A DNA stretch of 64,000 bases from a virus (Duplodnaviria > Caudoviricetes). Positions 1-64,000 of the stretch are shown one piece after another (the first letter of the stretch is position 1; the number at the start of each line of letters is the position of its first letter). The notes beneath the pieces were generated by a model that searched no databases, was not told the DNA's origin, and worked only from the letters and a program-made list of their open reading frames with translations. Where the stretch lies: the IMG/VR virus record IMGVR_UViG_3300031992_000011; one strand, 5' to 3'. The translations under genes and the position numbers were made by a program.

Positions 1-236
1 AAAACTCTCTGAGTACCGGATTTGCCTTTCTGCTGAAGGAACACTATCACACTCTCCCCGACCTTCGGGTTGACGTGAAGATGTTTCGGGAGCATGGGGA
101 ACACGTATGGCAGCGATTCTATGGGTGCGTTGTCATCGTCGTATGCTGGTATCCTGACCCTTATCCTTCCCCCTCCGTCAGGGTCGAACGTGCTTAGTAC
201 CGGCAATATGTAGAAATTGGCGTTGTCACCTTTCAT
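1..236 (-). CDS. Baseplate spike/puncturing protein, gp5/gpV-like N-terminal OB fold (5' part; runs off the left edge)
   Basis: Manual translation, absent from the ORF track: MKGDNANFYILPVLSTFDPDGGGRIRVRIPAY...LPYVFPMLPKHLHVNPKVGESVIVFLQ. This matches the DP.G.GRIRVRIP...P.VGE.V.V.F signature of gp5/VgrG/gpV OB folds. Confidence 0.75.
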   Translation of the reverse strand, partial: MKGDNANFYILPVLSTFDPDGGGRIRVRIPAYDDDNAPIESLPYVFPMLPKHLHVNPKVGESVIVFLQQKGKSGTQRV

Positions 237-417
237 TTTTGTCGTCGTTTTTCTCCCTGCGTTTTATTTCGGCGTCTATCGCCGAGTATTTGTCGGCCGC
301 TTTTCCCATGCGTATGTATTGCTTGTACATCTCGGACTTTGCCTGTTCGAACTCGTTGTACATCTCCTCGGCCATCTTGTTCAGTTCTTCTGTCGTGTTG
401 TCTTTGTACTCGTTCAT
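226..417 (-). CDS. Small coiled-coil hypothetical protein (63 aa)
   Basis: Overlaps both neighbours in the operon; helical, charged composition. Confidence 0.7.
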   Translation of the reverse strand: MNEYKDNTTEELNKMAEEMYNEFEQAKSEMYKQYIRMGKAADKYSAIDAEIKRREKNDDKNER

Positions 418-809
418 TTGCCGATTCCCTTGAAACTCAGCGGCTGTATGTTGACGCCGCTGAACGTTATCGGACCTGTCGGTCCTGCTCCGGTCCCGGT
501 GACGCTTACACTTCCGGGTCCTGCGACCACGTCCACCGCAAGGTTGTCCTTTATCTCCTTCACCACCTCCTCGCTGATGATTCTGACAAATTTGTTGATG
601 ATGTTTGGAGAACCGTCCGGATTCACGCCGGTCGGAATGCCGGCCTCAGACAGACGTTTGATTATCGCTGTCGTTAGCGCCATTGCGGACAGGCCCGGAC
701 GCTCGCTCGCCTCGCATAAAAGAAGCAACGGCGGTATGGTCGGAAATGCCTTCCTGACGAATTTGAGTTTTCCGTTTACCGCGTTCGCTATTGTGTTTAT
801 CCATGCCAT
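414..809 (-). CDS. Hypothetical, probably structural, protein (131 aa)
   Basis: Co-oriented with the spike gene; Gly/Thr/Pro-rich C-terminus (VTGTGAGPTGP). Confidence 0.7.
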   Translation of the reverse strand: MAWINTIANAVNGKLKFVRKAFPTIPPLLLLCEASERPGLSAMALTTAIIKRLSEAGIPTGVNPDGSPNIINKFVRIISEEVVKEIKDNLAVDVVAGPGSVSVTGTGAGPTGPITFSGVNIQPLSFKGIGK

Positions 810-824
810 TCTGTTAGCGTATGT

Positions 825-3029
825 TTAGCAGTTATCTTCACGCGGAGACTCTTCTTCCGGCGTTATCGTGCCGCGGTAGATGTCGGCATAGTCCACATTG
901 TCCATGTCCCAGTCGTTGAGACCTCTGTTCCGGCTGAAACAGTCAATGCATCTCATGATGAGTCTGCGGTAGTATTCATATTGTTCCTCGGCGAAAAGTT
1001 TCGCCTCCTCGATGGCGAGCAGGTCGAGCAGTTCCTTGAGTTTGTTGAACAGTATGGATATCAGTTGGTCGCGGACTGTCCGTATCAGTGAAGTGATGAG
1101 GTTCCTGTATGACTTGATGTACTCGTCGATGCCTAACGGCGTGGCCATGCCTAGCACAGACATGTTGACTGCTATGAGCAAGTAGACTTTAGGCGACATC
1201 AGCGCCTGCACAATCACATTCGCGAGTTCGGTCAGTATGGTCTGTATGAATCCGAACTTTACCCCTCCGCTTAGGCGGACATGTTCTTCGCCTTCGCTGT
1301 ACATGTCATATGATATCTCACGCAGACTTCCTTCAATGACAGACTCGACATCCTCCTTTGACGTCCCGTCTGAAATCGCGTCAATTGCGGAAAGTATCTT
1401 GTACGGGTCTACCTTGGCGGCGCTTGTCGCGATGCTGTCCGCCGTGAAATATCCGGCATGCTCGAGTTCGGCCTTGTCCAGCATCGCCTGATACTCTTTG
1501 TTGGAGAACTTGAAGAAGCAGTCTGACACCACAACATCGTCCGACTCTATGACATCCTGCACGGTCTTTTTTATCATGTCGCGGACGACCCTCATCTCAA
1601 ACGACATGTCAAGATTCACGCTTATGCATCCGGTCAAAGCGTCAATCAGTTGGGCCACGACGACTTTTGAGTCGAACAATTTAAGCGAGGATATGTAATC
1701 ATAGTTGAATTCGACCAATGTCCGGTTTTTGTAGTGGTTGGATTTAATTGATCTATACGCATCTGTTCCGGCGTTTTGTATCGCTTGTGTCAGATTGTTT
1801 TTATTTTCGTCCAGTTCCGCCTGCTGTGCTTGTATATACTTCTGCTTTTCTTTTATTTCTTGGTCTATGCTGTCCTTCTGCTTCTTGGCGGCCTTTATGG
1901 ACTGTTTGCGCAAATCCTTGCCGTCAGAATCAATGTCCGCGTCGCTCTCTTTGATTTGCTCTTCCCATTTCGCTATTTCGCGCCCAAGCATCAGCGACCT
2001 CGCCTCAAGCTCAGCGAACTCGCCCTTCGCTTTTTGTATGTTGTCTTGGTTTGTGCGTATTCCATTCTCTATACCTTCTCTGTCATCGTCCGACTTAGGT
2101 TCGCAGTTCCCGAGAAGCACCTGTATTGCGTTGTTAAACGGAACCGGAGGGTCGATAGCGTAGCCTTCGGCGTTCCGCAGAGACGACCCGTTCTTCTGGT
2201 AGTCAAGGGTAATTATTCCTGCGTCCCTCGTGTCTCTTTTGTTCTCGTCATCGGACTGTGCGGCCTGTTCTTTTTGCACAATGTAGCTGGAGCGTCCCCA
2301 TACTGAGTCCCCGAATGTAGACTGTACAAGTTTCACGCCGCGCCAAGCGTGCCTTCTTGCCGCCCGATTCTTCATGAACCACAGGAATGCGTTGAAGTCG
2401 CCGGCGTTGACAAGGTCGTCAGGTTTCTCAAATCCGTCGCATCCGAAATAGTAGTATCTGCCGACATTGTGTTTGAAAAGATTGATGCTTCCGAGCCCGA
2501 ACATCTCACTGGCCATTTGTGAGAGCGGGTTTGACACTGAGGTTTCAATGCCGTTGAACGGCAACTCGGTGTCCGACATCATCTGTTCTGTCATCCCTGT
2601 CTGGTAATCGGCTATCTGTGACAGCGTCTTCATGTCTATCCTGATCCTGTCGTCGAGAGGGCACATTTCCAGTATCCCGAGCAGGTCTATCTCGTTGATC
2701 GGGAACACGACGCCGTTACGGAGTAAATCATCCGGGATGAGTGGGTTCAGTGAGCAAGTGAGGAGGTTTCTGATGTTCGACAGAAGAAGCGCCTTTACCG
2801 AAATCTCTATCGCCGGTATCGCTGTCGCTATCATAGAGCCGACATACTTTAATAAAATGTCATATCCGGCGGTCTGTTTGAACAGGTCCACGATGAATTC
2901 CAACGGGTTGGAACTCATGTTTACGGACACACCGACATTGTCCGCATCAAGATCAGGGAACCTGTTCAGCATCGTTTGTGCCGCGTCTATCGTTCCGAAC
3001 ACCTCACTTTTTATCCTCTGAAAGTTCAT
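825..3029 (-). CDS. Large hypothetical protein with central coiled coil (734 aa)
   Basis: Long uninterrupted ORF with a coiled-coil-like central segment, in the TATTTA-driven operon that ends in the spike gene. Confidence 0.8.
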   Translation of the reverse strand: MNFQRIKSEVFGTIDAAQTMLNRFPDLDADNVGVSVNMSSNPLEFIVDLFKQTAGYDILLKYVGSMIATAIPAIEISVKALLLSNIRNLLTCSLNPLIPDDLLRNGVVFPINEIDLLGILEMCPLDDRIRIDMKTLSQIADYQTGMTEQMMSDTELPFNGIETSVSNPLSQMASEMFGLGSINLFKHNVGRYYYFGCDGFEKPDDLVNAGDFNAFLWFMKNRAARRHAWRGVKLVQSTFGDSVWGRSSYIVQKEQAAQSDDENKRDTRDAGIITLDYQKNGSSLRNAEGYAIDPPVPFNNAIQVLLGNCEPKSDDDREGIENGIRTNQDNIQKAKGEFAELEARSLMLGREIAKWEEQIKESDADIDSDGKDLRKQSIKAAKKQKDSIDQEIKEKQKYIQAQQAELDENKNNLTQAIQNAGTDAYRSIKSNHYKNRTLVEFNYDYISSLKLFDSKVVVAQLIDALTGCISVNLDMSFEMRVVRDMIKKTVQDVIESDDVVVSDCFFKFSNKEYQAMLDKAELEHAGYFTADSIATSAAKVDPYKILSAIDAISDGTSKEDVESVIEGSLREISYDMYSEGEEHVRLSGGVKFGFIQTILTELANVIVQALMSPKVYLLIAVNMSVLGMATPLGIDEYIKSYRNLITSLIRTVRDQLISILFNKLKELLDLLAIEEAKLFAEEQYEYYRRLIMRCIDCFSRNRGLNDWDMDNVDYADIYRGTITPEEESPREDNC

Positions 3030-3034
3030 CGTCT

Positions 3035-3430
3035 TTACATCTTGTATTCTCTGACAGTCTCGTTCTTGCTTTCAGCGGCCATCTTGTCTGCTTTTGCGAT
3101 GAAATCGTCCCAGTCGCCTATCTGTTCGCTCTCCTCGAACGTGCGCTTGATGTTCCCGTTGAATTTGATCAGTTCCGTAAGCAGTTTCGCCACCTCCATC
3201 TTGCGCCCGATGGCCTTGTCCTTGCTCGTGATGAAGTCGTTTATCGCTTTTGCGTATTTGGATTTCGAATCCATGCCTTCTTCGGACAGTACCGTCGAGT
3301 TCGCCAGCTTGTTGATCTCATCCTGAACCTGCTTGATGTTCTGGCACGCCTCGTCATATAGTTCTTGCAGAAGTCTCTGAAGGTTGTCTGACGAGTCTAT
3401 CTTGACTTTGTATTTCTTTAATGGTACCAT
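3035..3430 (-). CDS. Helical hypothetical protein (131 aa)
   Basis: ORF directly downstream of the TATTTA motif at 3449-3454. Confidence 0.75.
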   Translation of the reverse strand: MVPLKKYKVKIDSSDNLQRLLQELYDEACQNIKQVQDEINKLANSTVLSEEGMDSKSKYAKAINDFITSKDKAIGRKMEVAKLLTELIKFNGNIKRTFEESEQIGDWDDFIAKADKMAAESKNETVREYKM

Positions 3431-3461
3431 TGCTGTTGTGTCTTCCGGTAAATATCCGGAA

Positions 3462-4250
3462 TCAGTTTTCCATCAGTATCTCCTTGGTCACCAAATAGAC
3501 GTCCTTGTACCTTTTCATCGCCGCCCTTACTTCCTTCGGGTTCAGCATCGTGTATTCCGATATGAAGTATTGCGCGGACGTCTTGTTGAACTTCCTTGAC
3601 TCTATCCTCGTGAACAGGTCGTCCCAGTTGGTGAGCATCTCTATGAGCGCATACCCAACCTTTTCCTCGTTCTCGGTGAGTTCGAGCTCGTCAGCACGAA
3701 GCAGCATGTCCTTGATGTTCTCCACTGTGGCGTCGATGACTTCGTTGTAGAACGGAAGTGAGCTTTCCTCTTCTGTGCGGTTGTCCCCCTTTGTGCCGAA
3801 TTCATCCTCGTACGACACTGTCCGCTCCGTGTGCTTCATGTCCTGTGTCCTCTTGAGCAGAAGGTATCTCTTGCACACCGTGCCGCAGTATGAGTACGCC
3901 TTGTACCCCTTTGTCGTGTCGAAGTTGTTGACCTTGGTTATGAGGAACGACATCGTGTCATTGAAAGTGTCGTCGTATTCTTCTGACGGTGTGAACAGCT
4001 TGTACCTCCGCATGATGCTCTCTATCATCTTCGTGAACGCGGGATAGAGTTTCTCGCGGAACACGCGGTTGCGGAAGTTCTGGTCGTCGCTCTTGATGTA
4101 CTGCCTGAACGCCTCCTCTTCCTCTTCGTAAAAATATCCGGTCCTTTTGTCCGGATTCGGTTTGCGCCCGCGTTTCTTTTTTACAGCGGGCGCATGTTCC
4201 GTTTCCGTGTTTCCTTGTATGGCCGTGGTGTTCAATGTCTCATCTTCCAC
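3462..4250 (-). CDS. Phage sigma-factor-like protein (candidate late sigma, gp55-like)
   Basis: Sigma region-2-like segment SFLITKVNNFDTTKGYKAYSYCGTVCKRYL; basic N-terminal KKKRGRKP. Confidence 0.6.
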   Translation of the reverse strand: MEDETLNTTAIQGNTETEHAPAVKKKRGRKPNPDKRTGYFYEEEEEAFRQYIKSDDQNFRNRVFREKLYPAFTKMIESIMRRYKLFTPSEEYDDTFNDTMSFLITKVNNFDTTKGYKAYSYCGTVCKRYLLLKRTQDMKHTERTVSYEDEFGTKGDNRTEEESSLPFYNEVIDATVENIKDMLLRADELELTENEEKVGYALIEMLTNWDDLFTRIESRKFNKTSAQYFISEYTMLNPKEVRAAMKRYKDVYLVTKEILMEN

Positions 4251-4254
4251 CGTC

Positions 4255-5082
4255 TCAACTAAGGGTTTCGTCGTGGAGTGTGTCGATACCGTTTCCGCGG
4301 TCTTCCTTGTACTTGCACTCCTTATATGCGAGGTTGAACCATTTCTCGATATCGGCCTCGGTGTATCTCCGGTTGTATTCGTCCGTTAGGCTGCCCGTCC
4401 TGGCGACTGTGTGCTTGTATCCCTCCTTTGGCGCCACCATCGCCTTCATCCCGTTCTCTGTGAGTCTGAGCAGGAACTCGAAATTGAAAGCGACCTCGAT
4501 GGACGGTTTGAATCCTCCGACCATAATAAAGTCGGCGGTGTTTATCACCGCGCCGGTGAGATTGAACACGGCCATGCCCTCAAGACGGTGCCTGTTGATG
4601 ACCCCGACAGGGTCTGTGTCGTTCTCGTTTGTCGTGATGAACATCGGCGTCAGCGCCATTGTGTTCCCGTATGACCAGTTCTCGCCTTTCTCGTCATGGT
4701 AAAGGTTGACAGGGATGATGACACTCATCGTCTCGTTGCCGACCGAATAGTCGTGCGCCATGTTCAGCCATTTCGGTGTGTATTCGTCGTCGAATTCGAT
4801 GACGGAGAAGTGTTCCGTCTTCACCTCTTCGGCGGCGCGGTTGATTTGACTGCAGTAGTCCGCCGCCCCGTTGTTCTGTACGATTTTTACGCCGCGTTCA
4901 TCCATGAGCGCTTTGAAGTCACCGTTTTCGCAGACATCGGCCGTCGCTACCGCCATCAGCGTGACCTTCCCGTGTTTGTAGTTCTTCACGGCGGCGTCGA
5001 CTGACTTGTACATGTTCTCCGACATCTTGCGGATTTCGTCGTCAAACTTGTGGTATGGTGTGACAATGGTTAAATCTTTCAT
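4255..5082 (-). CDS. Glycosyltransferase, GT-A/GT2-like
   Basis: N-terminal LTIVTPYH, acidic EFDDE (DxD-like) motif, and GGFKPSI...FEFLLRL typical of GT2. Confidence 0.65.
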   Translation of the reverse strand: MKDLTIVTPYHKFDDEIRKMSENMYKSVDAAVKNYKHGKVTLMAVATADVCENGDFKALMDERGVKIVQNNGAADYCSQINRAAEEVKTEHFSVIEFDDEYTPKWLNMAHDYSVGNETMSVIIPVNLYHDEKGENWSYGNTMALTPMFITTNENDTDPVGVINRHRLEGMAVFNLTGAVINTADFIMVGGFKPSIEVAFNFEFLLRLTENGMKAMVAPKEGYKHTVARTGSLTDEYNRRYTEADIEKWFNLAYKECKYKEDRGNGIDTLHDETLS

Positions 5083-6251
5083 TTCTTGTTATCGTCTTCT
5101 TTTGGGGCGTTATTCTCGACTGTCTCCTTGACCGACTCTATCTCCGTGATGCGGTCCTTGAGGATTGACTCGAACATGTGCAGTGTCTCCTTCTCAAACT
5201 CGGCGTATGTGTATTTCTTCGCCGTCTTGTCCATCTCTTCGTACAGCAATTCAGGCACCTCGTCGCGCATCCACGAACCGACAACTTTCGCCAGCACGTC
5301 AGGCACGTCGTTGATGTTGTTGTACCATATCCCGTTGTCGAGTATCGTGTTGTTGTCGCCCATCCATTCCGGTATGATCTCGGGCAGTTTCCCTATCACG
5401 ATGTTCCCGCACTTTATGGCGTCCACGGCACTGCGGCCGAATGGAGTCTCAGGGTCGTGCCATATCGTGATGCATCCCTCCTTGAGCAACTCCGCATACT
5501 TGTCGGCCGGCATGTTCCTAAGTGCGCGGAAGGTGACAAACTGCATGAGCGGGTATTTCCAGTAGAATGTCTTGATGATGTGCTCTGCGTCCGAATTCGT
5601 CGCCGCTATGTTGACAATCAGGTTTTTCGCCTTTATCGGTTTTGACAGCGTTGACGGGAAATACGGGTTCAGTTTCCTCGTCCTCACGTACGGGAACACG
5701 CCGTTTAGCAGTCTCGCCTGTGTGTCTGTGGAGACGATGGCGTCGGTTATGCCGTAGCTCGCCCACTGGTCGCCGTATGGTATGAATTCGGTGACATACT
5801 TGAAATTCTGAAGTATGGCGTATCTTTTGCACGGAAGTTTTTTGTCGAACGTCTCCTTCATCAGCGACGTGAACACTTCGGGGATGAACAGGAAGTCGGA
5901 CGGGCCGACAGTCCACTGTCCGGAGGATATGTTCATGTGCGGTATGGATGAATAGCTGTCGCCAAGCCATTCTCCGACACCGACGAACATTCTCATCTCG
6001 TCGAGAGGTTTACCTTTCTTGTGCAGTTTCTTCAACTCGTGCTCGCTGTACTCGTTGACTATCTGATAAAGCATCGTCACGTTGTATCCGTTCTGATGCA
6101 GCGTCCTTGCGATGTCGTACACGTACAGCATGTTGCTGTTAGGCACATTTTTGCAGTCTGTCACGAAAAAGAACAGCCGTGACTCCTTCTTGTCTATCGC
6201 CTCTATCGTTTGGTTTATCCTGTTGAGGATTGTTTCGGTCTTGTCGTTCAT
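5079..6251 (-). CDS. Glycosyltransferase, GT-B-like
   Basis: YDIARTLHQNGYNVTML, DFLFIPE, and ETPFGRSAVDAIKCGNIVIG resembling the E.FG....EA..CG GT-B signature. Confidence 0.6.
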   Translation of the reverse strand: MNDKTETILNRINQTIEAIDKKESRLFFFVTDCKNVPNSNMLYVYDIARTLHQNGYNVTMLYQIVNEYSEHELKKLHKKGKPLDEMRMFVGVGEWLGDSYSSIPHMNISSGQWTVGPSDFLFIPEVFTSLMKETFDKKLPCKRYAILQNFKYVTEFIPYGDQWASYGITDAIVSTDTQARLLNGVFPYVRTRKLNPYFPSTLSKPIKAKNLIVNIAATNSDAEHIIKTFYWKYPLMQFVTFRALRNMPADKYAELLKEGCITIWHDPETPFGRSAVDAIKCGNIVIGKLPEIIPEWMGDNNTILDNGIWYNNINDVPDVLAKVVGSWMRDEVPELLYEEMDKTAKKYTYAEFEKETLHMFESILKDRITEIESVKETVENNAPKEDDNKK

Positions 6252-6607
6252 TTTGTGTCGTTTGGATCGTGTATCTTGATTATGCCCATGTCAACAAGTG
6301 TGTTGATAGCCAGTATCTGTCCGAATGGCATTTCGTCCCATGTCTTTCGGTCTTCGCTGAGAGGGCGGAGCGCGCACTCTAATATCATCTTTATGGAGTC
6401 ATACTTGAGTCCCTGCACGGTGTCATTGCCGTTGTACTTTGTCTCGACTATCTCCTTTGACAGCATTGATATCTCGTCGTCCCCAGGTTCGAGCCCGTAT
6501 GTCTGCGATACGGTGGTGTTTGACGTCACATCATTCCTTCCGACTGAAGAGAATATCTTTGCGTAGGCATTCCAGTTTATGATGTATTCCTTGCCGTTGA
6601 ATGTCAT
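6248..6607 (-). CDS. Hypothetical protein (119 aa)
   Basis: ORF in operon, 4-nt overlap with the downstream gene. Confidence 0.7.
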   Translation of the reverse strand: MTFNGKEYIINWNAYAKIFSSVGRNDVTSNTTVSQTYGLEPGDDEISMLSKEIVETKYNGNDTVQGLKYDSIKMILECALRPLSEDRKTWDEMPFGQILAINTLVDMGIIKIHDPNDTK

Positions 6608-6629
6608 TATGCTCTTGTCTTTTTTGCGC

Positions 6630-7238
6630 TTATTCTTCGAGAAGTTTCTCTATTGTCCTGTCCGGGTCGTCTATGACGGCGGCCATGCTGTCAAACGAGT
6701 GGTCGGCCGCAGAACCGGCATTGTAAGGCATGTTGATTTTCACGGACACTTTCCCGTCCGGTTTCGCGTCGAGGACTGTCGGGTTCGCTGTGATGACAAT
6801 GTCGCATCGCTTCCATATGTCGGCCGAGTTGACAGGGAACCATATCTCCCTCATCCTGCACATGTTCGCCGACAAGTACGACAATGTCGACTGTATCGTG
6901 AGATTGGCCTCGAGAGGACTGTACAGTATGAATTCAGGAGCGTTGTCCTTCTCGACAGCGTTAATGAGGTCTCTGCCCGTCCACATGTTGAACTTGGCGT
7001 TCAACCCTTTTGAGCACTCGTCCGCCCTTGCGTGCAGCTCGAACGGGTAGTCGATGTACCTGAAATTTGTGTATTCGTCACGGTTCTTGAACGGGAACGA
7101 CTTGCTGAAGTCCGCGTCGGTGATGTCTTCTGTTTTCAGTTCTGCGGCCGGATCGATGAATTTCCGGTAAACGTAAATGAACTGCTCCGTGTATGCCCGG
7201 AGCACGTCATTGAGCTCTATGCCTATCTTCTTTCCCAT
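6630..7238 (-). CDS. HAD-fold 5'-nucleotidase-like protein with degenerate catalytic motifs
   Basis: KIGIELNDVLR resembles HAD motif I with E in place of D; CDIVITANP and INMPYN resemble NT5C-type C-terminal motifs. Confidence 0.5.
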   Translation of the reverse strand: MGKKIGIELNDVLRAYTEQFIYVYRKFIDPAAELKTEDITDADFSKSFPFKNRDEYTNFRYIDYPFELHARADECSKGLNAKFNMWTGRDLINAVEKDNAPEFILYSPLEANLTIQSTLSYLSANMCRMREIWFPVNSADIWKRCDIVITANPTVLDAKPDGKVSVKINMPYNAGSAADHSFDSMAAVIDDPDRTIEKLLEE

Positions 7239-7242
7239 GCAA

Positions 7243-7656
7243 TCAGTCAATATGTGGAGTTATTTCATTTCCGTCTTTGTCGAAGAACACGACCCTCGGG
7301 TATGCGTGGTCAAGATTCAGTTTCTCTCCGCATGAAGGGCACTCATAGCGTCCGATACGCTCATTGAGCGCGTGGTTCATGATTACGGGGACTTGTGACA
7401 CTATCTCGCTTCCGCATGAAGGGCAGTATGCCTTCCGTAGTTTCACGGTCAGTTCGCTGTCTCTGACGTCAAGTTTGTCCTCGGTGAACTTTCTGTACTC
7501 CATATGGAATCTTCTGAATGCGACTTCTATGTCGTTCGGGTCGTTCCTCATCTGCTCAACCATACGGTCGGTTTCCTCGTCTCCGGTGTTCGGTTCGGTG
7601 AACGGGTTTTGCTCGACGTCGTTCATGTACATTGATAGTATGCTTTTCTTGTCCAT
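7243..7656 (-). CDS. Zinc-ribbon protein
   Basis: Two CPSCG motifs. Confidence 0.7.
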   Translation of the reverse strand: MDKKSILSMYMNDVEQNPFTEPNTGDEETDRMVEQMRNDPNDIEVAFRRFHMEYRKFTEDKLDVRDSELTVKLRKAYCPSCGSEIVSQVPVIMNHALNERIGRYECPSCGEKLNLDHAYPRVVFFDKDGNEITPHID

Positions 7657-7702
7657 GTGATATTGTGTATATTATTAAAATGTGTTAACAAACGTAAAAA
7701 AG

Positions 7703-8224
7703 TCAACTGAACTTTATCGTCTTTTTCGTTTTTCCGCCATCCGTCCAGTTTGAATAGACAAACGACACGGGTTCTATGAGCACGAGCGGCGTGAGCATGT
7801 CTATCAGATGCCTCTTTGACGCCCCTTTGTTGAGATAGGCGACGGTCATGTGCGGATGGTATTCCTTGAATTCGCTGTGTGACGGATAGACTGACAGTAT
7901 CTCACTGTTCGACGCGTGGAGTATGTCGCTGGCCACGTCGCACTTGAGCACGTCATAAAGTTCATTGTCGAATATTGAGACATTGGTGAGCATTGCCCTG
8001 TAATCATGCAGCGGCCTTAGCATCTTGAAAAGTTTGCCGGTGTCCGTGTCGTTGTCAAGGCACGCGGCCAGCGTGACATGCGGCATTAGTTCAAGTCCGA
8101 AGTCGTCCGGACGCTCCGGATCTCCGTAAAGCTCACTCTTGTCGATGCTTTCCTGTATTTCCCTTATGATGTCCGGTACACCGTATTCCACCATCAGGAA
8201 TGCGTATTTCTTATCTTCTGCCAT
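7703..8224 (-). CDS. 2H phosphodiesterase, Acb1/gp57B-like (candidate anti-CBASS)
   Basis: Two HxT motifs, PHVTLA and YHPHMTVAYL, with FDNELYDVLK between them. Start taken at MAEDKK. Confidence 0.7.
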   Translation of the reverse strand: MAEDKKYAFLMVEYGVPDIIREIQESIDKSELYGDPERPDDFGLELMPHVTLAACLDNDTDTGKLFKMLRPLHDYRAMLTNVSIFDNELYDVLKCDVASDILHASNSEILSVYPSHSEFKEYHPHMTVAYLNKGASKRHLIDMLTPLVLIEPVSFVYSNWTDGGKTKKTIKFS

Positions 8225-9309
8225 TCTTGTAACCCTTCGTTCAGTTTGTTCATCATGCACTTGTTGCACAGCACATGTCCGTATGTCTCCTTTGAAATCT
8301 GCATGTCGTAGTATTCGGCAAGACCTTCTGTCTCGCCGACATCCGCGGCGTCGATTTCCGCAGTGTCATACCTTACGACCTTGCCGCATTCCTCGCAGAC
8401 ATATTCCTTCACAGGCTCATTGCCGGTGATGTCGACAATATGCTCCCGTTTCTCCTTGTTTTTGTATTTGTCTGTCACCGATTTCTCATAGAACTCGTCC
8501 ATCATGTCCTTCGCGTCGACAACGACGCCGGCGCGCATCCGTATCACATAGTTCCCGTCATACTCGTCAATGGACATCAGCATCGGGTTGCGCAAGCGGA
8601 ACACTATCAGGTCGTCCATTCCCCACGCGTTTGACGTGATGAATGAGATTCCGCTGATGTCAAAGATGTCATTGTACCGGTCTGTCTCGGTCGCGGCCTT
8701 CTTTATCTCGCTGACGAAACCCTTTGAGACGTACACATACTCGTCCGGATACTTGCTCACGTACATGTCGACGTACATTGCCGTGCTGATGTCGTCGTTG
8801 TCCTTGCGCATCACGACAATCTTCTTCACGAAATCCTCAAGACGGTACCTCGGCGTGAAGTTTCCGTCACGCTGGATATCAATCCAGTGCCGCGTGCGAT
8901 CGCCGCGTCCGCCAACCTGCTTGAGTCCGTCGGACACGTTCTCTATTACTGCATTGTTCTCTTGTATGGTCACGACGCTGTACCCGTCCCGCTCGAGTAT
9001 CTTCGGCATCTTTTTCTCTGTGTTGCCTCTTCGTTTTGACATGTATGGGGAGAAATAGACGTATTTTTTTGCCTCGCGGTCGACGAGGTATGTCCTGTAT
9101 CTGAGTTCGCGCACCTGCTGTGTCTCTTTTCCCGCGAGAAGGTCTTTTGACACCCTGTTCTCGTGCTGTTCCTCGTTTATCGTGATGTTGTTTCCACCGT
9201 ATTCGCCGCTGTAGGTGCGGAACATCTCATCATCGGCATTTTTGGCGCCCCGCGCAATCTGCGACATCAGTGTCACACACATGCGTTTCAACTTCTTTAG
9301 TAGTTTCAT
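8194..9309 (-). CDS. Hypothetical protein with C-terminal zinc finger (371 aa)
   Basis: CEECG ... LCNKC. Confidence 0.75.
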   Translation of the reverse strand: MKLLKKLKRMCVTLMSQIARGAKNADDEMFRTYSGEYGGNNITINEEQHENRVSKDLLAGKETQQVRELRYRTYLVDREAKKYVYFSPYMSKRRGNTEKKMPKILERDGYSVVTIQENNAVIENVSDGLKQVGGRGDRTRHWIDIQRDGNFTPRYRLEDFVKKIVVMRKDNDDISTAMYVDMYVSKYPDEYVYVSKGFVSEIKKAATETDRYNDIFDISGISFITSNAWGMDDLIVFRLRNPMLMSIDEYDGNYVIRMRAGVVVDAKDMMDEFYEKSVTDKYKNKEKREHIVDITGNEPVKEYVCEECGKVVRYDTAEIDAADVGETEGLAEYYDMQISKETYGHVLCNKCMMNKLNEGLQEWQKIRNTHS

Positions 9310-9547
9310 TCTTGTCGTCTTCGATAAATTTCTTTGTCCTCTTGTACAACTCTTCGTCGAGTTTGTTGATGAATCCGAAATACATCATGTATTCGTCGTT
9401 CACACGTTTGTCGTTCTGATTCACGCTCTTCTGTCTGAACAGTATGTGACATCGTCTGTCGCACATGTTGTACAGACTGTCCAGTTCTGCCAATGTCAAT
9501 TGTGATAGTGCCATATGTGCTATGATGTGTTTTTTTGCTGTCGCCAC
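9230..9547 (-). CDS. Hypothetical protein (GTG start)
   Basis: First ORF after the promoter at 9561-9590; overlaps the next gene by 80 nt. Confidence 0.55.
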   Translation of the reverse strand: MATAKKHIIAHMALSQLTLAELDSLYNMCDRRCHILFRQKSVNQNDKRVNDEYMMYFGFINKLDEELYKRTKKFIEDDKNETTKEVETHVCDTDVADCAGRQKCR

Positions 9548-9698
9548 AATCTTTATCTGAAATATGCGGGTTTAGGTGGACATTTTTCAACTCTGTCGCT
9601 GTCCGAACACCGAGTCATGTGGTGTAATTAGACAAAAAAGCGGTGTGAACGAATGCTCCGTTCGCGATATTAGACAATATCTGTCCATGTCCGCGAAC

Positions 9699-9738
9699 AA
9701 AAAAAGCGGCAGCCACTTTCCATAGACGTGGCCGCCGC
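9699..9738 (-). terminator. Intrinsic terminator after dUTPase
   Basis: GCGGCGGCCAC-N11-GTGGCTGCCGC followed by T7. Confidence 0.8.
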
Positions 9739-9764
9739 AGCAATAAAACAGAAAAATATAATTA

Positions 9765-10208
9765 TTAAGACATTCCGGTGTGTCCAAACCCGCCGTCACC
9801 CCTTTCGGTGTCACCCAATGTGTCGGTTTCGACGAGTTCTACCCTCTCATGTTTGGCGAACACCAGCTGTGCGATGCGCTCGCCGTCTCCGATGTGCTCG
9901 GTTTCAGTGCCGAGGTTGACCAGCACGACACATATCTCGCCGCGGTAGTCTGCGTCTATTGTCCCGGGCGTGTTCAAAACGGTTATGCCCTTGTTCACGG
10001 CAAGACCGCTTCTTGGCCTGACTTGGCATTCTATCCCTTCCGGCATTTCGATATATATGCCGGTGCGAACCATGACGCGCTGCATCGGTTTTATGTCGAT
10101 AGTGTGCTCCGTCCATGCACGAATGTCCATGCCGGCGCTTGAAGGTGTCTTGTATTCCGGCATGGGGTGCGGGGATCTGTTGATGATATTTACTGTAAGT
10201 TTGTCCAT
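9765..10208 (-). CDS. dut: dUTPase (trimeric)
   Basis: Motifs [30 protein letters not shown] and [10 protein letters not shown]. Confidence 0.97.
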
Positions 10209-10209
10209 T

Positions 10210-10800
10210 TCATTTATAGTTTTTAAGTTCTATTGTCGTGAGTGTGTTCACCATCTTCGTGAGGACACATAACGTCGAGGTCATGATGAGTTTGTTCTCC
10301 TCCATGTCGCGGTCTATCGAGGTCATTGCCTCAAATTCCTCCTCGGCGAGCACAATGCCATAGTTCTGGCACAAGTACAGGCTTCTTTCCCCGAGTTTCA
10401 TGCTGCCGGGAAGATCGTCGTTGAAATCATATATGTACCCCTTCTTGATTTTCCAGTCGTCCGTGCTCGGTATGAACATCACGGCCTTCGCCAAGTGCTG
10501 AAGAAGAAGGACGCGCATCAGCATCGAGAAGTTTACCGCGAGTCTAGGATGTCTCGGTTTGTCCTTGTCGGTGCCTGTCAGCGCCATCTCGTTTATGTCG
10601 TACGCGATTCGGCAAAGGCGGTTCAGCACGATGTCCACCATCCCTCCCTCGTATGCCCCACGCATAGGGTCGCTCAGCGCGTATGGGGCGCGCTTTATCT
10701 TCTCACCGATTTCGTCCATCATCCGCTGCGAGTAGCAGTTGTATTTCTCAAGGCGCTGTATGTACTTGAGGTAGTTTGCATTCAGTCTTGCTTCGTCCAT
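10210..10800 (-). CDS. HD-domain-like protein with degenerate metal ligands
   Basis: [11 protein letters not shown] ... LLQHLAKA ... GERSLYL...YGI.L..EE..A resembles YhaM/HD hydrolases but lacks the HD pair. Start moved to the ATG at 10800 because the promoter covers 10819-10850. Confidence 0.5.
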
Positions 10801-10818
10801 GTCTTTCGCATTTTTGCG

Positions 10819-10850
10819 CAAAGGTAATGTTTTGGGTTGAGATACACAAA
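10819..10850 (-). promoter_or_regulatory. Bacteroidota housekeeping-type promoter
   Basis: TTTG-N20-TACCTTTG. Confidence 0.75.
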
Positions 10851-10869
10851 CATTTTATGGAAAATTAAC

Positions 10870-10905
10870 AAAAAAATACGCGCATATCCTCACGGACGGC
10901 GCGTA
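10870..10905 (-). terminator. Terminator hairpin with GUGA tetraloop
   Basis: TACGCGC-CGTCC-GTGA-GGATAT-GCGCGTA followed by T7. Confidence 0.75.
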
Positions 10906-10934
10906 AACTCATAAAATTATGACTATTGAAAAAA

Positions 10935-11591
10935 TTACTGTTTTTTTCTCTTTTTGTTCTTGCCCCTGTATTTCATCTCGCATTCATATATGTTGTCGTC
11001 ATCGTCGAGGAAAAGGAACTTGTTGCTGAGTTTCATCACGGACAGTCCAGGTTCTTTCCGCGACGCGCTCTCGTTCAGCGTCTGCTGTAGCGTCCCGAGT
11101 TTTTTGTCGATTACACTCTCGACAATCGCCTTGATTATTTCATAGTCGATAGTTCCGGATGGAGATGTGCGCCTCCTTTCCGGCGCCTCTTGTATCATCT
11201 TGTCTACCGTCTTGCTTCTGTCAAGACGCTCTGACTGCTCGAGGATGCTCATTGACCGCTTGATTCCGTCCATGCTGTCCAGTTTTTTACCGAGCGTTTC
11301 CGTGAACATGTCCATTTCTGAGGCAGTGCTCTCGTTCATCATCAGCGGGTTCGCGATGATGGAGTTCTTGATGGCGTCAGGCACGTTGCTGTCTTTGATC
11401 CGTCGCTTCGAGATATTCTCGTTCATCTCCTTGAGCGCCTCTTGCGCGTTGTAAGGCTTGTACGCTTCCTCGCCCGGCGGCATCATGTATCCGGAGAACG
11501 TCGGAACCTTTGACGGGTCCACCGCTCTCTTGTTCGGCTTGGAAAGGGATGACTTGTCGTTCCCTATGTTCTCGACTAAATTCAGGTCCAT
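10935..11591 (-). CDS. Hypothetical protein (218 aa)
   Basis: ORF with its own promoter (11610-11639) and terminator; basic C-terminus. Confidence 0.8.
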   Translation of the reverse strand: MDLNLVENIGNDKSSLSKPNKRAVDPSKVPTFSGYMMPPGEEAYKPYNAQEALKEMNENISKRRIKDSNVPDAIKNSIIANPLMMNESTASEMDMFTETLGKKLDSMDGIKRSMSILEQSERLDRSKTVDKMIQEAPERRRTSPSGTIDYEIIKAIVESVIDKKLGTLQQTLNESASRKEPGLSVMKLSNKFLFLDDDDNIYECEMKYRGKNKKRKKQ

Positions 11592-11641
11592 TGTTGTTCT
11601 GTTTCATTAAAACTGCCTGCCGGCCCACGTATTTGTCAATA

Positions 11642-12538
11642 TCACCGCTTGGGTATTTTCGACAGGTCTATCTTGCGCGGATTCTCGAGCTGCCTCAACA
11701 GTTCGTCCATCCCTCTCTCGGTGTCCGTGCGGTATGTGTCGGGTTCTTTCTCTTCTGTCTCCGGTTCTGTTTCCTCCGGTTTGACTTCTTGCTTCCCTGA
11801 AGGCTTGTTGAACTTTGACAGGTCTATCTTGCGCGGATTCTCGAGCTGCTTCATCAGTGAGTCCATCCCTCTCTCGGTGTCAGTGCGGTAAACATCGTCG
11901 TCCTTCTTCGTGTCATCCTTCTTGGTGTCGTCATTCTTCATTTGCGGACCGCTTGAAGGTTTCAGAGAAGGTACCGTCATCTTTATTCCGTTCTTGGTGT
12001 CTATGCTGACCGGATCCTGAAGTTGTTGTCTCACCCGTTCCATCCTCCGTTCGGTGTCGGTCTTGTAGATGTCAGAAGAAACCCTTGGCACTCCGTCGGT
12101 TGAAATCTTCCTGAGCGCGTCGTCCGTGATTTCACTGTCCGGACCTCCGAACTGCGCGACCTTGAATACAACCGCCATGGTGTTGTCGCCGTTAGGGTTG
12201 AATTCCCCGAGACCCTTGTATATGTCAGAGGCTGGTTGGGTAAATATCTGGTCTGTCGGGTCCCACTCGCTTATCCTGTCAAGAAGGAAAAATTTCCACG
12301 AGGGCACACGCGAAGTTGTGTCCCCGTATGGCTGGAACGCCCTTATGACCGGGTTTCCCGCACTTGTCGTCCCGTATGCATACACCTCGATTATCCTGTC
12401 ACCTGTCGCTATGTCCTCCCCCTTCGAGTGATAGTTTATCAGTATCCTCCTGTGGTTGTCCAAAGCGTCATCGATGTCCTGTTCGGACACGGACTCTTCA
12501 AGAAGCACGCTCTCGAGTAGAGAACTGAGGGATTTCAT
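11642..12538 (-). CDS. WYL-domain protein with C-terminal repeats and an N-terminal LxE leader
   Basis: ILINY...RIIEVYAYG...VIRAFQ...WKFFLLDRISEW is a WYL signature; three Y(R/K)TDTER...QL repeats. Confidence 0.65.
   Translation of the reverse strand: MKSLSSLLESVLLEESVSEQDIDDALDNHRRILINYHSKGEDIATGDRIIEVYAYGTTSAGNPVIRAFQPYGDTTSRVPSWKFFLLDRISEWDPTDQIFTQPASDIYKGLGEFNPNGDNTMAVVFKVAQFGGPDSEITDDALRKISTDGVPRVSSDIYKTDTERRMERVRQQLQDPVSIDTKNGIKMTVPSLKPSSGPQMKNDDTKKDDTKKDDDVYRTDTERGMDSLMKQLENPRKIDLSKFNKPSGKQEVKPEETEPETEEKEPDTYRTDTERGMDELLRQLENPRKIDLSKIPKR
11661..11890. repeat. 74-bp intragenic direct repeat (11661-11734 and 11817-11890), third degenerate copy near 12020-12068
   Basis: Direct comparison shows 5 mismatches; encodes YRTDTERGMDxLxxQLENPRKIDLS. 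Confidence 0.9.
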
Positions 12539-12546
12539 TGTGCTCT

Positions 12547-12912
12547 TTATCTTATGACGTACTGTCCTTCTCGGACGTTTTTGGAAGTGTCCACTATCTT
12601 CTCGGTGTACGGTTCGTCCGAACTGTACAGGCTCCTGACCATCGACTGCTTTCTCGCCTCGTTGTCAAGGTCGTTACCCATTCCGCTCGCCGGATTGGTG
12701 TCGAAGTTTGAATAGTTGAACACACCCTTTGGCCCGTTGCAGTCAGGCAGCCAGTGTGTGTGCCCTCCGTGTCCGGTACCCTTGCCCTGTCTGTCGCCTG
12801 TGGCCAGCGCGTCAGGATGTGTCTCTGAATACGGGTTTTCCCTGGTATAGTCGCTTCTGACAATCTCATTGTGCCTTTCTTCTATACCTCTTTTTTCCAA
12901 ACATGATTGCAT
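12547..12912 (-). CDS. Hypothetical protein, probably late/virion (121 aa)
   Basis: Preceded by TATTTA at 12944-12949. Confidence 0.75.
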   Translation of the reverse strand: MQSCLEKRGIEERHNEIVRSDYTRENPYSETHPDALATGDRQGKGTGHGGHTHWLPDCNGPKGVFNYSNFDTNPASGMGNDLDNEARKQSMVRSLYSSDEPYTEKIVDTSKNVREGQYVIR

Positions 12913-12951
12913 ATCCTAAAAGTTGTTTTTTCCTTGTGTATGATAAATAGT

Positions 12952-13503
12952 TCATTTGACATAAGCGCGCCGCAATTCTTCGTCCACCATCCGGAGTATA
13001 TCCTCATATATGCTGTTCCCGGCGTGTGCCGAAGATTCGTAACGGACAATTTGCCCGTCGGAAACGGAACGGTTCATGTTGCCGGTGTTGAATTTTTCAC
13101 GCGTCGCTTTTGTGCTGGTTCTCTGCTTCTCGTGCGGCTTTATGTACGCGTTGTCCGCTCCGGCCGCCTTGAGCGCAGCCTTTCTGTCGTCTATCGTTTT
13201 CGTGGCGAGCCCGAGCGTGTTGTTGACCCATGTCCTCATCTCGTCGCCTCCGTTCAGTATGTACTCGTCCGACTTGTCTGAACCGTTGTAGTTGTCAAAG
13301 AAATTCTTGATGCGTTTCATCTCGTTGTACGCGATTCCGTTCTTCATTGACAGTATGTTGTTCAACCTCTTGTACCCGTCTACGGTCTTGTCGCCGTTGT
13401 ATGACGCCAATGTGGACTCAAGATGTTTCCTTATCCCGTCTCCGAGCGGAAACACCCTGTGCTTGAGTTCCTTGTTGCCTTCTGTCAAAAGTATGCGCAC
13501 CAT
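12952..13503 (-). CDS. Hypothetical protein with LxE leader (183 aa)
   Basis: Starts MVRILLTE; ends in an amphipathic helix IYEDILRMVDEELRR. Confidence 0.75.
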   Translation of the reverse strand: MVRILLTEGNKELKHRVFPLGDGIRKHLESTLASYNGDKTVDGYKRLNNILSMKNGIAYNEMKRIKNFFDNYNGSDKSDEYILNGGDEMRTWVNNTLGLATKTIDDRKAALKAAGADNAYIKPHEKQRTSTKATREKFNTGNMNRSVSDGQIVRYESSAHAGNSIYEDILRMVDEELRRAYVK

Positions 13504-13506
13504 GAT

Positions 13507-14082
13507 TCAACCTAATTTCCTTCTGAGCACTTTCTTCCACACCTCAGGCAGTGTGGACAGGTTCATGTTCTCGATAATCTTGTTCAGCACCATCGCGCAC
13601 TGCTTGTCACTGAGACCGGACGAGCGCATGGCGTCAAGAAGTACATCTGTCTTCTGCTGCACACCTTGCGGTATCTTGACAAGGTCGTCCCCTTGTTTGT
13701 TGTTCGAGTATGTGTCAAGTCCGTATCCGGTCTCGGCCGGCGCCTCGGCGCTGTCGTCGACTCCGTCGCGGTTCGTGTCGTCGTTGGCGGACTCTGACAC
13801 GGTGAAAGATTTGTCCAGATCAATGTAAACGTCAGGATCCGACGCCGTCGGGTGTCCGTACGCCATGCCGAACCGTCTTCCGTAGAACTGAGGGGTTATG
13901 TTGGCGGAAACGTCATCACCTGTCGTCGGCATTGCGGATTCAGTGCCGTCAAGTACCCCGTCGGCAGTCACGTCTTGCTGTCCACGATGGGCGTTGAACG
14001 GTGTGTCGGACAGGTATGAATAACCTGTGTCACCCATGTACTCCCTTAGTTGTTCCTCGCGCAATATGATGGTTCTCATCAT
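13507..14082 (-). CDS. Hypothetical acidic protein with LxE leader (191 aa)
   Basis: Starts MMRTIILREEQLRE. Confidence 0.75.
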   Translation of the reverse strand: MMRTIILREEQLREYMGDTGYSYLSDTPFNAHRGQQDVTADGVLDGTESAMPTTGDDVSANITPQFYGRRFGMAYGHPTASDPDVYIDLDKSFTVSESANDDTNRDGVDDSAEAPAETGYGLDTYSNNKQGDDLVKIPQGVQQKTDVLLDAMRSSGLSDKQCAMVLNKIIENMNLSTLPEVWKKVLRRKLG

Positions 14083-14094
14083 GTCCTTCTATTA

Positions 14095-14424
14095 CTACTC
14101 GTCGTCGTAGCAGTCGACGCCGTTATCCCTCAATATCTCGCTCACAACAAACAACTGCCTGCGGTTGAGGACGTCGCTGTGCTGTATCATGTAGTTGTCG
14201 TCACGGAGTCTCATGTCTCCGCACGTGTATGATATGTAACGGCTGTCATCCTCGCTCGAAGTGTATGGAACATATATCGTGTCGCCCATAACCTCATATC
14301 TCCCTTTCCTGATGGAGTTGAAGAAAATCCTTATCTCATGCTGCCATTGCTTGTCGTCAGCCTCAGACAATATTCTTGTCATCACTTTCCGCGTGATGGA
14401 TTCCACCAATTCATTATTTCTCAT
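14095..14424 (-). CDS. Hypothetical protein with LxE leader
   Basis: Start at MRNNELVESITRKVMTRILSE; TATTTA at 14446-14451. Confidence 0.7.
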   Translation of the reverse strand: MRNNELVESITRKVMTRILSEADDKQWQHEIRIFFNSIRKGRYEVMGDTIYVPYTSSEDDSRYISYTCGDMRLRDDNYMIQHSDVLNRRQLFVVSEILRDNGVDCYDDE

Positions 14425-14435
14425 TTGTCGTTCGA

Positions 14436-14451
14436 TATTTACAGATAAATA
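14436..14451. promoter_or_regulatory. Palindromic bidirectional putative late promoter TATTTA-CAGA-TAAATA
   Basis: Perfect inverted pair between divergent genes starting at 14424 (-) and 14474 (+). Confidence 0.6.
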
Positions 14452-14473
14452 GCGTTTCAACACTGATTATGCA

Positions 14474-16336
14474 ATGAGTCACATCCTTAATCATAACAGG
14501 ACACCGTTCGTCTTCAAGATAGACCGCAGCCAGTGCTGGGACTTCTTCCTGGACGGCGGTGCATATTCTTCTCCGTATGTCTCGGCGGACGGTTACGCAG
14601 ACCGTTGCCTTGCGGTTTCTGTCGACACGGCAGAATGCGGCACTGTGATGCCGGACATGGTGTACGGATCGGACAGGTATGTATGGTCCGAAGCCAGGAA
14701 CGGCGGGCTGTCGTTGGACAACATAGGGATTACCGGAATGGACAACGGGACTATACTGTTTGACCGTAATACCGTTTCTTCGTCAGAGTTCAACCGTCTG
14801 TATGGCGGCAGTTCCCTTGCGATAGAAGAGGACGACATGAGGATGCATTTCCGCAAAGCCGGAGGAAACAATGGAATTTTCTATTACGGAAACGACATTG
14901 TCCACGAGGACGGGGTGGACTGCATCAGACTGTCAGGCGGTTTCTACCAGGGATTCTTCAAGAGCGGTGACGGGTACCAGATTCTGCCCACCAACATAGG
15001 TGAAGGCGTTTGTCTTGAATTCGTGATAAAACCGGACGGGGCGGTGAAGCGCGCCGACAAACTGACAATGAACGACAGGTATCCGTCAAACAGCGGGATA
15101 TTCTTCTATATAGGAACACGCGCGGAGAACAAGTGGTACAGGTATGCGGAGCACGAGGAACTTTTCGAGCGGATATCCAACACGTATTTCGCTGATGACG
15201 GTTATAACGGAGGCGGTTACTTCAGCGACATCACAACAAGCGCTGTCTATTTCGAAGACAGTGACGAATACTCGTCTGACGACGGGTATTTCGCTGACGG
15301 GTACGGCAGCGACTCATGTCCGGAAAAACCATGCCGGCCAGTGCACGGAATGGGCAGTGTCAGTTCGTGCTCATGCAAACCGAGATGCACTTGCTCAAAA
15401 TATTTCTCCGACGGGTATTTCGACAAGGTGAGCGAACCGTGCGAGTGCACGTCTGACTACAATCTCGGAGGAGATTATTGGGACACATCGTCGGTTCCTC
15501 TTGTGCCTGACACTGAAAGGTCTACTTTGGGAGGGCACTCGCTTTCGACCCCGAACATTGTCGAGATAGAGACCGACAACAAGTTCCTGATGTTTGACCG
15601 TACCTGCTCCGGCGTCACCGCTGACCATTGGGAGGAAGGAACGAAGGCGGTCATCACCGACGTGAAGGCTGATGACCGTGAAAACTACTTCCTGCTGTAC
15701 CACAGGGGGTGCGGCGGTCTGCTCGCGGACAAGACGTGGTCGTCAAAAGGCGACCGCAGATATGACGCCGCCCGCGACATTTACCGCAACGCTTTCGCCC
15801 TTCAGGTCCGTCAGGACGGTTCGATCGGATACAAGTATGCAGTCAAGGACTGCGACTGCACCGGTGACACATGCGGAAACCCGGCGATACTTTCCGAATG
15901 GACTGTGCCGGGCGTTGTTCCGGAGGGTAAATGGTCTGTGGTGCACATGAAACTCATGCCGTCCGGAATCCATTACGGCACATGCACAAAGTCGACCTCG
16001 TCGTCACAGAAGATGCGTGTGATGCTTTATGTCGACGGCAGGCTGAAACTCGTGTCCAAAGAGATACCGACGCTGAACCTCAGGAAACTTGCGGAAACGG
16101 ACGACAAACAGGAAGGTGTGCCGTTCAACATATCGTTGGGCGGAGGGACTCAAGGTCTTGCGGATGTTGTCTACTATGACTACACGAAGACGCCGTCCGA
16201 AGTGCTGCCCATTGAGCGTGAGTTCGGGGGCAGTCTGTTCGGGTACATGAGATGCTTCAGATTTTATGCGTGTCCGCTTTCGTTGTCGGAAATCGAAGGC
16301 AACGTTAATTTTGTCAAGAGTGGTTTTGAAACCTGA
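14474..16336 (+). CDS. Putative virion protein with ConA/LamG-like domain and Cys-rich insert (620 aa)
   Basis: GIFFYIGTRAENK, WSVVHM, MLYVDGRLK, ISLGGG and FGYMRCFRFY..PLS..EI resemble LamG; first gene of the fibre cluster. Confidence 0.55.
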   Translation: MSHILNHNRTPFVFKIDRSQCWDFFLDGGAYSSPYVSADGYADRCLAVSVDTAECGTVMPDMVYGSDRYVWSEARNGGLSLDNIGITGMDNGTILFDRNTVSSSEFNRLYGGSSLAIEEDDMRMHFRKAGGNNGIFYYGNDIVHEDGVDCIRLSGGFYQGFFKSGDGYQILPTNIGEGVCLEFVIKPDGAVKRADKLTMNDRYPSNSGIFFYIGTRAENKWYRYAEHEELFERISNTYFADDGYNGGGYFSDITTSAVYFEDSDEYSSDDGYFADGYGSDSCPEKPCRPVHGMGSVSSCSCKPRCTCSKYFSDGYFDKVSEPCECTSDYNLGGDYWDTSSVPLVPDTERSTLGGHSLSTPNIVEIETDNKFLMFDRTCSGVTADHWEEGTKAVITDVKADDRENYFLLYHRGCGGLLADKTWSSKGDRRYDAARDIYRNAFALQVRQDGSIGYKYAVKDCDCTGDTCGNPAILSEWTVPGVVPEGKWSVVHMKLMPSGIHYGTCTKSTSSSQKMRVMLYVDGRLKLVSKEIPTLNLRKLAETDDKQEGVPFNISLGGGTQGLADVVYYDYTKTPSEVLPIEREFGGSLFGYMRCFRFYACPLSLSEIEGNVNFVKSGFET

Positions 16337-16374
16337 AAGCCACCAAACTATTTATATTGAAAACGAAAGTTACA

Positions 16375-18312
16375 ATGAACGGCATAACCTATTTTAGATT
16401 AGTTTCCCCGTACAGTAATGACATAACCAAGAACTGCGGACTCACCGGACAGGAGATTGACAACAATTTTTTCGTTCTTGAGGGCCGTGACGTCAAGTCT
16501 GTCACTCTTGACGGTGAGACACTCAAGGTGAACCTGTATAACGGTGATGTCATACCGGCCGACATGAGCGGACTGACCGGTTCCATCAAGGAGTCGATGT
16601 CCGACTTCGTCAAGTCGCTGTCGTTCGAGTTCGACCGCGACAACGGTGTCCTTAAAATCACACAGAACGGTGTCACGCAGACAATCGGCGGTTTTGTGAC
16701 CTCATATGAGGACAACAATGTCATTGCCACGGACGAGACACTGCAGGGCACAGGCAAGCCTGAGTCACCGCTCGGTGTTTCCAGAGCCTACAGAACAGGC
16801 GCATACGCACCCGTGAACATGATAATCGACAAGACGAACGGCCAGACCCTTCCGAGCGGCGAGAACCTGCACGCCGGCGACCGTTTCCTTGTGCACGACA
16901 AGGTGGGCGACTACGGGCTGCTTTACGATTATGAGGGCGTGAAACGCATCACGTGCGACCTTTTCATGAATTCTTCGAAATGGCGCGTCCCCACAAAGGA
17001 GGACTGGGACGACATGCTCAACGCCATCGAGCCGAACGCGGCGAACCGGGACCACGCGAATGCCACAAGCAACAGGTATCTCGGCAAATACGCCGGCGGA
17101 TATCTGAAGTCAAAGACCGGATGGATCGGCAGCGACGACGGGAACTCACCAGCTCCGGGCACCGGCGAGCCAACGGTCGACGACATGATAGGGAACACCA
17201 GTACACAAAGATGCTGCTGCGGCAAGAACGTGCCGTCATGCAGCCCGATGTACTGCGGGGAATACACCTCATGCTGCTGCAGACCGGACAGGAACCCTGA
17301 CGCGAGCGGCGCTGACATGTACGGATTCAACGCGAAACCGGCCGGATACGTCGACGACGGTGGTCTTGTCGGATATTTCGGCGAAAGGGCGTCGTTCTGG
17401 ACGGCGACACTGTCACCGAGCGGAAACAGCGCGTACATCAAGAGGCTTGAATGGGACAAGACAAACGTCTATCAGGACATCATCTCGACCAAGTACTCAC
17501 TTTCGCTCAGACTTATCAAAGACTACGACGGAAGTAATTTCTATGGACATGAACAGATACTCGGAGAAACATACGAGACAGTGCTCATGCCGTCGGTAAA
17601 GTCAGGCAGCAAGGTGTGGACTGCGGTAAATGTCGCGTTCAACAACGACTCTTATTGCGGCATAGAGCCGAACAACGGTCTTAACCTGACATACACTGAA
17701 AGATACTACATCGCTGAATGGGACGGCCACAAGTGGGTCACTGCCCCGTTTAACGAAGGCGACTCTGTGGTCGTGCTTGTGGCACCGGACGGTTCAAGGG
17801 CAGTGGACTACAGACTCGTTGACGGTTCTCTTGTCAGGGTCAGTGACATCATAGCCGAACAGGTCGTCGGGAAGGTTGACGAGGAACTTGACGAGATAAG
17901 GCAGTCGATCGCAGACGAGGCGTCGGCAAGGGAGGCGGCCGACAATGAGTTAAGAAATGCGATAGACGCCGAGATTGAGGCGAGAGGACAGGCTGACAGG
18001 GAACTTAACGAGAAAATCGACACGGAGATTTCCGCCCTTGACTCGAAGATTGCCCAGGAAAAGCAGGACCGCGAGGAGATGGACACGCTCCACGACGAGC
18101 AGATCAGCGACCTCGCCTCAAAGTTAGACCAAGAAAAACAGGAACGCGAGAACGCCGACAACGCGCTTGCGGGTGAGATTGACGGCATCGAGAAGAGACT
18201 TCTCGCAAGTGGGGAATTTGACGTCGACAGCGGCGTGCTCACACTGAAGTCGGAAGACGGTGAGTCCACGGTGATAAACGTCGGATTCGGTTTCAACTTC
18301 GGTGACGTATAA
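16375..18312 (+). CDS. Tail-fibre-like protein with a circularly permuted FISUMP (Fibrobacter succinogenes major paralogous) domain and coiled coil
   Basis: YGLLY, WRVPTKEDW, LKSKTGW, YGFNAKPAG, FWTAT and SLRLIKD; E..AR..AD heptad repeats at the C-terminus; TATTTA at 16349-16354. Confidence 0.7.
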   Translation: MNGITYFRLVSPYSNDITKNCGLTGQEIDNNFFVLEGRDVKSVTLDGETLKVNLYNGDVIPADMSGLTGSIKESMSDFVKSLSFEFDRDNGVLKITQNGVTQTIGGFVTSYEDNNVIATDETLQGTGKPESPLGVSRAYRTGAYAPVNMIIDKTNGQTLPSGENLHAGDRFLVHDKVGDYGLLYDYEGVKRITCDLFMNSSKWRVPTKEDWDDMLNAIEPNAANRDHANATSNRYLGKYAGGYLKSKTGWIGSDDGNSPAPGTGEPTVDDMIGNTSTQRCCCGKNVPSCSPMYCGEYTSCCCRPDRNPDASGADMYGFNAKPAGYVDDGGLVGYFGERASFWTATLSPSGNSAYIKRLEWDKTNVYQDIISTKYSLSLRLIKDYDGSNFYGHEQILGETYETVLMPSVKSGSKVWTAVNVAFNNDSYCGIEPNNGLNLTYTERYYIAEWDGHKWVTAPFNEGDSVVVLVAPDGSRAVDYRLVDGSLVRVSDIIAEQVVGKVDEELDEIRQSIADEASAREAADNELRNAIDAEIEARGQADRELNEKIDTEISALDSKIAQEKQDREEMDTLHDEQISDLASKLDQEKQERENADNALAGEIDGIEKRLLASGEFDVDSGVLTLKSEDGESTVINVGFGFNFGDV

Positions 18313-18337
18313 TATCTTATCGGAATATATCAAGACA

Positions 18338-21300
18338 ATGGAAAACAACAAATACAGACTTCAAATACGTTCGCACAAGGAACTGTTCCCGACCAAAGAA
18401 GCCGCGATAAGCTACCTTGAGACTGGAAGGGACTGCTTCCTGAACACGGCGAAATTCGGTGAACCGGCACTGGTTTTCTACGGTGACGACCCGGACAGTC
18501 CGAAGATGCTCGTGGCGGTCGGAAGCACAATTCCGGACAACGGAAGACTGTCACTGTCATACATTGACGACAGCGAACTCCGAGAGATGATTTCTCATGT
18601 CGAAGAAGAGTTGGGTTCTTCATCAGAAGAGGTCGAAAGGCTCAAAGAAAAGACAGAGAAACTCGACGACATGCTGATGGACGTCGTCGGCGCTACCGGT
18701 CTCACGTACGACCCGAACAAGATCGAGGACCAGATAACATATGAGCCGGAAGACCGCCGCGACCCAATCATAGGTGACGCAGAAACACTCGCGAAAGCGG
18801 TCGGCCTGCTCTCGGAGCGGATACAGGACGTGGCTTCCGAAGCGGCAACAAGCGTTGAGGACACCACAACAGTCGCAATGTCGAAAAACTCTGACGGTGT
18901 CATATCGTCTGAGGTGAAAATTTGCTCAATCGACACGAACAACCAAGGTTTCGACAACAACATGATCGGTTCTGTCGACGCAGGCGAGAACGGCGGAATA
19001 TACGCCGCGGTCGACCTGTCGTATGACACTGCGTCGAAAAAGCTCAGATTCTCGCGCAGCGGGGTTGAGAACGGGGTGTTCAAAACAGACGCGAATGTCA
19101 AGGAGTTCGACCTTGATTTCGGCGAGCACACGGTGATCGGTGTCGACAACGGAGGAAACACGGTCGAACTTGCTGTCAACGAAGACAATGGTGTGCAGAA
19201 GATATCGGGCAACGTCCGCCTTTCAGGAAGAAACTCGATACAGAAGGACGGTGACGGGGGACTTTTCGTCGACGCGTCGATTTCCGTGAACGAGAACAAC
19301 GACTCACTCATATTCCGCCTCGGAAACACCGAGACTGTCGTTAACCTTCCCGGCGCAGGCGTCTTTGACCGTGCGGAATATGATTCTGTCAACAACGCCA
19401 TCAAGCTGTACTTCCTCGACGGCGAGACGATAACAATACCGCTCGGGAATGTCTTTGACAACATAAACCGCATCGCAGTTGACAACAAACCGTCTGATTC
19501 GGTGACCTTGTCTATTGTCTCCGAAGACGGTAAGGACACGCTGTCAGCGGACACGAAGGTGGCGGTCTCGCCGAAACAGCTGATTGAGAAAAATCCTGAC
19601 AACGGCAATCTGATCGTCAGTTCAGACGTCGTCGCGACAAACGAAAGCGTGTCCTCGGCAGTCGACACGGCAAAGTCTGAACTCATCTCATCAATCCACG
19701 AGGTGAGCGACAAGGTCGACACGACAAAGAATGAACTCGAGACAAAGATACACACTGTAGAGGACAGCGTCACAGAGACAAATCGAAGCGTGGAGACGCT
19801 CTCCGACAGGATCAGCAGCATAGAGAACGACGGCGCTACCGACGCCGAGCTGGCGACCAAGGCAGACAAGACTTACGTCGACTCGAACTTCGTGAAGAAG
19901 TCTGACGTGCTGGCGGAGGTGAGCAATACGTCGGAGAACCCAGTGCAGAGTCGTGTGCTCAGCCAGAAACTCGGTGAAATCAGCGACGGAATGTCCGCCA
20001 CCAATGAATCACTGGAAACTGTACGCCAGCAGCTCGACGCCGCATACAGCAACCTGAATTCGAGGGTAAGCACGAACGAGACCACACTGTCGGACGGTAT
20101 CACTATCGACAAGGTGTCTGAACTTGTGTACGCGCTCAAGATAAACGGCGTAGAAAAGGGAAGAATCAACTTGCCGAAAGACCAGTTCTTCGAGTCAGCG
20201 TCATACGACGCGGGAAATAACGAGATTGTCCTCGTGTTCTTCACAAACGACGGCGAAGGCGAGAGCGTAAGACAGGAAGTCAGGATACCCGTGGGCGACC
20301 TGGTGGACACCTACAACGCCGGCGACGGCCTTTCGTTGTCGGAGAACACATTCTCGGTGAAACTCAACTCACAGAACGAGTCAGAATATCTGAAAGTTTC
20401 CGACGGCGGCCTGATGCTGACCGGCGTGTCGGCGATCAAGTCGCTTGTGGACAACATGTCCGGTGCCATCGACAACATCTCTGAGACTCTCGCAAACAAG
20501 GCGGACAAGACATACGTCGAAAGCTCGCTCGAAGGAAAACAAGACACACTGAACGGAAGCGACACGGTGTCAATCGACAACCGTACGCTGAACGTGAAGG
20601 TCGCGTCCAACAGCGACACCCGTCAGGACAACATGATACGCGTCGTCGACGGCGAAGGACTTTACGCAAACGTCACGATACGCGTCGACAAGGAAGCAAA
20701 CAAACTGTACTACCGCACAAGCGGGACGGAGGGCGAATACAGTGTCGATCTTCCGGAAGCGCCCGGAGTGAGCGTCGTCAAGTCCGCGTCGTATGACCCT
20801 GCGACCAAGAAACTCACCATCATATTCGACACAGACGCCGGCGGTGAGGGGACACCGATAGTCATCGACATGACAAGTCTCGTCGCCGACATAGACGACA
20901 AGGTGGACGCCATAAACGACAAGGTGGACAACTTGAGGATACCTATCGACAACTTCTACGGTGGGGCGGTAAAGACGGTGACACCAGGCTCGATATCCGT
21001 CAACTCGAGCGAGGCGTTCGGAATCGACGCAAGCAGACTTGTGTCCAATGACGCAGTGTCCAACAACTGCATCGCATATGACCCTAACGTGAACGGACTC
21101 TATGTCGAGGACAAGTGGTCTGAGAAAATCAACGGTTTCGACGCGAGGATATCGGCGCTTGAGGCGAGTATCGAGAACTTCGTCGGAGGGTACTCGGACA
21201 AGATCGACAAGATGTGGAAGACGCTTTACGGCGAGAACGGCAACCCGTCGAATCCGGAGACTAACTCTCTCGTGTACAACCTGTACAACAACTTACTCGA

Positions 21301-21376
21301 CTTCAACGACACTACCGGTAACTGGGTTGTGGACGACGAAGACACAGTCCACACAAGCGACGGAGAGGTGTTCTGA
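18338..21376 (+). CDS. Long tail-fibre-like protein (~1010 aa)
   Basis: Repeated (A/S)xYD...L.F..I.. beta units, two KADKTYV repeats, YNAGDGLSL..FSVKL and coiled-coil stretches. Confidence 0.65.
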   Translation: MENNKYRLQIRSHKELFPTKEAAISYLETGRDCFLNTAKFGEPALVFYGDDPDSPKMLVAVGSTIPDNGRLSLSYIDDSELREMISHVEEELGSSSEEVERLKEKTEKLDDMLMDVVGATGLTYDPNKIEDQITYEPEDRRDPIIGDAETLAKAVGLLSERIQDVASEAATSVEDTTTVAMSKNSDGVISSEVKICSIDTNNQGFDNNMIGSVDAGENGGIYAAVDLSYDTASKKLRFSRSGVENGVFKTDANVKEFDLDFGEHTVIGVDNGGNTVELAVNEDNGVQKISGNVRLSGRNSIQKDGDGGLFVDASISVNENNDSLIFRLGNTETVVNLPGAGVFDRAEYDSVNNAIKLYFLDGETITIPLGNVFDNINRIAVDNKPSDSVTLSIVSEDGKDTLSADTKVAVSPKQLIEKNPDNGNLIVSSDVVATNESVSSAVDTAKSELISSIHEVSDKVDTTKNELETKIHTVEDSVTETNRSVETLSDRISSIENDGATDAELATKADKTYVDSNFVKKSDVLAEVSNTSENPVQSRVLSQKLGEISDGMSATNESLETVRQQLDAAYSNLNSRVSTNETTLSDGITIDKVSELVYALKINGVEKGRINLPKDQFFESASYDAGNNEIVLVFFTNDGEGESVRQEVRIPVGDLVDTYNAGDGLSLSENTFSVKLNSQNESEYLKVSDGGLMLTGVSAIKSLVDNMSGAIDNISETLANKADKTYVESSLEGKQDTLNGSDTVSIDNRTLNVKVASNSDTRQDNMIRVVDGEGLYANVTIRVDKEANKLYYRTSGTEGEYSVDLPEAPGVSVVKSASYDPATKKLTIIFDTDAGGEGTPIVIDMTSLVADIDDKVDAINDKVDNLRIPIDNFYGGAVKTVTPGSISVNSSEAFGIDASRLVSNDAVSNNCIAYDPNVNGLYVEDKWSEKINGFDARISALEASIENFVGGYSDKIDKMWKTLYGENGNPSNPETNSLVYNLYNNLLDFNDTTGNWVVDDEDTVHTSDGEVF

Positions 21377-21406
21377 TTGACTTAGACTACTTTTTACGGT
21401 AAAGTT

Positions 21407-21437
21407 GGCGGCGCCGGAGAAAAAAATCCGGGCCGCC
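21407..21437 (+). terminator. GC-rich hairpin between fibre genes
   Basis: GGCGGCGCCGGA...TCCGGGCCGCC. No U-tract, so it may be a processing or stability hairpin. Confidence 0.4.
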
Positions 21438-21495
21438 ATCATCGAACAAGATATTTATATTGGAAAGATAACAAACTAAACCAATTAATATTAAT

Positions 21496-23343
21496 ATGGC
21501 AGCAGCAAGAGTTTTACAACTTCTTAGAAGCACAACAATTTATGACACTTTCGAACTCGCAGCGAGCGCGTTGAGAGGTCTGCAAGGTCGTAAAGACGGT
21601 GAGATCGTGTTGGCGAGGTACACACCTGTGACTGTAAACGGTGTCACAGTCGACACAGCAATCGGCGTATATCACGTTGCCGGCAATACCACAACATGCA
21701 CCGTCTTCCAAAGTTCGACAGAAATAGCGAAGAGACTGGACGACATTCAGTCGGAACTTGACGACACACAGACCGGTGCCGGTCTTGGTACTGATGGTTC
21801 TTATACCGTACCGGAAGAGAATGAGGCCGGTTTTGAGGTTCTCGGTGGTCAGAATGCCCCTGACAATCTCTATGATGCCATCATGAAACTGGCCGACGAG
21901 ATCGCCGGTATGGACTACTCATATAACACGAATGCCAGTGATACAACCGCAAGCGCGGCCGTGAACGACCGTTCAAAGGTTATCGCGTCAATCAGCGAGG
22001 TCAACGGTGACATCACTGTGGGCAGCACAGCGGCTAAGGACCTTCTCTTGACCAATTATACAAATGACGGCACAACCAATACAGGTTCAATCGTTCCTGC
22101 CGATACTGTCGAGAAGGCGTTTAACAAATTGGAGAACAAGGTTGGTGCGAACAAAATCACAAATGCAGACGGCTCAATCACTGTTACAGAACCTACCGGT
22201 TCCGCAACAACCACTGACATCAACGTCAACATAAAGACAGGTGAGAAGGTACTTCACAAGGATGGAAACGAAGGTCTGTGGACTGACATCAAGATCCAGA
22301 AGGTCATACCGACCGGAACTGCTGGCACTGACGAGATTCTCGACACGAATCTTGGTGCCAACGTCCGTGAGGCTTATCGACTGATGTCAAATAACGGAAG
22401 CGGAACCTATGTGCAACTTGGTAAGGATATCAATGTCTACAAGGACAGTTCTCTCATCAGTGTCCAACTCGGTACAATGGGAGACACACTCACCAACGAG
22501 GACGCAAACCAGAAGTCAGATGTTTCGACAATCGTTCCGGGTACAGGCGACGACGCTCTCGTGTTCGTGTACTACCTCGGTGACGAGAACAAGTACCAGA
22601 GGGCATCTATCAACGTCGAGAGTTTCCTGACAGATTCTGAATACGGTATCGGTCTTGCTGTAGAATCTGACGGAGCCGCCACAAACAGCAAGCGTGTCTA
22701 TGTCAAGAAAGACACAAATTCGGAGCAGGTTATCACTGCGTACAGCGAGAGTGGTAACACTACAGCAGATGTTCTCACAATAGGCAATGATGGTGTCAAG
22801 GTAGCGAACATCCAGGCCGCTATTGACGCTGCCGTCGGAAGGGCGCAGACAACAATCAATACCACCGTCAACAAGTCAGGTGAGACTGTTGCGGATCCTC
22901 ACATCTCGATAGCGGAGACAACTGCGGACAACGGTTCGAAGAGTTACACATTCTCAGAGACCGACATCGATTCACAGGCGAGGGCGATCGCTGCCGAGAA
23001 GGTTCTTTCTGATTCAATCAACGGAACCGGTTCTTACAACGAGACAACCGGCGTCGCCACCCCATACGCTTCACCCGCTAACGCGACATACGCAAATACA
23101 AACAATGTAAAGGGTGACATCGCCGCACTTGATGCAGCAGCCGCTGACGGTCTTAATTTGGTCACAAGCGCGAATAAAGCGATTGTCGTTGGCGCAAAGG
23201 AAAACAAGCAACAGGAACTCACACTGACACTTGACACTACGACGCAAGGAACTGGCATGGAGTTGACAAGCGTGGACAACGCTCTCACAATCACCAACGC
23301 CGGACTGTTCCTCTCAAACACTTGGGACTGTGGCACGTACTAA
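21496..23343 (+). CDS. Thr/Ala/Asn-rich tail-fibre-like structural protein (615 aa)
   Basis: ELDDTQTGAGLGTDGSY motif, C-terminal WDCGTY, TATTTA at 21452-21457. Confidence 0.65.
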   Translation: MAAARVLQLLRSTTIYDTFELAASALRGLQGRKDGEIVLARYTPVTVNGVTVDTAIGVYHVAGNTTTCTVFQSSTEIAKRLDDIQSELDDTQTGAGLGTDGSYTVPEENEAGFEVLGGQNAPDNLYDAIMKLADEIAGMDYSYNTNASDTTASAAVNDRSKVIASISEVNGDITVGSTAAKDLLLTNYTNDGTTNTGSIVPADTVEKAFNKLENKVGANKITNADGSITVTEPTGSATTTDINVNIKTGEKVLHKDGNEGLWTDIKIQKVIPTGTAGTDEILDTNLGANVREAYRLMSNNGSGTYVQLGKDINVYKDSSLISVQLGTMGDTLTNEDANQKSDVSTIVPGTGDDALVFVYYLGDENKYQRASINVESFLTDSEYGIGLAVESDGAATNSKRVYVKKDTNSEQVITAYSESGNTTADVLTIGNDGVKVANIQAAIDAAVGRAQTTINTTVNKSGETVADPHISIAETTADNGSKSYTFSETDIDSQARAIAAEKVLSDSINGTGSYNETTGVATPYASPANATYANTNNVKGDIAALDAAAADGLNLVTSANKAIVVGAKENKQQELTLTLDTTTQGTGMELTSVDNALTITNAGLFLSNTWDCGTY

Positions 23344-23368
23344 TCAGTACTCATCAATTCGGCAATAT

Positions 23369-23396
23369 AAAACGAGGGGCGAAAACCCCTCGTTTT
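23369..23396. terminator. Bidirectional intrinsic terminator
   Basis: AAAACGAGGGG-CGAAAA-CCCCTCGTTTT between convergent genes. Confidence 0.85.
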
Positions 23397-23429
23397 GTTG
23401 TTTATTGTTCCCCTTTTTTGGTGCTATTG

Positions 23430-24233
23430 CTAATCAATCCACGGGAACTCCCTGACTATGGCGTTGACGAAGTGGAACTTCTGCAGTTTCTTCATCGCGA
23501 TGCACCTGACCTCCGAGCGCCAGTCGTGTGTCCTGATGAAGTCCACAACTTTTTCCCGTCCTCTCAAATTGTCGTCCACCTTTATCTTGTACTCCGCGGA
23601 GTATCTCTCGCCGTCCGAAAGTATCTTGCCGCAGCTTCCGTCACCCCAAAGGCACACGCGCACATCGAACGGCGCGTCGTCATACCCATTCGAATCATTC
23701 CGCACGAAGTTCACTCGCTTGAGGTTGGTCTTTGGCCTTTCGTTTGTTCCTCCTCCCTCAGGCCGCCTGTACACGTTGAAGCAGCAGTGCAGTTTGCGTC
23801 CGCTGTATGTCTCTTCGCCGAGGTCGATCGACTCTATCAGGTCGAATTCGTACAGCGACTGTGTGTTCCATAGTTGGCTGATAGGAAGTATCATCGCCAC
23901 GTAGTCACCGCACGATACAGCCTTCTTGAAGAATTTCTGCGCCAGGTTCATCCGGCTGCCGTAAGGAGGGTTTCCGAGCGTGAGCCGTCCCTTCTTGTAC
24001 GGCATCTCATATGACAGGTAGTCGGCTTCTATGACGCGTGGGTCGTCAGTTTCCGGTCTGATGTCAATCCCTATGTCCACGCGCACGTTGTCGCTGTGCA
24101 TGAACGCTCCGTCACCGCAGCTTGGTTCCACGACCTCTGTGACCGCGCCCATGTCAACGCACGCTGTCAGTATGCCGAGACATCTGTCCACGACATGACT
24201 CGGTGTGTAGTATTTGTCGTCATTCAGTTTCAT
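23430..24233 (-). CDS. DNA N6-adenine methyltransferase
   Basis: DKYYTP, VEPSCGDGAF (SAM binding) and GNPPYG (catalytic). Start at MKLNDD; host-type -7 element TATCTTTG at 24254-24261. Confidence 0.85.
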   Translation of the reverse strand: MKLNDDKYYTPSHVVDRCLGILTACVDMGAVTEVVEPSCGDGAFMHSDNVRVDIGIDIRPETDDPRVIEADYLSYEMPYKKGRLTLGNPPYGSRMNLAQKFFKKAVSCGDYVAMILPISQLWNTQSLYEFDLIESIDLGEETYSGRKLHCCFNVYRRPEGGGTNERPKTNLKRVNFVRNDSNGYDDAPFDVRVCLWGDGSCGKILSDGERYSAEYKIKVDDNLRGREKVVDFIRTHDWRSEVRCIAMKKLQKFHFVNAIVREFPWID

Positions 24234-24317
24234 ATGCTCAAAAATTTTTACTGCAAAGATAAAGAAAATTATTGACACTGAAAAGTTAAATTATATTTAT
24301 ATGAAAATATCATCTAT

Positions 24318-24788
24318 ATGTACAAAAGAAGGAGTGTGACGTTAAGTGAAAGTCGTCTCAGACGTCTTATCTCAGAGGCGGTCAGAAAAGCACTGACGGA
24401 GAGTAATGAGGACACCAGATGGTACAACAATCAGGAGTCGGATCCCGGTGTCGGCAGTGAGTTGGATTTTTCTCCGCAGTTGTGGACAGAAATCAGATTC
24501 GTGCAGGGCGGAGATGATGACTACGAGGAAATTGACCGTATGTTCTGCGGCGACGATGATGTGTACTGTGAGGGCAACTCGCAGCCTGTGATAGAGTATT
24601 TGGCGCAGTGGGATGACGGCGAGGGAAACGTCGTCGAGGACGAGCCGAGGATAGCGAGGAACGACACCGTTTACGATGACGAGAACGGAGAATACATATT
24701 AAGGTACAACTCGTCGGTAGGTGGATGTTACCTGCTCTACAGGAAAGCGTCACCGCAAGAAGTTGACTGGTATCAGAACAATCGTTGA
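24318..24788 (+). CDS. Acidic hypothetical protein with LxE leader
   Basis: VTLSESRLRRLISEAVRKALTES; TATTTA at 24294-24299. Confidence 0.8.
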   Translation: MYKRRSVTLSESRLRRLISEAVRKALTESNEDTRWYNNQESDPGVGSELDFSPQLWTEIRFVQGGDDDYEEIDRMFCGDDDVYCEGNSQPVIEYLAQWDDGEGNVVEDEPRIARNDTVYDDENGEYILRYNSSVGGCYLLYRKASPQEVDWYQNNR

Positions 24789-24810
24789 CACACAACGTTT
24801 TAAGAGAGTA

Positions 24811-24846
24811 TCTGCATCGTTTTAGGTAACATTAAAACGATGCAGA
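24811..24846. terminator. Hairpin between convergent genes
   Basis: TCTGCATCGTTTTA-N8-TAAAACGATGCAGA, perfect 14-bp stem. Confidence 0.7.
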
Positions 24847-24876
24847 ACTGTTAAAATGAGTCTACTGCACGTTCTT

Positions 24877-25731
24877 TCAATAGTTGGTTACAAGCACCTC
24901 GTCAGCGCCTCCCCTGTCCTTCCTGTGGTAAGAGCTGTTGCTGTATGAGTTGTTCAGATGATGCACGTTGTATCTTTCGGACCACACGGAGAGTATCTCA
25001 TTGGTCTTCCCCTTGCTCTGCAGTGCGTTCGACAACGCGAACTTTATCCCTTTTTCGTCGAGACAGTCGAGCAGGGACAGAAGTTTTCTCTCGCACGTTT
25101 CGTTCCATCCGCCGTTCTCGTTGTATGTGGCGCATGTTATCAGATATGGCGGGTCGCAGTACACGAAATCATCGTTTCCGAGTTTGTCGAGTTTGAGCTC
25201 GCCGAAGTCCTTGCATGTGAACATAACGTCCATACTTGTTATTCTCTTGTGAAACTCCGTCAGGTTTTTTCTGATGGCGTCGTTGAACTTGCTCCGGTTC
25301 TTTCCGAACGGCATGTTGAATCCTCCGTCCTTGTTGAACCTTATCTGGTGGTTGAACGAGTAGCATATGAGCACAAACAGGTCTAACGGGTCTTTCTCCG
25401 TAGAGTTGTTGTAATCTGACCTGAATCTCAGGTATGCATCCGAGTCCGTCATGGTCAGGCCATATTCCTCTATTCTACTGTCCACGCGCCCTATCACCTC
25501 GTCAATGCTTAGTGACTTGAACTTGTTGTATATGCCGATAACGCCGTTATCAGCGTCGTTGGCTACAATTCTGTCCGCCGTGACGTTCACCGCCACATTC
25601 CCGCCTCCCGTGAAAAGGTCGACAAACATTCTCACCTTGTCCGGGAATAGCGGCAATATCTGCTTGAGCAGTTTATATTTCCCGCCGGTGTAGTTCATCG
25701 GCGATTTTACTAATTTTTCCGGTATTGTCAT
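24877..25731 (-). CDS. dam: Dam-family (D12 class) DNA adenine methyltransferase
   Basis: SPMNYTGGKYKL, FVDLFTGGG, RFNKDGGFNMPFG, YCDPPY and EVLVTNY. Confidence 0.92.
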   Translation of the reverse strand: MTIPEKLVKSPMNYTGGKYKLLKQILPLFPDKVRMFVDLFTGGGNVAVNVTADRIVANDADNGVIGIYNKFKSLSIDEVIGRVDSRIEEYGLTMTDSDAYLRFRSDYNNSTEKDPLDLFVLICYSFNHQIRFNKDGGFNMPFGKNRSKFNDAIRKNLTEFHKRITSMDVMFTCKDFGELKLDKLGNDDFVYCDPPYLITCATYNENGGWNETCERKLLSLLDCLDEKGIKFALSNALQSKGKTNEILSVWSERYNVHHLNNSYSNSSYHRKDRGGADEVLVTNY

Positions 25732-25746
25732 GTTTCGAAAAATTTT

Positions 25747-28700
25747 TCATTCATAAGAGAAGTCACTGAAATCCTTGTCGAGGATGTCGAACAGGTTGCC
25801 AATCACGACACCGTGTTTCCTTGATATGAAATTGTTTGTGCTCGGGTCCTCGTCTACAATGTCCGCGATGCATTTCGGCAGTATGCCTTCTTCAATCAGA
25901 GAATCAACGTCGGTTCGCTTGAGCGAGGCAATTGCCTTGTTGTACTTCTCAATCTCCTCTTTGACCTCATCTGATTTGAGTCGTTCCATGCGTTCGGTGT
26001 AGTCTTGTTTTATTTCGTTCCAGTCCATGCCTATCTCACGCCAATACGGAGGTTCTTCGTTTATTGACGTCCAAAACTTTATCTCCTTATCCTCCATCGT
26101 CATCAGCTGTTCGTACGTGTCTTGGTCGGATGCGCTCAGAGGAAAACCGCTGACGAGCCTTGTTTCCTCTTCGGTGAATGCCCTCCTGTCCTTCGGATCG
26201 GTTATAAGTATGTTGCTGACCTCCTTTCCCTTGTCGTTTATCCGTGACCTGACCTCAGGGGCGAAACAGACAAGCAGCGTTGATATGCGGCTGTTGAACA
26301 TGTCGACATACTTCGCGACATTGTATTCAAACATGTCGTCGCAGTAATGCTCTTCCTCGTCCTCAACGATGTTGTTCGGAAGAAGCACGCAGTTGAACAC
26401 AATCTCGTCCTCCTCGGACACCGGCACACCGTAATGTTTCCTTCCCCACTGGGTTATTTCCATGGATTTCACTGACGGGTCCGCCTTTTTCGCCTTATTG
26501 TACAGTCGCTCAATCTCACGCGTGACCTCAACCTTTCCGCCACCGTCCGAAGGTATGAAGTATCGCGTCACGCGTTTCACGTCACTGTCTGATTTCTTCT
26601 TGCCGGTGTTGATGTAGTATATGGAGTCACCCATGTTCACGTCAAGACCCTCCTTTATTGCGAGCTCGTACCACGCCTGCCGCGACTTCTTCGTGCCCGC
26701 CTTTGTGCGCTGAAGGCATGCCTCCTTGTATGCCTTTATGCTCGTCTTTATCTTGCCGACAGTGGCGATATCCTTCAGTGGTATGCGGAGATTGTATATG
26801 TCCTCGAGATAGTCGTAGTAGTATTCTATGAAGTCGTGCCCGCGGTTCTCAAGCAGCATGCGTATCGCCTTGTCGAGGAATTTCTCGATATATTTCGGCA
26901 TCTTCTTGGACTTGATGCTGTTTCCGACAAGTTTGACTGACCCGTCGTCAAGAAGGTCAGAGTATACCTTCCGCCGGTAGTTCGCCGAAGCAGGGACGAA
27001 CTCGTCAATTCCGAGACCCATCTTGTTGACGCCGTCATAGTACTTGTTGTTCAAGAAAAGGTCCTCGAACTCGCATACGTCGGCCTCGACGCCGGTGTAT
27101 TCCTTCCCCTTCACACTGTTGCGTCCGAGACCCTTGCCGATGTATGGGTTGTCGTCTGTGTATCTGAAAGAGTCCGGCATCTTGAAGTTGAAACCGTCGG
27201 TGTCCCCCACGATAGGTTCGTATCCAAGATTCTTGAAATGATGTATCATCAGTCTGAGGCACTGTCTGCCTATCGTCGTCGTTTTCTCCGCAGCGACAAT
27301 GTCACTGAATGGGAACACGGAACCTGAACCGAATGAACCGAAAAATCCGTTACAAATCACCTTCTGTGCCGCCTGAAGTCCGTCATAGAAGGTGGATTTC
27401 GCCGCGTCGCCCAATTTTGCGTACTTTTTCTTCAGACCCTTGTTGTGTTCGCGCTGGTCGAGCATGTAACCGAGAAGCATCAGCATCACGTCGTCTATGT
27501 CGGCCTCGGCCTTGATGTTGAAGGACAGCAGAATCGACGGATAAAGACTGTTGTAGTCAAGTTTCACAACATTGTCGACAAAACCGACCTTGAGAAGTCT
27601 TGACAGTCCGCCCGTGAACGGTCTGCTGTCGATGAGTCTCGGTATCGCCGAGTCGTGCTGATAGTACCATGCGAGCATGATATATTTCCACACGGCCGCT
27701 GTTCCCATTGTGCAAACCTTGTCGTATGACACCGGCAGAAGTTTGCTGACGAAGTAGTTCGTGGTGTTGTACTGAAGTTCGACCTTGTCCGTCTCCCAAA
27801 GGTCGTCCAGCAGGTATCTCTGAACGATGTACCGACCGGTAACCCAAGTGAATTTCTCGCCCGTCTCCTTGTCCGTCGCGCCGTCATAATCCGTTGTATA
27901 TCTGTCCCTCATGCTGTCGCTGAACCTGAACCAGTGCCCATTCTCGTCATTGAACGCATACACACGTTGTTCGTCCGACCATGTCTCGTTGATTATCTTG
28001 CCGGGCACGTACACCCTGTTTTTCTTGGCTATTCCCGAGTACTTCGTCACGTATTTCAGTGAGGCCGACTTCATGTTGCTGTTGATTGCCATGGCCCTTC
28101 TGACCGCAAACAGCGAGTCGGTCAGATGGTATCCCCACATGATTGTCGGGTTGTAGTACTCCATCTCTCCGCCGAGTTTGAGAACCTTAGGCTTCGACTT
28201 CTTGTACACTCCCTTGGGGAAGTAAGGGTCTCCGAACTCATTGAGACCTCCACACCCGTTCACCATCAGTCTGACGTCGATGAAGTTCCAGTCGAAGTTC
28301 TCGACGTTGTGGCCTGTGATGATGTCCGGTTGTATCTGTTTGATTATCGTGAAGAATTCCTTGACGGCAAGAACTTCGTTTTCATGCTTTTCATCCGCAG
28401 TTCCGCCTGACACTGTTATGATTTTTTCAAACCCCTTGTTTGTGCGTATTCCTATCTGGTCGATGGTGTCATGTTCCGGATCGAGACCGCTTGTCTCGAG
28501 GTCGAACTCCAACCTCACAAGGTCGTCATAATTGTCGTATCCCTTGAACTGTCGCTTGCCGGTTGATATCATGTACTGTTCGACAGGGGAGACGGATATG
28601 TAGTTCCTGACCTTGTCGTCGTCGCTGTACACGGGCACGCCCCCTTTCTCGAAGAACGACATGAACTCGCTGTAGGTCATCGCGGTCTTTGCGAAGAACA

Positions 28701-29031
28701 TCAGGTTGTATCCGTTCTGTGTCCGTTCAGGCACCGTCCCGTCACGGCGCGCTGTCTTGAGTGACCTCACACCGATGTGCATTGACCTCATTTTCTCGAT
28801 TATCTCCGTGCGGTTTCCGCGATACAGACGTCTTGCCGCGTCCTGCCTCGCCCACAGGAACGGAAGGAACGCCTCCTTCTTGACGCGCTTCACGCCTTTG
28901 TCGTCGCGGTAGATGATTGACACCTTGTCGTCGTTGTAACCGCACTCGAACTTGATGATGTGCTCCATCGGGTCGGTGCCGGCGAAGAATTCGTCTATCT
29001 GCTGTTTTAACGTCACATTCTCGTTTTCCAT
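25747..29031 (-). CDS. Family B DNA polymerase with 3'-5' exonuclease domain
   Basis: FDLETSG (ExoI), GHNVENFDW (ExoII), LDYNSLYPS (motif A), QKVICNGFFG (motif B) and GDTDG (motif C). Start at MENENV. Confidence 0.95.
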   Translation of the reverse strand: MENENVTLKQQIDEFFAGTDPMEHIIKFECGYNDDKVSIIYRDDKGVKRVKKEAFLPFLWARQDAARRLYRGNRTEIIEKMRSMHIGVRSLKTARRDGTVPERTQNGYNLMFFAKTAMTYSEFMSFFEKGGVPVYSDDDKVRNYISVSPVEQYMISTGKRQFKGYDNYDDLVRLEFDLETSGLDPEHDTIDQIGIRTNKGFEKIITVSGGTADEKHENEVLAVKEFFTIIKQIQPDIITGHNVENFDWNFIDVRLMVNGCGGLNEFGDPYFPKGVYKKSKPKVLKLGGEMEYYNPTIMWGYHLTDSLFAVRRAMAINSNMKSASLKYVTKYSGIAKKNRVYVPGKIINETWSDEQRVYAFNDENGHWFRFSDSMRDRYTTDYDGATDKETGEKFTWVTGRYIVQRYLLDDLWETDKVELQYNTTNYFVSKLLPVSYDKVCTMGTAAVWKYIMLAWYYQHDSAIPRLIDSRPFTGGLSRLLKVGFVDNVVKLDYNSLYPSILLSFNIKAEADIDDVMLMLLGYMLDQREHNKGLKKKYAKLGDAAKSTFYDGLQAAQKVICNGFFGSFGSGSVFPFSDIVAAEKTTTIGRQCLRLMIHHFKNLGYEPIVGDTDGFNFKMPDSFRYTDDNPYIGKGLGRNSVKGKEYTGVEADVCEFEDLFLNNKYYDGVNKMGLGIDEFVPASANYRRKVYSDLLDDGSVKLVGNSIKSKKMPKYIEKFLDKAIRMLLENRGHDFIEYYYDYLEDIYNLRIPLKDIATVGKIKTSIKAYKEACLQRTKAGTKKSRQAWYELAIKEGLDVNMGDSIYYINTGKKKSDSDVKRVTRYFIPSDGGGKVEVTREIERLYNKAKKADPSVKSMEITQWGRKHYGVPVSEEDEIVFNCVLLPNNIVEDEEEHYCDDMFEYNVAKYVDMFNSRISTLLVCFAPEVRSRINDKGKEVSNILITDPKDRRAFTEEETRLVSGFPLSASDQDTYEQLMTMEDKEIKFWTSINEEPPYWREIGMDWNEIKQDYTERMERLKSDEVKEEIEKYNKAIASLKRTDVDSLIEEGILPKCIADIVDEDPSTNNFISRKHGVVIGNLFDILDKDFSDFSYE

Positions 29032-29096
29032 AATGTCGATAGTTGTTTGGTACCTGCAGCCGCACAAATACGGCATCGGTCATTATACTTTTTCCG

Positions 29097-29129
29097 CAAA
29101 ATTAATCGTTTTATCCGTAACGACACAAA
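29097..29129 (-). promoter_or_regulatory. Bacteroidota housekeeping-type promoter for DNA polymerase
   Basis: TTTG-N21-TAATTTTG. Confidence 0.75.
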
Positions 29130-29216
29130 CACTTTCTGTCATTTTAATGTTTTTTAACTATCTCTGGCAAAAAATGAAGAATATCAATGATACGGTGCTT
29201 TGCCATATTTACAGGT

Positions 29217-31310
29217 ATGGTTATCATGTTGTCAGAAAACAGTTTTGACCGCAAGGTGAACAAATTCCTGAGCGGTTACACGGGCGGTGGGTTCTCGTCG
29301 GTGCGCGAGTTCCTGCTTAAGGGACTCTACGGGAAATTACCTGAGATGAGATGCATCAAAAATCCAGAGACAGTTTCTGACGTGGTCCGATGGTTTTTCA
29401 ACCCGGACGGAAGCGTGAAGAATGCCGAATATGTGAATGATTTCCGTGCGATACTCAAGTCGCTCATAGATAAAGACGGGGTTGACAAGATACAGAATTT
29501 CACGCACGGTTTTGAACTTCTGTCATTCATGAAAACTTTCGGACATCTGACACCGCGCGAAAAGAACCATATCCCGCGCAACTCGTCAAGAAAGTCAGTA
29601 AAGGCGGACAACGGTTACACTGTAACAAGGATAGATTCGTTCGATGAGATGACGCGTGCGCCGTTCGGCGACAGCTGGTGCATCGGTCAAGACCGCGAAT
29701 GGTGGGACGAATTCGCTGACGAGTCGGTTTCCACTGTATATATGGTGGTGAGGTCTGACGCAGCGCAAGCAAGGCCGTCCACAATGATGGATGACGACGA
29801 AGAGGTCACCGCAGACGAGTATTTCTCCGGAATTGACAGTTACACAGATTCGCTGCGTAGCGGAAAGTGGGGGTCTCTCGGTTCAGGAAGGTATCCGTAC
29901 GACAGTTACGGCATGTCCGCGATGGTTGTGATAAGTTACGAGAATGGTATGCATGAAGTGTGGTCGAGGTACAATATGAGTGGAAAGGACGGAGACTATC
30001 TGAGCAAGGGTCAGATGTCCAAACTACTCGGAGCACCATTCGAGACTCTTTTCCCGTACGTCAACTACACCATCAGCGAAAGTGCGCTGAACGAAAGCGA
30101 ATACGCCTACCATCTGACCGGCAGGGCGTCGGACGGGAGCAGAATCAACCATGACATGCGCCCTTACGGTAGCGAAGGCAGAGTGATGATGACGCAAGGC
30201 AGGGACACCGGCCATTTCGGGAGCGGGACTTACTTCTCCACATATACGTTCGGGGGATATGAAGGTCTGCCAAAATACGGAGAAGGAAACAACGATCCGC
30301 ATTTCATACAGATCAAGGACGGCGTGTACCGTGTCGACCTGGACTTGTACAAGAACCTGTACAGGGTAGAGAGCGAGGACGAGGGGGACATTCTGTTCTC
30401 GACACTCAAGTTGCTCAATGAATTCTTTAACCGCGTGACGGACGAGGATTTTGTCGGCAAAAAAGAACCTAACTACAACAACGCCGGTATATACCAGGTC
30501 GTCAGACGGAACTGTTCGGTGCTCGGACTGAAGTGCCCGTCATACTATGAACTGACAAGGATGGCGCAGTCGCACAAGGGTGTGCAGTCGTTCTCGACCC
30601 TTTTCATGGAATGGAACGGTTTTAATGGCGTTAACGTATGCGGACTGTACAGGTTTGACAACACGACGCATGGTTCTGTGATATATGACCTGTCGAAGAC
30701 GGGGTCGGCAATAGTGCCCGTCAAGAAGGCGAAATACTTTAGTCCTAAAGTGACATCACGGTACGGTTACGTCAACACTGACGGGAAATATGACGATGAT
30801 GAGATGCTTGCCCTCACATCCCCATATTACATTCCGGAAGAAGAAACTTTCAAGAAAATGCCTTTCAACAGACAGGTGAGAATATTGAAAAACATGATCA
30901 GTAACGGCAAGGTTGTCCGTTTTTGGACGTTTGAATCGTGCTTTTCTGACAAACTTAAGAAACTATATCTTCAGTTGGTGTTCAACAACCGCGACAAGTC
31001 GCGATACGGTGAAATGGTCGGAAGTGTCATGTTGGGAGGTGATGATAAGTACAGATGGCGTAAATATATCGTGGAGAATGGTCTGTACTATTGGGCCGGA
31101 TATTACAACAACCGAGTGTCAGGTCTTACAGCCATAATGTCCGAACTTGACGACTGGAACCTTGATGACGACGAGAACAAGAAACAGAACCTTGCCAACT
31201 TCAAGAACCTCATGCGCTATGTGAAACGTCCGTTGGAACTTGATGAACTCACAGCAATCCACGAATACACAGGCGTGTGGTTTGACTATGACGGCAATCC
31301 TGAAAAATGA
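29217..31310 (+). CDS. Bipartite late protein; second module ADP-ribosyltransferase-like (tentative)
   Basis: TATTTA at 29206-29211; internal ISESALNESE linker followed by AYH..., GHFGSGTYFST and GFNGVNV. Confidence 0.5.
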   Translation: MVIMLSENSFDRKVNKFLSGYTGGGFSSVREFLLKGLYGKLPEMRCIKNPETVSDVVRWFFNPDGSVKNAEYVNDFRAILKSLIDKDGVDKIQNFTHGFELLSFMKTFGHLTPREKNHIPRNSSRKSVKADNGYTVTRIDSFDEMTRAPFGDSWCIGQDREWWDEFADESVSTVYMVVRSDAAQARPSTMMDDDEEVTADEYFSGIDSYTDSLRSGKWGSLGSGRYPYDSYGMSAMVVISYENGMHEVWSRYNMSGKDGDYLSKGQMSKLLGAPFETLFPYVNYTISESALNESEYAYHLTGRASDGSRINHDMRPYGSEGRVMMTQGRDTGHFGSGTYFSTYTFGGYEGLPKYGEGNNDPHFIQIKDGVYRVDLDLYKNLYRVESEDEGDILFSTLKLLNEFFNRVTDEDFVGKKEPNYNNAGIYQVVRRNCSVLGLKCPSYYELTRMAQSHKGVQSFSTLFMEWNGFNGVNVCGLYRFDNTTHGSVIYDLSKTGSAIVPVKKAKYFSPKVTSRYGYVNTDGKYDDDEMLALTSPYYIPEEETFKKMPFNRQVRILKNMISNGKVVRFWTFESCFSDKLKKLYLQLVFNNRDKSRYGEMVGSVMLGGDDKYRWRKYIVENGLYYWAGYYNNRVSGLTAIMSELDDWNLDDDENKKQNLANFKNLMRYVKRPLELDELTAIHEYTGVWFDYDGNPEK

Positions 31311-31313
31311 CTG

Positions 31314-31901
31314 TCATCCTCTGTCGAACGTCCTGTGCGCGTTACATCCGATATAGTTCCCGACGACAACACACATATAGTCAACAGCGAGCGTCATGTC
31401 CGGCATGCCTCCGCATGACAGATAGAAGGCGTCCGCTATGCTGTGCGCGAAACCGCACAGTATGAATACGGGCACACCGAACAGCAAAGGAAGGAACTTT
31501 CCGTTTCTCGCGAATTTTACCGCCGTTGTCATGATAAAACCGCACCCCGCGCCGAGAGCGACAAGTCTCAGTGGTCCGGCGGCAATCCTCGCCTCTGCGA
31601 TTGCCGCGCACTTGTCCGCAATGACGTCCCCCGTCATACGGTAATATCCGGCCACAGCGAGGCAACCGATGATGTTCCCGGCGAGTATCGTCGCAAGTCC
31701 GAAATGTTCTTTCAATGTGCTGACGAAACCGGCGGTCCCTGTATACAGTCTCAACCGCCAATGCACGACAGACAGAAGTCCGAATGCGAAAAGAACGGCG
31801 CCTGCGACCCCTCCGACACGCAAGTTGACGACACATCCGATTGATATGCAGACGCCGGCCATCACGGAAGACATGAAGGCGTCAACATGTTTTTTCATCA
31901 C
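31314..31901 (-). CDS. Formate/nitrite transporter (FNT) family channel, short form
   Basis: Hydrophobic; AGVCISIG, LFAFGL...LYTG, GNIIG, FILCGFAHSIAD and GNYIG are FNT motifs. Confidence 0.85.
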   Translation of the reverse strand: MMKKHVDAFMSSVMAGVCISIGCVVNLRVGGVAGAVLFAFGLLSVVHWRLRLYTGTAGFVSTLKEHFGLATILAGNIIGCLAVAGYYRMTGDVIADKCAAIAEARIAAGPLRLVALGAGCGFIMTTAVKFARNGKFLPLLFGVPVFILCGFAHSIADAFYLSCGGMPDMTLAVDYMCVVVGNYIGCNAHRTFDRG

Positions 31902-32259
31902 CGTCGATCAGTAAATCCATCATGTGCTTCCTCGCCAGTAACTCGGACACCGTTTTCTCTGCCTCACCAAGGTTGCATTCAATGCATCCTTTGACATACG
32001 TCGCCGGTTCTTTCTCGTCACATGAGACGCTGTGGAAAGACCGTGGCAAGCGGATATTTGACTCTTTTGTGCCGGAAGGCAGAAATATGGTGCGGATTGA
32101 ACCGTTGTTTGTCATTTTCACGACAATAACAGACCCTATGCACCTGTCGCTTTCGGTGGCGGTAAGTATGTCAATCACCGTCCCGACACGGATGACTTCG
32201 TCATTGTAAAAATACAGTTTGTCACCCTTTTGACAATCATTCAGTCGCTTTGTCTCCAT
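31882..32259 (-). CDS. Hypothetical protein (125 aa)
   Basis: Overlaps both neighbours in the operon. Confidence 0.65.
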   Translation of the reverse strand: METKRLNDCQKGDKLYFYNDEVIRVGTVIDILTATESDRCIGSVIVVKMTNNGSIRTIFLPSGTKESNIRLPRSFHSVSCDEKEPATYVKGCIECNLGEAEKTVSELLARKHMMDLLIDGDEKTC

Positions 32260-33130
32260 CGTTTTTATTCTTTTGCTCCTCTTTTTTCTTTTTTTCCTTC
32301 GGTTTAGGCGGTTGCTTGATCATTGTCTTTCCGGACGTCCTGAAATTCTCAAGTCGCTTCTTCGAGAACTCAACCTGTGCCGCCGAAAGTTCGCATCCTA
32401 TGCAGGACATGTCAAAACCGCGCTCCGCGGCGAACTTCTCAACCGCTATCGCCGTGGTCCCTGTGCCCATGAACGGATCCATCACCTTGCATCCGTCCGT
32501 GGCGTATATCTCAAGCAACGCCTCGCACAGTGCTGTCGAATATGTCGCCTTGTTCAGGTCGCAAGCGCCGTCATTGTTCGGCGCCTCGATGAAATTGAAC
32601 ATGTTCTCGAAATACAACTGTCCTGTGTCCTCTCTCTTTGTCTTCACCTTTTTGTTGGCGCGATAGGTCATGAACTCGTCTTTTCGGCACAGCACGAAGA
32701 CAAACTCCGTGATGCGGGTCATTTTGTTCTTTGACACGTTGTTTGGGAGCGCTGACGATTTCTTCCACACGATACAGTCGCCCACCGTGAAGTTGGTCTG
32801 CTCTATTATGCTTCCCATTGCCAGCCACAATGTGTCAGGATTCTCGTTCCCGTAACTGATGTTATACAGCACTACACCGTCCTTCGCCAATATGCCGTCG
32901 AAGAGTTTGAACAGTTCAACCGTCCAGTCGCGGTATTCGTACTGGTTCATGTTGTCAAGGCAGATGTCATAGCGCCGGTTGTATGTGTCTATCGCCTTTT
33001 GTGTTTTCACTGTGCTGCGGCTTGTCGAATACGGAGGTGACGTCAGTATGATGTCGACCTTGTAGTCCGTGGCGGCCTGACGCTTCATCACGTCAATGCA
33101 GTCCTCGTTCTTGAAGTATATCTTTGCCAT
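32237..33130 (-). CDS. N4-cytosine/N6-adenine DNA methyltransferase (beta class)
   Basis: ILTSPPY precedes VMDPFMGTGTT; GCELS. Confidence 0.9.
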   Translation of the reverse strand: MAKIYFKNEDCIDVMKRQAATDYKVDIILTSPPYSTSRSTVKTQKAIDTYNRRYDICLDNMNQYEYRDWTVELFKLFDGILAKDGVVLYNISYGNENPDTLWLAMGSIIEQTNFTVGDCIVWKKSSALPNNVSKNKMTRITEFVFVLCRKDEFMTYRANKKVKTKREDTGQLYFENMFNFIEAPNNDGACDLNKATYSTALCEALLEIYATDGCKVMDPFMGTGTTAIAVEKFAAERGFDMSCIGCELSAAQVEFSKKRLENFRTSGKTMIKQPPKPKEKKKKEEQKNKNDGDKATE

Positions 33131-33141
33131 TTCTATTCTTG

Positions 33142-33357
33142 TTAGTATGGTAAAACTATAGAAAACAGTCGCGATAGTGCTTGGTCTCTGGCATCTGTCA
33201 GCAACTTGTCAAGTTCGTCGTCGTTGTACATCTTCCGAAAAAGTTCCTGCATTTTTTCAGTCACGCACACTTGTTCTCTTGTGTTGCAACTTTCATACGT
33301 TTTTCGCACCTTTGTATATGCGTCGTACATGTTTTTGGGTCTGAATTCTGTTCTCAT
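33142..33357 (-). CDS. Small hypothetical protein (71 aa)
   Basis: First gene after the host-type promoter at 33392-33424. Confidence 0.65.
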   Translation of the reverse strand: MRTEFRPKNMYDAYTKVRKTYESCNTREQVCVTEKMQELFRKMYNDDELDKLLTDARDQALSRLFSIVLPY

Positions 33358-33391
33358 CGGTTGGTTTATATTTGCATTTTAAATTTTTGCA

Positions 33392-33424
33392 CAAAGTTAA
33401 TGTGTAGAAACGGAATTAAACAAA
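33392..33424 (-). promoter_or_regulatory. Bacteroidota housekeeping-type promoter
   Basis: TTTG-N21-TAACTTTG. Confidence 0.75.
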
Positions 33425-33443
33425 CGTTTTAACATAAAAAAAG

Positions 33444-34016
33444 TTAATTCATGTTTGCTTGCTGATACAATGAGTTTATCAGCATGTTCTGCGCCTCAAT
33501 GAATGCCACATTGTGCTTCAGTGTGTCCGGCATTTCACGGTCTTCCGGATGTGCGATATACTTGATAATGTCAGCCACCTCCGTGAAATATCCGGAAGCG
33601 CATGATATGAAATCATCGACGTTCTCCTTGATTTCCTTGTTCTTGTCCGAGACGTATTTCTTTATGTCCTGAATTTGTGACCACGCCGTCGTGAGTTTCA
33701 CGTCGATACTCGAATCCATGAACTTGTCGCGCAGCACATCCTCTATGGCGTCACACATCTGTGTCACCTGATTGATGTGGCGTTGTGTGCGGCAGAAACC
33801 GGTGTAATCGTCAAAGAGCAGCGCCTCTTCGTCATTAGACGCGACATCTTTGAATATTTTTGATGCGGCTTCGATGTCAATGAAATAGTTCTTCGACATC
33901 ACAGTCTCGTCGAGGACGAAAACGCCTTTCGGGAACGCGTAGTCTCCGATGCTGTTCATCTTCAGGTTCTTTCTCACGCTGTACAATGCAATTTGTCTGT
34001 AATCAATGTCTTCCAT
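33444..34016 (-). CDS. Hypothetical protein (190 aa)
   Basis: ORF preceded by TTTG-N21-TACCTTTC at 34027-34059. Confidence 0.75.
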   Translation of the reverse strand: MEDIDYRQIALYSVRKNLKMNSIGDYAFPKGVFVLDETVMSKNYFIDIEAASKIFKDVASNDEEALLFDDYTGFCRTQRHINQVTQMCDAIEDVLRDKFMDSSIDVKLTTAWSQIQDIKKYVSDKNKEIKENVDDFISCASGYFTEVADIIKYIAHPEDREMPDTLKHNVAFIEAQNMLINSLYQQANMN

Positions 34017-34070
34017 CTTTTTTTTGGAAAGGTAATGAAAAAATCAGGTATAATGCAAATTCTAATTGTT

Positions 34071-34200
34071 AAAAAAACAAAAAGACACTATGCTCACGCA
34101 CCGTGTCCTTTCTACCTCTTTGATGTTATGAAAAAATTTGCCCTAAATGAAAAACTTTAGTTTCGTTACGAACATCCGTACTGTCTCAGTAAAGACATCC
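34071..34200 (-). ncRNA. Candidate stand-alone small RNA (~130 nt)
   Basis: Own TTGA-N20-CATATT promoter (34207-34236); only 10-codon ORFs on this strand; two UUUUUCAU motifs; GUGA-tetraloop terminator at 34081-34110. Confidence 0.5.
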
Positions 34201-34264
34201 GTTGTTAATATGTATGTCGCTGTATCATTTTTTCAACCCCATATATGTTTTTTGTCCGGATTTT

Positions 34265-35413
34265 TTAGATGGCGTAAATTCCCAATGGTGTACCGGCCAG
34301 TACCTTCTTCATGTCGTCGACAAGTTCGCCTTGCCGCTTCATTGTCTCATACGGGTTCATCCTCTGCAATCGCTCCTTGAGGTCTGTCATCGCATTTTCT
34401 CTTTCTTTCTGCCCAAGCGTCATCAGCATGTTGTAATCCATCTGCACTGGACTTGCTATCATGTTTATCGAGCCTGAGAATTTTCCTCGTATCAGCGCGA
34501 GTGTCTCACACGCAATGCCAAAGAGAATCTGCCTAACAATCACTTTTGTGGGAGCGTTCAGCAACGAATAGTCTATCTCGGCCAACGGCACTTGATCCGG
34601 AGAAAGTAGCACGTCCGGGTTGTCCACCCTGCATTCGTCGACATTGTCCGCCGTTACATCATAGTATGTGTACCACACGTAACAGTTGTTCAGCCCGAGA
34701 TAACCCTGTCCGCCCGCGCCGAATGTGAGCCTGCTGCCGGGCGTGGACATCAGATGTATCAGGTGCGTCCCGTCAGGACCGGCAGTCACCTTGTATGTGA
34801 GGTCGCTGCGGATGAACTGGTTCTTGTATTTCAGATCCGCTGACATTGTGGCTATGTCGGCGAACGGTATCGCATATAGACCGACACCCATTCCGTATGC
34901 GCTTGACATTCCGCCGAACGCGACGGCGGACCCGAGTCCCATCTGTCCGGTGACGCCCCCTCCGAATCCCACACTGTATCCGGCGAAATTCGCCCACAGC
35001 GCGGCGTCTGACGTCGGAGGTGTCACCCACAGCACCTTGTTTATCTCACGTCCGGCCGGGACGACATACACCTGCCTTCCTTCCTCTATTTTGAAAAAAT
35101 CCTTCTTGAGTTCCCATTTGCCTTGCTGCTGAAGTCCTACATTCTTGCTGAACCACTGCGAGTAGTCCTTTGCCAGGTCAAGCGTCCTGACCGACAGCGC
35201 AAACGCGAGGTCTATGTTTGTCGTGTTCTTTCCGTAAAGGTTGGCCCAGTTGCTCTCAATAATGAAATTCTGAACCTTCTCGGCATAGTCTCCGACCGCC
35301 TGTTCAAGAAGGTCGCAAAGCGCGTCGTCGGTCAGTTCAACCTTCCTCACCGGCGCGCCAAGTCTGCTTCTTATCTGTTTGAACAATTTGTGTTTTTCCT
35401 CGTTGAGAATCAT
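34265..35413 (-). CDS. Neck/head-completion protein, T4 gp13-like
   Basis: QIRSRLGAPVRKVELTDD..DLLEQAV..Y N-terminus and IRGKFSG....SPVQMDY C-terminus. Start at MILNEE; TATTTA at 35434-35439. Confidence 0.75.
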   Translation of the reverse strand: MILNEEKHKLFKQIRSRLGAPVRKVELTDDALCDLLEQAVGDYAEKVQNFIIESNWANLYGKNTTNIDLAFALSVRTLDLAKDYSQWFSKNVGLQQQGKWELKKDFFKIEEGRQVYVVPAGREINKVLWVTPPTSDAALWANFAGYSVGFGGGVTGQMGLGSAVAFGGMSSAYGMGVGLYAIPFADIATMSADLKYKNQFIRSDLTYKVTAGPDGTHLIHLMSTPGSRLTFGAGGQGYLGLNNCYVWYTYYDVTADNVDECRVDNPDVLLSPDQVPLAEIDYSLLNAPTKVIVRQILFGIACETLALIRGKFSGSINMIASPVQMDYNMLMTLGQKERENAMTDLKERLQRMNPYETMKRQGELVDDMKKVLAGTPLGIYAI

Positions 35414-35509
35414 ATGATGATAGTATCTTTCTGTAAATATCTGAAAAAACATAACACCCGTTTGTTCTCTTCCACTATTTATGTGTACAGTAAAATCTCT
35501 ATAAATAAA

Positions 35510-35752
35510 ATGGAAAGAATTAGTGAAGCACGTCTTAGGAAGATAGTGAAGGAAAGTGTAAGGCATGCGCTGAATGAAGGGACAACAAACCAGGAAGACT
35601 TCAACATATGCGACGAGATATTCGACATGTGGACAGGTAGGCAAGTCTGGGAGTTCATCTACAACATGCTGAACAGTGACCAGATACACGAGATAGCGGA
35701 AGAGCTTGTCGACGCCGGTTTCTACGACGACGGATACGACACGGAAGAATGA
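35510..35752 (+). CDS. Small acidic protein with LxE leader (80 aa)
   Basis: MERISEARLRKIVKESVRHALNEG; TATTTA at 35476-35481. Confidence 0.75.
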   Translation: MERISEARLRKIVKESVRHALNEGTTNQEDFNICDEIFDMWTGRQVWEFIYNMLNSDQIHEIAEELVDAGFYDDGYDTEE

Positions 35753-35771
35753 ATCACACCAGCAGTCACGG

Positions 35772-36173
35772 ATGGCACAGCAGTTTTTCATAACAAAGGG
35801 TTCCACACTCCCGAGTTTACGTCTTGAGGCGATTCATGACGGGAGGCATGATTTCCGCAACCTTTATATAGCGCTTCAGAACGCCGACGTCACATTCTCG
35901 ATGTCGGAACAGTCGACCGGAATAAAGCGGATAGCGAACGCAAAGGCGTATGTGGTCGAGAAGGCGGATTCAGGATGCGAGGAGGCATACGTGCTGGAAT
36001 ACAGATGGAACAAGAGGGACACGGCGGAATCCGGCACTTACATCGGACAGTTCCACATCGTGTTCAACGACGACCTTGTGATGGATGGCATGTCCTTCCC
36101 GAAGGGGGAGATGTACGTCCCCATCGCGGAGGATCTGCTGATAACCGTCAGCGACGCCGGAATCAAAATTTAA
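35772..36173 (+). CDS. BppU N-terminal-like (baseplate/fibre adaptor) protein
   Basis: FFITKGSTLP.L...NADVTFSM...YRW..RDT..SG.YIGQF.I.F. Confidence 0.55.
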   Translation: MAQQFFITKGSTLPSLRLEAIHDGRHDFRNLYIALQNADVTFSMSEQSTGIKRIANAKAYVVEKADSGCEEAYVLEYRWNKRDTAESGTYIGQFHIVFNDDLVMDGMSFPKGEMYVPIAEDLLITVSDAGIKI

Positions 36174-36189
36174 TAACCGCCAACGACAA

Positions 36190-36732
36190 ATGAAGACAAA
36201 ACTGACGCAAAAACAAAAGTCTGTCCTCAATGAGGTGCGTTCGATGATGGACAAACTCGAGAATAACCCTTATGGCCGGACAATCGACAATCCTGAATCA
36301 GACGGTTTCGGACGGTTTAATCCGGGTAATGGACGGCCGGATATTGACAACCCGTCATTGCCGCGCATCAAGAACAGACCCACAAACGAAAAAGTTGACG
36401 AGAAACTGATCGCAGACATCAGCGAGTCTGTCATGCGTGCGCTGAACGAAATGAACTACAACGGCATCGACGACATAATCGAAACCGCATATAATGACTA
36501 CGACTGCGGGCAGAAATACTGGGAGATTGTGCGCATGCTGCGCAAGAAAGTGGAACATGGCACCGAACTGGACCTTGGCGTACTATACAAGTCGTCAATG
36601 ATGGACAAATATTGCCGTTTCTGCTACCGTAAACTTGGAATAGGAAGACGAGACATAAATCCTAACAGTTCGCCTCAGATGTTCAAGAGGACGATGGCGA
36701 AACGAATGATAGATGACGTTTACAATTATTAA
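36190..36732 (+). CDS. Hypothetical protein with N-terminal and internal LNE motifs (180 aa)
   Basis: SVLNEVRSMM and IADISESVMRALNEM. Confidence 0.75.
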   Translation: MKTKLTQKQKSVLNEVRSMMDKLENNPYGRTIDNPESDGFGRFNPGNGRPDIDNPSLPRIKNRPTNEKVDEKLIADISESVMRALNEMNYNGIDDIIETAYNDYDCGQKYWEIVRMLRKKVEHGTELDLGVLYKSSMMDKYCRFCYRKLGIGRRDINPNSSPQMFKRTMAKRMIDDVYNY

Positions 36733-36741
36733 TTAAAAGAA

Positions 36742-37014
36742 ATGAGCAAGATAACAAACGGCCTGATTGAGCGATTCGGCACAGACAAAGTGCTTCACTT
36801 CCTTGGAGGGGCTTGGATAACGGCACTGTTCGGCGTGCTCGGATGGTGGGGTTTGATCGCAAGTTTTGTCGCCGTGTTCGTGTTGTCATATATCAAGGAG
36901 GAATTTCTTGACGACAAATTTGACAAGGTCGACATACAGGCGGCGCTGATTGGAAGTGCCGCTAGCGCTGTCATGTACAGCATAATCAGACTGATTTACA
37001 GTCTATTCGCTTAA
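36742..37014 (+). CDS. Small membrane protein (VanZ-like DKxxH motif)
   Basis: DKVLHF followed by three hydrophobic segments. Confidence 0.65.
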   Translation: MSKITNGLIERFGTDKVLHFLGGAWITALFGVLGWWGLIASFVAVFVLSYIKEEFLDDKFDKVDIQAALIGSAASAVMYSIIRLIYSLFA

Positions 37015-37029
37015 AATCACCAATCTTAG

Positions 37030-37476
37030 TCACACATACTTCAGGAGCATATCGCGCCTTGCGAGCATGCTCTCAAGTTCGTCCTCGGCCTCGGCGAACT
37101 GTATGACAATCCGGCACGGTTCCGGATACTCGTCCGCCTCGTCAAGGTTCTCGGAAGCCAACGCGATGCATCGGTCGCGGCAGTCCTGCATGCTGAAGCA
37201 GCAGTTGTCTTGCGCCACGTCCAGTTTCACGGTCGTCTTGAGTTCCGCGACACGTTCGTATTGGGATGAATCCGGAACCATCAGTTCGCGGTTTGCGACA
37301 CACGCCGGTTTCTCCGACCATCCCTCCGAGAACGTGTCCTCAGGCGTGCTCGACAGAAATATGTGGTATATGTTCATCCCGTCCGAGTTTTGCCCTATCG
37401 GAAGCACATACACGACAAACAGATTATCGTCGTCTTCGTCAACGAACCCTATTTCTTTGTCTAAATTTTCATCCAT
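37030..37476 (-). CDS. Hypothetical acidic protein (148 aa)
   Basis: Last gene of the helicase/exonuclease operon. Confidence 0.75.
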   Translation of the reverse strand: MDENLDKEIGFVDEDDDNLFVVYVLPIGQNSDGMNIYHIFLSSTPEDTFSEGWSEKPACVANRELMVPDSSQYERVAELKTTVKLDVAQDNCCFSMQDCRDRCIALASENLDEADEYPEPCRIVIQFAEAEDELESMLARRDMLLKYV

Positions 37477-37990
37477 GTTTCTGTTCCTCCAACAATTTTA
37501 TGTGGCATTCGCCACACGCCATCGCGTCGTCAATCGCGGAATGGTGCTTTTCGAGAATGACACCGAGTCTGTCGCATACGCTGTCCAATGTGTGCGTGCT
37601 GATGTCCGTGAGCAGACTGCGGCTTTCTTTCAGCGTGTCTATATACCGGTAATCCGAATTGGTGCCGAAAAAATCAGAGCATGCGTTGATGCAGCTTTTC
37701 TCGAACGCGGCGTTGTGCGCCACGATCGGACTGTCGCCTATCATCTTGTCGACAGTTTCCCACACCGAAGGAAATGAAGGCGCGTCCTTCACGTCGTCAT
37801 AGCACAAACCGTGTGTCATGACGCAGTAGTAATTTTCGCTTTTAGACGGCGGGCATACGAGACTGTGAAATTTCTCAACAGGTCTGCCATTCTCAAAAAC
37901 AACACAACCGACGCTGCACACAGTAGCGCGCCACGTGTCAAGAATTTCAAAGTCCAACGCAACAAACCTGTCTTTCCGTCCATCATCCAT
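37469..37990 (-). CDS. DEDDh 3'-5' exonuclease (DnaQ/epsilon-like)
   Basis: FVALDFE, VAHNAAFE, IDTL and HHSAIDDA. Confidence 0.9.
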   Translation of the reverse strand: MDDGRKDRFVALDFEILDTWRATVCSVGCVVFENGRPVEKFHSLVCPPSKSENYYCVMTHGLCYDDVKDAPSFPSVWETVDKMIGDSPIVAHNAAFEKSCINACSDFFGTNSDYRYIDTLKESRSLLTDISTHTLDSVCDRLGVILEKHHSAIDDAMACGECHIKLLEEQKHG

Positions 37991-40005
37991 CACTTGTCCT
38001 TTTCAGCATTGATGACCGTGTCCATGATCAGTTCCTTACGCATCACCTTCTCGAACATGTCCTGCGAAACAGAGTCGGTGAACAGCTGATATATGCAGAG
38101 GGCATCCTTCTTCTGCGTTATGCGGTAGATTCGGTCCTGTGCCTGTTTGTTGTCAGCCGCCGACCAAGAGTACGAGTTGAAGATGAGATAACGCGCAGAG
38201 GTCAGCGTGAGGCCAAGCGACATGGCTGCCTCCTGACCAATGAACACCTTTGTCTTCTTGTCGGTCATAAAAGCGTTCTCCGCCTTGTCCTTCTGTTTCG
38301 GAGTCATCTTTCCGTCATAGGTCACGCACTTCTTGCCGAAGTGTTCCTTTAACTTCCTGATTTCTTCCGAAAAGTTGCACACGATGATGACTTTCTCCCC
38401 GTCTTCGAGAATGTCTTCTGCAAGTTCTATCGTGTGCGGCACCATTGCCTCGGCAAGATACTTCCGGACAAGTGTCCCCTCGATGAGTTGCTTGTACTCC
38501 TCGTTGCTCTCATCGCCGTTCTCCACCCTGGCGTTCACGTACTCGTCCCAAAGTCTGTCGTATTCCGACTTCTCTTCGGGGGTCAGGTCGTAATACCGTG
38601 AAGTTACGGTCTTGTTGACCATTCCCGGTATGTCGCGTGAGAGACGCCTGATGTAAAGATGCTTTATGGCTTCGCCGAGTTCCTCGAGATTTGACGACCC
38701 TTGCGGAATAGTCATTATCTTCGCGTTGTCCCGTATGAATGCCACGCAGTCACCTCTCATCGACCCGCTCATGGTGTCCCACGAGCAGTGGTTTTTCCTT
38801 TCGTAGACCGTGCGCCACTTCACCCAATCACCCGGTTTCATCATCTCCTTTCCGTCGCAGTAACGGTTCACATATCTCACATAATCCTGTGTCACCGGCG
38901 CATTGATGAGTCGCAGTATGTGATACAGGTTCATCGGCGTGTTTGTGAGCGGTGTACCTGACAAAAGGAACACATACTCGACACCGGTCTTTGAAAGAAA
39001 GTCGGAGATTACGGCGTAGCGTATTGACGTGTTGTTCGACAGTTTCTGTGCCTCGTCGATTATCACACAGTCGAATTTCGACTGGTAAAGCGGAGAGTTC
39101 GCCAACGCCTTCTGTATGGCGTCCTTTTTCCGTGTCTTGACCATCTTCGGTATCTCCTCGCCGGTCTTTTTGTCGACCTTAAATTCCGGTACCTTCAGTT
39201 TCTCGGTCTTACCGTCTTTCCCGACGATGATTTCTTCACGATACTTCTGCTCATAGGCCACCTCATAGTACCTCTGCACTATGTCGTAGTTTATGACGGT
39301 GAACAGTGATGTCTCTCCGTCCCATAACGACCCGCTTACGACCTTGCAGTCGGACTCGTCACTTGTGTAAAGCGCTATCTCGCGCCGCCATGTCGACTTA
39401 AGCGACGCTGTCGTTATCACAAGTATGCGTTTCGCTCCGCTCTCGAGCGCGGCGACAACGGCTTGACTTGTCTTTCCGAGTCCGGGTTCGTCAGCAAGGA
39501 TGCATCGCTTGTTCGTCAACAAGAACTTCACGCCGTCGCGCTGATGCTCCTTCAGTTTTCTCCCCGGTGTCATCGAGTCGTACTTGTCAAAGTCCACCTC
39601 CAACGACTTGTAGTCTGAATTGTCGTTCAGGTCGGTGAGAATGAACCTTTTGCCTATAAACATCAGTTGTGGCGGAACTGACTTGCGGTACTGAGCGTAG
39701 CAGTGATAACTTCCTCCCATCTCCCCGATGATGCTTGCGAGCCATAATTTTACCGGTGTAAAGTCGAGGTTGAATTTGCTGCGCATCTGCTCCCCGTAGT
39801 CGCCTGACAATCTCACAAGTTTATTGACATCGCGTCTACTGTAGTTCGCATTGCTGATGATGTACTCCGTGTTGAAATCACCTTCAGCGAGCAAGAGGCG
39901 ACCACTCTCATACATACGCTTGAAACGAAGAATATACTCGTTACTGCCTGTGTATGAGCGTAATATTGAATACGCTTTGGTTATGTCACTCTCTTTTTTC
40001 GCCAT
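37990..40005 (-). CDS. SNF2-family helicase/ATPase
   Basis: ILADEPGLGKT, IIDEAQ, LSGTPLTN, GLTLT and QAQDRIYRITQ. Start at MAKKES. Confidence 0.92.
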   Translation of the reverse strand: MAKKESDITKAYSILRSYTGSNEYILRFKRMYESGRLLLAEGDFNTEYIISNANYSRRDVNKLVRLSGDYGEQMRSKFNLDFTPVKLWLASIIGEMGGSYHCYAQYRKSVPPQLMFIGKRFILTDLNDNSDYKSLEVDFDKYDSMTPGRKLKEHQRDGVKFLLTNKRCILADEPGLGKTSQAVVAALESGAKRILVITTASLKSTWRREIALYTSDESDCKVVSGSLWDGETSLFTVINYDIVQRYYEVAYEQKYREEIIVGKDGKTEKLKVPEFKVDKKTGEEIPKMVKTRKKDAIQKALANSPLYQSKFDCVIIDEAQKLSNNTSIRYAVISDFLSKTGVEYVFLLSGTPLTNTPMNLYHILRLINAPVTQDYVRYVNRYCDGKEMMKPGDWVKWRTVYERKNHCSWDTMSGSMRGDCVAFIRDNAKIMTIPQGSSNLEELGEAIKHLYIRRLSRDIPGMVNKTVTSRYYDLTPEEKSEYDRLWDEYVNARVENGDESNEEYKQLIEGTLVRKYLAEAMVPHTIELAEDILEDGEKVIIVCNFSEEIRKLKEHFGKKCVTYDGKMTPKQKDKAENAFMTDKKTKVFIGQEAAMSLGLTLTSARYLIFNSYSWSAADNKQAQDRIYRITQKKDALCIYQLFTDSVSQDMFEKVMRKELIMDTVINAEKDK

Positions 40006-40025
40006 ATTGAAAACGGTTTCGACCG

Positions 40026-40057
40026 CAAAAGTAATACATACCGGCCAAATGTCCAAA
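40026..40057 (-). promoter_or_regulatory. Bacteroidota housekeeping-type promoter for the helicase operon
   Basis: TTTG-N20-TACTTTTG. Confidence 0.75.
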
Positions 40058-40120
40058 AAATCAAGTGCTTTCTTTAGATTTTTTAACTTTCTTGTTCCAA
40101 CGGAAGTATATTTACCTGTG

Positions 40121-41392
40121 ATGGAAAACAACGGAACATATGTGATATTCACGGCGCAGAACGTGGACGATCCGGCGGAACTCATGCGCCGCTATCCGAG
40201 CGCGCTGCCGAACAAATACTATCATCACTCGACGAACCGTTTCGGCAGGCAGCCTTTTGACGACCGCGAGGGAGAACCGATGCGGTTGCACATAACAGGG
40301 AGGCTCGTAACAGACAGAGTGGACGCTCTTGTCGTGGACAATCCTAACAGTGACAACGAAATACCGCACATAACGCTCGCAACCGCTGACGGAGTGAAAC
40401 CTTTCGCCAGCAACGCGGAACTCAAGGCGCACTATGCGGACATAGAACCGCTTGACGACTATGTGGACACAACATTCCGCAACAACATGTCGCGCAGCAG
40501 AAAAAATGAATCATTCCTTCGTCCGTCGATGCCGTTGAACGAGAAAAAGGGGGGTCACAACTACGCAGGACGCGACGACGAGTTCTACACGCGTCCGGAA
40601 GACATCGAACGGGAGTTGTCAAACTATGACCTCAGCGGAAAGGTCGTGTACTGCAACTGCGACGTCCCTTCAATGTCGGAATTTTACAAGTTCTTCAAGA
40701 ACAACTATGACTCCCTGAGATTAAGTGGACTTGTCGCCACCTACTACTCCGACACTCCATGTATGTACTGGTTCAACGGAGACTCTGAAAGGAAAATTCC
40801 GATAAAATCGGGACGCTTCCAAGACAATGAAAGGATTATGCGGATGTGTGACGTGGTGGTCACAAACCCGCCTTTCTCAGATTCAATGCCACATCAACTT
40901 GTGAATATGGCAAGGAAAATGGGTAAAGATGTAATCATTGTTGGGCCGTTGGACATGGCGCGGAGGAACGACATGTTCGAATTGGTAAAAAGCGGAAAAC
41001 TTAACTACGGACACAGTCCCATAAACAGATACAGAAGAGACGGAGAAAAATCACGGACAGCGCCGACCGCTTGGTGGACCACATTTCCGGTTGAACGCGG
41101 AAATTATTCCACAGGAAAGTCATACAATCCTTCAAGATACAGAAAATACGACAATTATGACGCTATCGAGTGTCCGCGTTACAGTGATTTACCTGACGAT
41201 TATGACGGAAAAATAGGGGTTCCTTGGAGGTTTCTCGGAAAACTTGACAGGCGCCAATATGATGTCGTAGACAAGATAAGGCCAAGACTTGACGGCAAGA
41301 ATCTGGATACAAGACTGATAATCCAACGGAAGAGCGTCACCGAAGCGCTTGTCAGAAGGATAACTGAAATGATAATGAGGAAACTTTTTTGA
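40121..41392 (+). CDS. Fusion of a 2H phosphoesterase-like domain and an EcoRI-family adenine methyltransferase
   Basis: N-terminal HHST...PHITLA, then DEFYT..DIE.EL, GKVVYCNCD, VVTNPPFS, KYDNYDAI and PDDYDGKIGVP; TATTTA at 40109-40114. Confidence 0.75.
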   Translation: MENNGTYVIFTAQNVDDPAELMRRYPSALPNKYYHHSTNRFGRQPFDDREGEPMRLHITGRLVTDRVDALVVDNPNSDNEIPHITLATADGVKPFASNAELKAHYADIEPLDDYVDTTFRNNMSRSRKNESFLRPSMPLNEKKGGHNYAGRDDEFYTRPEDIERELSNYDLSGKVVYCNCDVPSMSEFYKFFKNNYDSLRLSGLVATYYSDTPCMYWFNGDSERKIPIKSGRFQDNERIMRMCDVVVTNPPFSDSMPHQLVNMARKMGKDVIIVGPLDMARRNDMFELVKSGKLNYGHSPINRYRRDGEKSRTAPTAWWTTFPVERGNYSTGKSYNPSRYRKYDNYDAIECPRYSDLPDDYDGKIGVPWRFLGKLDRRQYDVVDKIRPRLDGKNLDTRLIIQRKSVTEALVRRITEMIMRKLF

Positions 41393-41395
41393 CAC

Positions 41396-41914
41396 ATGCC
41401 GGGCAACTTCAGGACACCTATCGAACGGAACAACTTGTTCTATTCGGACGAGGATTTCGATTTCGAGACCGACATATTGATGGACTACCTTGAGGAGGAC
41501 ACGAACCAGACCGTCGTCGTGTACGAGGTGGACGCTTCGACAACGACAGTCAACTCGACATACAAGGAGACGAACGGCGTTAGGTACAAGCCGCCGAAAG
41601 AGATTCCATGCCTGTTTGAAATCAAGGAATCCGAGATAAAGTCCTATGACAGCAAGAGCAGCAACGCGGTGTACTCAATCGGAGGGTCGCTGACCGTGTA
41701 TGTCATGCCGAAGGTGCTCGAGAAATACAAGTGCGACATCAAGAGGGGCGACTATATAGGGGTTCAGATAGACACCGACCGTATGGTGTACTATGCGGTC
41801 GTGAATGACGGAAAGGTTAACACGGCGAACTCGAACTACGTCGGCGCTTACAAGACCGCGTGGAGGATAGTGACCTGCAGCCCGGTGGACAATAATGAAT
41901 TCAACGGAAAGTGA
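41396..41914 (+). CDS. Neck/head-closure protein (gp14-like, tentative)
   Basis: Size and position before the tail-completion and sheath genes; VVVYEVD...YKE...PPKEIPC...DIKRGDYIG. Confidence 0.5.
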   Translation: MPGNFRTPIERNNLFYSDEDFDFETDILMDYLEEDTNQTVVVYEVDASTTTVNSTYKETNGVRYKPPKEIPCLFEIKESEIKSYDSKSSNAVYSIGGSLTVYVMPKVLEKYKCDIKRGDYIGVQIDTDRMVYYAVVNDGKVNTANSNYVGAYKTAWRIVTCSPVDNNEFNGK

Positions 41915-41916
41915 CG

Positions 41917-43038
41917 ATGGGAAGAAGACAGCCGAAACAGAGAATAACGACACCGAGGTACAAAGACCGCTCGGAAGGCGTGGAGCGGAGGATGTCATAC
42001 GCCAAGACCATACTTGACAAAGAGCCGGAGTTTCCGAAACCGCTCGAGTATGAGGACATAGACGCTGCATTCACCGAATTCGCCGAAAAAGTTGTGGACC
42101 TGACCGACCCGGACGGGAAAAAAGTCCCGACATTCACACTGTACAGCAACCAGAGGTTCAGCGAGTACTCGCAGACTTGGGAGCACACAGACCAAGACGG
42201 AAACCTTCTCATGAACTTCAAGACAGTCAACCGAATGGGCAATCCCGGACCCGGCAGGAACCAGGAGGGACACTGGAACATACCCGGAGACAGAAGGTAT
42301 ACCCTCCTCATGCGGAACGTGCTCAGTGACAACGGTACTGAACACGTCGAGGTGTACTCGATGAAGCAGCCTTACGCAGTTGACATGTCATACAGGATAA
42401 CGTTCGTCACAAACACCTATGAGATGCTTAACCGCTTCAATGAGAGGGTGAATGAGATGTTCAAGTCCAGACAGTGCTACATACGCCCGAACGGACATTT
42501 TGTGCCAATGGTTCTCGACGAAATGACTGACGAGACACAGTACACGGTCGAGGACAGGAAATTCTTCACACAGTCAGCCAACATCACAGTGATGGCATAT
42601 ATCATACACGCCAAGGACTTCGAGGTGAAGAAATACGCAAAACGAGTGAAGATGCACGACAGTGTGGAGAAAGGGAAAGTGGTCGTGGACATAGACGAAC
42701 CGCTGTCCGTTTCCGATTTCCAGCAGGTCGAGATGAACATATCATTCAGCGTAGGCGAGACAAACGTGACATTTGACATGTCAGGAGAACTCGCAGTCAC
42801 CGGCGGAAGGCGTGAGAATATACGGGACTTGAGAGTCTCCATCAACGGAACACCCATGTATGTCGACAAGGGTTTCCGCATGAACGACGGAGACACTGTG
42901 AGAATGCGAATCTTTCCGGTGGACTACACAAAACCGTCGAAAGTCACGCTCATTGGACACGACCCGACATCAATTCCGAATGAGGCGGAGGACGTTTCTG
43001 CCAGTGTTCCATTAGTGACAAGCGTCAATGTTGACTAA
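41917..43038 (+). CDS. Tail completion/terminator-like structural protein (tentative)
   Basis: Position between the neck and sheath genes. Confidence 0.45.
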   Translation: MGRRQPKQRITTPRYKDRSEGVERRMSYAKTILDKEPEFPKPLEYEDIDAAFTEFAEKVVDLTDPDGKKVPTFTLYSNQRFSEYSQTWEHTDQDGNLLMNFKTVNRMGNPGPGRNQEGHWNIPGDRRYTLLMRNVLSDNGTEHVEVYSMKQPYAVDMSYRITFVTNTYEMLNRFNERVNEMFKSRQCYIRPNGHFVPMVLDEMTDETQYTVEDRKFFTQSANITVMAYIIHAKDFEVKKYAKRVKMHDSVEKGKVVVDIDEPLSVSDFQQVEMNISFSVGETNVTFDMSGELAVTGGRRENIRDLRVSINGTPMYVDKGFRMNDGDTVRMRIFPVDYTKPSKVTLIGHDPTSIPNEAEDVSASVPLVTSVNVD

Positions 43039-43070
43039 TCATACGTTTCAACTTAATTTTTAGGTTGTGG

Positions 43071-43209
43071 CGGGGCCCCTGTACATAATGTCTCTCATCA
43101 TGGGCCCGCGGCCCCTATGATAATGTCTCCTGTAGATTATTTTTTTATTAAAAAATAAATGTCTCATAGGGGCCCAAAGAAAAAAGAAATATATAAAGAA
43201 AAAAGAAAG
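43071..43209. other. Non-coding repeat/cruciform region; candidate replication origin or packaging site
   Basis: Three AATGTCTC; two GGCCCCT-N4/5-TAATGTCTC; an 11-bp inverted repeat enclosing an AT hairpin; AAAGAAAAAAGAAA twice around TATAT. Confidence 0.45.
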
Positions 43210-43220
43210 GGTACTGTGGA

Positions 43221-43565
43221 ATGAAAAGTGTGACCATGACGCTGATGGAACTTATGAAGGTTTCTGATGCGATGACCGAACTCATAGAGTGCGAGGAGAA
43301 ATTCCCGATAGGGGTCGCTTATCGACTTGCGCGCATAAACTCAATCGTCAAGGAAGCGGAGTCGTTCACCATGGACCGGTTCGGAAAAGTTGTCGACCTG
43401 AACAAGGAGAATCTCACCGACGACGAACGTGACATCGTTGACGCTCTTATGGCAACGCAAATACGCATAGACGTTCCTGACATCACAGAGTCCGAGATTC
43501 TGTCCGGCGAAGGTGTAAATATCAGCATAGGCGATATCGCGAGCCTTTTGCCGCTCATGTCGTGA
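43221..43565 (+). CDS. Hypothetical protein (114 aa)
   Basis: ORF upstream of the sheath gene. Confidence 0.7.
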   Translation: MKSVTMTLMELMKVSDAMTELIECEEKFPIGVAYRLARINSIVKEAESFTMDRFGKVVDLNKENLTDDERDIVDALMATQIRIDVPDITESEILSGEGVNISIGDIASLLPLMS

Positions 43566-43619
43566 CTTACCTCGCTATTTATTTAGAAATAACAGCAATT
43601 AAAGATTTATCAACAAGAT

Positions 43620-46600
43620 ATGGGAAACAACAACAGCGCAAGACAGACGCATGTCAGCCCGGGTGTCTACACCAAGGAGACTGATTTGACTTATGCGTCA
43701 AAATCGCTTGGGATTACCACTCTTGGTGTGGCCGGCGAGACTGTGAAAGGTCCAGCCTTCCAACCGATGATGGTCGAGAATTGGCGCGAATTCCAACGCT
43801 TGTTCGGAGGTACCGACGCCTCTAAGTTCAGAGGCAGCCAGTATCCGAAGTACGAGTTGCCTTATATCGCGCAGTCATACCTCAAGCAGTCGAACCAGAT
43901 GTACGTGTGCCGAGTGCTCGGACTTTCTGGTGTCAACGCCGGACCTGCGTGGATAGTTTCTGCTGCAGCAAACGCAATCAAGACAAAGGACTACGACAAG
44001 ACGGTCATCTCAGTCATCCGCTCAAGAGGAGAACACGAGAAAGCCCACAAGGTGAAAGACGCTAATCCGGAGCAGGGAATATGCGAAGACGTTTATCAGT
44101 TCGACGGCATCAAGTATTATGCGAAGGATGTCATGCTGATACCGAGCGCCGACCTCACATACAACGACGGATGTAATGACTCATTCGATTCGAAGACGGG
44201 TGATTTCACTGTGGACGCGATGAATTATGGGCGTTTCACTATCCTTGTCCTTGTCGACGACAGCGAGGAATCGAAGACAAAGTGGGAAAACTACAAGATT
44301 AACGCCAAAACAATGCTCGACGATTCGTCGACAACCGAGGAACAGTGGGCACAGTTCAGGGATACAGTGTCCAAAGACGAGATTGTCTCAGTCTACTCAG
44401 TATCACTCAATCCGGGCGAGAAAAACTATATCCTCAATATTCTTGGAGGGGATCCCGAGAACGGTGACGCGGAGATTTATGTCGAGGAGCTCTACGACGT
44501 TGCGCTCAAGCAGCTCATCGAGGGCGGCGACATTGACGCAATCAACCACGAGCTCGTCCATTTCGAGAACAGGAACATCATACCGAAGTACAAGGCGGTC
44601 AATGACGTATTGACCGAGATTGAGGACACTCTCACAAGAAAGGACATCGGCAAGAGATTCCTTTATGTCGGAGCGCTTTCGGTCGACGAGGACGGAAAAC
44701 CTATACCTGTCCACAAGACCACGGACAACGGTGTGACGTACACGGAATGCGCAGGACAGGAGGGTGGAATATACAAAGTTGTCGCATACACAAAGGACAA
44801 CGGCACCAGGGAATATTACTACGTGCTCAGCCAAGACAAGGGAAAACAAGACGAGATACTTGGCGACTATGAGCAGCATCTCGAGAACAAAGACAACCCC
44901 GGAGTCTTTGAGGAGGCGGTAAGGTCCATGTCCGACAACACATACTACGTGATGGCGAAAGACAAGGACAACAATCTCAAGGTGACGGCGATAACCATCG
45001 ACATGAACAACTACAAGGAGGAATACCGATATGCATCGACACCTTGGATTGTGTCCGAACTGAAAGGTTCGGCTAACTATGTAGAACTGAAGACACTGTT
45101 CAGGTTCCACACCATTTCTGACGGAAACATGTCCAACACAGAGGTCAAGGTGTCAATCGAGAACATCAACCCGACATACGGAACTTTTGACGTTGTTGTC
45201 AGGGACTTCTACGACACAGACGCGTCGCCTGTCGTGTATGAGAGATTCCGCGGCGTCAACCTCGTGCCTGGCGACAAGAACTACATCGCCATGAGGATCG
45301 GATCGTCGGACGAGAAATATGTGACAGTCTCTTCTTACATCACTGTCGAAGTGAACGAGAACGACGTGACCAAGACTTCAATACCGGCCGGTTTCCTCGG
45401 TTATCCAGTCAGAAATTATGCCGGATTCGGACTCTACAAGTCGGAATTCAGCGACGGCGAGAAGCTGAAGAACCCGTATCTGAGGTACAACACCAACGTG
45501 GACGACGACATCCGCATCGGAAAGCAGTACTTTGGACTTTCTGACCTCACCGGAATTGACGAGGACGTGCTTAAGTACAAAGGGTTTGAGGCATACAACG
45601 GAATCCCGACCGGTTACACGCCCGGTTTCCACCTCGACTCACGAATTTTCAGCGGAAAACCGGACGAGAACGGTGTCGTCGAGCTGGATGGCATCAAGCA
45701 GACCGTCACGGTCGACGGTGTCGCCGGATACGAGTGGGTGACAGTCGGCGCCGGCAATGTGACCGCTTTCGGTGAAGAACCGAGAATTGGCACTGACGAC
45801 GTGATGATGAACACAATCTACGAGGACAAGCGCTACCGCAAGTTCACGCTTGCATTCTACGGAGGATGGGACGGATGGGACTATTACCGCACGGCACGAA
45901 GCAACGGTGACGAGTTCAAATATCTCCGATACAAGGGGAACATCAATCTCGAAAGCGGCGAAGGCGACAACTTCAGCGTCATAAGAGAACCTGAACTCTA
46001 CAACTTTGACAAGGACGAGAAGGTGATCAACTCAGACTGGTACGCCTACATGTCGGCAATCAGGGCATTCGCAAACCCGAGAGACTATGACATCAACGTG
46101 TTCGCCACACCGGGTATCGACTATGTCAACAACAATTCGCTCGTCGGCGAGACAATCACGATGATTGAAGAAGAGAGGGCTGACTCGATATACGTCGTCA
46201 CCACGCCAGACAAACCGTTCGGCGCAAGCGACTCGCGTGCCGACATGTACAGTCCTTCGGACGCAGTCGACAATCTCGAGGATTCGGAGATAGACAGCAA
46301 CTACGCGTGCACGTACTACCCGTGGGTCAAATACTTCGATCCTGACAACTCTGTCTACCTGTACTTGCCGCCGACAAGGGACGTCGTGAAGAACATGGCA
46401 CTCACGGACAACACAAGGTTCCCGTGGTTCCCTGCCGCAGGATGGAACAGGGGCGATTTGGACACGACCGCAGTCAGTCCGAAGATGTCACTGAAACTGA
46501 AGGAGCAGGATGAACTCTATGCAGGACGCATCAACTTCATCAACAAGTTCGCACAGGACGGAATGAAGATTTGGGGCGACAACAACCTTCAGGTCGTCGA

Positions 46601-46922
46601 GAGCCAGCTGAACAAGATTTCGAAACGCAGGCTGTTGCTGCACATACGCAAACTCTGCGCAATCGCAGGAATCGGACTCATTTTCGACCCGAACGACAAC
46701 ACGACCAAGCAGTCATTCGAGAGTGCGGTCAAACCGATACTTGACAATGTCCTCAGCAACAGGGGCATCATTGATTGGAGACTTGAGATTGACGACAGCC
46801 AGGAGGCAAGGGACAGACTGGAACTTCCTTGCAAGATATATCTCAAACTCACCCCGAATTTGGAATATATCACAATCGACTTCATTGTCACTCCGAGCGG
46901 TGTTTCGTTCGACGACATTTGA
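43620..46922 (+). CDS. Contractile tail sheath protein (1100 aa)
   Basis: VSPGVYTKETDLT, GETVKGPAF.P, YYPWV, WFPAAG..RG, IWG..NLQ...LNKI..RRLL and LEYITIDF; TATTTA at 43576-43581. Confidence 0.95.
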   Translation: MGNNNSARQTHVSPGVYTKETDLTYASKSLGITTLGVAGETVKGPAFQPMMVENWREFQRLFGGTDASKFRGSQYPKYELPYIAQSYLKQSNQMYVCRVLGLSGVNAGPAWIVSAAANAIKTKDYDKTVISVIRSRGEHEKAHKVKDANPEQGICEDVYQFDGIKYYAKDVMLIPSADLTYNDGCNDSFDSKTGDFTVDAMNYGRFTILVLVDDSEESKTKWENYKINAKTMLDDSSTTEEQWAQFRDTVSKDEIVSVYSVSLNPGEKNYILNILGGDPENGDAEIYVEELYDVALKQLIEGGDIDAINHELVHFENRNIIPKYKAVNDVLTEIEDTLTRKDIGKRFLYVGALSVDEDGKPIPVHKTTDNGVTYTECAGQEGGIYKVVAYTKDNGTREYYYVLSQDKGKQDEILGDYEQHLENKDNPGVFEEAVRSMSDNTYYVMAKDKDNNLKVTAITIDMNNYKEEYRYASTPWIVSELKGSANYVELKTLFRFHTISDGNMSNTEVKVSIENINPTYGTFDVVVRDFYDTDASPVVYERFRGVNLVPGDKNYIAMRIGSSDEKYVTVSSYITVEVNENDVTKTSIPAGFLGYPVRNYAGFGLYKSEFSDGEKLKNPYLRYNTNVDDDIRIGKQYFGLSDLTGIDEDVLKYKGFEAYNGIPTGYTPGFHLDSRIFSGKPDENGVVELDGIKQTVTVDGVAGYEWVTVGAGNVTAFGEEPRIGTDDVMMNTIYEDKRYRKFTLAFYGGWDGWDYYRTARSNGDEFKYLRYKGNINLESGEGDNFSVIREPELYNFDKDEKVINSDWYAYMSAIRAFANPRDYDINVFATPGIDYVNNNSLVGETITMIEEERADSIYVVTTPDKPFGASDSRADMYSPSDAVDNLEDSEIDSNYACTYYPWVKYFDPDNSVYLYLPPTRDVVKNMALTDNTRFPWFPAAGWNRGDLDTTAVSPKMSLKLKEQDELYAGRINFINKFAQDGMKIWGDNNLQVVESQLNKISKRRLLLHIRKLCAIAGIGLIFDPNDNTTKQSFESAVKPILDNVLSNRGIIDWRLEIDDSQEARDRLELPCKIYLKLTPNLEYITIDFIVTPSGVSFDDI

Positions 46923-46947
46923 TATCGTACAAACGGAAAAAAGAAAG

Positions 46948-46984
46948 AAAATTGACGGGTGACGAATGTCATCCGTCAATTTTT
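46948..46984 (+). terminator. Intrinsic terminator after the sheath gene
   Basis: AAAATTGACGGGTGAC-GAAT-GTCATCCGTCAATTTT. Confidence 0.85.
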
Positions 46985-47061
46985 GTGACGTGATGGACTG
47001 TTTATTGGGAAAATGACAAAGAACGAACATAAAAAATAGCAGGGTCAACAGATATATAGAC

Positions 47062-47094
47062 AAAAAAAGGTCGGATGAAAACACATCCGACCTT
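47062..47094 (-). terminator. Intrinsic terminator of the small membrane gene
   Basis: AAGGTCGGATG-N6-CATCCGACCTT with a T-tract on the minus strand. Confidence 0.8.
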
Positions 47095-47124
47095 CTGTTT
47101 TTTGTGATTCACGCTTATCGTCTA

Positions 47125-47379
47125 TCAACCCTTCGCCAGGAACATGATTCCACCGAATGCACCACCGGCAATAGCGCCGATAAGTTCGACGATAATGTAT
47201 TTCAGTCTGTCGCTTGTCCACTCTTCACGTCCCCACTCATAAGACCCGACAGTAGCGACACCTGTGTAGATACCAGCTACGATGGCAGCGCCAACAGACT
47301 GGCCGATGAGGAAAGTCAGGATTCCGCACACTATAGCGATAAGAGCCGGAACCAGGAATTTAAACAAATAATCCATCAT
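47125..47379 (-). CDS. Small membrane protein, about 3 TM segments (84 aa)
   Basis: Hydrophobic; own promoter (47412-47441) and terminator. Confidence 0.75.
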   Translation of the reverse strand: MMDYLFKFLVPALIAIVCGILTFLIGQSVGAAIVAGIYTGVATVGSYEWGREEWTSDRLKYIIVELIGAIAGGAFGGIMFLAKG

Positions 47380-47446
47380 TGTTTTAGAAAAAATTAAAAA
47401 TTATCATAGTGAATATAGTGACCGTCCGCAATGGTTGTCAACAGCA

Positions 47447-47800
47447 TCACTTTCCTTTGCCTATTTCGACGGACTTGTCAAGTATCTGCCAAATCTTCTT
47501 GAGGACGTCATACTGCGGTGATTCGGGCGTGTTCGCCAGTTTGGCGAGCCCCTGTATGGCGATCTGCCTTATTTGGTTCATATAACCGGTGACTTCCGGG
47601 TCGGCCGGTGCCTGCTGAACTTCTTCCGCGTCGTCTTCATCGTCCATGCTTGGCATCCAGTCATACCCCGGACCGTTCTCATAAGGAACAGGACCCTCTC
47701 CATCTTGTCCGAACACGACACTTTCGAGCGTGAGCGACTTTTTCCCGTCGAGCATATGGTTCATCTCATTGATGAGATTCTCATTGTGTCTTTTCTTCAT
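47447..47800 (-). CDS. Hypothetical protein with LxE leader (117 aa)
   Basis: NENLINEMNHML...LTLES; TATTTA at 47823-47828. Confidence 0.75.
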   Translation of the reverse strand: MKKRHNENLINEMNHMLDGKKSLTLESVVFGQDGEGPVPYENGPGYDWMPSMDDEDDAEEVQQAPADPEVTGYMNQIRQIAIQGLAKLANTPESPQYDVLKKIWQILDKSVEIGKGK

Positions 47801-47843
47801 AAATCGTTTTCGATTTTAATTATAAATAGCTGAGAGCAAGAAT

Positions 47844-48419
47844 ATGAGGCAACCGGTAAAAAAGAAAACATCACAGAAAAGAAGCAACCCGAGGGCGAAG
47901 AAGCGGACCAAGGAATACGGCACGTCAAAACTTGAGGCGGACTTTGCCCGCGACTTCCTTGACGCCAACGGACTTAAGTACATATATCAGTACAAGGCCG
48001 AAAGCATAGGGCGGTTCTACGACTTTGCCGTGACCGCGGACACTGACTACCCGTACCGGATGGTCGAGAAAGACGGCATATGGAGCGTCGACCAGAACGG
48101 GCAGTATTTCTGTGTGGACTTCATCATCGAGGTCGACGGGGACTACTACCATGCCAATCCGCTCGTCGTAAACGAGTCGGAACTGAACCCGATGCAGAAG
48201 CACAACCGGCGCGTGGACGAGCAGAAGGACAGATGGTGCGCGATGAACTGCATACCGCTGATGAGGGTTTGGGAACACGACATAAGGAAGAATCCCGGAA
48301 AAGTGCTCGAAGAACTGTCGAAATACGCCAAGATAGCGCAAAAATTACAAAAAAAGAGAAATATGAAGTCAGGTCCGCACTGGTCGCTTGACAAAATCAG
48401 GCCAAAGAAAACATATTGA
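47844..48419 (+). CDS. Vsr/DUF559-like PD-(D/E)xK endonuclease
   Basis: TSKLE, FYDF, IIEVDGDYYH and D..KD......LMRVWE.DI. Confidence 0.75.
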   Translation: MRQPVKKKTSQKRSNPRAKKRTKEYGTSKLEADFARDFLDANGLKYIYQYKAESIGRFYDFAVTADTDYPYRMVEKDGIWSVDQNGQYFCVDFIIEVDGDYYHANPLVVNESELNPMQKHNRRVDEQKDRWCAMNCIPLMRVWEHDIRKNPGKVLEELSKYAKIAQKLQKKRNMKSGPHWSLDKIRPKKTY

Positions 48420-48446
48420 AGTAGGGAACTATAGAAGAATATTTAG

Positions 48447-49037
48447 ATGATAGCTACTTTGCAAATACCGTACGGATACGGTGACTGTGTAGGCGGATTT
48501 GAGTACGGTAAAGAGATAGACCAAGAGACATACATCAAGCAACTCATAGACGACTACAACTACCACAAGGTCGGCGTCGACCAAATGATGACGACCCGTC
48601 TGTCGCGCAACATAGCGATAAACCCGTTCCGTAAGGAAAAAAGGGAATACCGGCAGCAGAAGCAGTCAATATTCTCGGTTGACTGCTACTTCAGTGACAA
48701 GAATTTCGAACCGCTGAAAATAGAGGACCTGCTCACGTTCTACCGTCAGGACAAGAGTTTCGTCATCGTGGTACAGTTCAAGGACATCAGGGACGTGAAG
48801 AAAGAACCTGACGTCGAGAGCGACCTGAAGATGTGGATGAGCGAGACGCTGAAAATCGAACGCACGGACATGCTGACCGACATCGAAAAATTCAAGTCAT
48901 TCTCGAAGAAGGATCTCAAGATAACATTCAGAGAGTCAAAAATGTCAGCAGTGATACTGAACACGAAGATGGTCAGTGTCTACAGCGGAAACAAGTTCGC
49001 CCTTTGGGTAGACAAGATAAGATTCACCGACAAATAG
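48447..49037 (+). CDS. Hypothetical protein (196 aa)
   Basis: ORF preceded by TTGA-N20-CATATT at 48388-48417. Confidence 0.75.
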   Translation: MIATLQIPYGYGDCVGGFEYGKEIDQETYIKQLIDDYNYHKVGVDQMMTTRLSRNIAINPFRKEKREYRQQKQSIFSVDCYFSDKNFEPLKIEDLLTFYRQDKSFVIVVQFKDIRDVKKEPDVESDLKMWMSETLKIERTDMLTDIEKFKSFSKKDLKITFRESKMSAVILNTKMVSVYSGNKFALWVDKIRFTDK

Positions 49038-49045
49038 CAGCATAA

Positions 49046-50500
49046 ATGGCAGACATCAAGCAGCAACCAAAGAAGAATTACAGCAAGGAAGAGCAGATCG
49101 CGATCGTGAAAGCGTCAAACCAGATGCTGACAGAGGCACTCGGGCGTATGATAGAACGCGGTGTCGAGGACAGCAAGATACAAGAAATGAAGACCGCGAT
49201 CGGCGAGAACCTGGACTACGCCAAACACTCACTCGACGCGACAAAGGAAGACGTGGACAACGCCATGTACCACGGAGCGAGCATATCGGCGATCAAGTCG
49301 TATGAGGAAAGACTGAAACGAAAAGGCATCACGGACGAGGAGATGAGGAGAAAGGACATAGCGACAACCGGCGCCACAACCGTCCAAAACGGCGAAACCG
49401 CGAGCGAACCCGCCAAAAAGAGAAGACAGCGCAAGAAAAAGGCCGCCGGCGAATCAGATTCTGGTGCAAAGAAACCGGACACAAAAGAAGCGCCGCAGGT
49501 GATAGAAGAGGCAAAACCGCCTGTCGCCCACACAAATCCCGGACCAAAAGACGCCGTCCGCAAGGAGGAGCAACCGGACAAGGACAAGTACTACAACATA
49601 GAGCAGTTCAACCTTGACGAGATTCCCGACTATGTCCAATACGACATCATACCGCTTCCGTCACGCGGACAGTGCTATCCGAACAAGAAGTCGAGGATAC
49701 CCGTGGCGTATCTCACGGCGGCCGACGAGAACATCATAGCGTCGCCGAACATGTACCGTGACGGAAAACTGATCGACGTAATACTGCGTAGAAAGATACT
49801 CGACAAGAGTGTCGACATCGACAAACTGTGCACAGGTGACAGGGACGCCATTGTGCTATGGCTGAGGGCGACGTCATACGGGGACGACTTCCCGATATCG
49901 GCCGAAGACACGGTGAGCGGAAAGAGATACGAGACAACAGTGAAACTTTCATCCCTCAAATACAAGAACCTCATGCTTGAGGGCGACGAGGACGGACTGC
50001 TCACGTATCAGGACGGGAAAAACGTGATCAAGTTCAGGTATCCGAGCCACGCGGACGAAGAGGAGTTGAGAGAGAGGCTGTCGAGACAGATGGGGAACCA
50101 TGACAGGTACACAGCGCTCATGTCGCTGTTCCGCCTCAAGACTGACATGAAAAAAGTCGACATAAGCGAAGAGGACAGGAAAAACGCGACCGAGGACATT
50201 GACGAGCTGAGCGACATACTGTACGCCATCGCTGACGAGGAAAAGGTGAACTATCCGGAGACCATCACCGAACAGATGAAGATATACACCAAGTCCGTGA
50301 ACGGGAACAGCGACCCGGAATACATCAGCAAGTTCATAGAAAACATGAGGAGCGGAGACGCCCTCAAGTACAGGGAATTCGTGAACGAGAACTTCCCCGG
50401 GGTCGATTTCAGAGTGACAGTAAACAGACCGGAGTCAGATGGAGGTGGCTCGTTCGACACGTTTCTTAGACTCGACGATAATGTTTTCCTCAACTTCTGA
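49046..50500 (+). CDS. Baseplate hub/tail assembly chaperone, T4 gp26-like, with long N-terminal extension
   Basis: IPLPSRGQCY...YLTAADENII...LCTGDRDAIVLWLRATSYG; directly upstream of the tape measure gene. Confidence 0.7.
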   Translation: MADIKQQPKKNYSKEEQIAIVKASNQMLTEALGRMIERGVEDSKIQEMKTAIGENLDYAKHSLDATKEDVDNAMYHGASISAIKSYEERLKRKGITDEEMRRKDIATTGATTVQNGETASEPAKKRRQRKKKAAGESDSGAKKPDTKEAPQVIEEAKPPVAHTNPGPKDAVRKEEQPDKDKYYNIEQFNLDEIPDYVQYDIIPLPSRGQCYPNKKSRIPVAYLTAADENIIASPNMYRDGKLIDVILRRKILDKSVDIDKLCTGDRDAIVLWLRATSYGDDFPISAEDTVSGKRYETTVKLSSLKYKNLMLEGDEDGLLTYQDGKNVIKFRYPSHADEEELRERLSRQMGNHDRYTALMSLFRLKTDMKKVDISEEDRKNATEDIDELSDILYAIADEEKVNYPETITEQMKIYTKSVNGNSDPEYISKFIENMRSGDALKYREFVNENFPGVDFRVTVNRPESDGGGSFDTFLRLDDNVFLNF

Positions 50501-50681
50501 ATATGAGAAGACACTGAAGAACGAACTTTACCTTTGCCACAGGCACATGAAGATAAGTTTCACGGAACTGCTCAGAATGCCTGTAGCGGACAGAAAGACA
50601 TACATCTCGATACATAACCGCGAGGTAGACAAGGAGAAGCGGCAAATGGAGGAGGCGAGGCGCAACGCCCGCAAAAGATGA
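50481..50681 (+). CDS. gp51-like hub assembly catalyst (possible frameshift extension of the preceding gene)
   Basis: EYEKTLKNELYLCHRHMKISFTELLRMPVADRKTYI; +1 frame, overlapping the upstream stop. Confidence 0.6.
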   Translation: MFSSTSEYEKTLKNELYLCHRHMKISFTELLRMPVADRKTYISIHNREVDKEKRQMEEARRNARKR

Positions 50682-50684
50682 ACG

Positions 50685-50716
50685 TTTCCGCGGGCGCGCA
50701 TAAGCGTCCGCGGAAA
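50685..50716 (+). terminator. Hairpin before the tape measure promoter
   Basis: TTTCCGCGGGCGC-N6-GCGTCCGCGGAAA, immediately followed by TATTTA at 50717-50722. Confidence 0.6.
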
Positions 50717-50744
50717 TATTTAGCTATAAACGTAAGATTATCAC

Positions 50745-53700
50745 ATGGCAAACAACGGCGAGATAAACATAAAAGACCTTGAACAACTGTTCAGAAGTGT
50801 GGGCAGACGTGAATTGGAGGCCGTTTTGATACCGGCATACAAGCAATTGCTTCAGTCGTCCGTAGAACCGTTCGACGATATTGCTGAGTATCTTTCTGAA
50901 GAAAATCGCAAAAATCTAAGAGCCGCATACGACGAATACAAGGATGCAATCGAGACTTTAAATCGGAGTATAGAAGAACAAGTCCAACTAATAAAGGACA
51001 TTGACGACGAGATATCCTCAAAACAGCAGGAACTGAGACGCGCCAGAGGCAGAACGGCGAGGGCCAGCATACAGCATGACATAGACGAACTTAAACTCGA
51101 CAGACAATCTGCCGAGAATAACCTACAGATGTCCAAAGACCTCCGCGACAGAAAACACGAGGATATATTTAGCGATCCGAAGAAGAAGAAGGCGAAGGAA
51201 GCGGCAGAAAAGGCTGTAGAATTAGAGAAGGAGAAGATAGAACGAGCGTCAATGCGGCGCAAGATGAACAGCGCCATGGGCGATACATGGATAGGCGGAC
51301 GCTTAGACAATCTGGCGGCGAGGCAGGAGAAACTCACGAAGTTCGGCAACATGGGGAACTTCATGCAGAACAACGCCGGAGGCCTGGCCAAGATGGTCGG
51401 CGGAGGAGGCAAGCTCGCAAAAGTGTTCTCGACGCTCGGCGGCGTGGTCGGAAAGGTCGGAGGAATGTTCACGAAACTTCTTGGACCTATTGGGTGGATA
51501 ATCGAGATAGTCAAGTTCGCGATGGACACGTATGGCGACCATCTCAAACTTCAAGCCAAACTTACGGAGATAGAGACCCAGAGACGACAGGACTACACCG
51601 ACTACATGACCGGACAGTATACCGTAGGCACGGACAAGGCGCTCGCGTATATGGACTACACCGGACAGGTGGCCATGGCAAGACGCGGCGCCGGCGCGGC
51701 GGACCTTACCGATGCGAACGGACTCTTGGTCGGACGTTCGGCAACGGCGGCAGAACTCGGGTACGGACTCCCGTTCAACGGAATAAACGAGACTGCTTAC
51801 CAGGCGGCCAGCGCAGCAGTGAAATTTGCCGCGGACGCTCAGAAGACGGAGAGGGCACACGGCGTCAGAATGAGGGACATCGAGAGGACGTCAGCAGCAG
51901 CAAAGGCGCAATACGAGCAAACAGCAGGAATGGCCGGGTTCCGGGAGAGGGAGAACGAACTGAAACTGATCAATGACATGTTTGACCGGAACATGGACGC
52001 CATGCGGGAAAGAATCGGCGCCGGAGCATCCGCACAAGGACTTGACTATCTCACAAAGAACGAAAACAGCGGCAATCAGATAGAAGGGCTCACGAAGGAC
52101 GTACAAGAAAAAGTGTACGGTGCAGCGAAAAAAGGCGCTGGAGGAGGCACATGGGCATCACAGGCAATGGCCGGAGCGGAGGCAGGCGGTGGAGAAAGGA
52201 CAAGCGCAGGTGCGTCCGCCGTATTGACTGCGATAGGGATGCTTAGCGACAGTATGCTACAAGGAACGTTGGATGTCACAAATGCAGACTTCAAAAAAGA
52301 GACTGCCAGACTGTCGCAGGAACTTCAGTTGGAAAAGGTGATAGCTGAGCGCAACTACAACCTTGGGGTGAAAAGGATACAGCTTGAGACACAACTGGCG
52401 AAAACAACGGATGACGCAAGAAAAGCCGCAGCGGACCAAGTGACAGACGCCGCCGCCCGCGTTGTCGAGGCACAGCTCAAGCTGGCGCAGAACACAGAGA
52501 AGTGGCTGGACAAACTTGACGAGGTGTCAAACAACACCGCAAGGAGCATGGGGATAACCGATCCCGCCGCGATGAGGAGATACCAGTACATGCTGATGCA
52601 CAACGCGAGCGACCTCGGCAAGAAATGGGGCGTCCAGCCTGAAGAGGTGATGAAGATGCAGAGCGGTTTCGCCGAGAACACCGGAAGAAACAGGACACTC
52701 ACCAAGACAGAACTCGACAAGATGCTCGCGTTCGGTTATCTTACCGGTGACAACGCACAGGCCGGGGCGATAGTCAACGGGCTTCAGATATTCAACAAGA
52801 GCGCGTCTGACAGCATCGACCTTATGGACAAGCAGATGCAGAAGGTCAACAAGATGGGTCTGAATGCAAGGAAGTATGCAAAGGATTTTCTTGACAACAT
52901 CAAACTTGCCAACAAATACAACTTCAAAAACGGCGTGAAGGGACTCGCCGAGATGACCGCATGGGCACAGAAGACCAGGTTCAACATGTCGTCATTGTCA
53001 TCAATTCTCGACAAAGTGCAGGAAGGCGGACTTGAGGGCGTCATCAAGCAGTCCGCAGGTTTCCAGGTGCTTGGCGGTAACGCCGCAATGTACTCTGACC
53101 CTCTCGGCATGATGTTCGACGCTTGGAACGACCCTGACGCTTACGCCAAGAGAATGTACAACATGACAAAGGGGTATGGTTCTATCGACAGACGCACCGG
53201 CGAGACCAAGTTCAATCAGAACGAGAGCATGTTCATCGCCGAAATAGCGAAATTGCAAGGCAGGTCACCCGAGGAACTCAGGAACGAGATACGTGAAAGG
53301 AACAAACGGGATGTGGTCACTTCGCAACTTAGTGCCGAACAACTGTCATCGTTGAATGAGGATCAAAAGACATTGTTGTCGAACAAGGCCGTGTTCAACG
53401 AAAAGACCGGCAGATGGGAGGTCGCAATGGACGACGGAACGATCAGAGGTCTCAACGAAATAGGGTCTGAAGACATCAAGCATCTGCAACCGCAAGGGCA
53501 CGAGGAAACAATAGAGAACTATATGGAACAGATACTCACCGCGCTCAAGAGGGTCACCGGTGAGGAGATATGGGAGAAAACCGAGTCTGGTATATCGGCA
53601 TACGAGGAATACACGGCCAATTATCTTCAGAGGATGGCAACGTCAAACGACAACTTCCTTCAGAAACGCGAAGAATATGACAAGACCATCAAGGAAGGGA

Positions 53701-54779
53701 TGGATGCTGCCACGAAGAATCTGAAGACATTCCTTGACATATTCCAAGACAACAACGATCCGCTTAGGGCAGAGGTCGACAAACTCAAGGAAAGCGCAGC
53801 GAACATGGCCGGCAGCGTGGAGACACTTGGTTCGATACTTTCTTCAGCGAACGGGAACCTTAGCGCCGGTTTCGACGAACTGACCGGTGAATTGAATGAC
53901 GCAGAACGGAGGATACGGGAATTCTTCCATCTTGAGGAACAACTGAATCAAGATAAGTCTTCAAAGGCCAACAGGGTGTTTGACGGACTGATGAAAAAGG
54001 CGTTGCAACTGAGCAGCAACACGCAGTTGGATAAGTTCACGAAAAATCCGTTTGCAACAACCGGAAAATGGTCACAAAAGGATTGGTCAGATTATGGGAG
54101 TCCGATTGAACAACTAAGAAAAATGGCTTCCACTCCACATTATTCAATAAAGGAAGCCAGAGATCTGATAAAATCAAGTAAGATAACAGACTATCTTGTA
54201 AATCAAGGGTATTGGACTTCAAAAGGCACCGCGGACGATGACGACGCCATCAGAGACTTCATGAAAAACATCGGCAGATACGAAGTCGTACATGAAGACG
54301 ATAAAAATATGCGGTACACTAAACTAAGGAGAGTAGCTGATGCACTGATACCATCGAACGGATCCTCTACCTTTATATCCGGCGGTTCCGGCGTGCAACA
54401 CATAAACGATGGCGTCATAACCAACCCGAGCGACCGCATACTGGCATTCAGGCCCGGCGGAAGCGTTGCCAACCTATGGAACACGATGGCCGAGGCAATG
54501 AATGTGATGTCTGACTATATCTCGCCGATGTCGTCGACTGTTCCTTACGCGAACGGAGGATACGGGCAGAACAACAACCCGAGCGAAATCAGAGTGACAC
54601 TCGACGGAACGCTGAACGTCAGCGGAGGAGGGCAGAGTGTGGACATCATCAACATGCTCCGATACGACCCGACGTTCGCGAGGGAATTCGGAAAGGCGAT
54701 GATCATGGCGATAGACAACGGACAGAACGGGAAGACCTTGCATCCGGTAATGAACAGAGGGTACACAACAATTTCATAA
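50745..54779 (+). CDS. Tape measure protein (1344 aa)
   Basis: Ala/Gly-rich helical protein with a hydrophobic GGVVGKVGG...LLGPIGWII patch and C-terminal DGVI.NPSD.ILAF.PGG; lies between chaperone and baseplate genes. Confidence 0.85.
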   Translation: MANNGEINIKDLEQLFRSVGRRELEAVLIPAYKQLLQSSVEPFDDIAEYLSEENRKNLRAAYDEYKDAIETLNRSIEEQVQLIKDIDDEISSKQQELRRARGRTARASIQHDIDELKLDRQSAENNLQMSKDLRDRKHEDIFSDPKKKKAKEAAEKAVELEKEKIERASMRRKMNSAMGDTWIGGRLDNLAARQEKLTKFGNMGNFMQNNAGGLAKMVGGGGKLAKVFSTLGGVVGKVGGMFTKLLGPIGWIIEIVKFAMDTYGDHLKLQAKLTEIETQRRQDYTDYMTGQYTVGTDKALAYMDYTGQVAMARRGAGAADLTDANGLLVGRSATAAELGYGLPFNGINETAYQAASAAVKFAADAQKTERAHGVRMRDIERTSAAAKAQYEQTAGMAGFRERENELKLINDMFDRNMDAMRERIGAGASAQGLDYLTKNENSGNQIEGLTKDVQEKVYGAAKKGAGGGTWASQAMAGAEAGGGERTSAGASAVLTAIGMLSDSMLQGTLDVTNADFKKETARLSQELQLEKVIAERNYNLGVKRIQLETQLAKTTDDARKAAADQVTDAAARVVEAQLKLAQNTEKWLDKLDEVSNNTARSMGITDPAAMRRYQYMLMHNASDLGKKWGVQPEEVMKMQSGFAENTGRNRTLTKTELDKMLAFGYLTGDNAQAGAIVNGLQIFNKSASDSIDLMDKQMQKVNKMGLNARKYAKDFLDNIKLANKYNFKNGVKGLAEMTAWAQKTRFNMSSLSSILDKVQEGGLEGVIKQSAGFQVLGGNAAMYSDPLGMMFDAWNDPDAYAKRMYNMTKGYGSIDRRTGETKFNQNESMFIAEIAKLQGRSPEELRNEIRERNKRDVVTSQLSAEQLSSLNEDQKTLLSNKAVFNEKTGRWEVAMDDGTIRGLNEIGSEDIKHLQPQGHEETIENYMEQILTALKRVTGEEIWEKTESGISAYEEYTANYLQRMATSNDNFLQKREEYDKTIKEGMDAATKNLKTFLDIFQDNNDPLRAEVDKLKESAANMAGSVETLGSILSSANGNLSAGFDELTGELNDAERRIREFFHLEEQLNQDKSSKANRVFDGLMKKALQLSSNTQLDKFTKNPFATTGKWSQKDWSDYGSPIEQLRKMASTPHYSIKEARDLIKSSKITDYLVNQGYWTSKGTADDDDAIRDFMKNIGRYEVVHEDDKNMRYTKLRRVADALIPSNGSSTFISGGSGVQHINDGVITNPSDRILAFRPGGSVANLWNTMAEAMNVMSDYISPMSSTVPYANGGYGQNNNPSEIRVTLDGTLNVSGGGQSVDIINMLRYDPTFAREFGKAMIMAIDNGQNGKTLHPVMNRGYTTIS

Positions 54780-54820
54780 CCTGTGTTAATTATACTTAAA
54801 GCGACAACAGAACACAACAC

Positions 54821-57800
54821 ATGGCATCTTTGAGTGACAGACTTGGCGACCTGAATTTCTCCAAGAAATTCTCCGAGTTCGCCGACAAGATAAACGGCAG
54901 TGTGCGAAAACGTACAGGAAACGACGCCACGTCACTGTTTGAGAACATAGAGACAGGAAACCGTTACGACAACTCTGACGGCGACAGAGGAGTGCTTCCG
55001 TCTGCGCTTACCGGACTTTATGGAAGACTCAACATAAACGGCGCTTCCACAGAACTCCGCCAAAACAGTTATATTGACGTGATGACCATGCTGTCCGAGA
55101 TGAACCCGAAGGATTTCTGCGACTTCAACGGGCTTATGGGCGCGTTCATGAACCGGCTGATGCAGATAAACATCAACGAGAAGGACATCACACTTGGAGC
55201 GCTCGGACAGGATGCGGCCATAAACGGGGATTCGAACAGGTTGTCGCCTGACATACCTAGATACAGCTATACAGAAGGGCGCAACTACCTCGACTTTGTA
55301 GAGCGCGCCAGAATGACGAGCGGAAGCGACATGTCCACCAGGACGACGAACAACGTCGACACGCCATATTACACAAACGGCAACGAGATATACCGATACA
55401 CCGAGAACCTGTACCCTGACGACAACGGAACGGGGACGTTCTCGAACAAATGGAATGTAGCAAGCCACAGGAACTCCATACTGTACAAGACAAAAAGACT
55501 TTTCGCACAAGGGAAGATAAACTCACTCATATCAAGGTTCGGGACAAACGCAGACCCGCTCTCCACGCCGTTAGACTACACCGGGCGAAAAGGGACGAGG
55601 GTTGGCGGCGAATCACGAGGCAGGAACCTGCTCGCCAAGGACACGTCAAAAAACTACAACGGGTACAACAACCCGTACTGCCGTGTGTGGACACATCATC
55701 ACCAGTACGACCGCGTGTCGAGGATGATAAGGCCGTTCGGCGGTGACTCGACCCTTGAGAAAATGCACGCGTTCCCGAAGGTCAACCCTGTCGAAGGGAG
55801 CAGCGACCAGACGAAGTTCGACACAAAGGGATGGCGCTATTCGGTCATGAGCAACGACGGAGAGAGCAACTACAACGGGTTCGTGAACATAACGCCGAAG
55901 TTCCTCGGAGGGGCGGAGAAGAACATACACACAAAGCAGTGTATGCTCTCCATCGAGAACCTTGCGTGGAGGGGATACAACCCGTATGAGTTCGAGAAGG
56001 CGCTGTCGTGGGAACAGAGAGGCCCTCTTGGCGGAAGGATAATGTGGTTTCCCCCATACGGTCTCACATTCAACGAGACGTCAAACGCGAACTGGTCGTC
56101 TAACAGTTTCATCGGGCGCGGGGAGGACGTGTACACATATGTAAACACACAGAGGACAGGAAGTCTGAGTTTCATCCTGCTCATAGACCATCCGTCCATA
56201 CTTGACTACGCCACATGGAACGACTACGGAAGATACCGGTGGGGCGGCGACACAGACCGTTCGTCGAACGGCGTGACAGACGAGAAGATACTGCAGTTTT
56301 TCGCCGGATGCGACTCGGCCGACGGCGGAGACGCGTCAAGCCTGTTTCATGACGCCAAAGAGACACCGCTCACTGACGAGTACAAATATGAGTTCGTTCC
56401 CGGTGAAATCATAACACCGCAGCTTGTTCCGGAACCTGAAAAACCGGAGCCAAAACCGGAAGATGAACCACCGAGGGAACAACCTGACTCGGTCGAGTTC
56501 TACATATTCTTCCCGAACAACTATTCCGGATACTATGACTACCCGAACAATCCTAACGGGGACGTAGATGCCGTGATGTATCTGATGGCCGGAACCGGCG
56601 CACAGATGGACTTGACGGACGGAACAATAAGGACCATGCGAATCTCTGCCGACCAAATTACGGAAGACGGGACAGGATACGAGATTGACCGAAGTCTGTC
56701 AACAGACAATACGACGATGATGCCAAGACTCAAACCCGCCAAAGGGGGATATACCGCACTGATGGATGACGGGTGGCATTATCGTGTTGACGGCGTGTAT
56801 GTGCAGAAAAAGAACAAACTGTACACGATAAGCGGAAGAACGGAAGGCGGGCAGCTAAACGACACGAACAAGAACACACTGGCGCAGAAACTGAAGTACA
56901 GCAAGAACGACAAGTACAATCATTATGAGGATGAAGCATGCCTTGGGTTGAACAAGAGCGTGTCGGCAGTCAGGAGCAACCTAAAGATAAACGACGAAAC
57001 GCCGAACCTGTATTCCGCTTCCGAGGTCATATGCGCCGCCTTGCGGTACAAAAACAAGACAACCGCAGCGGACAAGGTAAAGTCAAAGGTCGAGTCAAGA
57101 CAGGTCACCATCGACGGCAAACAAATGGAAGCGGTCGACGCCCTTGTCAAATTGTTCAACGAAAGGGAGATTTCCGAAGTTGAGGCGCACGGGTATGCGA
57201 GTACAGACGGTTCGACAAACGCAAGTGTCAGAAACCAGTTTCTTGCGGAACAAAGGTCAAACACAATCGCGACATGGCTGGAAAACATATGTGGATTCAA
57301 AAAAGGCGTAACTGACGGCAATGGTCCTGATGGGGTTGGATATGACAAGAACAAAGAAAACTCGCCGCTGTCCAAAGCATCACGTTATGCTAAAGTTATC
57401 ATTAAATTTGTCACCGAGTCCAAGCAGGACGCCGCAAAGGTAGATGGTGGACAACAGTCTGAGACTACAAGCGAACCGGCGGAAACAACAACACCGGAAA
57501 TTTCTTCCGCTGAGACTGCGCAACAGAACGCAGACAAAACCATTGAAAAACTAAAAGGCGAGTATTTAAAAATACTGACACAGGAAGACGAACAATATTA
57601 TGGTACGTGGGCGCTTTATCGTTTTCTATACTCCAAGTGGGATCAAGACGTGCACAGCAACATGTCACATATTTTAAGTTTAATAGCGCCGTTTGAGTTT
57701 AATACAGATTTGACTGAATTTGCCAGCAAAAAGGTTGACGAATACATCGGATGGGCGAACGATTCTCGTTTAGGCGGATATAATGCGGCATACGAACCAT

Positions 57801-59506
57801 ACATAAATGGCGCAGAGGAAATAGGAGCGTTGTTAGATACAGAAGGAACGTATGAAGAGATGATGGCATTTTTCGAGGAGAAAAAAAATGGTCCTGACGG
57901 TGAATGGTATAAAAATTTCGAGCAAAAACTAATGCACGAGCAGATCGGCAACGATGAACGTGTAATCCTTGCATACGCAGGCGCGTGTCTTTTTGGTGTT
58001 TTGTACATGGGATACATTAAAAATTTCTTCAAAGAAATAAAAGATTACACAAGCACATTACCACAATCAGACGCTGCGGCGGAACAAACCGACGCGAGCA
58101 TATCTGACGCGAACAAGGCAAACAAGATAAGTGACACATCGCCGAGCGAGGCGACCGTGGAGACCGGTCAGAGGGTCAGCAAATATGTCGGATACAACGA
58201 AGTGCTTCGTCCGGACGGCAGTTCATACAACCCGAAGCGGTACAGGACGACGAACGACGGCGAGGACAGCATATGGATAGATGTTGGTGACGGAAAACTG
58301 CAGAAGATAACCAGACAATACAAGGCGCGGTTCGCAAACAACGACGCCGGCATCGAGAACGACAAGGACGAATACAACAAGTACAGATATGACCAAGAGT
58401 ACTACTTCTACCGCAAGCTTGAACGGGAAAGCCCGCTGGTGTTCCAGAGACTTGTCGACAAACTGAAGTATTTTGACCCGGCATTCCACTCAATGACACC
58501 GGAGGGATTCAACGGCCGGCTCACGTTCCTTCATCAGTGCACAAGGCAGGGCAACACCGTCACAATGTCAGACAGCGGCGGAAAGACGGCCAACAACCTG
58601 GCGTTCGGGAGACCTCCTTTCTGCGTATTGCGGATCGGCGACTTTGTCAATCAGATGGTCATCATCAACAACGTGAACTTTGACTACACGGTGTCAGAGG
58701 GCATAACGTGGGACCTCAACCCGGAAGGCGCCGGAGTACAGCCTATGCTTTGCCGCGTCACACTCACACTTACGCTGATAGGAGGAAGCGATCTGGCCGG
58801 ACCGATACGCAGACTGCAGAACGCGATGTCCTTCAACTACTACGCCAACGCACGTCTGTACGACAACCGGGCGGACAGGGTGATGTACAACTCAGAGGGT
58901 GACGCGAGACTCGAGGGCGCTGTCGACTGGGAAATCAACAAGGAACAGTCCTATTCATACAGGACAGCGATGTACAACAAACAAGACCCGTGGGCGAATT
59001 GGATAGACGAGAACAGAGACCGTCTCGTGGAGTCGGCCAAGACGGAAGTCGGAATGCTTCCGCAGATAGACGGAATCAAGTTGCCTGACTTCGGCGGCAT
59101 AGGAACGCAGCAGCAAACGGACGGCGCAGACTCTGCGAGCAGCGACACAACACGCCAGCGCGGAAGCGTAACCGGTGAAGAAGAACCGTCTGCGGCAGGA
59201 ACATCCGTATCCGCGACACAGAGAAGCGCAAACGACAGTCCGGAAACGCCAAAACCAAACTACACGGCTAATGCTGTGGACCAAATGAAAAAATATCTTG
59301 ACGCGCTCGGTCGAGATAAGTCATATCATGACAGTGAAGGGCTTGACTACTATCATCTTATAGACTACATTGAAATGGACAAATTATTTAATCCACAGGT
59401 GATGAAAGACGACAGGAATGGCAACAAATTCTGGCGGGGGACTCTTGAGATGTTTGAGACAAATCCGGAGCTATGGACAGGTGGAGGCAATAAAAAAGAA
59501 CAGTAA
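54821..59506 (+). CDS. Baseplate tube-initiator/cap-like protein with a large insertion containing an OmpA-like domain (1561 aa)
   Basis: Split tube-fold motifs FNETSNANW....IGRGE..YTY....RT.SLSF and PPFCVLRIGD...II..V.FDY...WD....QPM...VTL; internal HGYASTDG....NQFLAEQRS.TI. Confidence 0.6.
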   Translation: MASLSDRLGDLNFSKKFSEFADKINGSVRKRTGNDATSLFENIETGNRYDNSDGDRGVLPSALTGLYGRLNINGASTELRQNSYIDVMTMLSEMNPKDFCDFNGLMGAFMNRLMQININEKDITLGALGQDAAINGDSNRLSPDIPRYSYTEGRNYLDFVERARMTSGSDMSTRTTNNVDTPYYTNGNEIYRYTENLYPDDNGTGTFSNKWNVASHRNSILYKTKRLFAQGKINSLISRFGTNADPLSTPLDYTGRKGTRVGGESRGRNLLAKDTSKNYNGYNNPYCRVWTHHHQYDRVSRMIRPFGGDSTLEKMHAFPKVNPVEGSSDQTKFDTKGWRYSVMSNDGESNYNGFVNITPKFLGGAEKNIHTKQCMLSIENLAWRGYNPYEFEKALSWEQRGPLGGRIMWFPPYGLTFNETSNANWSSNSFIGRGEDVYTYVNTQRTGSLSFILLIDHPSILDYATWNDYGRYRWGGDTDRSSNGVTDEKILQFFAGCDSADGGDASSLFHDAKETPLTDEYKYEFVPGEIITPQLVPEPEKPEPKPEDEPPREQPDSVEFYIFFPNNYSGYYDYPNNPNGDVDAVMYLMAGTGAQMDLTDGTIRTMRISADQITEDGTGYEIDRSLSTDNTTMMPRLKPAKGGYTALMDDGWHYRVDGVYVQKKNKLYTISGRTEGGQLNDTNKNTLAQKLKYSKNDKYNHYEDEACLGLNKSVSAVRSNLKINDETPNLYSASEVICAALRYKNKTTAADKVKSKVESRQVTIDGKQMEAVDALVKLFNEREISEVEAHGYASTDGSTNASVRNQFLAEQRSNTIATWLENICGFKKGVTDGNGPDGVGYDKNKENSPLSKASRYAKVIIKFVTESKQDAAKVDGGQQSETTSEPAETTTPEISSAETAQQNADKTIEKLKGEYLKILTQEDEQYYGTWALYRFLYSKWDQDVHSNMSHILSLIAPFEFNTDLTEFASKKVDEYIGWANDSRLGGYNAAYEPYINGAEEIGALLDTEGTYEEMMAFFEEKKNGPDGEWYKNFEQKLMHEQIGNDERVILAYAGACLFGVLYMGYIKNFFKEIKDYTSTLPQSDAAAEQTDASISDANKANKISDTSPSEATVETGQRVSKYVGYNEVLRPDGSSYNPKRYRTTNDGEDSIWIDVGDGKLQKITRQYKARFANNDAGIENDKDEYNKYRYDQEYYFYRKLERESPLVFQRLVDKLKYFDPAFHSMTPEGFNGRLTFLHQCTRQGNTVTMSDSGGKTANNLAFGRPPFCVLRIGDFVNQMVIINNVNFDYTVSEGITWDLNPEGAGVQPMLCRVTLTLTLIGGSDLAGPIRRLQNAMSFNYYANARLYDNRADRVMYNSEGDARLEGAVDWEINKEQSYSYRTAMYNKQDPWANWIDENRDRLVESAKTEVGMLPQIDGIKLPDFGGIGTQQQTDGADSASSDTTRQRGSVTGEEEPSAAGTSVSATQRSANDSPETPKPNYTANAVDQMKKYLDALGRDKSYHDSEGLDYYHLIDYIEMDKLFNPQVMKDDRNGNKFWRGTLEMFETNPELWTGGGNKKEQ

Positions 59507-59508
59507 CG

Positions 59509-59832
59509 ATGGCATACTACGACAGATATAAGCAGTTCCGCAAGGACGGAAAGGTCGAACTTGTTCCGTTCGTCAGGATAGGCGAGGAAGTGTCCGACCT
59601 TCACATCATTTTCGACAAGGAGAAGATGCGTCTTGACAATTTGTCTTACAAATACTATGGCGATCCGGACTACGCGTGGCTGATACTTCAGGCCAACCCG
59701 TCACTCGGCGGATATGAGTACAGCATCAAGGACGGAGTCAGGCTGCGGATACCATATCCGCTAAACTCGGCACTTGTGCGTTATGACAGGGGGATATCCG
59801 CTGCGATGGCGCACACTTCTACAGTCAAGTGA
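59509..59832 (+). CDS. LysM/gp53-like baseplate wedge protein
   Basis: RLDNLSYKYYGDPDYAWLILQANP...IKDGVRLRIP. Confidence 0.8.
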   Translation: MAYYDRYKQFRKDGKVELVPFVRIGEEVSDLHIIFDKEKMRLDNLSYKYYGDPDYAWLILQANPSLGGYEYSIKDGVRLRIPYPLNSALVRYDRGISAAMAHTSTVK

Positions 59833-59864
59833 ATTTTGTTTGAATAACCAAAAACAACATCGAG

Positions 59865-62800
59865 ATGTCGCAGAACAACAAGGAAGGAAAAAGCCCGCAG
59901 GACAGCGGAAGGATTATCTATTACGACCCGAACGACGCGTTCGGGGAGATAAATGGTGTTCCGTTGACACCGGACTACAGCGAGATGTGCATTGCGTTTG
60001 ACCTTGTTGTTGAAATGGTCAACCGTTTCCGCTCAAATGGTTTGATAGGCGAGAACGGTTCCAGGAAGTTCAAATTGTCATGGCGCTCTCCGATAGCGAC
60101 AAAACCGGACGGTGAGCGCACAGAAGACTACATGACCTTCCTCCGCGGCAACGGTTCGACAAAGGAGGACGGAGGGTATCTGACGACATACTACACCGAC
60201 GTGTCCTTCGATGACCTGCGCGCCGACAGCGAAGGCGTGATAGTGGAGGGCCTCGGCGTTGAGTCTATACAGGTCGCGTTTGAGAGCTATTACGCTCCGA
60301 CTGTCAGCATAAAATTTGTGGATTACCGCGGTTCGGCCATATTCGCGAGAGAGGAACTTGTCCACAACAACGACGAGATAACTTCAGACACGATATTCGG
60401 ATGTTTCTTCACGTGTCCGTATCCGAAGTTCCGTCTTCAGATGAAAGGGTTTTTCGGCAAGCCGGTCACATATCAGCTCACTTGCTCGTCATTCAAAGGT
60501 AACCTCAACCCGTCGACCGGCAATTTTGAGGCGACTGTCACATTCATAGGATACCAGTACGGAATTTTGACCGACATACCGCTCAATTATCTGATAGCGG
60601 CGCCGTATTGCGACTACGAGGGATCAAGCTATTGGGCATCAAGGGAGAATTCACCGGAATGGGACTTGGGAGGAAGACCGATGGTCAGGTTATACGACCT
60701 GTTCCGTGACATTGAGGACGCAATGTCCGACAACGAGCTGATAAAGGGTGTGACGAACGATACGGAGGATGCGATGAACGACTCCAACGCGGAGATGGAC
60801 GCCATAAGCATCATACAGTCGCACTACACCATATTTCTCAACAGTTTCGCAGAAAAGACAGGGGCGAGCGGTTTTGTAACGACGGAAGGTGAGCATGCGC
60901 AAGTGCTATTCACCTACAAGTCAGAGGACATACAGAACATTGAAAGCGTAATCGACTCAGAATGGCGCACATTAAGTGACCTTGTCGACGACTTCAATAC
61001 GAACCATCCCGGGACACAGCTGACCGGAGGGGAAGAATCCATATTCAAGAACGGGATTGAACATACAGCGAAAGCGGTGGATTTCTTCATACTGCCGGAG
61101 AACAGGATTACATCAGCGAACAGCAAGTTGGCGAGAGTGTCATACGTACGCAAGCGAGAAGTCACCAAATACAGTCTTGAGGGTGTCGATGTCCAATCAG
61201 GGTCGTCGATAACGAAGGACATGTCGGAGGCGATATACAACACGTTCGTTGAAGGGAACTCAAATGACAACAGGTGTGACAGGTACGCGTACCTATTGGA
61301 CATGGGCGGTGTACTATACAGATGCAATGACAGAATCAGGGCGATAAGGAAAGACCTCAACACCGCAAAGGAGAACCGGGAGGAGATGTACATCAGACTG
61401 GCCGACGCCAAACTTCATGTCATACCGAGGATAGGGAACATATTCAAGATTATATGCGCCCATATCGAGACATTCGCCCACATGATGTATGAGCTCAACA
61501 AGCGCGTCAGCCAGAACTCTTCGGCGAGAACGCCGTCAATGCTCGGTGTGAACATAAACAGGACTGACGTGTCACCCGGCGCCACAACAACCATACCGGC
61601 GTGGCCGATGATATACGCGTCACAGAACAGCGACACCGTGTACTCGATAGACGAGACGGAGGACAATGTCTTCGGGTGGGTCGGTGACTTCAGCCACAAT
61701 TTTGAGGAGGAGAAACTGATACGCGCACTCTATGCGGCTTCATACAAGGCGACCGGCGGCGGTCTTGACTATGACAAATACAAATACACAGTGAGATATC
61801 TTCCGATGTTCCCGATGGATGTGGTCTTGAACGGTTCTCCGTTCTCTTCCATAGGCGGAATATCGGACGAACGCAGGACAATATCTGAGCTTGCCGGATA
61901 CATCGGTATGAGAACAGCGCAGATTTTCGGAATTTGCGAGCCGGAGAAGGTAGACGACGGATTGGCCAAAGCGATAGGAATGGTGGACGCGTTCAATTTC
62001 TACGCGCAGGTCAAAGACAGACAACTGATAAGCGAGAGGATACTGAACGTAACAAAGGAAGACACATTGAAAAAGGCGCTTTATGGAATCATGCTATGCG
62101 ACGAAAACTATGACAAGTACGCCGTCACCAACGAAAACGGAAAAAGCGCCCATGTGTTTGAGACTAACAAATGTGTCCAGCCAAAGGTAAAAGAGCAAAG
62201 ACACCCGATATATGTCGAAGACGGTGGAAATCTGCAGTATGTGCATTATGTGACAAAGGAAAAACACGGAATACTCCCGTCCCAGACGCCATCCTTCAAG
62301 GCAAAATCATTCAATTACAGTTATGTGGCGGACACCGATGAACCATACTTCACCGTCAACAGCGACGGATACAAAGATTTGCTGTACAACGCCGCAGACG
62401 ACGCGGAGGATGTGTTCGGAAAAGACAACTCCGACATTGACACAGGATTATTCACCGTGTTGGATCCCAAAATATCCACGGGAATGATATCCCGCTACAG
62501 CGAGATGAACACCGGCGAGTTCAAGATCAACGGCGAACCGGAAAAACTTGAAGAAATCAAAAAGGTGCTGGACAGGTACTGGAAAATCGGGAAATCAAGT
62601 TATAGCAATTACATTTCCCCGGGCATGGGTCTTACGGACCGCTATGACAAAATCGGGGTCGCAAATCTGCTGTGGACCAACGGAAGACCAAAAGACGGGA
62701 ATTTCTCGCCGTGGCACGTAATTCATGAAGTCACCGACGCGAAACATTCCGCCACATACGACATCGAAAGCGGCGAATTCAAAGTCGGGGAAGAAAAAGA

Positions 62801-64000
62801 GACGAGCGAGATAAACACTCTTTGCGTCTCGTTATTGCGGGCATACACCATAATAGGCGGACGGAACACGGTAGTGTCATCGCTTTTCGGACATAAGATG
62901 TACGTGCAACAGACGGACACAAGTTCGAAGGCATACCTATTCCTCCTTGCCCTTCCGTTCAATTACACCAAAACACCTGGAATATTATACGACAGCAACA
63001 GGCACGCGAGAATAGAAGGTGTCCCATACGGGTACGCGCTAGGCCTTGGCGCAATACTGTGGAGGCAAAAGAAGATGTCTGGCGGCCAAGGAGGCGATCC
63101 GATCATATGGGACGGATACGAGCCCGCCGGACCGAATGAAAGCGCCTACTACCATAACACCGGGGACAAAGGGTTCGTCGGGTTTGTCCCGAAGGGAATG
63201 TCCACCAACTTTTCGCGGGTTGACTACAGTAAATTGTCACGGATCAGTGCGCCGGAAAAAAATGAACTGATACGGCATTTTGAGGATTTCGTCAACAGTC
63301 CGGAATGGGCGAAAATACGGTATGCGACGGACATATACTCACCGGACAACGCCAAGAAGATAGAGGAGATGACCAAACTCTTCTTCGACATGATGGACAC
63401 CGACACCGAACACACGGAACAGAAAGACAAGACTGTCGACATGGAAATCGCCGACAAGTGGGTAAAAGCGCTGTTCTCCTCGTTCAAGTGCAGAGGAAAC
63501 AACGCGTTCTGCTACGCGTGCGGAAATTTTGCCTTACACGACAACCCGAACAAAGACTCCATGATACTGCTGATGAGGGACGATTGTGAGGCGCAGGAGA
63601 TAATACGCGCCCTCATACGCTATGAAGTGCTATTTGCGGACGCGTACGGAAACAAGTCAGGGGAAAAACCCGGACAATACAGCGACATCACAGTAGACAA
63701 GTCCAATCTCGATTCATATCTTGACGGTTTCTCGTCCAAGCTGAACGAACTGGCGACAAAAAACATGGAGGGCGTCGTTGTGTCCGACACCGAAGTGGAG
63801 GTCGAGAAGAACAAAGAGATAGAGTACAACCGCGACATCATGGTGTCCATGTACAGATATCTGAAGAATGTATGGGACAAGTGGCTGATAGCGATGACTG
63901 AGGACGAGTTCCGTGTCGAGAACTTCTTCAACAAACACTTCCGTTTCATCGACATGATGTACCGGGACATATATGACCGGATGATGATAAATTGTGAGAC
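59865..64000 (+). CDS. Very large baseplate hub-like protein (partial, runs off the right edge)
   Basis: Absent from the ORF track, consistent with no stop inside the window. Manual translation of the 5' part: MSQNNKEGKSPQ...GLGVESIQVAFESYYAPTVSIKFVDYRG...PYPKFRLQMKGFFGKPVTYQL...GNFEATVTFIGY. Confidence 0.75.
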   Translation, partial: MSQNNKEGKSPQDSGRIIYYDPNDAFGEINGVPLTPDYSEMCIAFDLVVEMVNRFRSNGLIGENGSRKFKLSWRSPIATKPDGERTEDYMTFLRGNGSTKEDGGYLTTYYTDVSFDDLRADSEGVIVEGLGVESIQVAFESYYAPTVSIKFVDYRGSAIFAREELVHNNDEITSDTIFGCFFTCPYPKFRLQMKGFFGKPVTYQLTCSSFKGNLNPSTGNFEATVTFIGYQYGILTDIPLNYLIAAPYCDYEGSSYWASRENSPEWDLGGRPMVRLYDLFRDIEDAMSDNELIKGVTNDTEDAMNDSNAEMDAISIIQSHYTIFLNSFAEKTGASGFVTTEGEHAQVLFTYKSEDIQNIESVIDSEWRTLSDLVDDFNTNHPGTQLTGGEESIFKNGIEHTAKAVDFFILPENRITSANSKLARVSYVRKREVTKYSLEGVDVQSGSSITKDMSEAIYNTFVEGNSNDNRCDRYAYLLDMGGVLYRCNDRIRAIRKDLNTAKENREEMYIRLADAKLHVIPRIGNIFKIICAHIETFAHMMYELNKRVSQNSSARTPSMLGVNINRTDVSPGATTTIPAWPMIYASQNSDTVYSIDETEDNVFGWVGDFSHNFEEEKLIRALYAASYKATGGGLDYDKYKYTVRYLPMFPMDVVLNGSPFSSIGGISDERRTISELAGYIGMRTAQIFGICEPEKVDDGLAKAIGMVDAFNFYAQVKDRQLISERILNVTKEDTLKKALYGIMLCDENYDKYAVTNENGKSAHVFETNKCVQPKVKEQRHPIYVEDGGNLQYVHYVTKEKHGILPSQTPSFKAKSFNYSYVADTDEPYFTVNSDGYKDLLYNAADDAEDVFGKDNSDIDTGLFTVLDPKISTGMISRYSEMNTGEFKINGEPEKLEEIKKVLDRYWKIGKSSYSNYISPGMGLTDRYDKIGVANLLWTNGRPKDGNFSPWHVIHEVTDAKHSATYDIESGEFKVGEEKETSEINTLCVSLLRAYTIIGGRNTVVSSLFGHKMYVQQTDTSSKAYLFLLALPFNYTKTPGILYDSNRHARIEGVPYGYALGLGAILWRQKKMSGGQGGDPIIWDGYEPAGPNESAYYHNTGDKGFVGFVPKGMSTNFSRVDYSKLSRISAPEKNELIRHFEDFVNSPEWAKIRYATDIYSPDNAKKIEEMTKLFFDMMDTDTEHTEQKDKTVDMEIADKWVKALFSSFKCRGNNAFCYACGNFALHDNPNKDSMILLMRDDCEAQEIIRALIRYEVLFADAYGNKSGEKPGQYSDITVDKSNLDSYLDGFSSKLNELATKNMEGVVVSDTEVEVEKNKEIEYNRDIMVSMYRYLKNVWDKWLIAMTEDEFRVENFFNKHFRFIDMMYRDIYDRMMINCE

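What the first reader, a model, noticed from the sequence alone, without database searches (positions are those of the whole stretch)
11642..47800. Dispersed family of late genes sharing a putative capsid-loading and protease-cleavage signal: a modular injected-cargo system
Seen: about ten otherwise unrelated proteins share an amphipathic segment, usually ending in (L/I)-x-E. Instances: 24318 VTLSESRLRRLISEAVRKALTE; 35510 ISEARLRKIVKESVRHALNE; 36190 SVLNE and internal IADISESVMRALNE; 14424 LVESITRKVMTRILSE; 12538 LSSLLESVLLEE; 14082 IILREEQLRE; 13503 ILLTE; 47800 LINE...LTLE; 29217 MLSE and internal ISESALNE; 40121 internal KNES...PLNE and C-terminal VTEALVRRITEMIMRKL. Each is directly preceded by, or in an operon behind, the TATTTA motif that also precedes the sheath, neck, fibre and tape-measure genes. 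Several sit antisense among early genes. Established: the T4 prohead protease gp21 cleaves after (I/L)-x-E, and T4 internal proteins and Alt are packaged into the head, processed and injected. Inference: the segment is a portable scaffold-binding and cleavage tag that loads diverse effector domains (WYL, ART-like, 2H phosphoesterase, methyltransferase) into the capsid. At domain junctions it would turn fusions into polyproteins cut during head maturation.
Basis: partly seen in the sequence, partly recalled or inferred. Interest (0 to 1): 0.82.

Follow-up and report, generated by a model that had tools for sequence, protein, structure and literature searches.

The report
Shared head-loading tag on phage proteins
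Two, perhaps three, small late genes of this uncultured T4-like giant phage start with a roughly 28-residue helix that thousands of unrelated proteins in related phages also carry and that ends in a sequence matching the head protease's cutting rule, so it is most likely a "load into the capsid, then cut off" tag like the one phage T4 uses; seven of the ten listed examples are chance.

Summary
Against a family profile, only 24318 (38 bits), 35510 (40 bits; a + strand 80-aa gene) and an internal half-copy in 36190 (15 bits) are members. The other seven instances score like shuffled sequence, and a bare [LI]xE occurs in the first 35 residues of 37-42% of all proteins.

The real motif is an undescribed module (consensus MNKKQVIRLNESQLRQIVKESVKRVLNE). 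It was found in 6,671 protein clusters, mostly N-terminal, sometimes internal or repeated, and always followed by unrelated sequence. It holds three near-invariant hydrophobic-x-Glu sites, and conservation stops right after the last one.

Every motif-bearing viral contig that is at least 82% complete has a T4 gp23-type capsid protein and a gp21-type protease. Motif genes share the CTATTTAT promoter-like box of structural genes. They often sit beside the protease and scaffold genes, and the motif resembles the scaffold's N-terminal helix.

Best reading (0.55): a T4-CTS-like capsid-targeting, protease-removed leader on swappable cargo. Neither packaging nor cleavage has been shown. The WYL, ART, 2H and methyltransferase "effectors" hang on the unsupported instances.

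The scan has noted analogous leaders, with different sequences, on other T4-like phage DNA.

The parts
24294..24299 (+). TATTTA late-promoter-like box, 24 nt upstream of the gene 24318
24318..24401 (+). Leader, aa 1-28 of the 156-aa protein, ending in L-T-E
   Evidence: 38.3 bits to the family profile. Low-confidence AF2 model shows a helix at aa 12-32.
24402..24788 (+). Cargo: a linker, then a conserved ~100-aa beta-rich domain of unknown function
   Evidence: phrog_23219 matches aa 54-139. Sixteen homologues carry the same domain with variant leaders, with no leader, or followed by a further motif and another module.
35475..35482 (+). CTATTTAT late-promoter-like box, ~30 nt upstream of the gene 35510; heads the + strand run 35510-37014
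35510..35578 (+). Leader, aa 1-23 of the 80-aa protein, ending in L-N-E
   Evidence: 40.4 bits
35579..35752 (+). Cargo: a 57-aa, very acidic tail with no homologue in relatives
35772..36173 (+). Conserved core gene (133 aa, unknown function) beside the neck-like gene. Non-homologous motif genes flank its orthologues in three lineages, so the site looks like an insertion hotspot.
   Evidence: orthologues in G005, G003, L013. Motif genes at G005 149549 and L013 15383.
36190..36732 (+). 180-aa protein with an internal half-copy of the motif (nt 36409-36450, ending L-N-E) between a low-complexity N-terminal part and a C-terminal domain
   Evidence: 14.8 bits, above all shuffles
14095..14424 (-). 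Listed instance not supported: chance LxE. It does sit behind a CTATTTAT box.
   Evidence: -1.3 bits
13507..14082 (-). Listed instance, borderline. A core gene; its G003 and G005 orthologues begin with the first half of the motif.
   Evidence: -0.5 bits
12952..13503 (-). Listed instance not supported; a core gene
11642..12538 (-). Listed instance not supported; a core gene with no Pfam hit
47447..47800 (-). Listed instance not supported; a core gene found next to the sheath gene in all relatives
29217..31310 (+). Listed instance not supported; 697 aa with no family or PDB match, so the ART-like claim is untested
40121..41392 (+). Listed instance not supported by the profile. EcoRI-type adenine methyltransferase with a weak 2H-like N-terminal part. 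Its C-terminal helix resembles, by eye only, the C-terminal partial copies seen in relatives.
   Evidence: no alignment

Best explanation
The motif is a capsid-targeting, protease-removable leader. It works like the capsid targeting sequence (CTS) of the phage T4 internal proteins, but it is about three times longer and unrelated in sequence.

Proposed mechanism, all inferred. Late in infection the tagged proteins are made from TATTTA-type promoters together with the virion proteins. The short strand plus amphipathic helix of the leader resembles the N-terminal helix of the gp22-like scaffold protein. It docks the protein into the scaffolding core while the gp23-type shell forms around it. The gp21-type (Peptidase S77) prohead protease then cuts after the three conserved hydrophobic-x-Glu sites. 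This frees the cargo and chops the leader into ~9-residue pieces that can leave the prohead. The cargo stays in the head and enters the host with the DNA.

Because the leader is a fixed joint, recombination can place any small gene behind it or string several modules together.

In this window the system is represented by 24318, 35510 and, as a half-copy, 36190.
For: 1. Architecture. A leader conserved in 6,671 cluster representatives is followed by unrelated sequence (mean column identity 8% across 76 proteins). Median cargo length is 104 aa.

2. Cut-site pattern. The Glu residues at model positions 11, 20 and 28 are 98-100% conserved, each two residues after an aliphatic residue. [LIVM]xE is present at the leader's end in 340 of 349 copies, and conservation collapses at the next residue.

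3. Right machinery. All five relatives found through the sheath gene, and every motif-bearing IMG/VR record at least 82% complete, encode a Peptidase_S77 protease and a gp23-type capsid protein. Their capsid proteins keep [LI]xE followed by A[TS] just before the conserved core while the middle residue varies. T4 gp23 loses a 65-residue N-terminal piece (PMC9958956).

4. Late expression signal. The CTATTTAT box is shared with the protease, sheath, fibre and neck genes. In G005, six of the 22 genes that carry it are motif genes.

5. Location. Motif genes lie between the portal and protease genes, or beside the scaffold gene, in G004, G018, G011, G005 and G014 (and G010, weakly). This is where T4 keeps its core-protein genes 67 and 68.

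6. Scaffold likeness. hhalign of the motif against the scaffold alignment gives score 24.1 and P 0.0013, at scaffold residues ~30-47. None of 150 column shuffles reaches that score (maximum 21.0). Eight other families from the head-gene region score 9.7-14.8.

7. Modularity. The cargo domain of 24318 occurs with variant leaders, without a leader, and ahead of a further motif plus another module. One module changes sides between homologues.

8. T4 precedent. Diverse internal proteins share only a CTS that loads them into the scaffolding core (PMC3012670, PMC9958956). Multiple cuts within propeptides help to clear them from the head (PMC5694885).
Against: - No virion proteomics, no cleavage assay and no cultured phage with this motif exists. 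tblastn of the leader against 50,697 GenBank phage records found nothing.
- The window's own head module is outside the window and could not be fetched. The machinery is therefore shown only in relatives whose sheath proteins are 51-63% identical.
- The leader is 28 residues against ~10 in T4 and shares no sequence with it.
- About a quarter of the first 120 hits carry the motif internally. Copies also lie at extreme C-termini, which a purely N-terminal propeptide model does not need.
- The likeness to the scaffold is modest (hhalign probability 19%).
- Clustering near head genes is weak in G003, the closest complete relative.
- The statistics on cut sites come from sequences that were selected by the profile itself.
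Confidence: 0.55

Rival explanations
1. The helix is a structural or oligomerisation module of head-core (scaffold-like) proteins. The tagged proteins help to build or size the large prohead and are degraded or left behind, rather than being cargo delivered to the host.
For: Likeness to the scaffold's N-terminal helix. Motif genes sit inside the head module. The motif also occurs internally and at C-termini.
Against: There are thousands of unrelated, small downstream parts, which differ even between close relatives. That is unlike essential structural proteins. The two window genes have no orthologues in any relative.
Confidence: 0.15
2. The leader is a recognition tag for some other shared partner: a modifying enzyme, chaperone, unfoldase or degradation machine (for example a phage ClpXP), or an export route. 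It has nothing to do with the capsid.
For: A shared N-terminal tag need not be a capsid signal. Four of five complete relatives encode ClpP. Terminal positions would suit a degron.
Against: G004 has 9-12 copies of the motif but no ClpP. Motif genes are dispersed with no constant neighbour other than head genes. Internal repeated copies do not suit a degron. The three invariant hydrophobic-x-Glu sites match the specificity of the head protease.
Confidence: 0.12
3. The module is conserved mainly as a recombination joint, or by descent from one ancestral gene whose C-terminal parts diverged. The peptide has no common function.
For: In some lineages a conserved ~35-nt A-rich stretch lies upstream of the start codon. 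It is read in frame as ENNQEIKENRN in fused forms. Modules shuffle at the joint.
Against: Selection acts on the peptide. Codons differ at 7 of 11 identical residues between the two window copies (52% nucleotide identity). Conservation extends across genomes of 32-50% GC. The downstream parts differ in length, composition and domain content.
Confidence: 0.08
4. The strand-plus-helix is the start of a ribbon-helix-helix-like DNA-binding or antitoxin element, related to Pfam PF25734 (RelB_like_antitoxin).
For: 30 of 76 family members give sub-threshold matches to PF25734 over profile positions ~2-31. The AF2 model shows a short strand followed by a helix (low confidence).
Against: No protein or genome reaches the 27-bit cut-off; the best scores are 24.3 and 19.3 bits. 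The second helix that such a fold needs is not conserved, because conservation stops at the LxE. Thousands of unrelated late proteins acting as repressors is implausible.
Confidence: 0.05

Closest known systems
Phage T4 capsid targeting sequence (CTS) on internal proteins IPII and IPIII, with gp21 processing of IPI, Alt, gp67 and gp68
   Same: A short N-terminal leader is the only thing shared by very diverse small proteins. It ends in hydrophobic-x-Glu. The phage has a gp21-type protease, a gp22-like scaffold and a gp23-type shell. The cargo genes vary between relatives (PMC3012670, PMC9958956).
   Different: 28 residues against ~10, with no sequence likeness to the T4 leader (T4 sequence from my own knowledge). 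Three conserved cut-type sites instead of one. Seven to fifteen copies per genome in most complete relatives and thousands of cargo types. Internal, repeated and C-terminal copies occur. It resembles the scaffold's own helix. No experiment exists.
Long N-terminal propeptides of head and ejection proteins in phiKZ-like giant phages (SPN3US, 201phi2-1)
   Same: The propeptides are removed by a related prohead protease after Glu and contain several cut sites. Paralogues share identical N-termini. A targeting role has been proposed (PMC5694885).
   Different: Those use S/A/G-x-E sites, are often over 100 residues long, and belong to a few paralogous families. They are not one portable tag on unrelated proteins, and no gp22-like scaffold is known there.
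Encapsulin cargo-loading peptides
   Same: A short portable peptide directs unrelated cargo into an HK97-fold shell (from my own knowledge).
   Different: Those peptides are usually C-terminal, bind the shell directly and are not cleaved. They are not part of a virus.
Pfam PF25734 RelB_like_antitoxin
   Same: Weak likeness over a strand plus the first helix.
   Different: Never reaches the family cut-off. The rest of that domain is absent.

Membership tests
T4-type CTS / internal-protein system (functional class) | One N-terminal leader shared by otherwise unrelated proteins | tested here: met
   92 of the first 120 hits are N-terminal. In the window this holds for 24318 and 35510.
T4-type CTS / internal-protein system (functional class) | Leader ends in the prohead-protease site, (L/I)-x-E | tested here: met
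   [LIVM]xE at the leader's end in 340 of 349 copies (LxE in 291). Conservation ends there. The window copies end in LTE and LNE.
T4-type CTS / internal-protein system (functional class) | Phage encodes a gp21-family protease, a gp22-like scaffold and a gp23-type capsid protein | tested here: inconclusive
   Met in all relatives that are at least 82% complete. The window's own head module lies outside the 64 kb and could not be fetched.
T4-type CTS / internal-protein system (functional class) | Expressed with the late (virion) genes | tested here: inconclusive
   A promoter-like CTATTTAT/TATTTA box is shared with structural genes. No transcript data exist.
T4-type CTS / internal-protein system (functional class) | Sequence homology to the T4 leader | tested here: not met
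   The consensus shares only the final hydrophobic-x-Glu with the T4 leader as I recall it. tblastn of the leader against GenBank phages, T4 relatives included, found nothing.
T4-type CTS / internal-protein system (functional class) | Protein is packaged in the head, the leader is cleaved, and the cargo is injected | not testable with these tools
   Needs virions or proteins.
Pfam PF25734 RelB_like_antitoxin | Score at or above the curated cut-off of 27 bits | tested here: not met
   Best protein score 24.3 bits. 0 of 5 genomes are over the cut-off.

The most novel reading that the evidence does not exclude
The leader is a mimic of the scaffold protein's own N-terminal helix, and it lets any protein co-assemble into the prohead core. 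Together with the three protease sites it forms a plug-in joint. At this joint gut and rumen jumbo phages swap, and chain into cleavable polyproteins, more than 6,000 different small cargo proteins. That would make the motif a sequence handle for cataloguing the injected (probably anti-defence) proteins of a whole uncultured phage clade.
Probability: 0.35. Interest if true: 0.8.

Novelty: new variant of a known kind. Interest (0 to 1): 0.64.

Why it matters
If the reading holds, one 28-residue profile picks out, from raw metagenomes, thousands of proteins that a clade of uncultured ~350-kb T4-like phages packs into its heads and delivers with its DNA. T4's own example (IPI* against the GmrSD nuclease, PMC3012670) suggests that many of these would be inhibitors of host defences. 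It would also give a testable rule for how cargo is recruited (likeness to the scaffold helix) and a ready-made tag for loading foreign proteins into large capsids. The motif is absent from Pfam, PHROGs and NCBIfam, so these proteins are at present all "hypothetical".

Tried and rejected
**Reaching the window's own genome**
- No whole genome is held.
- An exact 50-mer from the window's start is not in the JGI metagenome contigs or in IMG/VR.

**Searches that found nothing**
- The search for related loci with the 24318 protein found no relatives in IMG/VR.
- tblastn of the 32-aa leader against GenBank phages gave no match.
- Pfam, PHROGs and NCBIfam have no family for the motif. The PDB sequence search found nothing.
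- The ESM Atlas gave only unnamed viral clusters below the score that counts.

**Folding**
- AF2 of 24318 without an alignment has mean pLDDT 46, too poor for a fold search.

**Ideas dropped**
- My first thought, that the motif also occurs in crAss-like phages, found no support. All IMG/VR contigs with it look like fragments of ~350-kb T4-like genomes.
- Plain profile search ranks the scaffold only 43rd of ~900 proteins. Only the profile-profile comparison with controls gave a signal.
- The ClpXP-degron idea weakened because G004 lacks ClpP.
- A lineage-specific profile did not rescue any weak window instance.
Full report
**What the window is.** The window is a 64-kb piece of an uncultured giant myovirus. 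Its 1,100-aa sheath protein matches T4 gp18-type sheaths. Seventeen IMG/VR contigs, the longest 217-373 kb, have sheaths 51-63% identical. Replication genes lie on the - strand: polymerase, a DnaQ-like exonuclease, a helicase and methyltransferases. Structural genes lie on the + strand: fibres, a neck-like adaptor, the sheath, baseplate hub and wedge. The protein of 24318 is recorded on a 330-kb contig.

**Checking the observation.** Two of the ten listed segments are clearly alike. The leaders of 24318 and 35510 share 11 of 20 residues without gaps, and 7 of those 11 use different codons, so the likeness is selected at the protein level. The 35510 gene is an 80-aa ORF on the + strand, not part of the long - strand ORF that overlaps it.

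A two-sequence profile at once found the same N-terminal motif in relatives. From these I built profile A1 and later a 96-sequence profile. Against the latter, 35510 scores 40.4 bits, 24318 scores 38.3 bits and the internal segment of 36190 scores 14.8 bits, all above every shuffle. The other seven listed genes score between -3.5 and -0.5 bits or give no alignment, like shuffled versions of themselves. A lineage-specific profile rescued none of them.

A bare [LI]xE in the first 35 residues is found in 37% of window proteins and 38-42% of proteins in two related genomes. So those seven instances carry no information. Five of the seven (11642-12538, 12952-13503, 13507-14082, 47447-47800, and the neighbour 12547-12912) are core genes conserved across the clade. 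The three real members have no orthologue in any relative. Only the 14082 family hints at kinship: its G003 orthologue begins with a clean first half of the motif.

**The promoter-like box.** TATTTA occurs 24 times against 13.7 expected. The extended CTATTTAT occurs 6 times against 0.65 expected, and every copy lies upstream of a gene. The box sits 7-44 nt ahead of three fibre genes, the sheath gene, the neck-like gene, a 1,344-aa tail or baseplate gene, and both strong motif genes. 36190 lies in the run of genes behind 35510.

In relatives the same box precedes the protease, sheath, fibre and neck genes. In G005, six of the 22 genes that carry it are motif genes, out of about 14 motif genes among 427 genes. 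That the box is a late promoter is an inference from the company it keeps.

**What the motif is.** The family consensus is MNKKQVIRLNESQLRQIVKESVKRVLNE.
- The word-indexed search found 226 or more proteins.
- The exhaustive search found 6,671 cluster-50 representatives at E of 0.001 or better.
- 92 of the first 120 hits carry the motif at the N-terminus. The rest carry it between domains or several times.
- What follows is unrelated: mean column identity is 8% over 76 proteins, and no shared Pfam domain appears.
- Median cargo length is 104 aa. The spacing between repeated copies has a median of 91 aa, so chained forms look like strings of the same-sized modules.

Three Glu residues are 98-100% conserved, each two positions after an aliphatic residue (I/L-N-E, V/I-x-E, L-x-E). 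Conservation collapses at the residue after the third.

No Pfam, PHROG or NCBIfam model covers the motif. The nearest is PF25734, which never reaches its cut-off.

**Where the motif lives.**
- Complete relatives hold 7-15 copies each.
- All 21 IMG/VR contigs recovered through the motif are rated by CheckV as fragments of ~350-kb genomes. Every one that is at least 82% complete has a gp23-type capsid protein and a Peptidase_S77 (gp21-type) protease, as do the five relatives found through the sheath.
- In T4 the gene order is 20-67-68-21-22-23. These phages have portal, two small genes, protease, a ~500-aa acidic scaffold and the capsid protein in the same order.
- In G004, G018, G011, G014 and G010 motif-bearing genes, or genes with clearly motif-like N-termini, are wedged between the portal side and the protease or scaffold. 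In G005 one sits directly upstream of the scaffold and capsid genes.
- In the window, the motif genes 35510 and 36190 flank a conserved 133-aa core gene beside the neck-like gene. Non-homologous motif genes flank that gene's orthologues in G005 and G004 too.

**Link to the head machinery.** The capsid proteins of eight relatives keep [LI]-x-E followed by A-[TS] just ahead of the conserved core, while the middle residue varies (Y, N, R, S). T4 gp23 loses its 65-residue N-terminal piece to gp21 (PMC9958956). The T4 site reads L-T-E|A in the T4 sequence. That gp21 cuts after (L/I)-x-E is established knowledge that I did not re-derive.

All eight scaffold proteins have, at residues ~30-50, a helix of the form S-L-K-x-L-L-x-E-x-V-K-x-x-L-R-E followed by an acidic tract. 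Profile-profile comparison aligns this helix with the second half of the motif (score 24.1, P 0.0013). None of 150 column-shuffled motifs reaches that score (mean 11.9, maximum 21.0). Eight other families from the same head-gene region score 9.7-14.8. This is suggestive, not proof.

**Modularity, seen on the window's own cargo.** The ~100-aa domain of 24318 (aa ~54-156, phrog_23219) has 16 cluster-level homologues. Most begin with variant leaders of the same family, separated from the domain by linkers of 0-90 residues. Many have an extra K-L-N-E just before the domain. Three lack a leader. Three continue after the domain into a further full or partial motif, which in two of them is followed by a different module. 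One module sits before the domain in one protein and after it in two others. The motif thus behaves as a joint at which modules are exchanged.

**Most likely mechanism.** It is a T4-CTS-like system: late synthesis, docking of the leader into the scaffolding core, cuts by the S77 protease at the three sites, and cargo kept in the head and delivered with the DNA.

Shown here:
- the motif, its spread and its boundary;
- the promoter-like box;
- the co-occurrence with the T4-type head module and the adjacency to it;
- the module shuffling.

Inferred: late timing, docking, cleavage and injection. T4 provides the precedent. [quoted passage not shown] The CTS is ~10 residues long and also carries foreign proteins into the core (PMC9958956). 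In giant phages, multiple cuts within propeptides are thought to help clear them from the head (PMC5694885).

**Rivals.**
- A purely structural core role fits the scaffold likeness, but not the turnover and diversity of the cargo.
- Another partner (an enzyme, or ClpXP) cannot be excluded. However, G004 has many copies and no ClpP, and no constant neighbour other than head genes was seen.
- A recombination joint without peptide function is contradicted by the codon evidence.
- A ribbon-helix-helix element fails the PF25734 threshold and lacks the second helix.

**Verdict.** The finding points at something real and undescribed, but in this window it rests on two genes and a half-copy, not ten. 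The "effector" list (WYL, ART-like, 2H, methyltransferase) is attached to chance matches. The class is a new variant of a known kind (the T4 CTS and internal proteins).

The scan has noted analogous leaders, with different sequences, on other T4-like phage DNA (e1-3862018, e1-1066390, e1-5826867). I did not check those AI notes. One note (e1-127136) is a warning that a shared tag can serve another enzyme.

Noticed in passing
window 12943-12950, 14445-14452, 16348-16355, 35475-35482, 43575-43582, 47822-47829: In relatives the late-promoter-like box extends to CTATTTATA, which is the reverse complement of the T4 late promoter consensus TATAAATA(G). Relative to the genes it is therefore TATTTATA, not TATAAATA.
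   Followed up: partly
G005 22353-24155 (L019); also G006 and G011 (L091 7379-9205): The prohead protease ORF is 600-622 aa instead of ~240. The S77 domain is split into two parts by an insert of about 370 residues, which may be an intein or an inserted domain.
   Followed up: no
L057, L060, L062-L065, L067, upstream of position 1501: In one sub-lineage a conserved ~35-nt A-rich stretch lies directly before the leader's ATG. When the upstream ORF has no stop it is read in frame as ENNQEIKENRN, which gives fusions of an N-terminal 'RVSNH' domain of unknown function, the leader and a variable tail.
   Followed up: partly
G003 162431-162958, G005 243315-243845 and 252753-253886, G010, G014: The relatives encode a full-length ClpP. 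G005 also has a ClpX-like ATPase, judged by eye. G004 has no ClpP.
   Followed up: partly
window 47844-48419: A homing (HNH-type) endonuclease gene sits between the conserved gene next to the sheath gene and the baseplate genes.
   Followed up: no
whole window compared with G003 and G005: The window has ~50% GC, whereas its closest complete relatives have 32% and 39%. Yet protein-level synteny of the structural genes is kept, which suggests a host of quite different base composition.
   Followed up: no
window 41336-41386; G005 115901-116209 (C-terminus), G005 149549-150910 (C-terminus), P0003 (C-terminus), L092 5168-5395: Partial copies of the second half of the motif recur at the extreme C-terminus of proteins in relatives. 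The C-terminal helix of the window's methyltransferase resembles them by eye but not by profile.
   Followed up: partly
P0273, P0275 and P0276 (homologues of the 24318 cargo): A ~50-aa 'GFKCVN...' module lies after the conserved domain in two proteins and before it in a third, so the module order is permuted between homologues.
   Followed up: no

Follow-up and report, generated by a model that had tools for sequence, protein, structure and literature searches.

Polyvalent proteins, described in 2017 (Iyer et al., J Bacteriol; PMC5512222), are predicted to be packaged in the phage and co-injected. Domains of the 2H type occur in them, where they never pair with RNA ligases, and also as solo proteins in phages; adenine methylases are hub domains of the same network (PMC5512222). 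DarB of phage P1, a head-packaged methyltransferase–helicase, protects incoming DNA from type I restriction (PMC5512222). In phage T4, the capsid-targeting sequence (CTS) of cargo proteins reads MKTYQEFIAE (PMC8442874), and the prohead protease gp21 processes the protein Alt at its two termini (PMC5694885).

The gene we discuss here comes from a tailed-phage genome (Duplodnaviria; Caudoviricetes; IMG/VR record IMGVR_UViG_3300031992_000011), and was analysed within a stretch of 64,000 nucleotides that we call ‘the window’; the contig is at least 330 kb long, that of a giant gut or rumen phage. It encodes a two-domain protein, P0001, in a reading frame that runs uninterrupted when translated within the window. 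Its parts are these:

40121..41392, + strand: coding sequence, with its stop codon, for P0001, the two-domain protein of 423 aa; frame open
40136..40495, + strand: minimal 2H phosphoesterase domain, residues 6–125 (AlphaFold2 model and structural alignment)
40226..40234, + strand: first catalytic HxT motif, H36-S-T38, within HHST (invariant in alignment A1)
40367..40375, + strand: second catalytic HxT motif, H83-I-T85, within PHITLA (invariant in alignment A1)
40496..40567, + strand: inter-domain linker, residues 126–149, with a degenerate leader helix (full-length model and orthologue comparison)
40535..40543, + strand: L-N-E, residues 139–141, candidate protease site before K-K-G-G (pattern conserved in relatives)
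40568..41335, + strand: predicted EcoRI-family N6-adenine methyltransferase domain, residues ~150–405 (Pfam PF13651)
41336..41389, + strand: C-terminal amphipathic helix, residues 406–423, leader-like (helix 406–422 in the model)

In the full-length model both domains have a pLDDT above 90, and the linker is disordered, with values below 50 for residues 129–147. All of the motifs named by an earlier, sequence-only reading are present: HHST, PHITLA, the LNE linker, DEFYT, YCNCD, NPPF, KYDNYDAI and the C-terminal helix.

That reading had assigned the N-terminal domain to the 2H superfamily, and proposed structure prediction, domain by domain, as a check. The prediction agrees: the AlphaFold2 model of the domain (pLDDT 95, pTM 0.87) matches the bilobed alpha+beta fold of the 2H superfamily, in which facing strands bear the two motifs, and its top Foldseek matches are 2H proteins without exception. 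The closest structure found by VIA-align is that of mammalian CNPase (2xmi_A; Z 12.0, rmsd 2.6 Å, 123 residues), followed by Acb1, plant CPDase, LigT and Usb1. Nor are the two HxT motifs a chance occurrence. H36, T38, H83 and T85 are the sole invariant columns in alignment A1, of 48 homologues, and both motifs are kept in 138 of the best 150 of the 227 cluster representatives that contain the module. The sequence signal is fainter. P0001 has no match in a PDB sequence search or an NCBIfam scan, and Pfam tRNA_lig_CPD (PF08302) aligns by the second half of its profile only, scoring 20.0 bits against a cut-off of 23 on the whole protein and 23.0 bits, right at the cut-off, on the isolated 130-aa domain. 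Thirty of the 48 homologues match this family at E <= 0.01, the best at 2.6e-8. In a PDB profile search, the second HxT motif also matches CNPase chain positions 150–170 weakly, at non-significant E-values; we take these positions to be the H309 region.

On the strength of the model, then, the first module is a pared-down 2H phosphoesterase of ~118 aa, from the CNPase/Trl1-CPD branch, with both HxT motifs intact. Its predicted chemistry is most likely the hydrolysis of 2',3'-cyclic phosphodiesters. The substrates could be RNA ends produced by host metal-independent RNases or, alternatively, small cyclic-phosphate or oligonucleotide signals. In the window, neither an RNA ligase nor a kinase was recognised as a partner.

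Acb1, the second-best representative structure (7t27; Z 6.2, 104 residues), raises a different prospect: the domain might be an Acb1-type anti-CBASS nuclease, cleaving the 3'-5' bonds of cyclic di- and trinucleotides, and P0001 an anti-CBASS and anti-restriction pair. Several Acb1 models are indeed found among the viral Foldseek matches, and degradation of signalling nucleotides has been proposed for the 2H domains of polyvalent proteins (PMC5512222). An Acb1-like substrate is nevertheless not favoured over 2',3'-cyclic-phosphate chemistry, because CNPase is far the better match (Z 12.0 versus 6.2; rmsd 2.6 versus 4.1 Å). The Pfam, PHROGs and NCBIfam scans returned no Acb1 family, the sole sequence-family signal being the Trl1 CPD domain; the best viral structural matches in Foldseek are Trl1-like RNA ligases of giant viruses; and the pairing with ART-PolyVal in giant proteins hints at substrates derived from RNA or NAD, instead. 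We consider an Acb1-type activity unlikely, although so weak a match is compatible with a similar substrate.

For the second module, the claim of an EcoRI-type methyltransferase is borne out by Pfam PF13651, which matches P0001 with E 2.4e-44 and 152.5 bits against a gathering cut-off of 26.4. The motifs DEFYT (153–157), YCNCD (177–181), NPPF (249–252) and KYDNYDAI (342–349) are accompanied by SGRFQDN, and the family-invariant residues are kept; DEFYT, YCNCD, SGRFQDN and NPPF are invariant columns of alignment A3. Structural comparison places the domain in the Rossmann methyltransferase fold, and here the scores of DIMT1 (Z 10.8), KsgA (10.4) and Erm (10.4) are similar to that of M.TaqI (9.9). 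Since 2',3'-cyclic phosphates of RNA or nucleotides are the substrates of the CNPase/Trl1-CPD branch, one might picture both domains acting on RNA: an m6A RNA methyltransferase joined to a 2H enzyme that processes RNA ends. A generic Rossmann fold cannot separate DNA from RNA targets, however, whereas PF13651, built on M.EcoRI, is unambiguous at E 2e-44, and the phage relatives are annotated as DNA methyltransferases. An RNA target for both domains therefore strikes us as very improbable. By its sequence, the second module is an orphan EcoRI-family N6-adenine DNA methyltransferase, a predicted activity that would shield phage DNA from restriction.

When cultured phages were searched by tblastn, the methyltransferase half alone was matched, in 12 records; the gene of Campylobacter phage PC5 has a cellular-type N-terminus and is split. 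Scans of IMG/VR and metagenomes with an alignment of short-leader methyltransferases likewise gave matches that nearly all have cellular-type N-termini, and scans of viral contigs with single proteins gave zero matches.

The fusion itself is rare but conserved. The search for the same architecture elsewhere, also proposed by the sequence-only reading, found it only in P0002 (99% identity), P0003 (64%) and P0004. Its author had allowed that the fusion might be an artefact, and two observations could be read in that way, as signs of an assembly or frameshift error or of a pseudogene decaying from two neighbouring genes: the helix at the junction of P0001 is degenerate, and a variant, P0141, exists from which the methyltransferase has been deleted. 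We reject this. The frame is unbroken within the window, the architecture recurs in independent assemblies (P0002 and P0003) and in P0004, the catalytic and family-invariant residues are all kept in both domains, and both domains fold with confidence; an artefact would be extraordinary in these circumstances, and the fusion is genuine.

P0001 has two conflict-related domains in one phage polypeptide, as polyvalent proteins do, and both of its modules also occur, in changing combinations, in genuine large polyvalent proteins. The 2H module, among the best 150 representatives, forms 53 solo proteins and is part of 31 proteins of at least 1,500 aa. Several of the large proteins carry ART-PolyVal, LPD23 or NADAR, and at 60–74% identity the module is embedded in proteins of 1,848–7,041 aa with ART-PolyVal or LPD23. 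For the methyltransferase module, the fusion partner is ART-PolyVal in P0012 and a HEMGH (metallopeptidase-like) module in P0006, P0008 and P0017. In a search of proteins of 742–2,115 aa, none had both modules. What is new is that both halves of P0001 are portable modules of the known polyvalent-protein network.

Where the gene lies bears on when it might act. Its surroundings, and the other methyltransferases identified in the window, are as follows:

40107..40114, + strand: TATATTTA, containing the TATTTA promoter-like motif (40109–40114), 7 nt before the ATG
40006..40120, no strand assigned: intergenic region from which the SNF2 helicase operon (− strand) and the 2H–methyltransferase gene diverge, with a promoter-like sequence on the minus strand
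41396..43038, + strand: two tightly linked downstream genes (41396–41914 and 41911–43038), with T4 neck and gp15-like leads
24877–25731, − strand: Dam-like methyltransferase
32237–33130, − strand: N6_N4 methyltransferase

The TATTTA noticed earlier upstream of the gene is a recurrent motif. It occurs 24 times in the window, and 12 of the 24 are no more than 45 nt upstream of a gene start on the same strand, versus ~0.4 expected by position. The genes behind these sites include that for the tail sheath, and it is from the genes so preceded that we infer late timing for the motif. The full 8-mer, TATATTTA, also precedes the open reading frame at 24318. In the opposite direction, the helicase ATG at 40005 has TACTTTTG ~21 nt ahead of it on the minus strand; together with a preceding TTTG, this sequence fits the Bacteroidota promoter form, TTTG...TAnnTTTG.

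The gene heads a block on the + strand, the neck operon of the sequence-only reading. A gap of 3 nt separates the stop codon of P0001 from the next gene, and the two downstream genes, which overlap by 4 nt, are probably co-transcribed. They resemble T4 neck and gp15 proteins, as leads only: ESM Atlas scores are 0.95–0.97 for clusters partly annotated T4_neck-protein or Phage_H_T_join_2, and 0.84 (TM 0.63) for a T4-gp15 cluster, and neither gene has a match in Pfam or PHROGs. The phage encodes a T4-like sheath. The gene for P0001 has a TATTTA motif before it and neck-like and sheath genes after it. Scans of the window, Pfam and PHROGs among them, recognised no gene for a prohead protease, a portal or a capsid protein. 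Three other methyltransferases had been claimed; two of these, the Dam-like and N6_N4 enzymes, were recovered, and the third was not found. At least two other methyltransferases adjoin replication genes.

In relatives of the methyltransferase, both solo and fused, the domain is preceded by a conserved [LIV]-x-E followed by (D/E/K)-K-(I/V)-G-G, and a leader helix is conserved at this junction, intact in P0003 and P0004. In P0001 the junction helix is degenerate, shortened by ~6–7 residues and interrupted by two prolines, and it may therefore no longer act as a targeting helix. L-N-E (139–141) is one of just two [LI]xE tripeptides in the protein; I-T-E (414–416) lies within the C-terminal helix, and neither folded domain contains any, as befits a cargo resistant to cleavage.

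Module boundaries in this lineage are marked by an amphipathic helix whose last residues are hydrophobic-x-Glu. The C-terminal helix of P0001 fits the same pattern, like the tails of P0003, P0012, P0018 and P0021, and in P0020 and P0007 a full leader occupies this position and is followed by a further module. The helix had been described as signal-like; it resembles the module-boundary leader, and we reject a signal peptide. At the other end, P0001 starts without a targeting leader ending in [LI]-x-E. Leaders are present there in P0122, P0005, P0013 and the A3 clade; P0122, the closest 2H relative, consists of leader plus 2H, and the site at which it would be cut falls, in alignment, at the start of P0001.

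The leader is also found on proteins of other kinds, one of them in the window:

24292..24788, + strand: comparator; TATATTTA (24292–24299), then a 156-aa open reading frame (24318–24788) with a full leader helix N-terminal on an unrelated body

By BLASTP, residues 10–28 of this protein are identical at 12 of 19 positions to the junction of P0003 (130–148; E 4e-4), and the leader is the only similarity between the two; the product belongs to no Pfam or NCBIfam family. Sister-clade methyltransferases begin with a leader of 10 aa, M-K-x-L-x-x-[YF]-I-x-E (MKNLQEFIFE, for example), and an unrelated open reading frame on the same contig (L179) has a leader of this type, too. In the methyltransferase cores of the long-leader clade, that of P0001, [LI]xE is ~8-fold depleted, 3 being observed and 24.9 expected. 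There is no depletion in the short-leader, CTS-like clade (ratio 0.89), and little in the 2H modules (0.72).

A short leader HMM run against the window's six frames was too noisy to discriminate. Regular expressions failed to recover known cases when strict; a looser one had 5 matches versus 1.8 in shuffles, with two of the five in non-coding frames, and a word search with the leader of the 24318 protein recovered that protein alone. Leader-like motifs are not characteristic of giant polyvalent proteins.

How might these pieces fit together? The gene for P0001 would be transcribed late, from the TATTTA-type promoter and along with the genes for neck and tail. The leader-like amphipathic helices on either side of the methyltransferase would carry the protein into the prohead, where a T4-type prohead protease, cutting after Glu, would trim or split it at L-N-E 139–141, with a second cut possibly at I-T-E 414–416. 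Both enzymes would then reach the next host with the DNA, ahead of any phage gene expression. We infer capsid targeting as the function of the leader by T4 analogy alone, and the join between 2H and methyltransferase looks like a remnant of a capsid-loading tag. Packaging of P0001, and cleavage at L-N-E, is plausible because of the boundary helix, the leader on the 24318 protein, the CTS-like leaders of the sister clade, the depletion of [LI]xE and the position of L-N-E in a disordered linker; it is unproven, and we would put it at somewhat less than an even chance. Our estimate is much the same, a shade under evens, for the fuller statement that P0001 belongs to the phage polyvalent-protein network, as a small member with two modules, and is packaged and cleaved as just described.

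Some features count against packaging: the degenerate junction helix of P0001 and its want of an N-terminal leader, and the absence of [LI]xE depletion in the short-leader clade and its slightness in 2H modules. A late methyltransferase could, besides, just methylate progeny DNA before that DNA is packaged. It is common for orphan methyltransferases to be expressed late and to act before packaging, and late proteins are what many defence systems detect. P0001 might never be packaged, and act late in the cytoplasm as a bifunctional enzyme: its methyltransferase would methylate newly replicated phage DNA, and its 2H domain would break down defence signals, or mend RNA damage, triggered in the producing cell by late structural proteins. 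The flanking helices would then serve for linking or docking and have nothing to do with the capsid. The domain identities fit this, as do the features just listed and the fact that head genes or a protease were not seen in the window. It accounts poorly, however, for a leader helix that is common to unrelated open reading frames, sits exactly at module boundaries and resembles the T4 CTS, or for the ~8-fold depletion of [LI]xE in the long-leader clade. At least two other methyltransferases already adjoin replication genes, moreover, and both modules belong to a class of proteins predicted to be delivered with DNA (PMC5512222). A protein that stays in the cytoplasm is possible, but we lean away from it.

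Packaging, which we prefer, can be carried further. In the giant gut and rumen phages of this lineage, a portable T4-CTS-like leader might load interchangeable enzyme cassettes (methyltransferases, 2H phosphoesterases, ADP-ribosyltransferases and peptidases) into the capsid, an internal leader might serve as a cleaved joint where cassettes have fused, and P0001 might be a polyprotein of two cargoes, delivering an anti-restriction methyltransferase and an enzyme that degrades cyclic phosphates or signals before transcription begins. We offer this tentatively, as something that could well prove otherwise.

If the inferred steps hold, P0001 would be a compact, testable example of a phage pre-loading counter-defence enzymes. 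An orphan methyltransferase that acts only once phage genes are expressed is too late to prevent restriction of the incoming genome; one that is borne in the virion, like DarB, is not. The paired 2H enzyme would, if this is true, neutralise a second class of defence at the same time, RNA-cutting toxins or nucleotide second messengers. The catalogue of polyvalent proteins gains a methyltransferase module of the EcoRI type and a 2H core that is, at ~118 aa, unusually small, and the recurrent 2H/ART-PolyVal dyad points to a shared substrate. A hydrophobic-x-Glu leader helix on a cargo depleted in [LI]xE is, possibly, a signature of virion cargo in uncultured jumbo phages.

Among known enzymes, the 2H domain of P0001 shares its fold with the catalytic domain of CNPase and, like CNPase and the CPD of Trl1, the fungal and plant tRNA ligase, it has two HxT motifs. 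The tRNA_lig_CPD of Trl1 is the only sequence family it matches, and the implied common chemistry, as sequence and model suggest, is conversion of 2',3'-cyclic phosphate to 2'-phosphate. At ~118 aa versus ~215 for CNPase, and 16% identity, much of the CNPase periphery is missing. Unlike CNPase and Trl1, it has no kinase or ligase partner and is found in a setting of phage counter-defence. Acb1 (of phage FBB1, for example; 7t27) is a small phage 2H counter-defence enzyme with the same fold (Z 6.2), but the structural match is much weaker than that of CNPase, there is no sequence-family signal, and Acb1 is a stand-alone, early protein.

DarB of P1 is a protein of 2,255 aa. Its methylase is EcoKI/TaqI-like, a different family from that of P0001, and is fused to a helicase, whereas the SNF2 helicase here is a separate, divergent gene on the other strand with a different, host-type promoter. 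DarB is, even so, a precedent for a virion-borne adenine methyltransferase that acts in cis on injected DNA (PMC5512222).

Polyvalent proteins, like P0001, combine several conflict-related enzymatic domains in one polypeptide, and those of 2,000–7,000 aa with ART-PolyVal, LPD23 and NADAR house the same 2H module. P0001 is far smaller than these giants, having two modules only in its 423 aa. Its methyltransferase is of the EcoRI type, whereas the methylases described for polyvalent proteins are EcoKI/TaqI-like and have SNF2 helicases as partners (PMC5512222, in whose text ‘EcoRI’ is absent). The junctions differ, too: the P0001 lineage has leader helices ending in hydrophobic-x-Glu at its module boundaries, the giant proteins a junction of the FKxWFGDW type.

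The comparison with T4 is of another kind. The T4 CTS is N-terminal, whereas the leader of P0001 is internal and degenerate, and in the clade of P0001 the leader is a longer helix (~18–20 aa) than the CTS. To our knowledge, no methyltransferase or 2H enzyme is a CTS cargo of T4. Our phage shares a T4-like sheath with T4 and, as leads, T4-like neck genes; and in T4, as in this lineage, a short leader ending in [LI]-x-E is attached to unrelated proteins, the CTS, MKTYQEFIAE, resembling the start of the sister-clade methyltransferases, MKNLQEFIFE.

The gene at 40121–41392 encodes a protein of two domains, P0001. The sequence-only reading had picked out a series of motifs and assigned an N-terminal 2H phosphoesterase and a C-terminal EcoRI-type methyltransferase; every motif is present in the protein, and Pfam, alignment and models bear out the assignment, so that the domain reading is correct.

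40121–41392 (+): uninterrupted frame, product P0001, 423 aa
HHST: first HxT motif (conserved triplet H36-S-T38)
PHITLA: second HxT motif (H83-I-T85)
Residues 139–141: L-N-E, within the linker
DEFYT, YCNCD, NPPF, KYDNYDAI: methyltransferase motifs
Residues 406–422: C-terminal helix (full-length model)

In the full-length model (pLDDT 90) the two domains fold separately, joined by a linker (residues 129–147) of pLDDT <50. Pfam sees the first domain only through residues 54–102, whose match to a 2H family, the CPD domain of fungal tRNA ligases, is sub-threshold. A profile-free, exhaustive search with residues 1–130 matched 227 cluster representatives, and when 48 homologues, mostly stand-alone, were aligned—30 of them match PF08302—the sole invariant columns were H36, T38, H83 and T85. 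The 2H fold, on which the earlier reading had staked its case, is adopted: the AlphaFold2 model built on this alignment (pLDDT 95, pTM 0.87) has exclusively 2H proteins as its top Foldseek matches in the PDB, and among 48,161 representative chains compared by VIA-align the mouse CNPase catalytic domain is far in the lead (Z 12.0, rmsd 2.6 Å, 123 of 130 residues), followed by Acb1 (Z 6.2) and then by plant CPDase, a phage phosphodiesterase, LigT, Usb1 and viral 2'-5' phosphodiesterases. The nearest viral models are giant-virus Trl1-like RNA ligases, with Acb1 proteins second. Going by these models, the domain is a genuine minimal 2H enzyme of predicted activity, ~118 aa long and so about half the size of the CNPase domain. 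Hydrolysis of 2',3'-cyclic phosphates is the chemistry of the branch nearest to it, and is the substrate class we tentatively favor; cyclic oligonucleotide or 2'-5' signals seem less likely targets, and others slightly less likely again, including the NAD-derived cyclic phosphates that pairing with ART-PolyVal domains, discussed below, suggests.

The second domain matches Pfam EcoRI_methylase (E 2.4e-44) and is a Rossmann methyltransferase by structure comparison of its model. Its neighbors modify adenine-N6 either on DNA (M.TaqI, Z 9.9, and type I M subunits) or on rRNA (DIMT1, KsgA and Erm, Z about 10); DNA methylation is the predicted activity, because the Pfam match is strong and the family-invariant residues are kept.

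The fusion of these domains is genuine yet rare. Three further proteins share the architecture: P0002 (99% identity), encoded on a 118.9-kb contig, P0003 (64%) and P0004, a fragment. EcoRI-methylase motifs occur in none of the best 150 of the 227 2H representatives, and no protein among those of 742–2,115 aa carries both modules. P0141 (118 aa) is, to judge from its sequence, a variant that lost its methyltransferase core by excision between the two helices flanking it: the 2H module and an intact leader lead into K-R-G-G-H-N, behind which the C-terminal tail comes at once. This suggests that cassettes are gained and lost by recombination at such leaders.

Aligned upstream of the methyltransferase core, homologues have three kinds of N-terminus. 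Cellular-type proteins have a short basic stretch right before DEFYT. A sister clade of ~270-aa proteins has a 10-residue leader, M-K-x-L-x-x-[YF]-I-x-E (e.g. MKNLQEFIFE), in which M1 and E10 never vary and I8 hardly does; the T4 capsid-targeting sequence, MKTYQEFIAE, is cut off by gp21 (PMC8442874; PMC10229621). The long-leader clade, to which P0001 belongs, carries an amphipathic helix that is longer, closes with [LIV]-x-E and is followed by (D/E/K)-K-(I/V)-G-G; it is N-terminal in solo forms (P0005, P0010, P0013, P0016, P0027) and lies between the modules of fusions. The helix is intact between the domains of P0003 and P0004; in P0001 it is shortened and has two prolines, with L-N-E kept within the disordered linker. 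Tails behind the methyltransferase are leader-like, and in P0020 and P0007 consist of full leaders plus another module. P0122, the nearest 2H relative at 72% identity, consists of a leader plus 2H; the cut predicted for it, …L-E|N-D-G-T, falls in alignment at the P0001 start, M-E-N-N-G-T.

Leaders or leader-like N-termini also head other products in the window and on L179 (JAFLUY010000020.1), which looks like phage DNA, given its PHROG matches, binned into an Erysipelotrichales MAG:

24318–24788 (+): 156 aa, no family assigned; full leader at residues ~7–28 ending L-T-E
14095–14463 (-): no Pfam family; weaker copy, helix ending I-L-S-E
11642–12538 (-): no Pfam family; starts M-K-S-L…L-L-E, like the T4-like leaders of the sister clade
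43221–43565 (+): no Pfam family; starts M-K-S-V…L-M-E, directly upstream of the sheath gene
L179, 627–1445 (+): solo EcoRI-type methyltransferase, leader M-K-S-L-x-x-[FY]-I-x-E
L179, 10388–10843 (-): unrelated 151-aa ORF, same short leader

The P0003 helix and the N-terminus of ORF 24318–24788 are identical at 12 of 19 positions (E 4e-4), the sole similarity between the two proteins, and this ORF is preceded by TATATTTA (8-mer and ORF together, 24292–24788), the identical 8-mer found before the P0001 gene. Its exact sequence recurs on a 330,287-bp contig (P0268), which makes the phage a jumbo phage. The L179 contig has, in addition, a gene for a Ro60-like RNA-binding protein (phrog_850).

Tripeptides of the form [LI]xE give a further, independent signal. 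Just two are present in P0001, the L-N-E of the linker and the I-T-E of the C-terminal helix; its folded domains have none. In the 250-aa methyltransferase core, taken over 22 long-leader clade members, 3 were observed vs 24.9 by shuffling (ratio 0.12), counted on the mutually related cores of P0001, P0003–P0022, P0027 and P0059. Short-leader proteins, at 0.89, are not depleted, cellular-type homologues stand at 0.73, and 2H modules, only mildly depleted, at 0.72; rarity of ~8-fold relative to composition is confined to the long-leader clade. Such depletion is the pattern that would be expected of cargo that survives a protease cutting after [LI]-x-Glu. The T4, phiKZ and SPN3US proteases all share cleavage after Glu, and Alt is processed at each end (PMC5694885). 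That P0001 is packaged seems to us quite possible, and that it is cleaved at L-N-E possible but more doubtful. As a signature, the depletion could be used to predict capsid cargo that is exposed to a protease.

The P0001 gene heads a + strand block that reaches the end of the window. The next two genes abut it, and fall near ESM Atlas clusters partly annotated as T4 neck or head–tail joining and T4 gp15, which are leads only; further downstream come a T4 gp18-like sheath and a baseplate hub. The window has 24 copies of TATTTA, and 12 of them stand no more than 45 nt ahead of a start on the same strand, the starts of the sheath gene and of several large uncharacterized proteins included; across the window it is strongly concentrated 7–44 nt upstream of gene starts. 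Some copies are 7–12 nt from the start codon and would leave their mRNAs almost without a leader. In front of the divergent SNF2 helicase operon the site is instead of the TTTG...TAnnTTTG type.

TATTTA (+), examples: 16349, 21452, 24294, 40109, 43576, 48440, 50717
TATTTA (-), examples: 3449, 12944, 47823
24877–25731 (-): Dam-like D12-class methyltransferase (E 5e-39), beside DNA polymerase
32237–33130 (-): N6_N4-class methyltransferase (E 3e-25)

The phage thus has at least three adenine or N4 methyltransferases within 64 kb, the last two beside replication genes and on the opposite strand to the P0001 gene. From the placement of TATTTA, the neighboring structural genes and the location of the other methyltransferases elsewhere, late expression of P0001 is a reasonable inference. 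The main rival to packaging, an enzyme made late that stays out of the virion, we consider a possibility, though somewhat less likely than packaging. Also behind TATTTA is a 651-aa protein (16357–18312, +) with a Fib_succ_major domain (E 6.5e-11), which is characteristic of surface proteins in Fibrobacter and Bacteroidota; hence it may serve in receptor binding or as a tail fiber, and may point to the host.

Each half of P0001 is a portable module belonging to the network of polyvalent proteins, a class defined by Iyer et al. (PMC5512222). At 60–74% identity the 2H module occurs alone, in mid-sized proteins and in giant ones: among the best 150 of the 227 representatives, 53 are ≤170 aa and 31 are ≥1,500 aa, the longest 7,041 aa, and in IMG/VR phage contigs it lies within ORFs of 2,000–3,900 aa that also carry ART-PolyVal, LPD23 and NADAR. 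The order FKxWFGxW junction, 2H, ART-PolyVal start recurs in at least 13 representatives. In giant phage proteins (P0126, P0128, P0130, P0132, P0133, P0137, P0145; loci L002, L005) an FKxWFGDW junction nearly always precedes 2H, and ART-PolyVal directly follows it, or in L005, which carries NADAR too, directly precedes it. This conserved dyad of 2H and ADP-ribosyltransferase hints at a common substrate. The methyltransferase module follows ART-PolyVal in P0012, a HEMGH metallopeptidase-like module in P0006, P0008 and P0017, and uncharacterized modules in P0020, and it lies ahead of further modules in P0007 and P0020. In the window, ORF 29187–31310 (+; 707 aa), without Pfam or PHROG match, has a G-x-F-G-x-G-x-Y-F-x-T stretch (residues 339–352) identical at 9 of 14 positions to the ART-PolyVal region of P0093 (E 0.015), and may be a diverged polyvalent-type ADP-ribosyltransferase.

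Iyer et al. (PMC5512222) list 2H domains both in polyvalent proteins and solo in phages, never alongside RNA ligases, and propose for them an RNase role or the degradation of signaling nucleotides. The polyvalent methylases they describe are of EcoKI/TaqI-like type and come with SNF2 helicases as partners, DarB being an example, whereas that of P0001 is EcoRI-type, a module they do not mention. The concept of phage proteins that join 2H to methylase domains and travel in the virion is already known, then; what is new is this exact pairing, with its very small 2H core, its EcoRI-type module and its organization as cassettes delimited by leaders.
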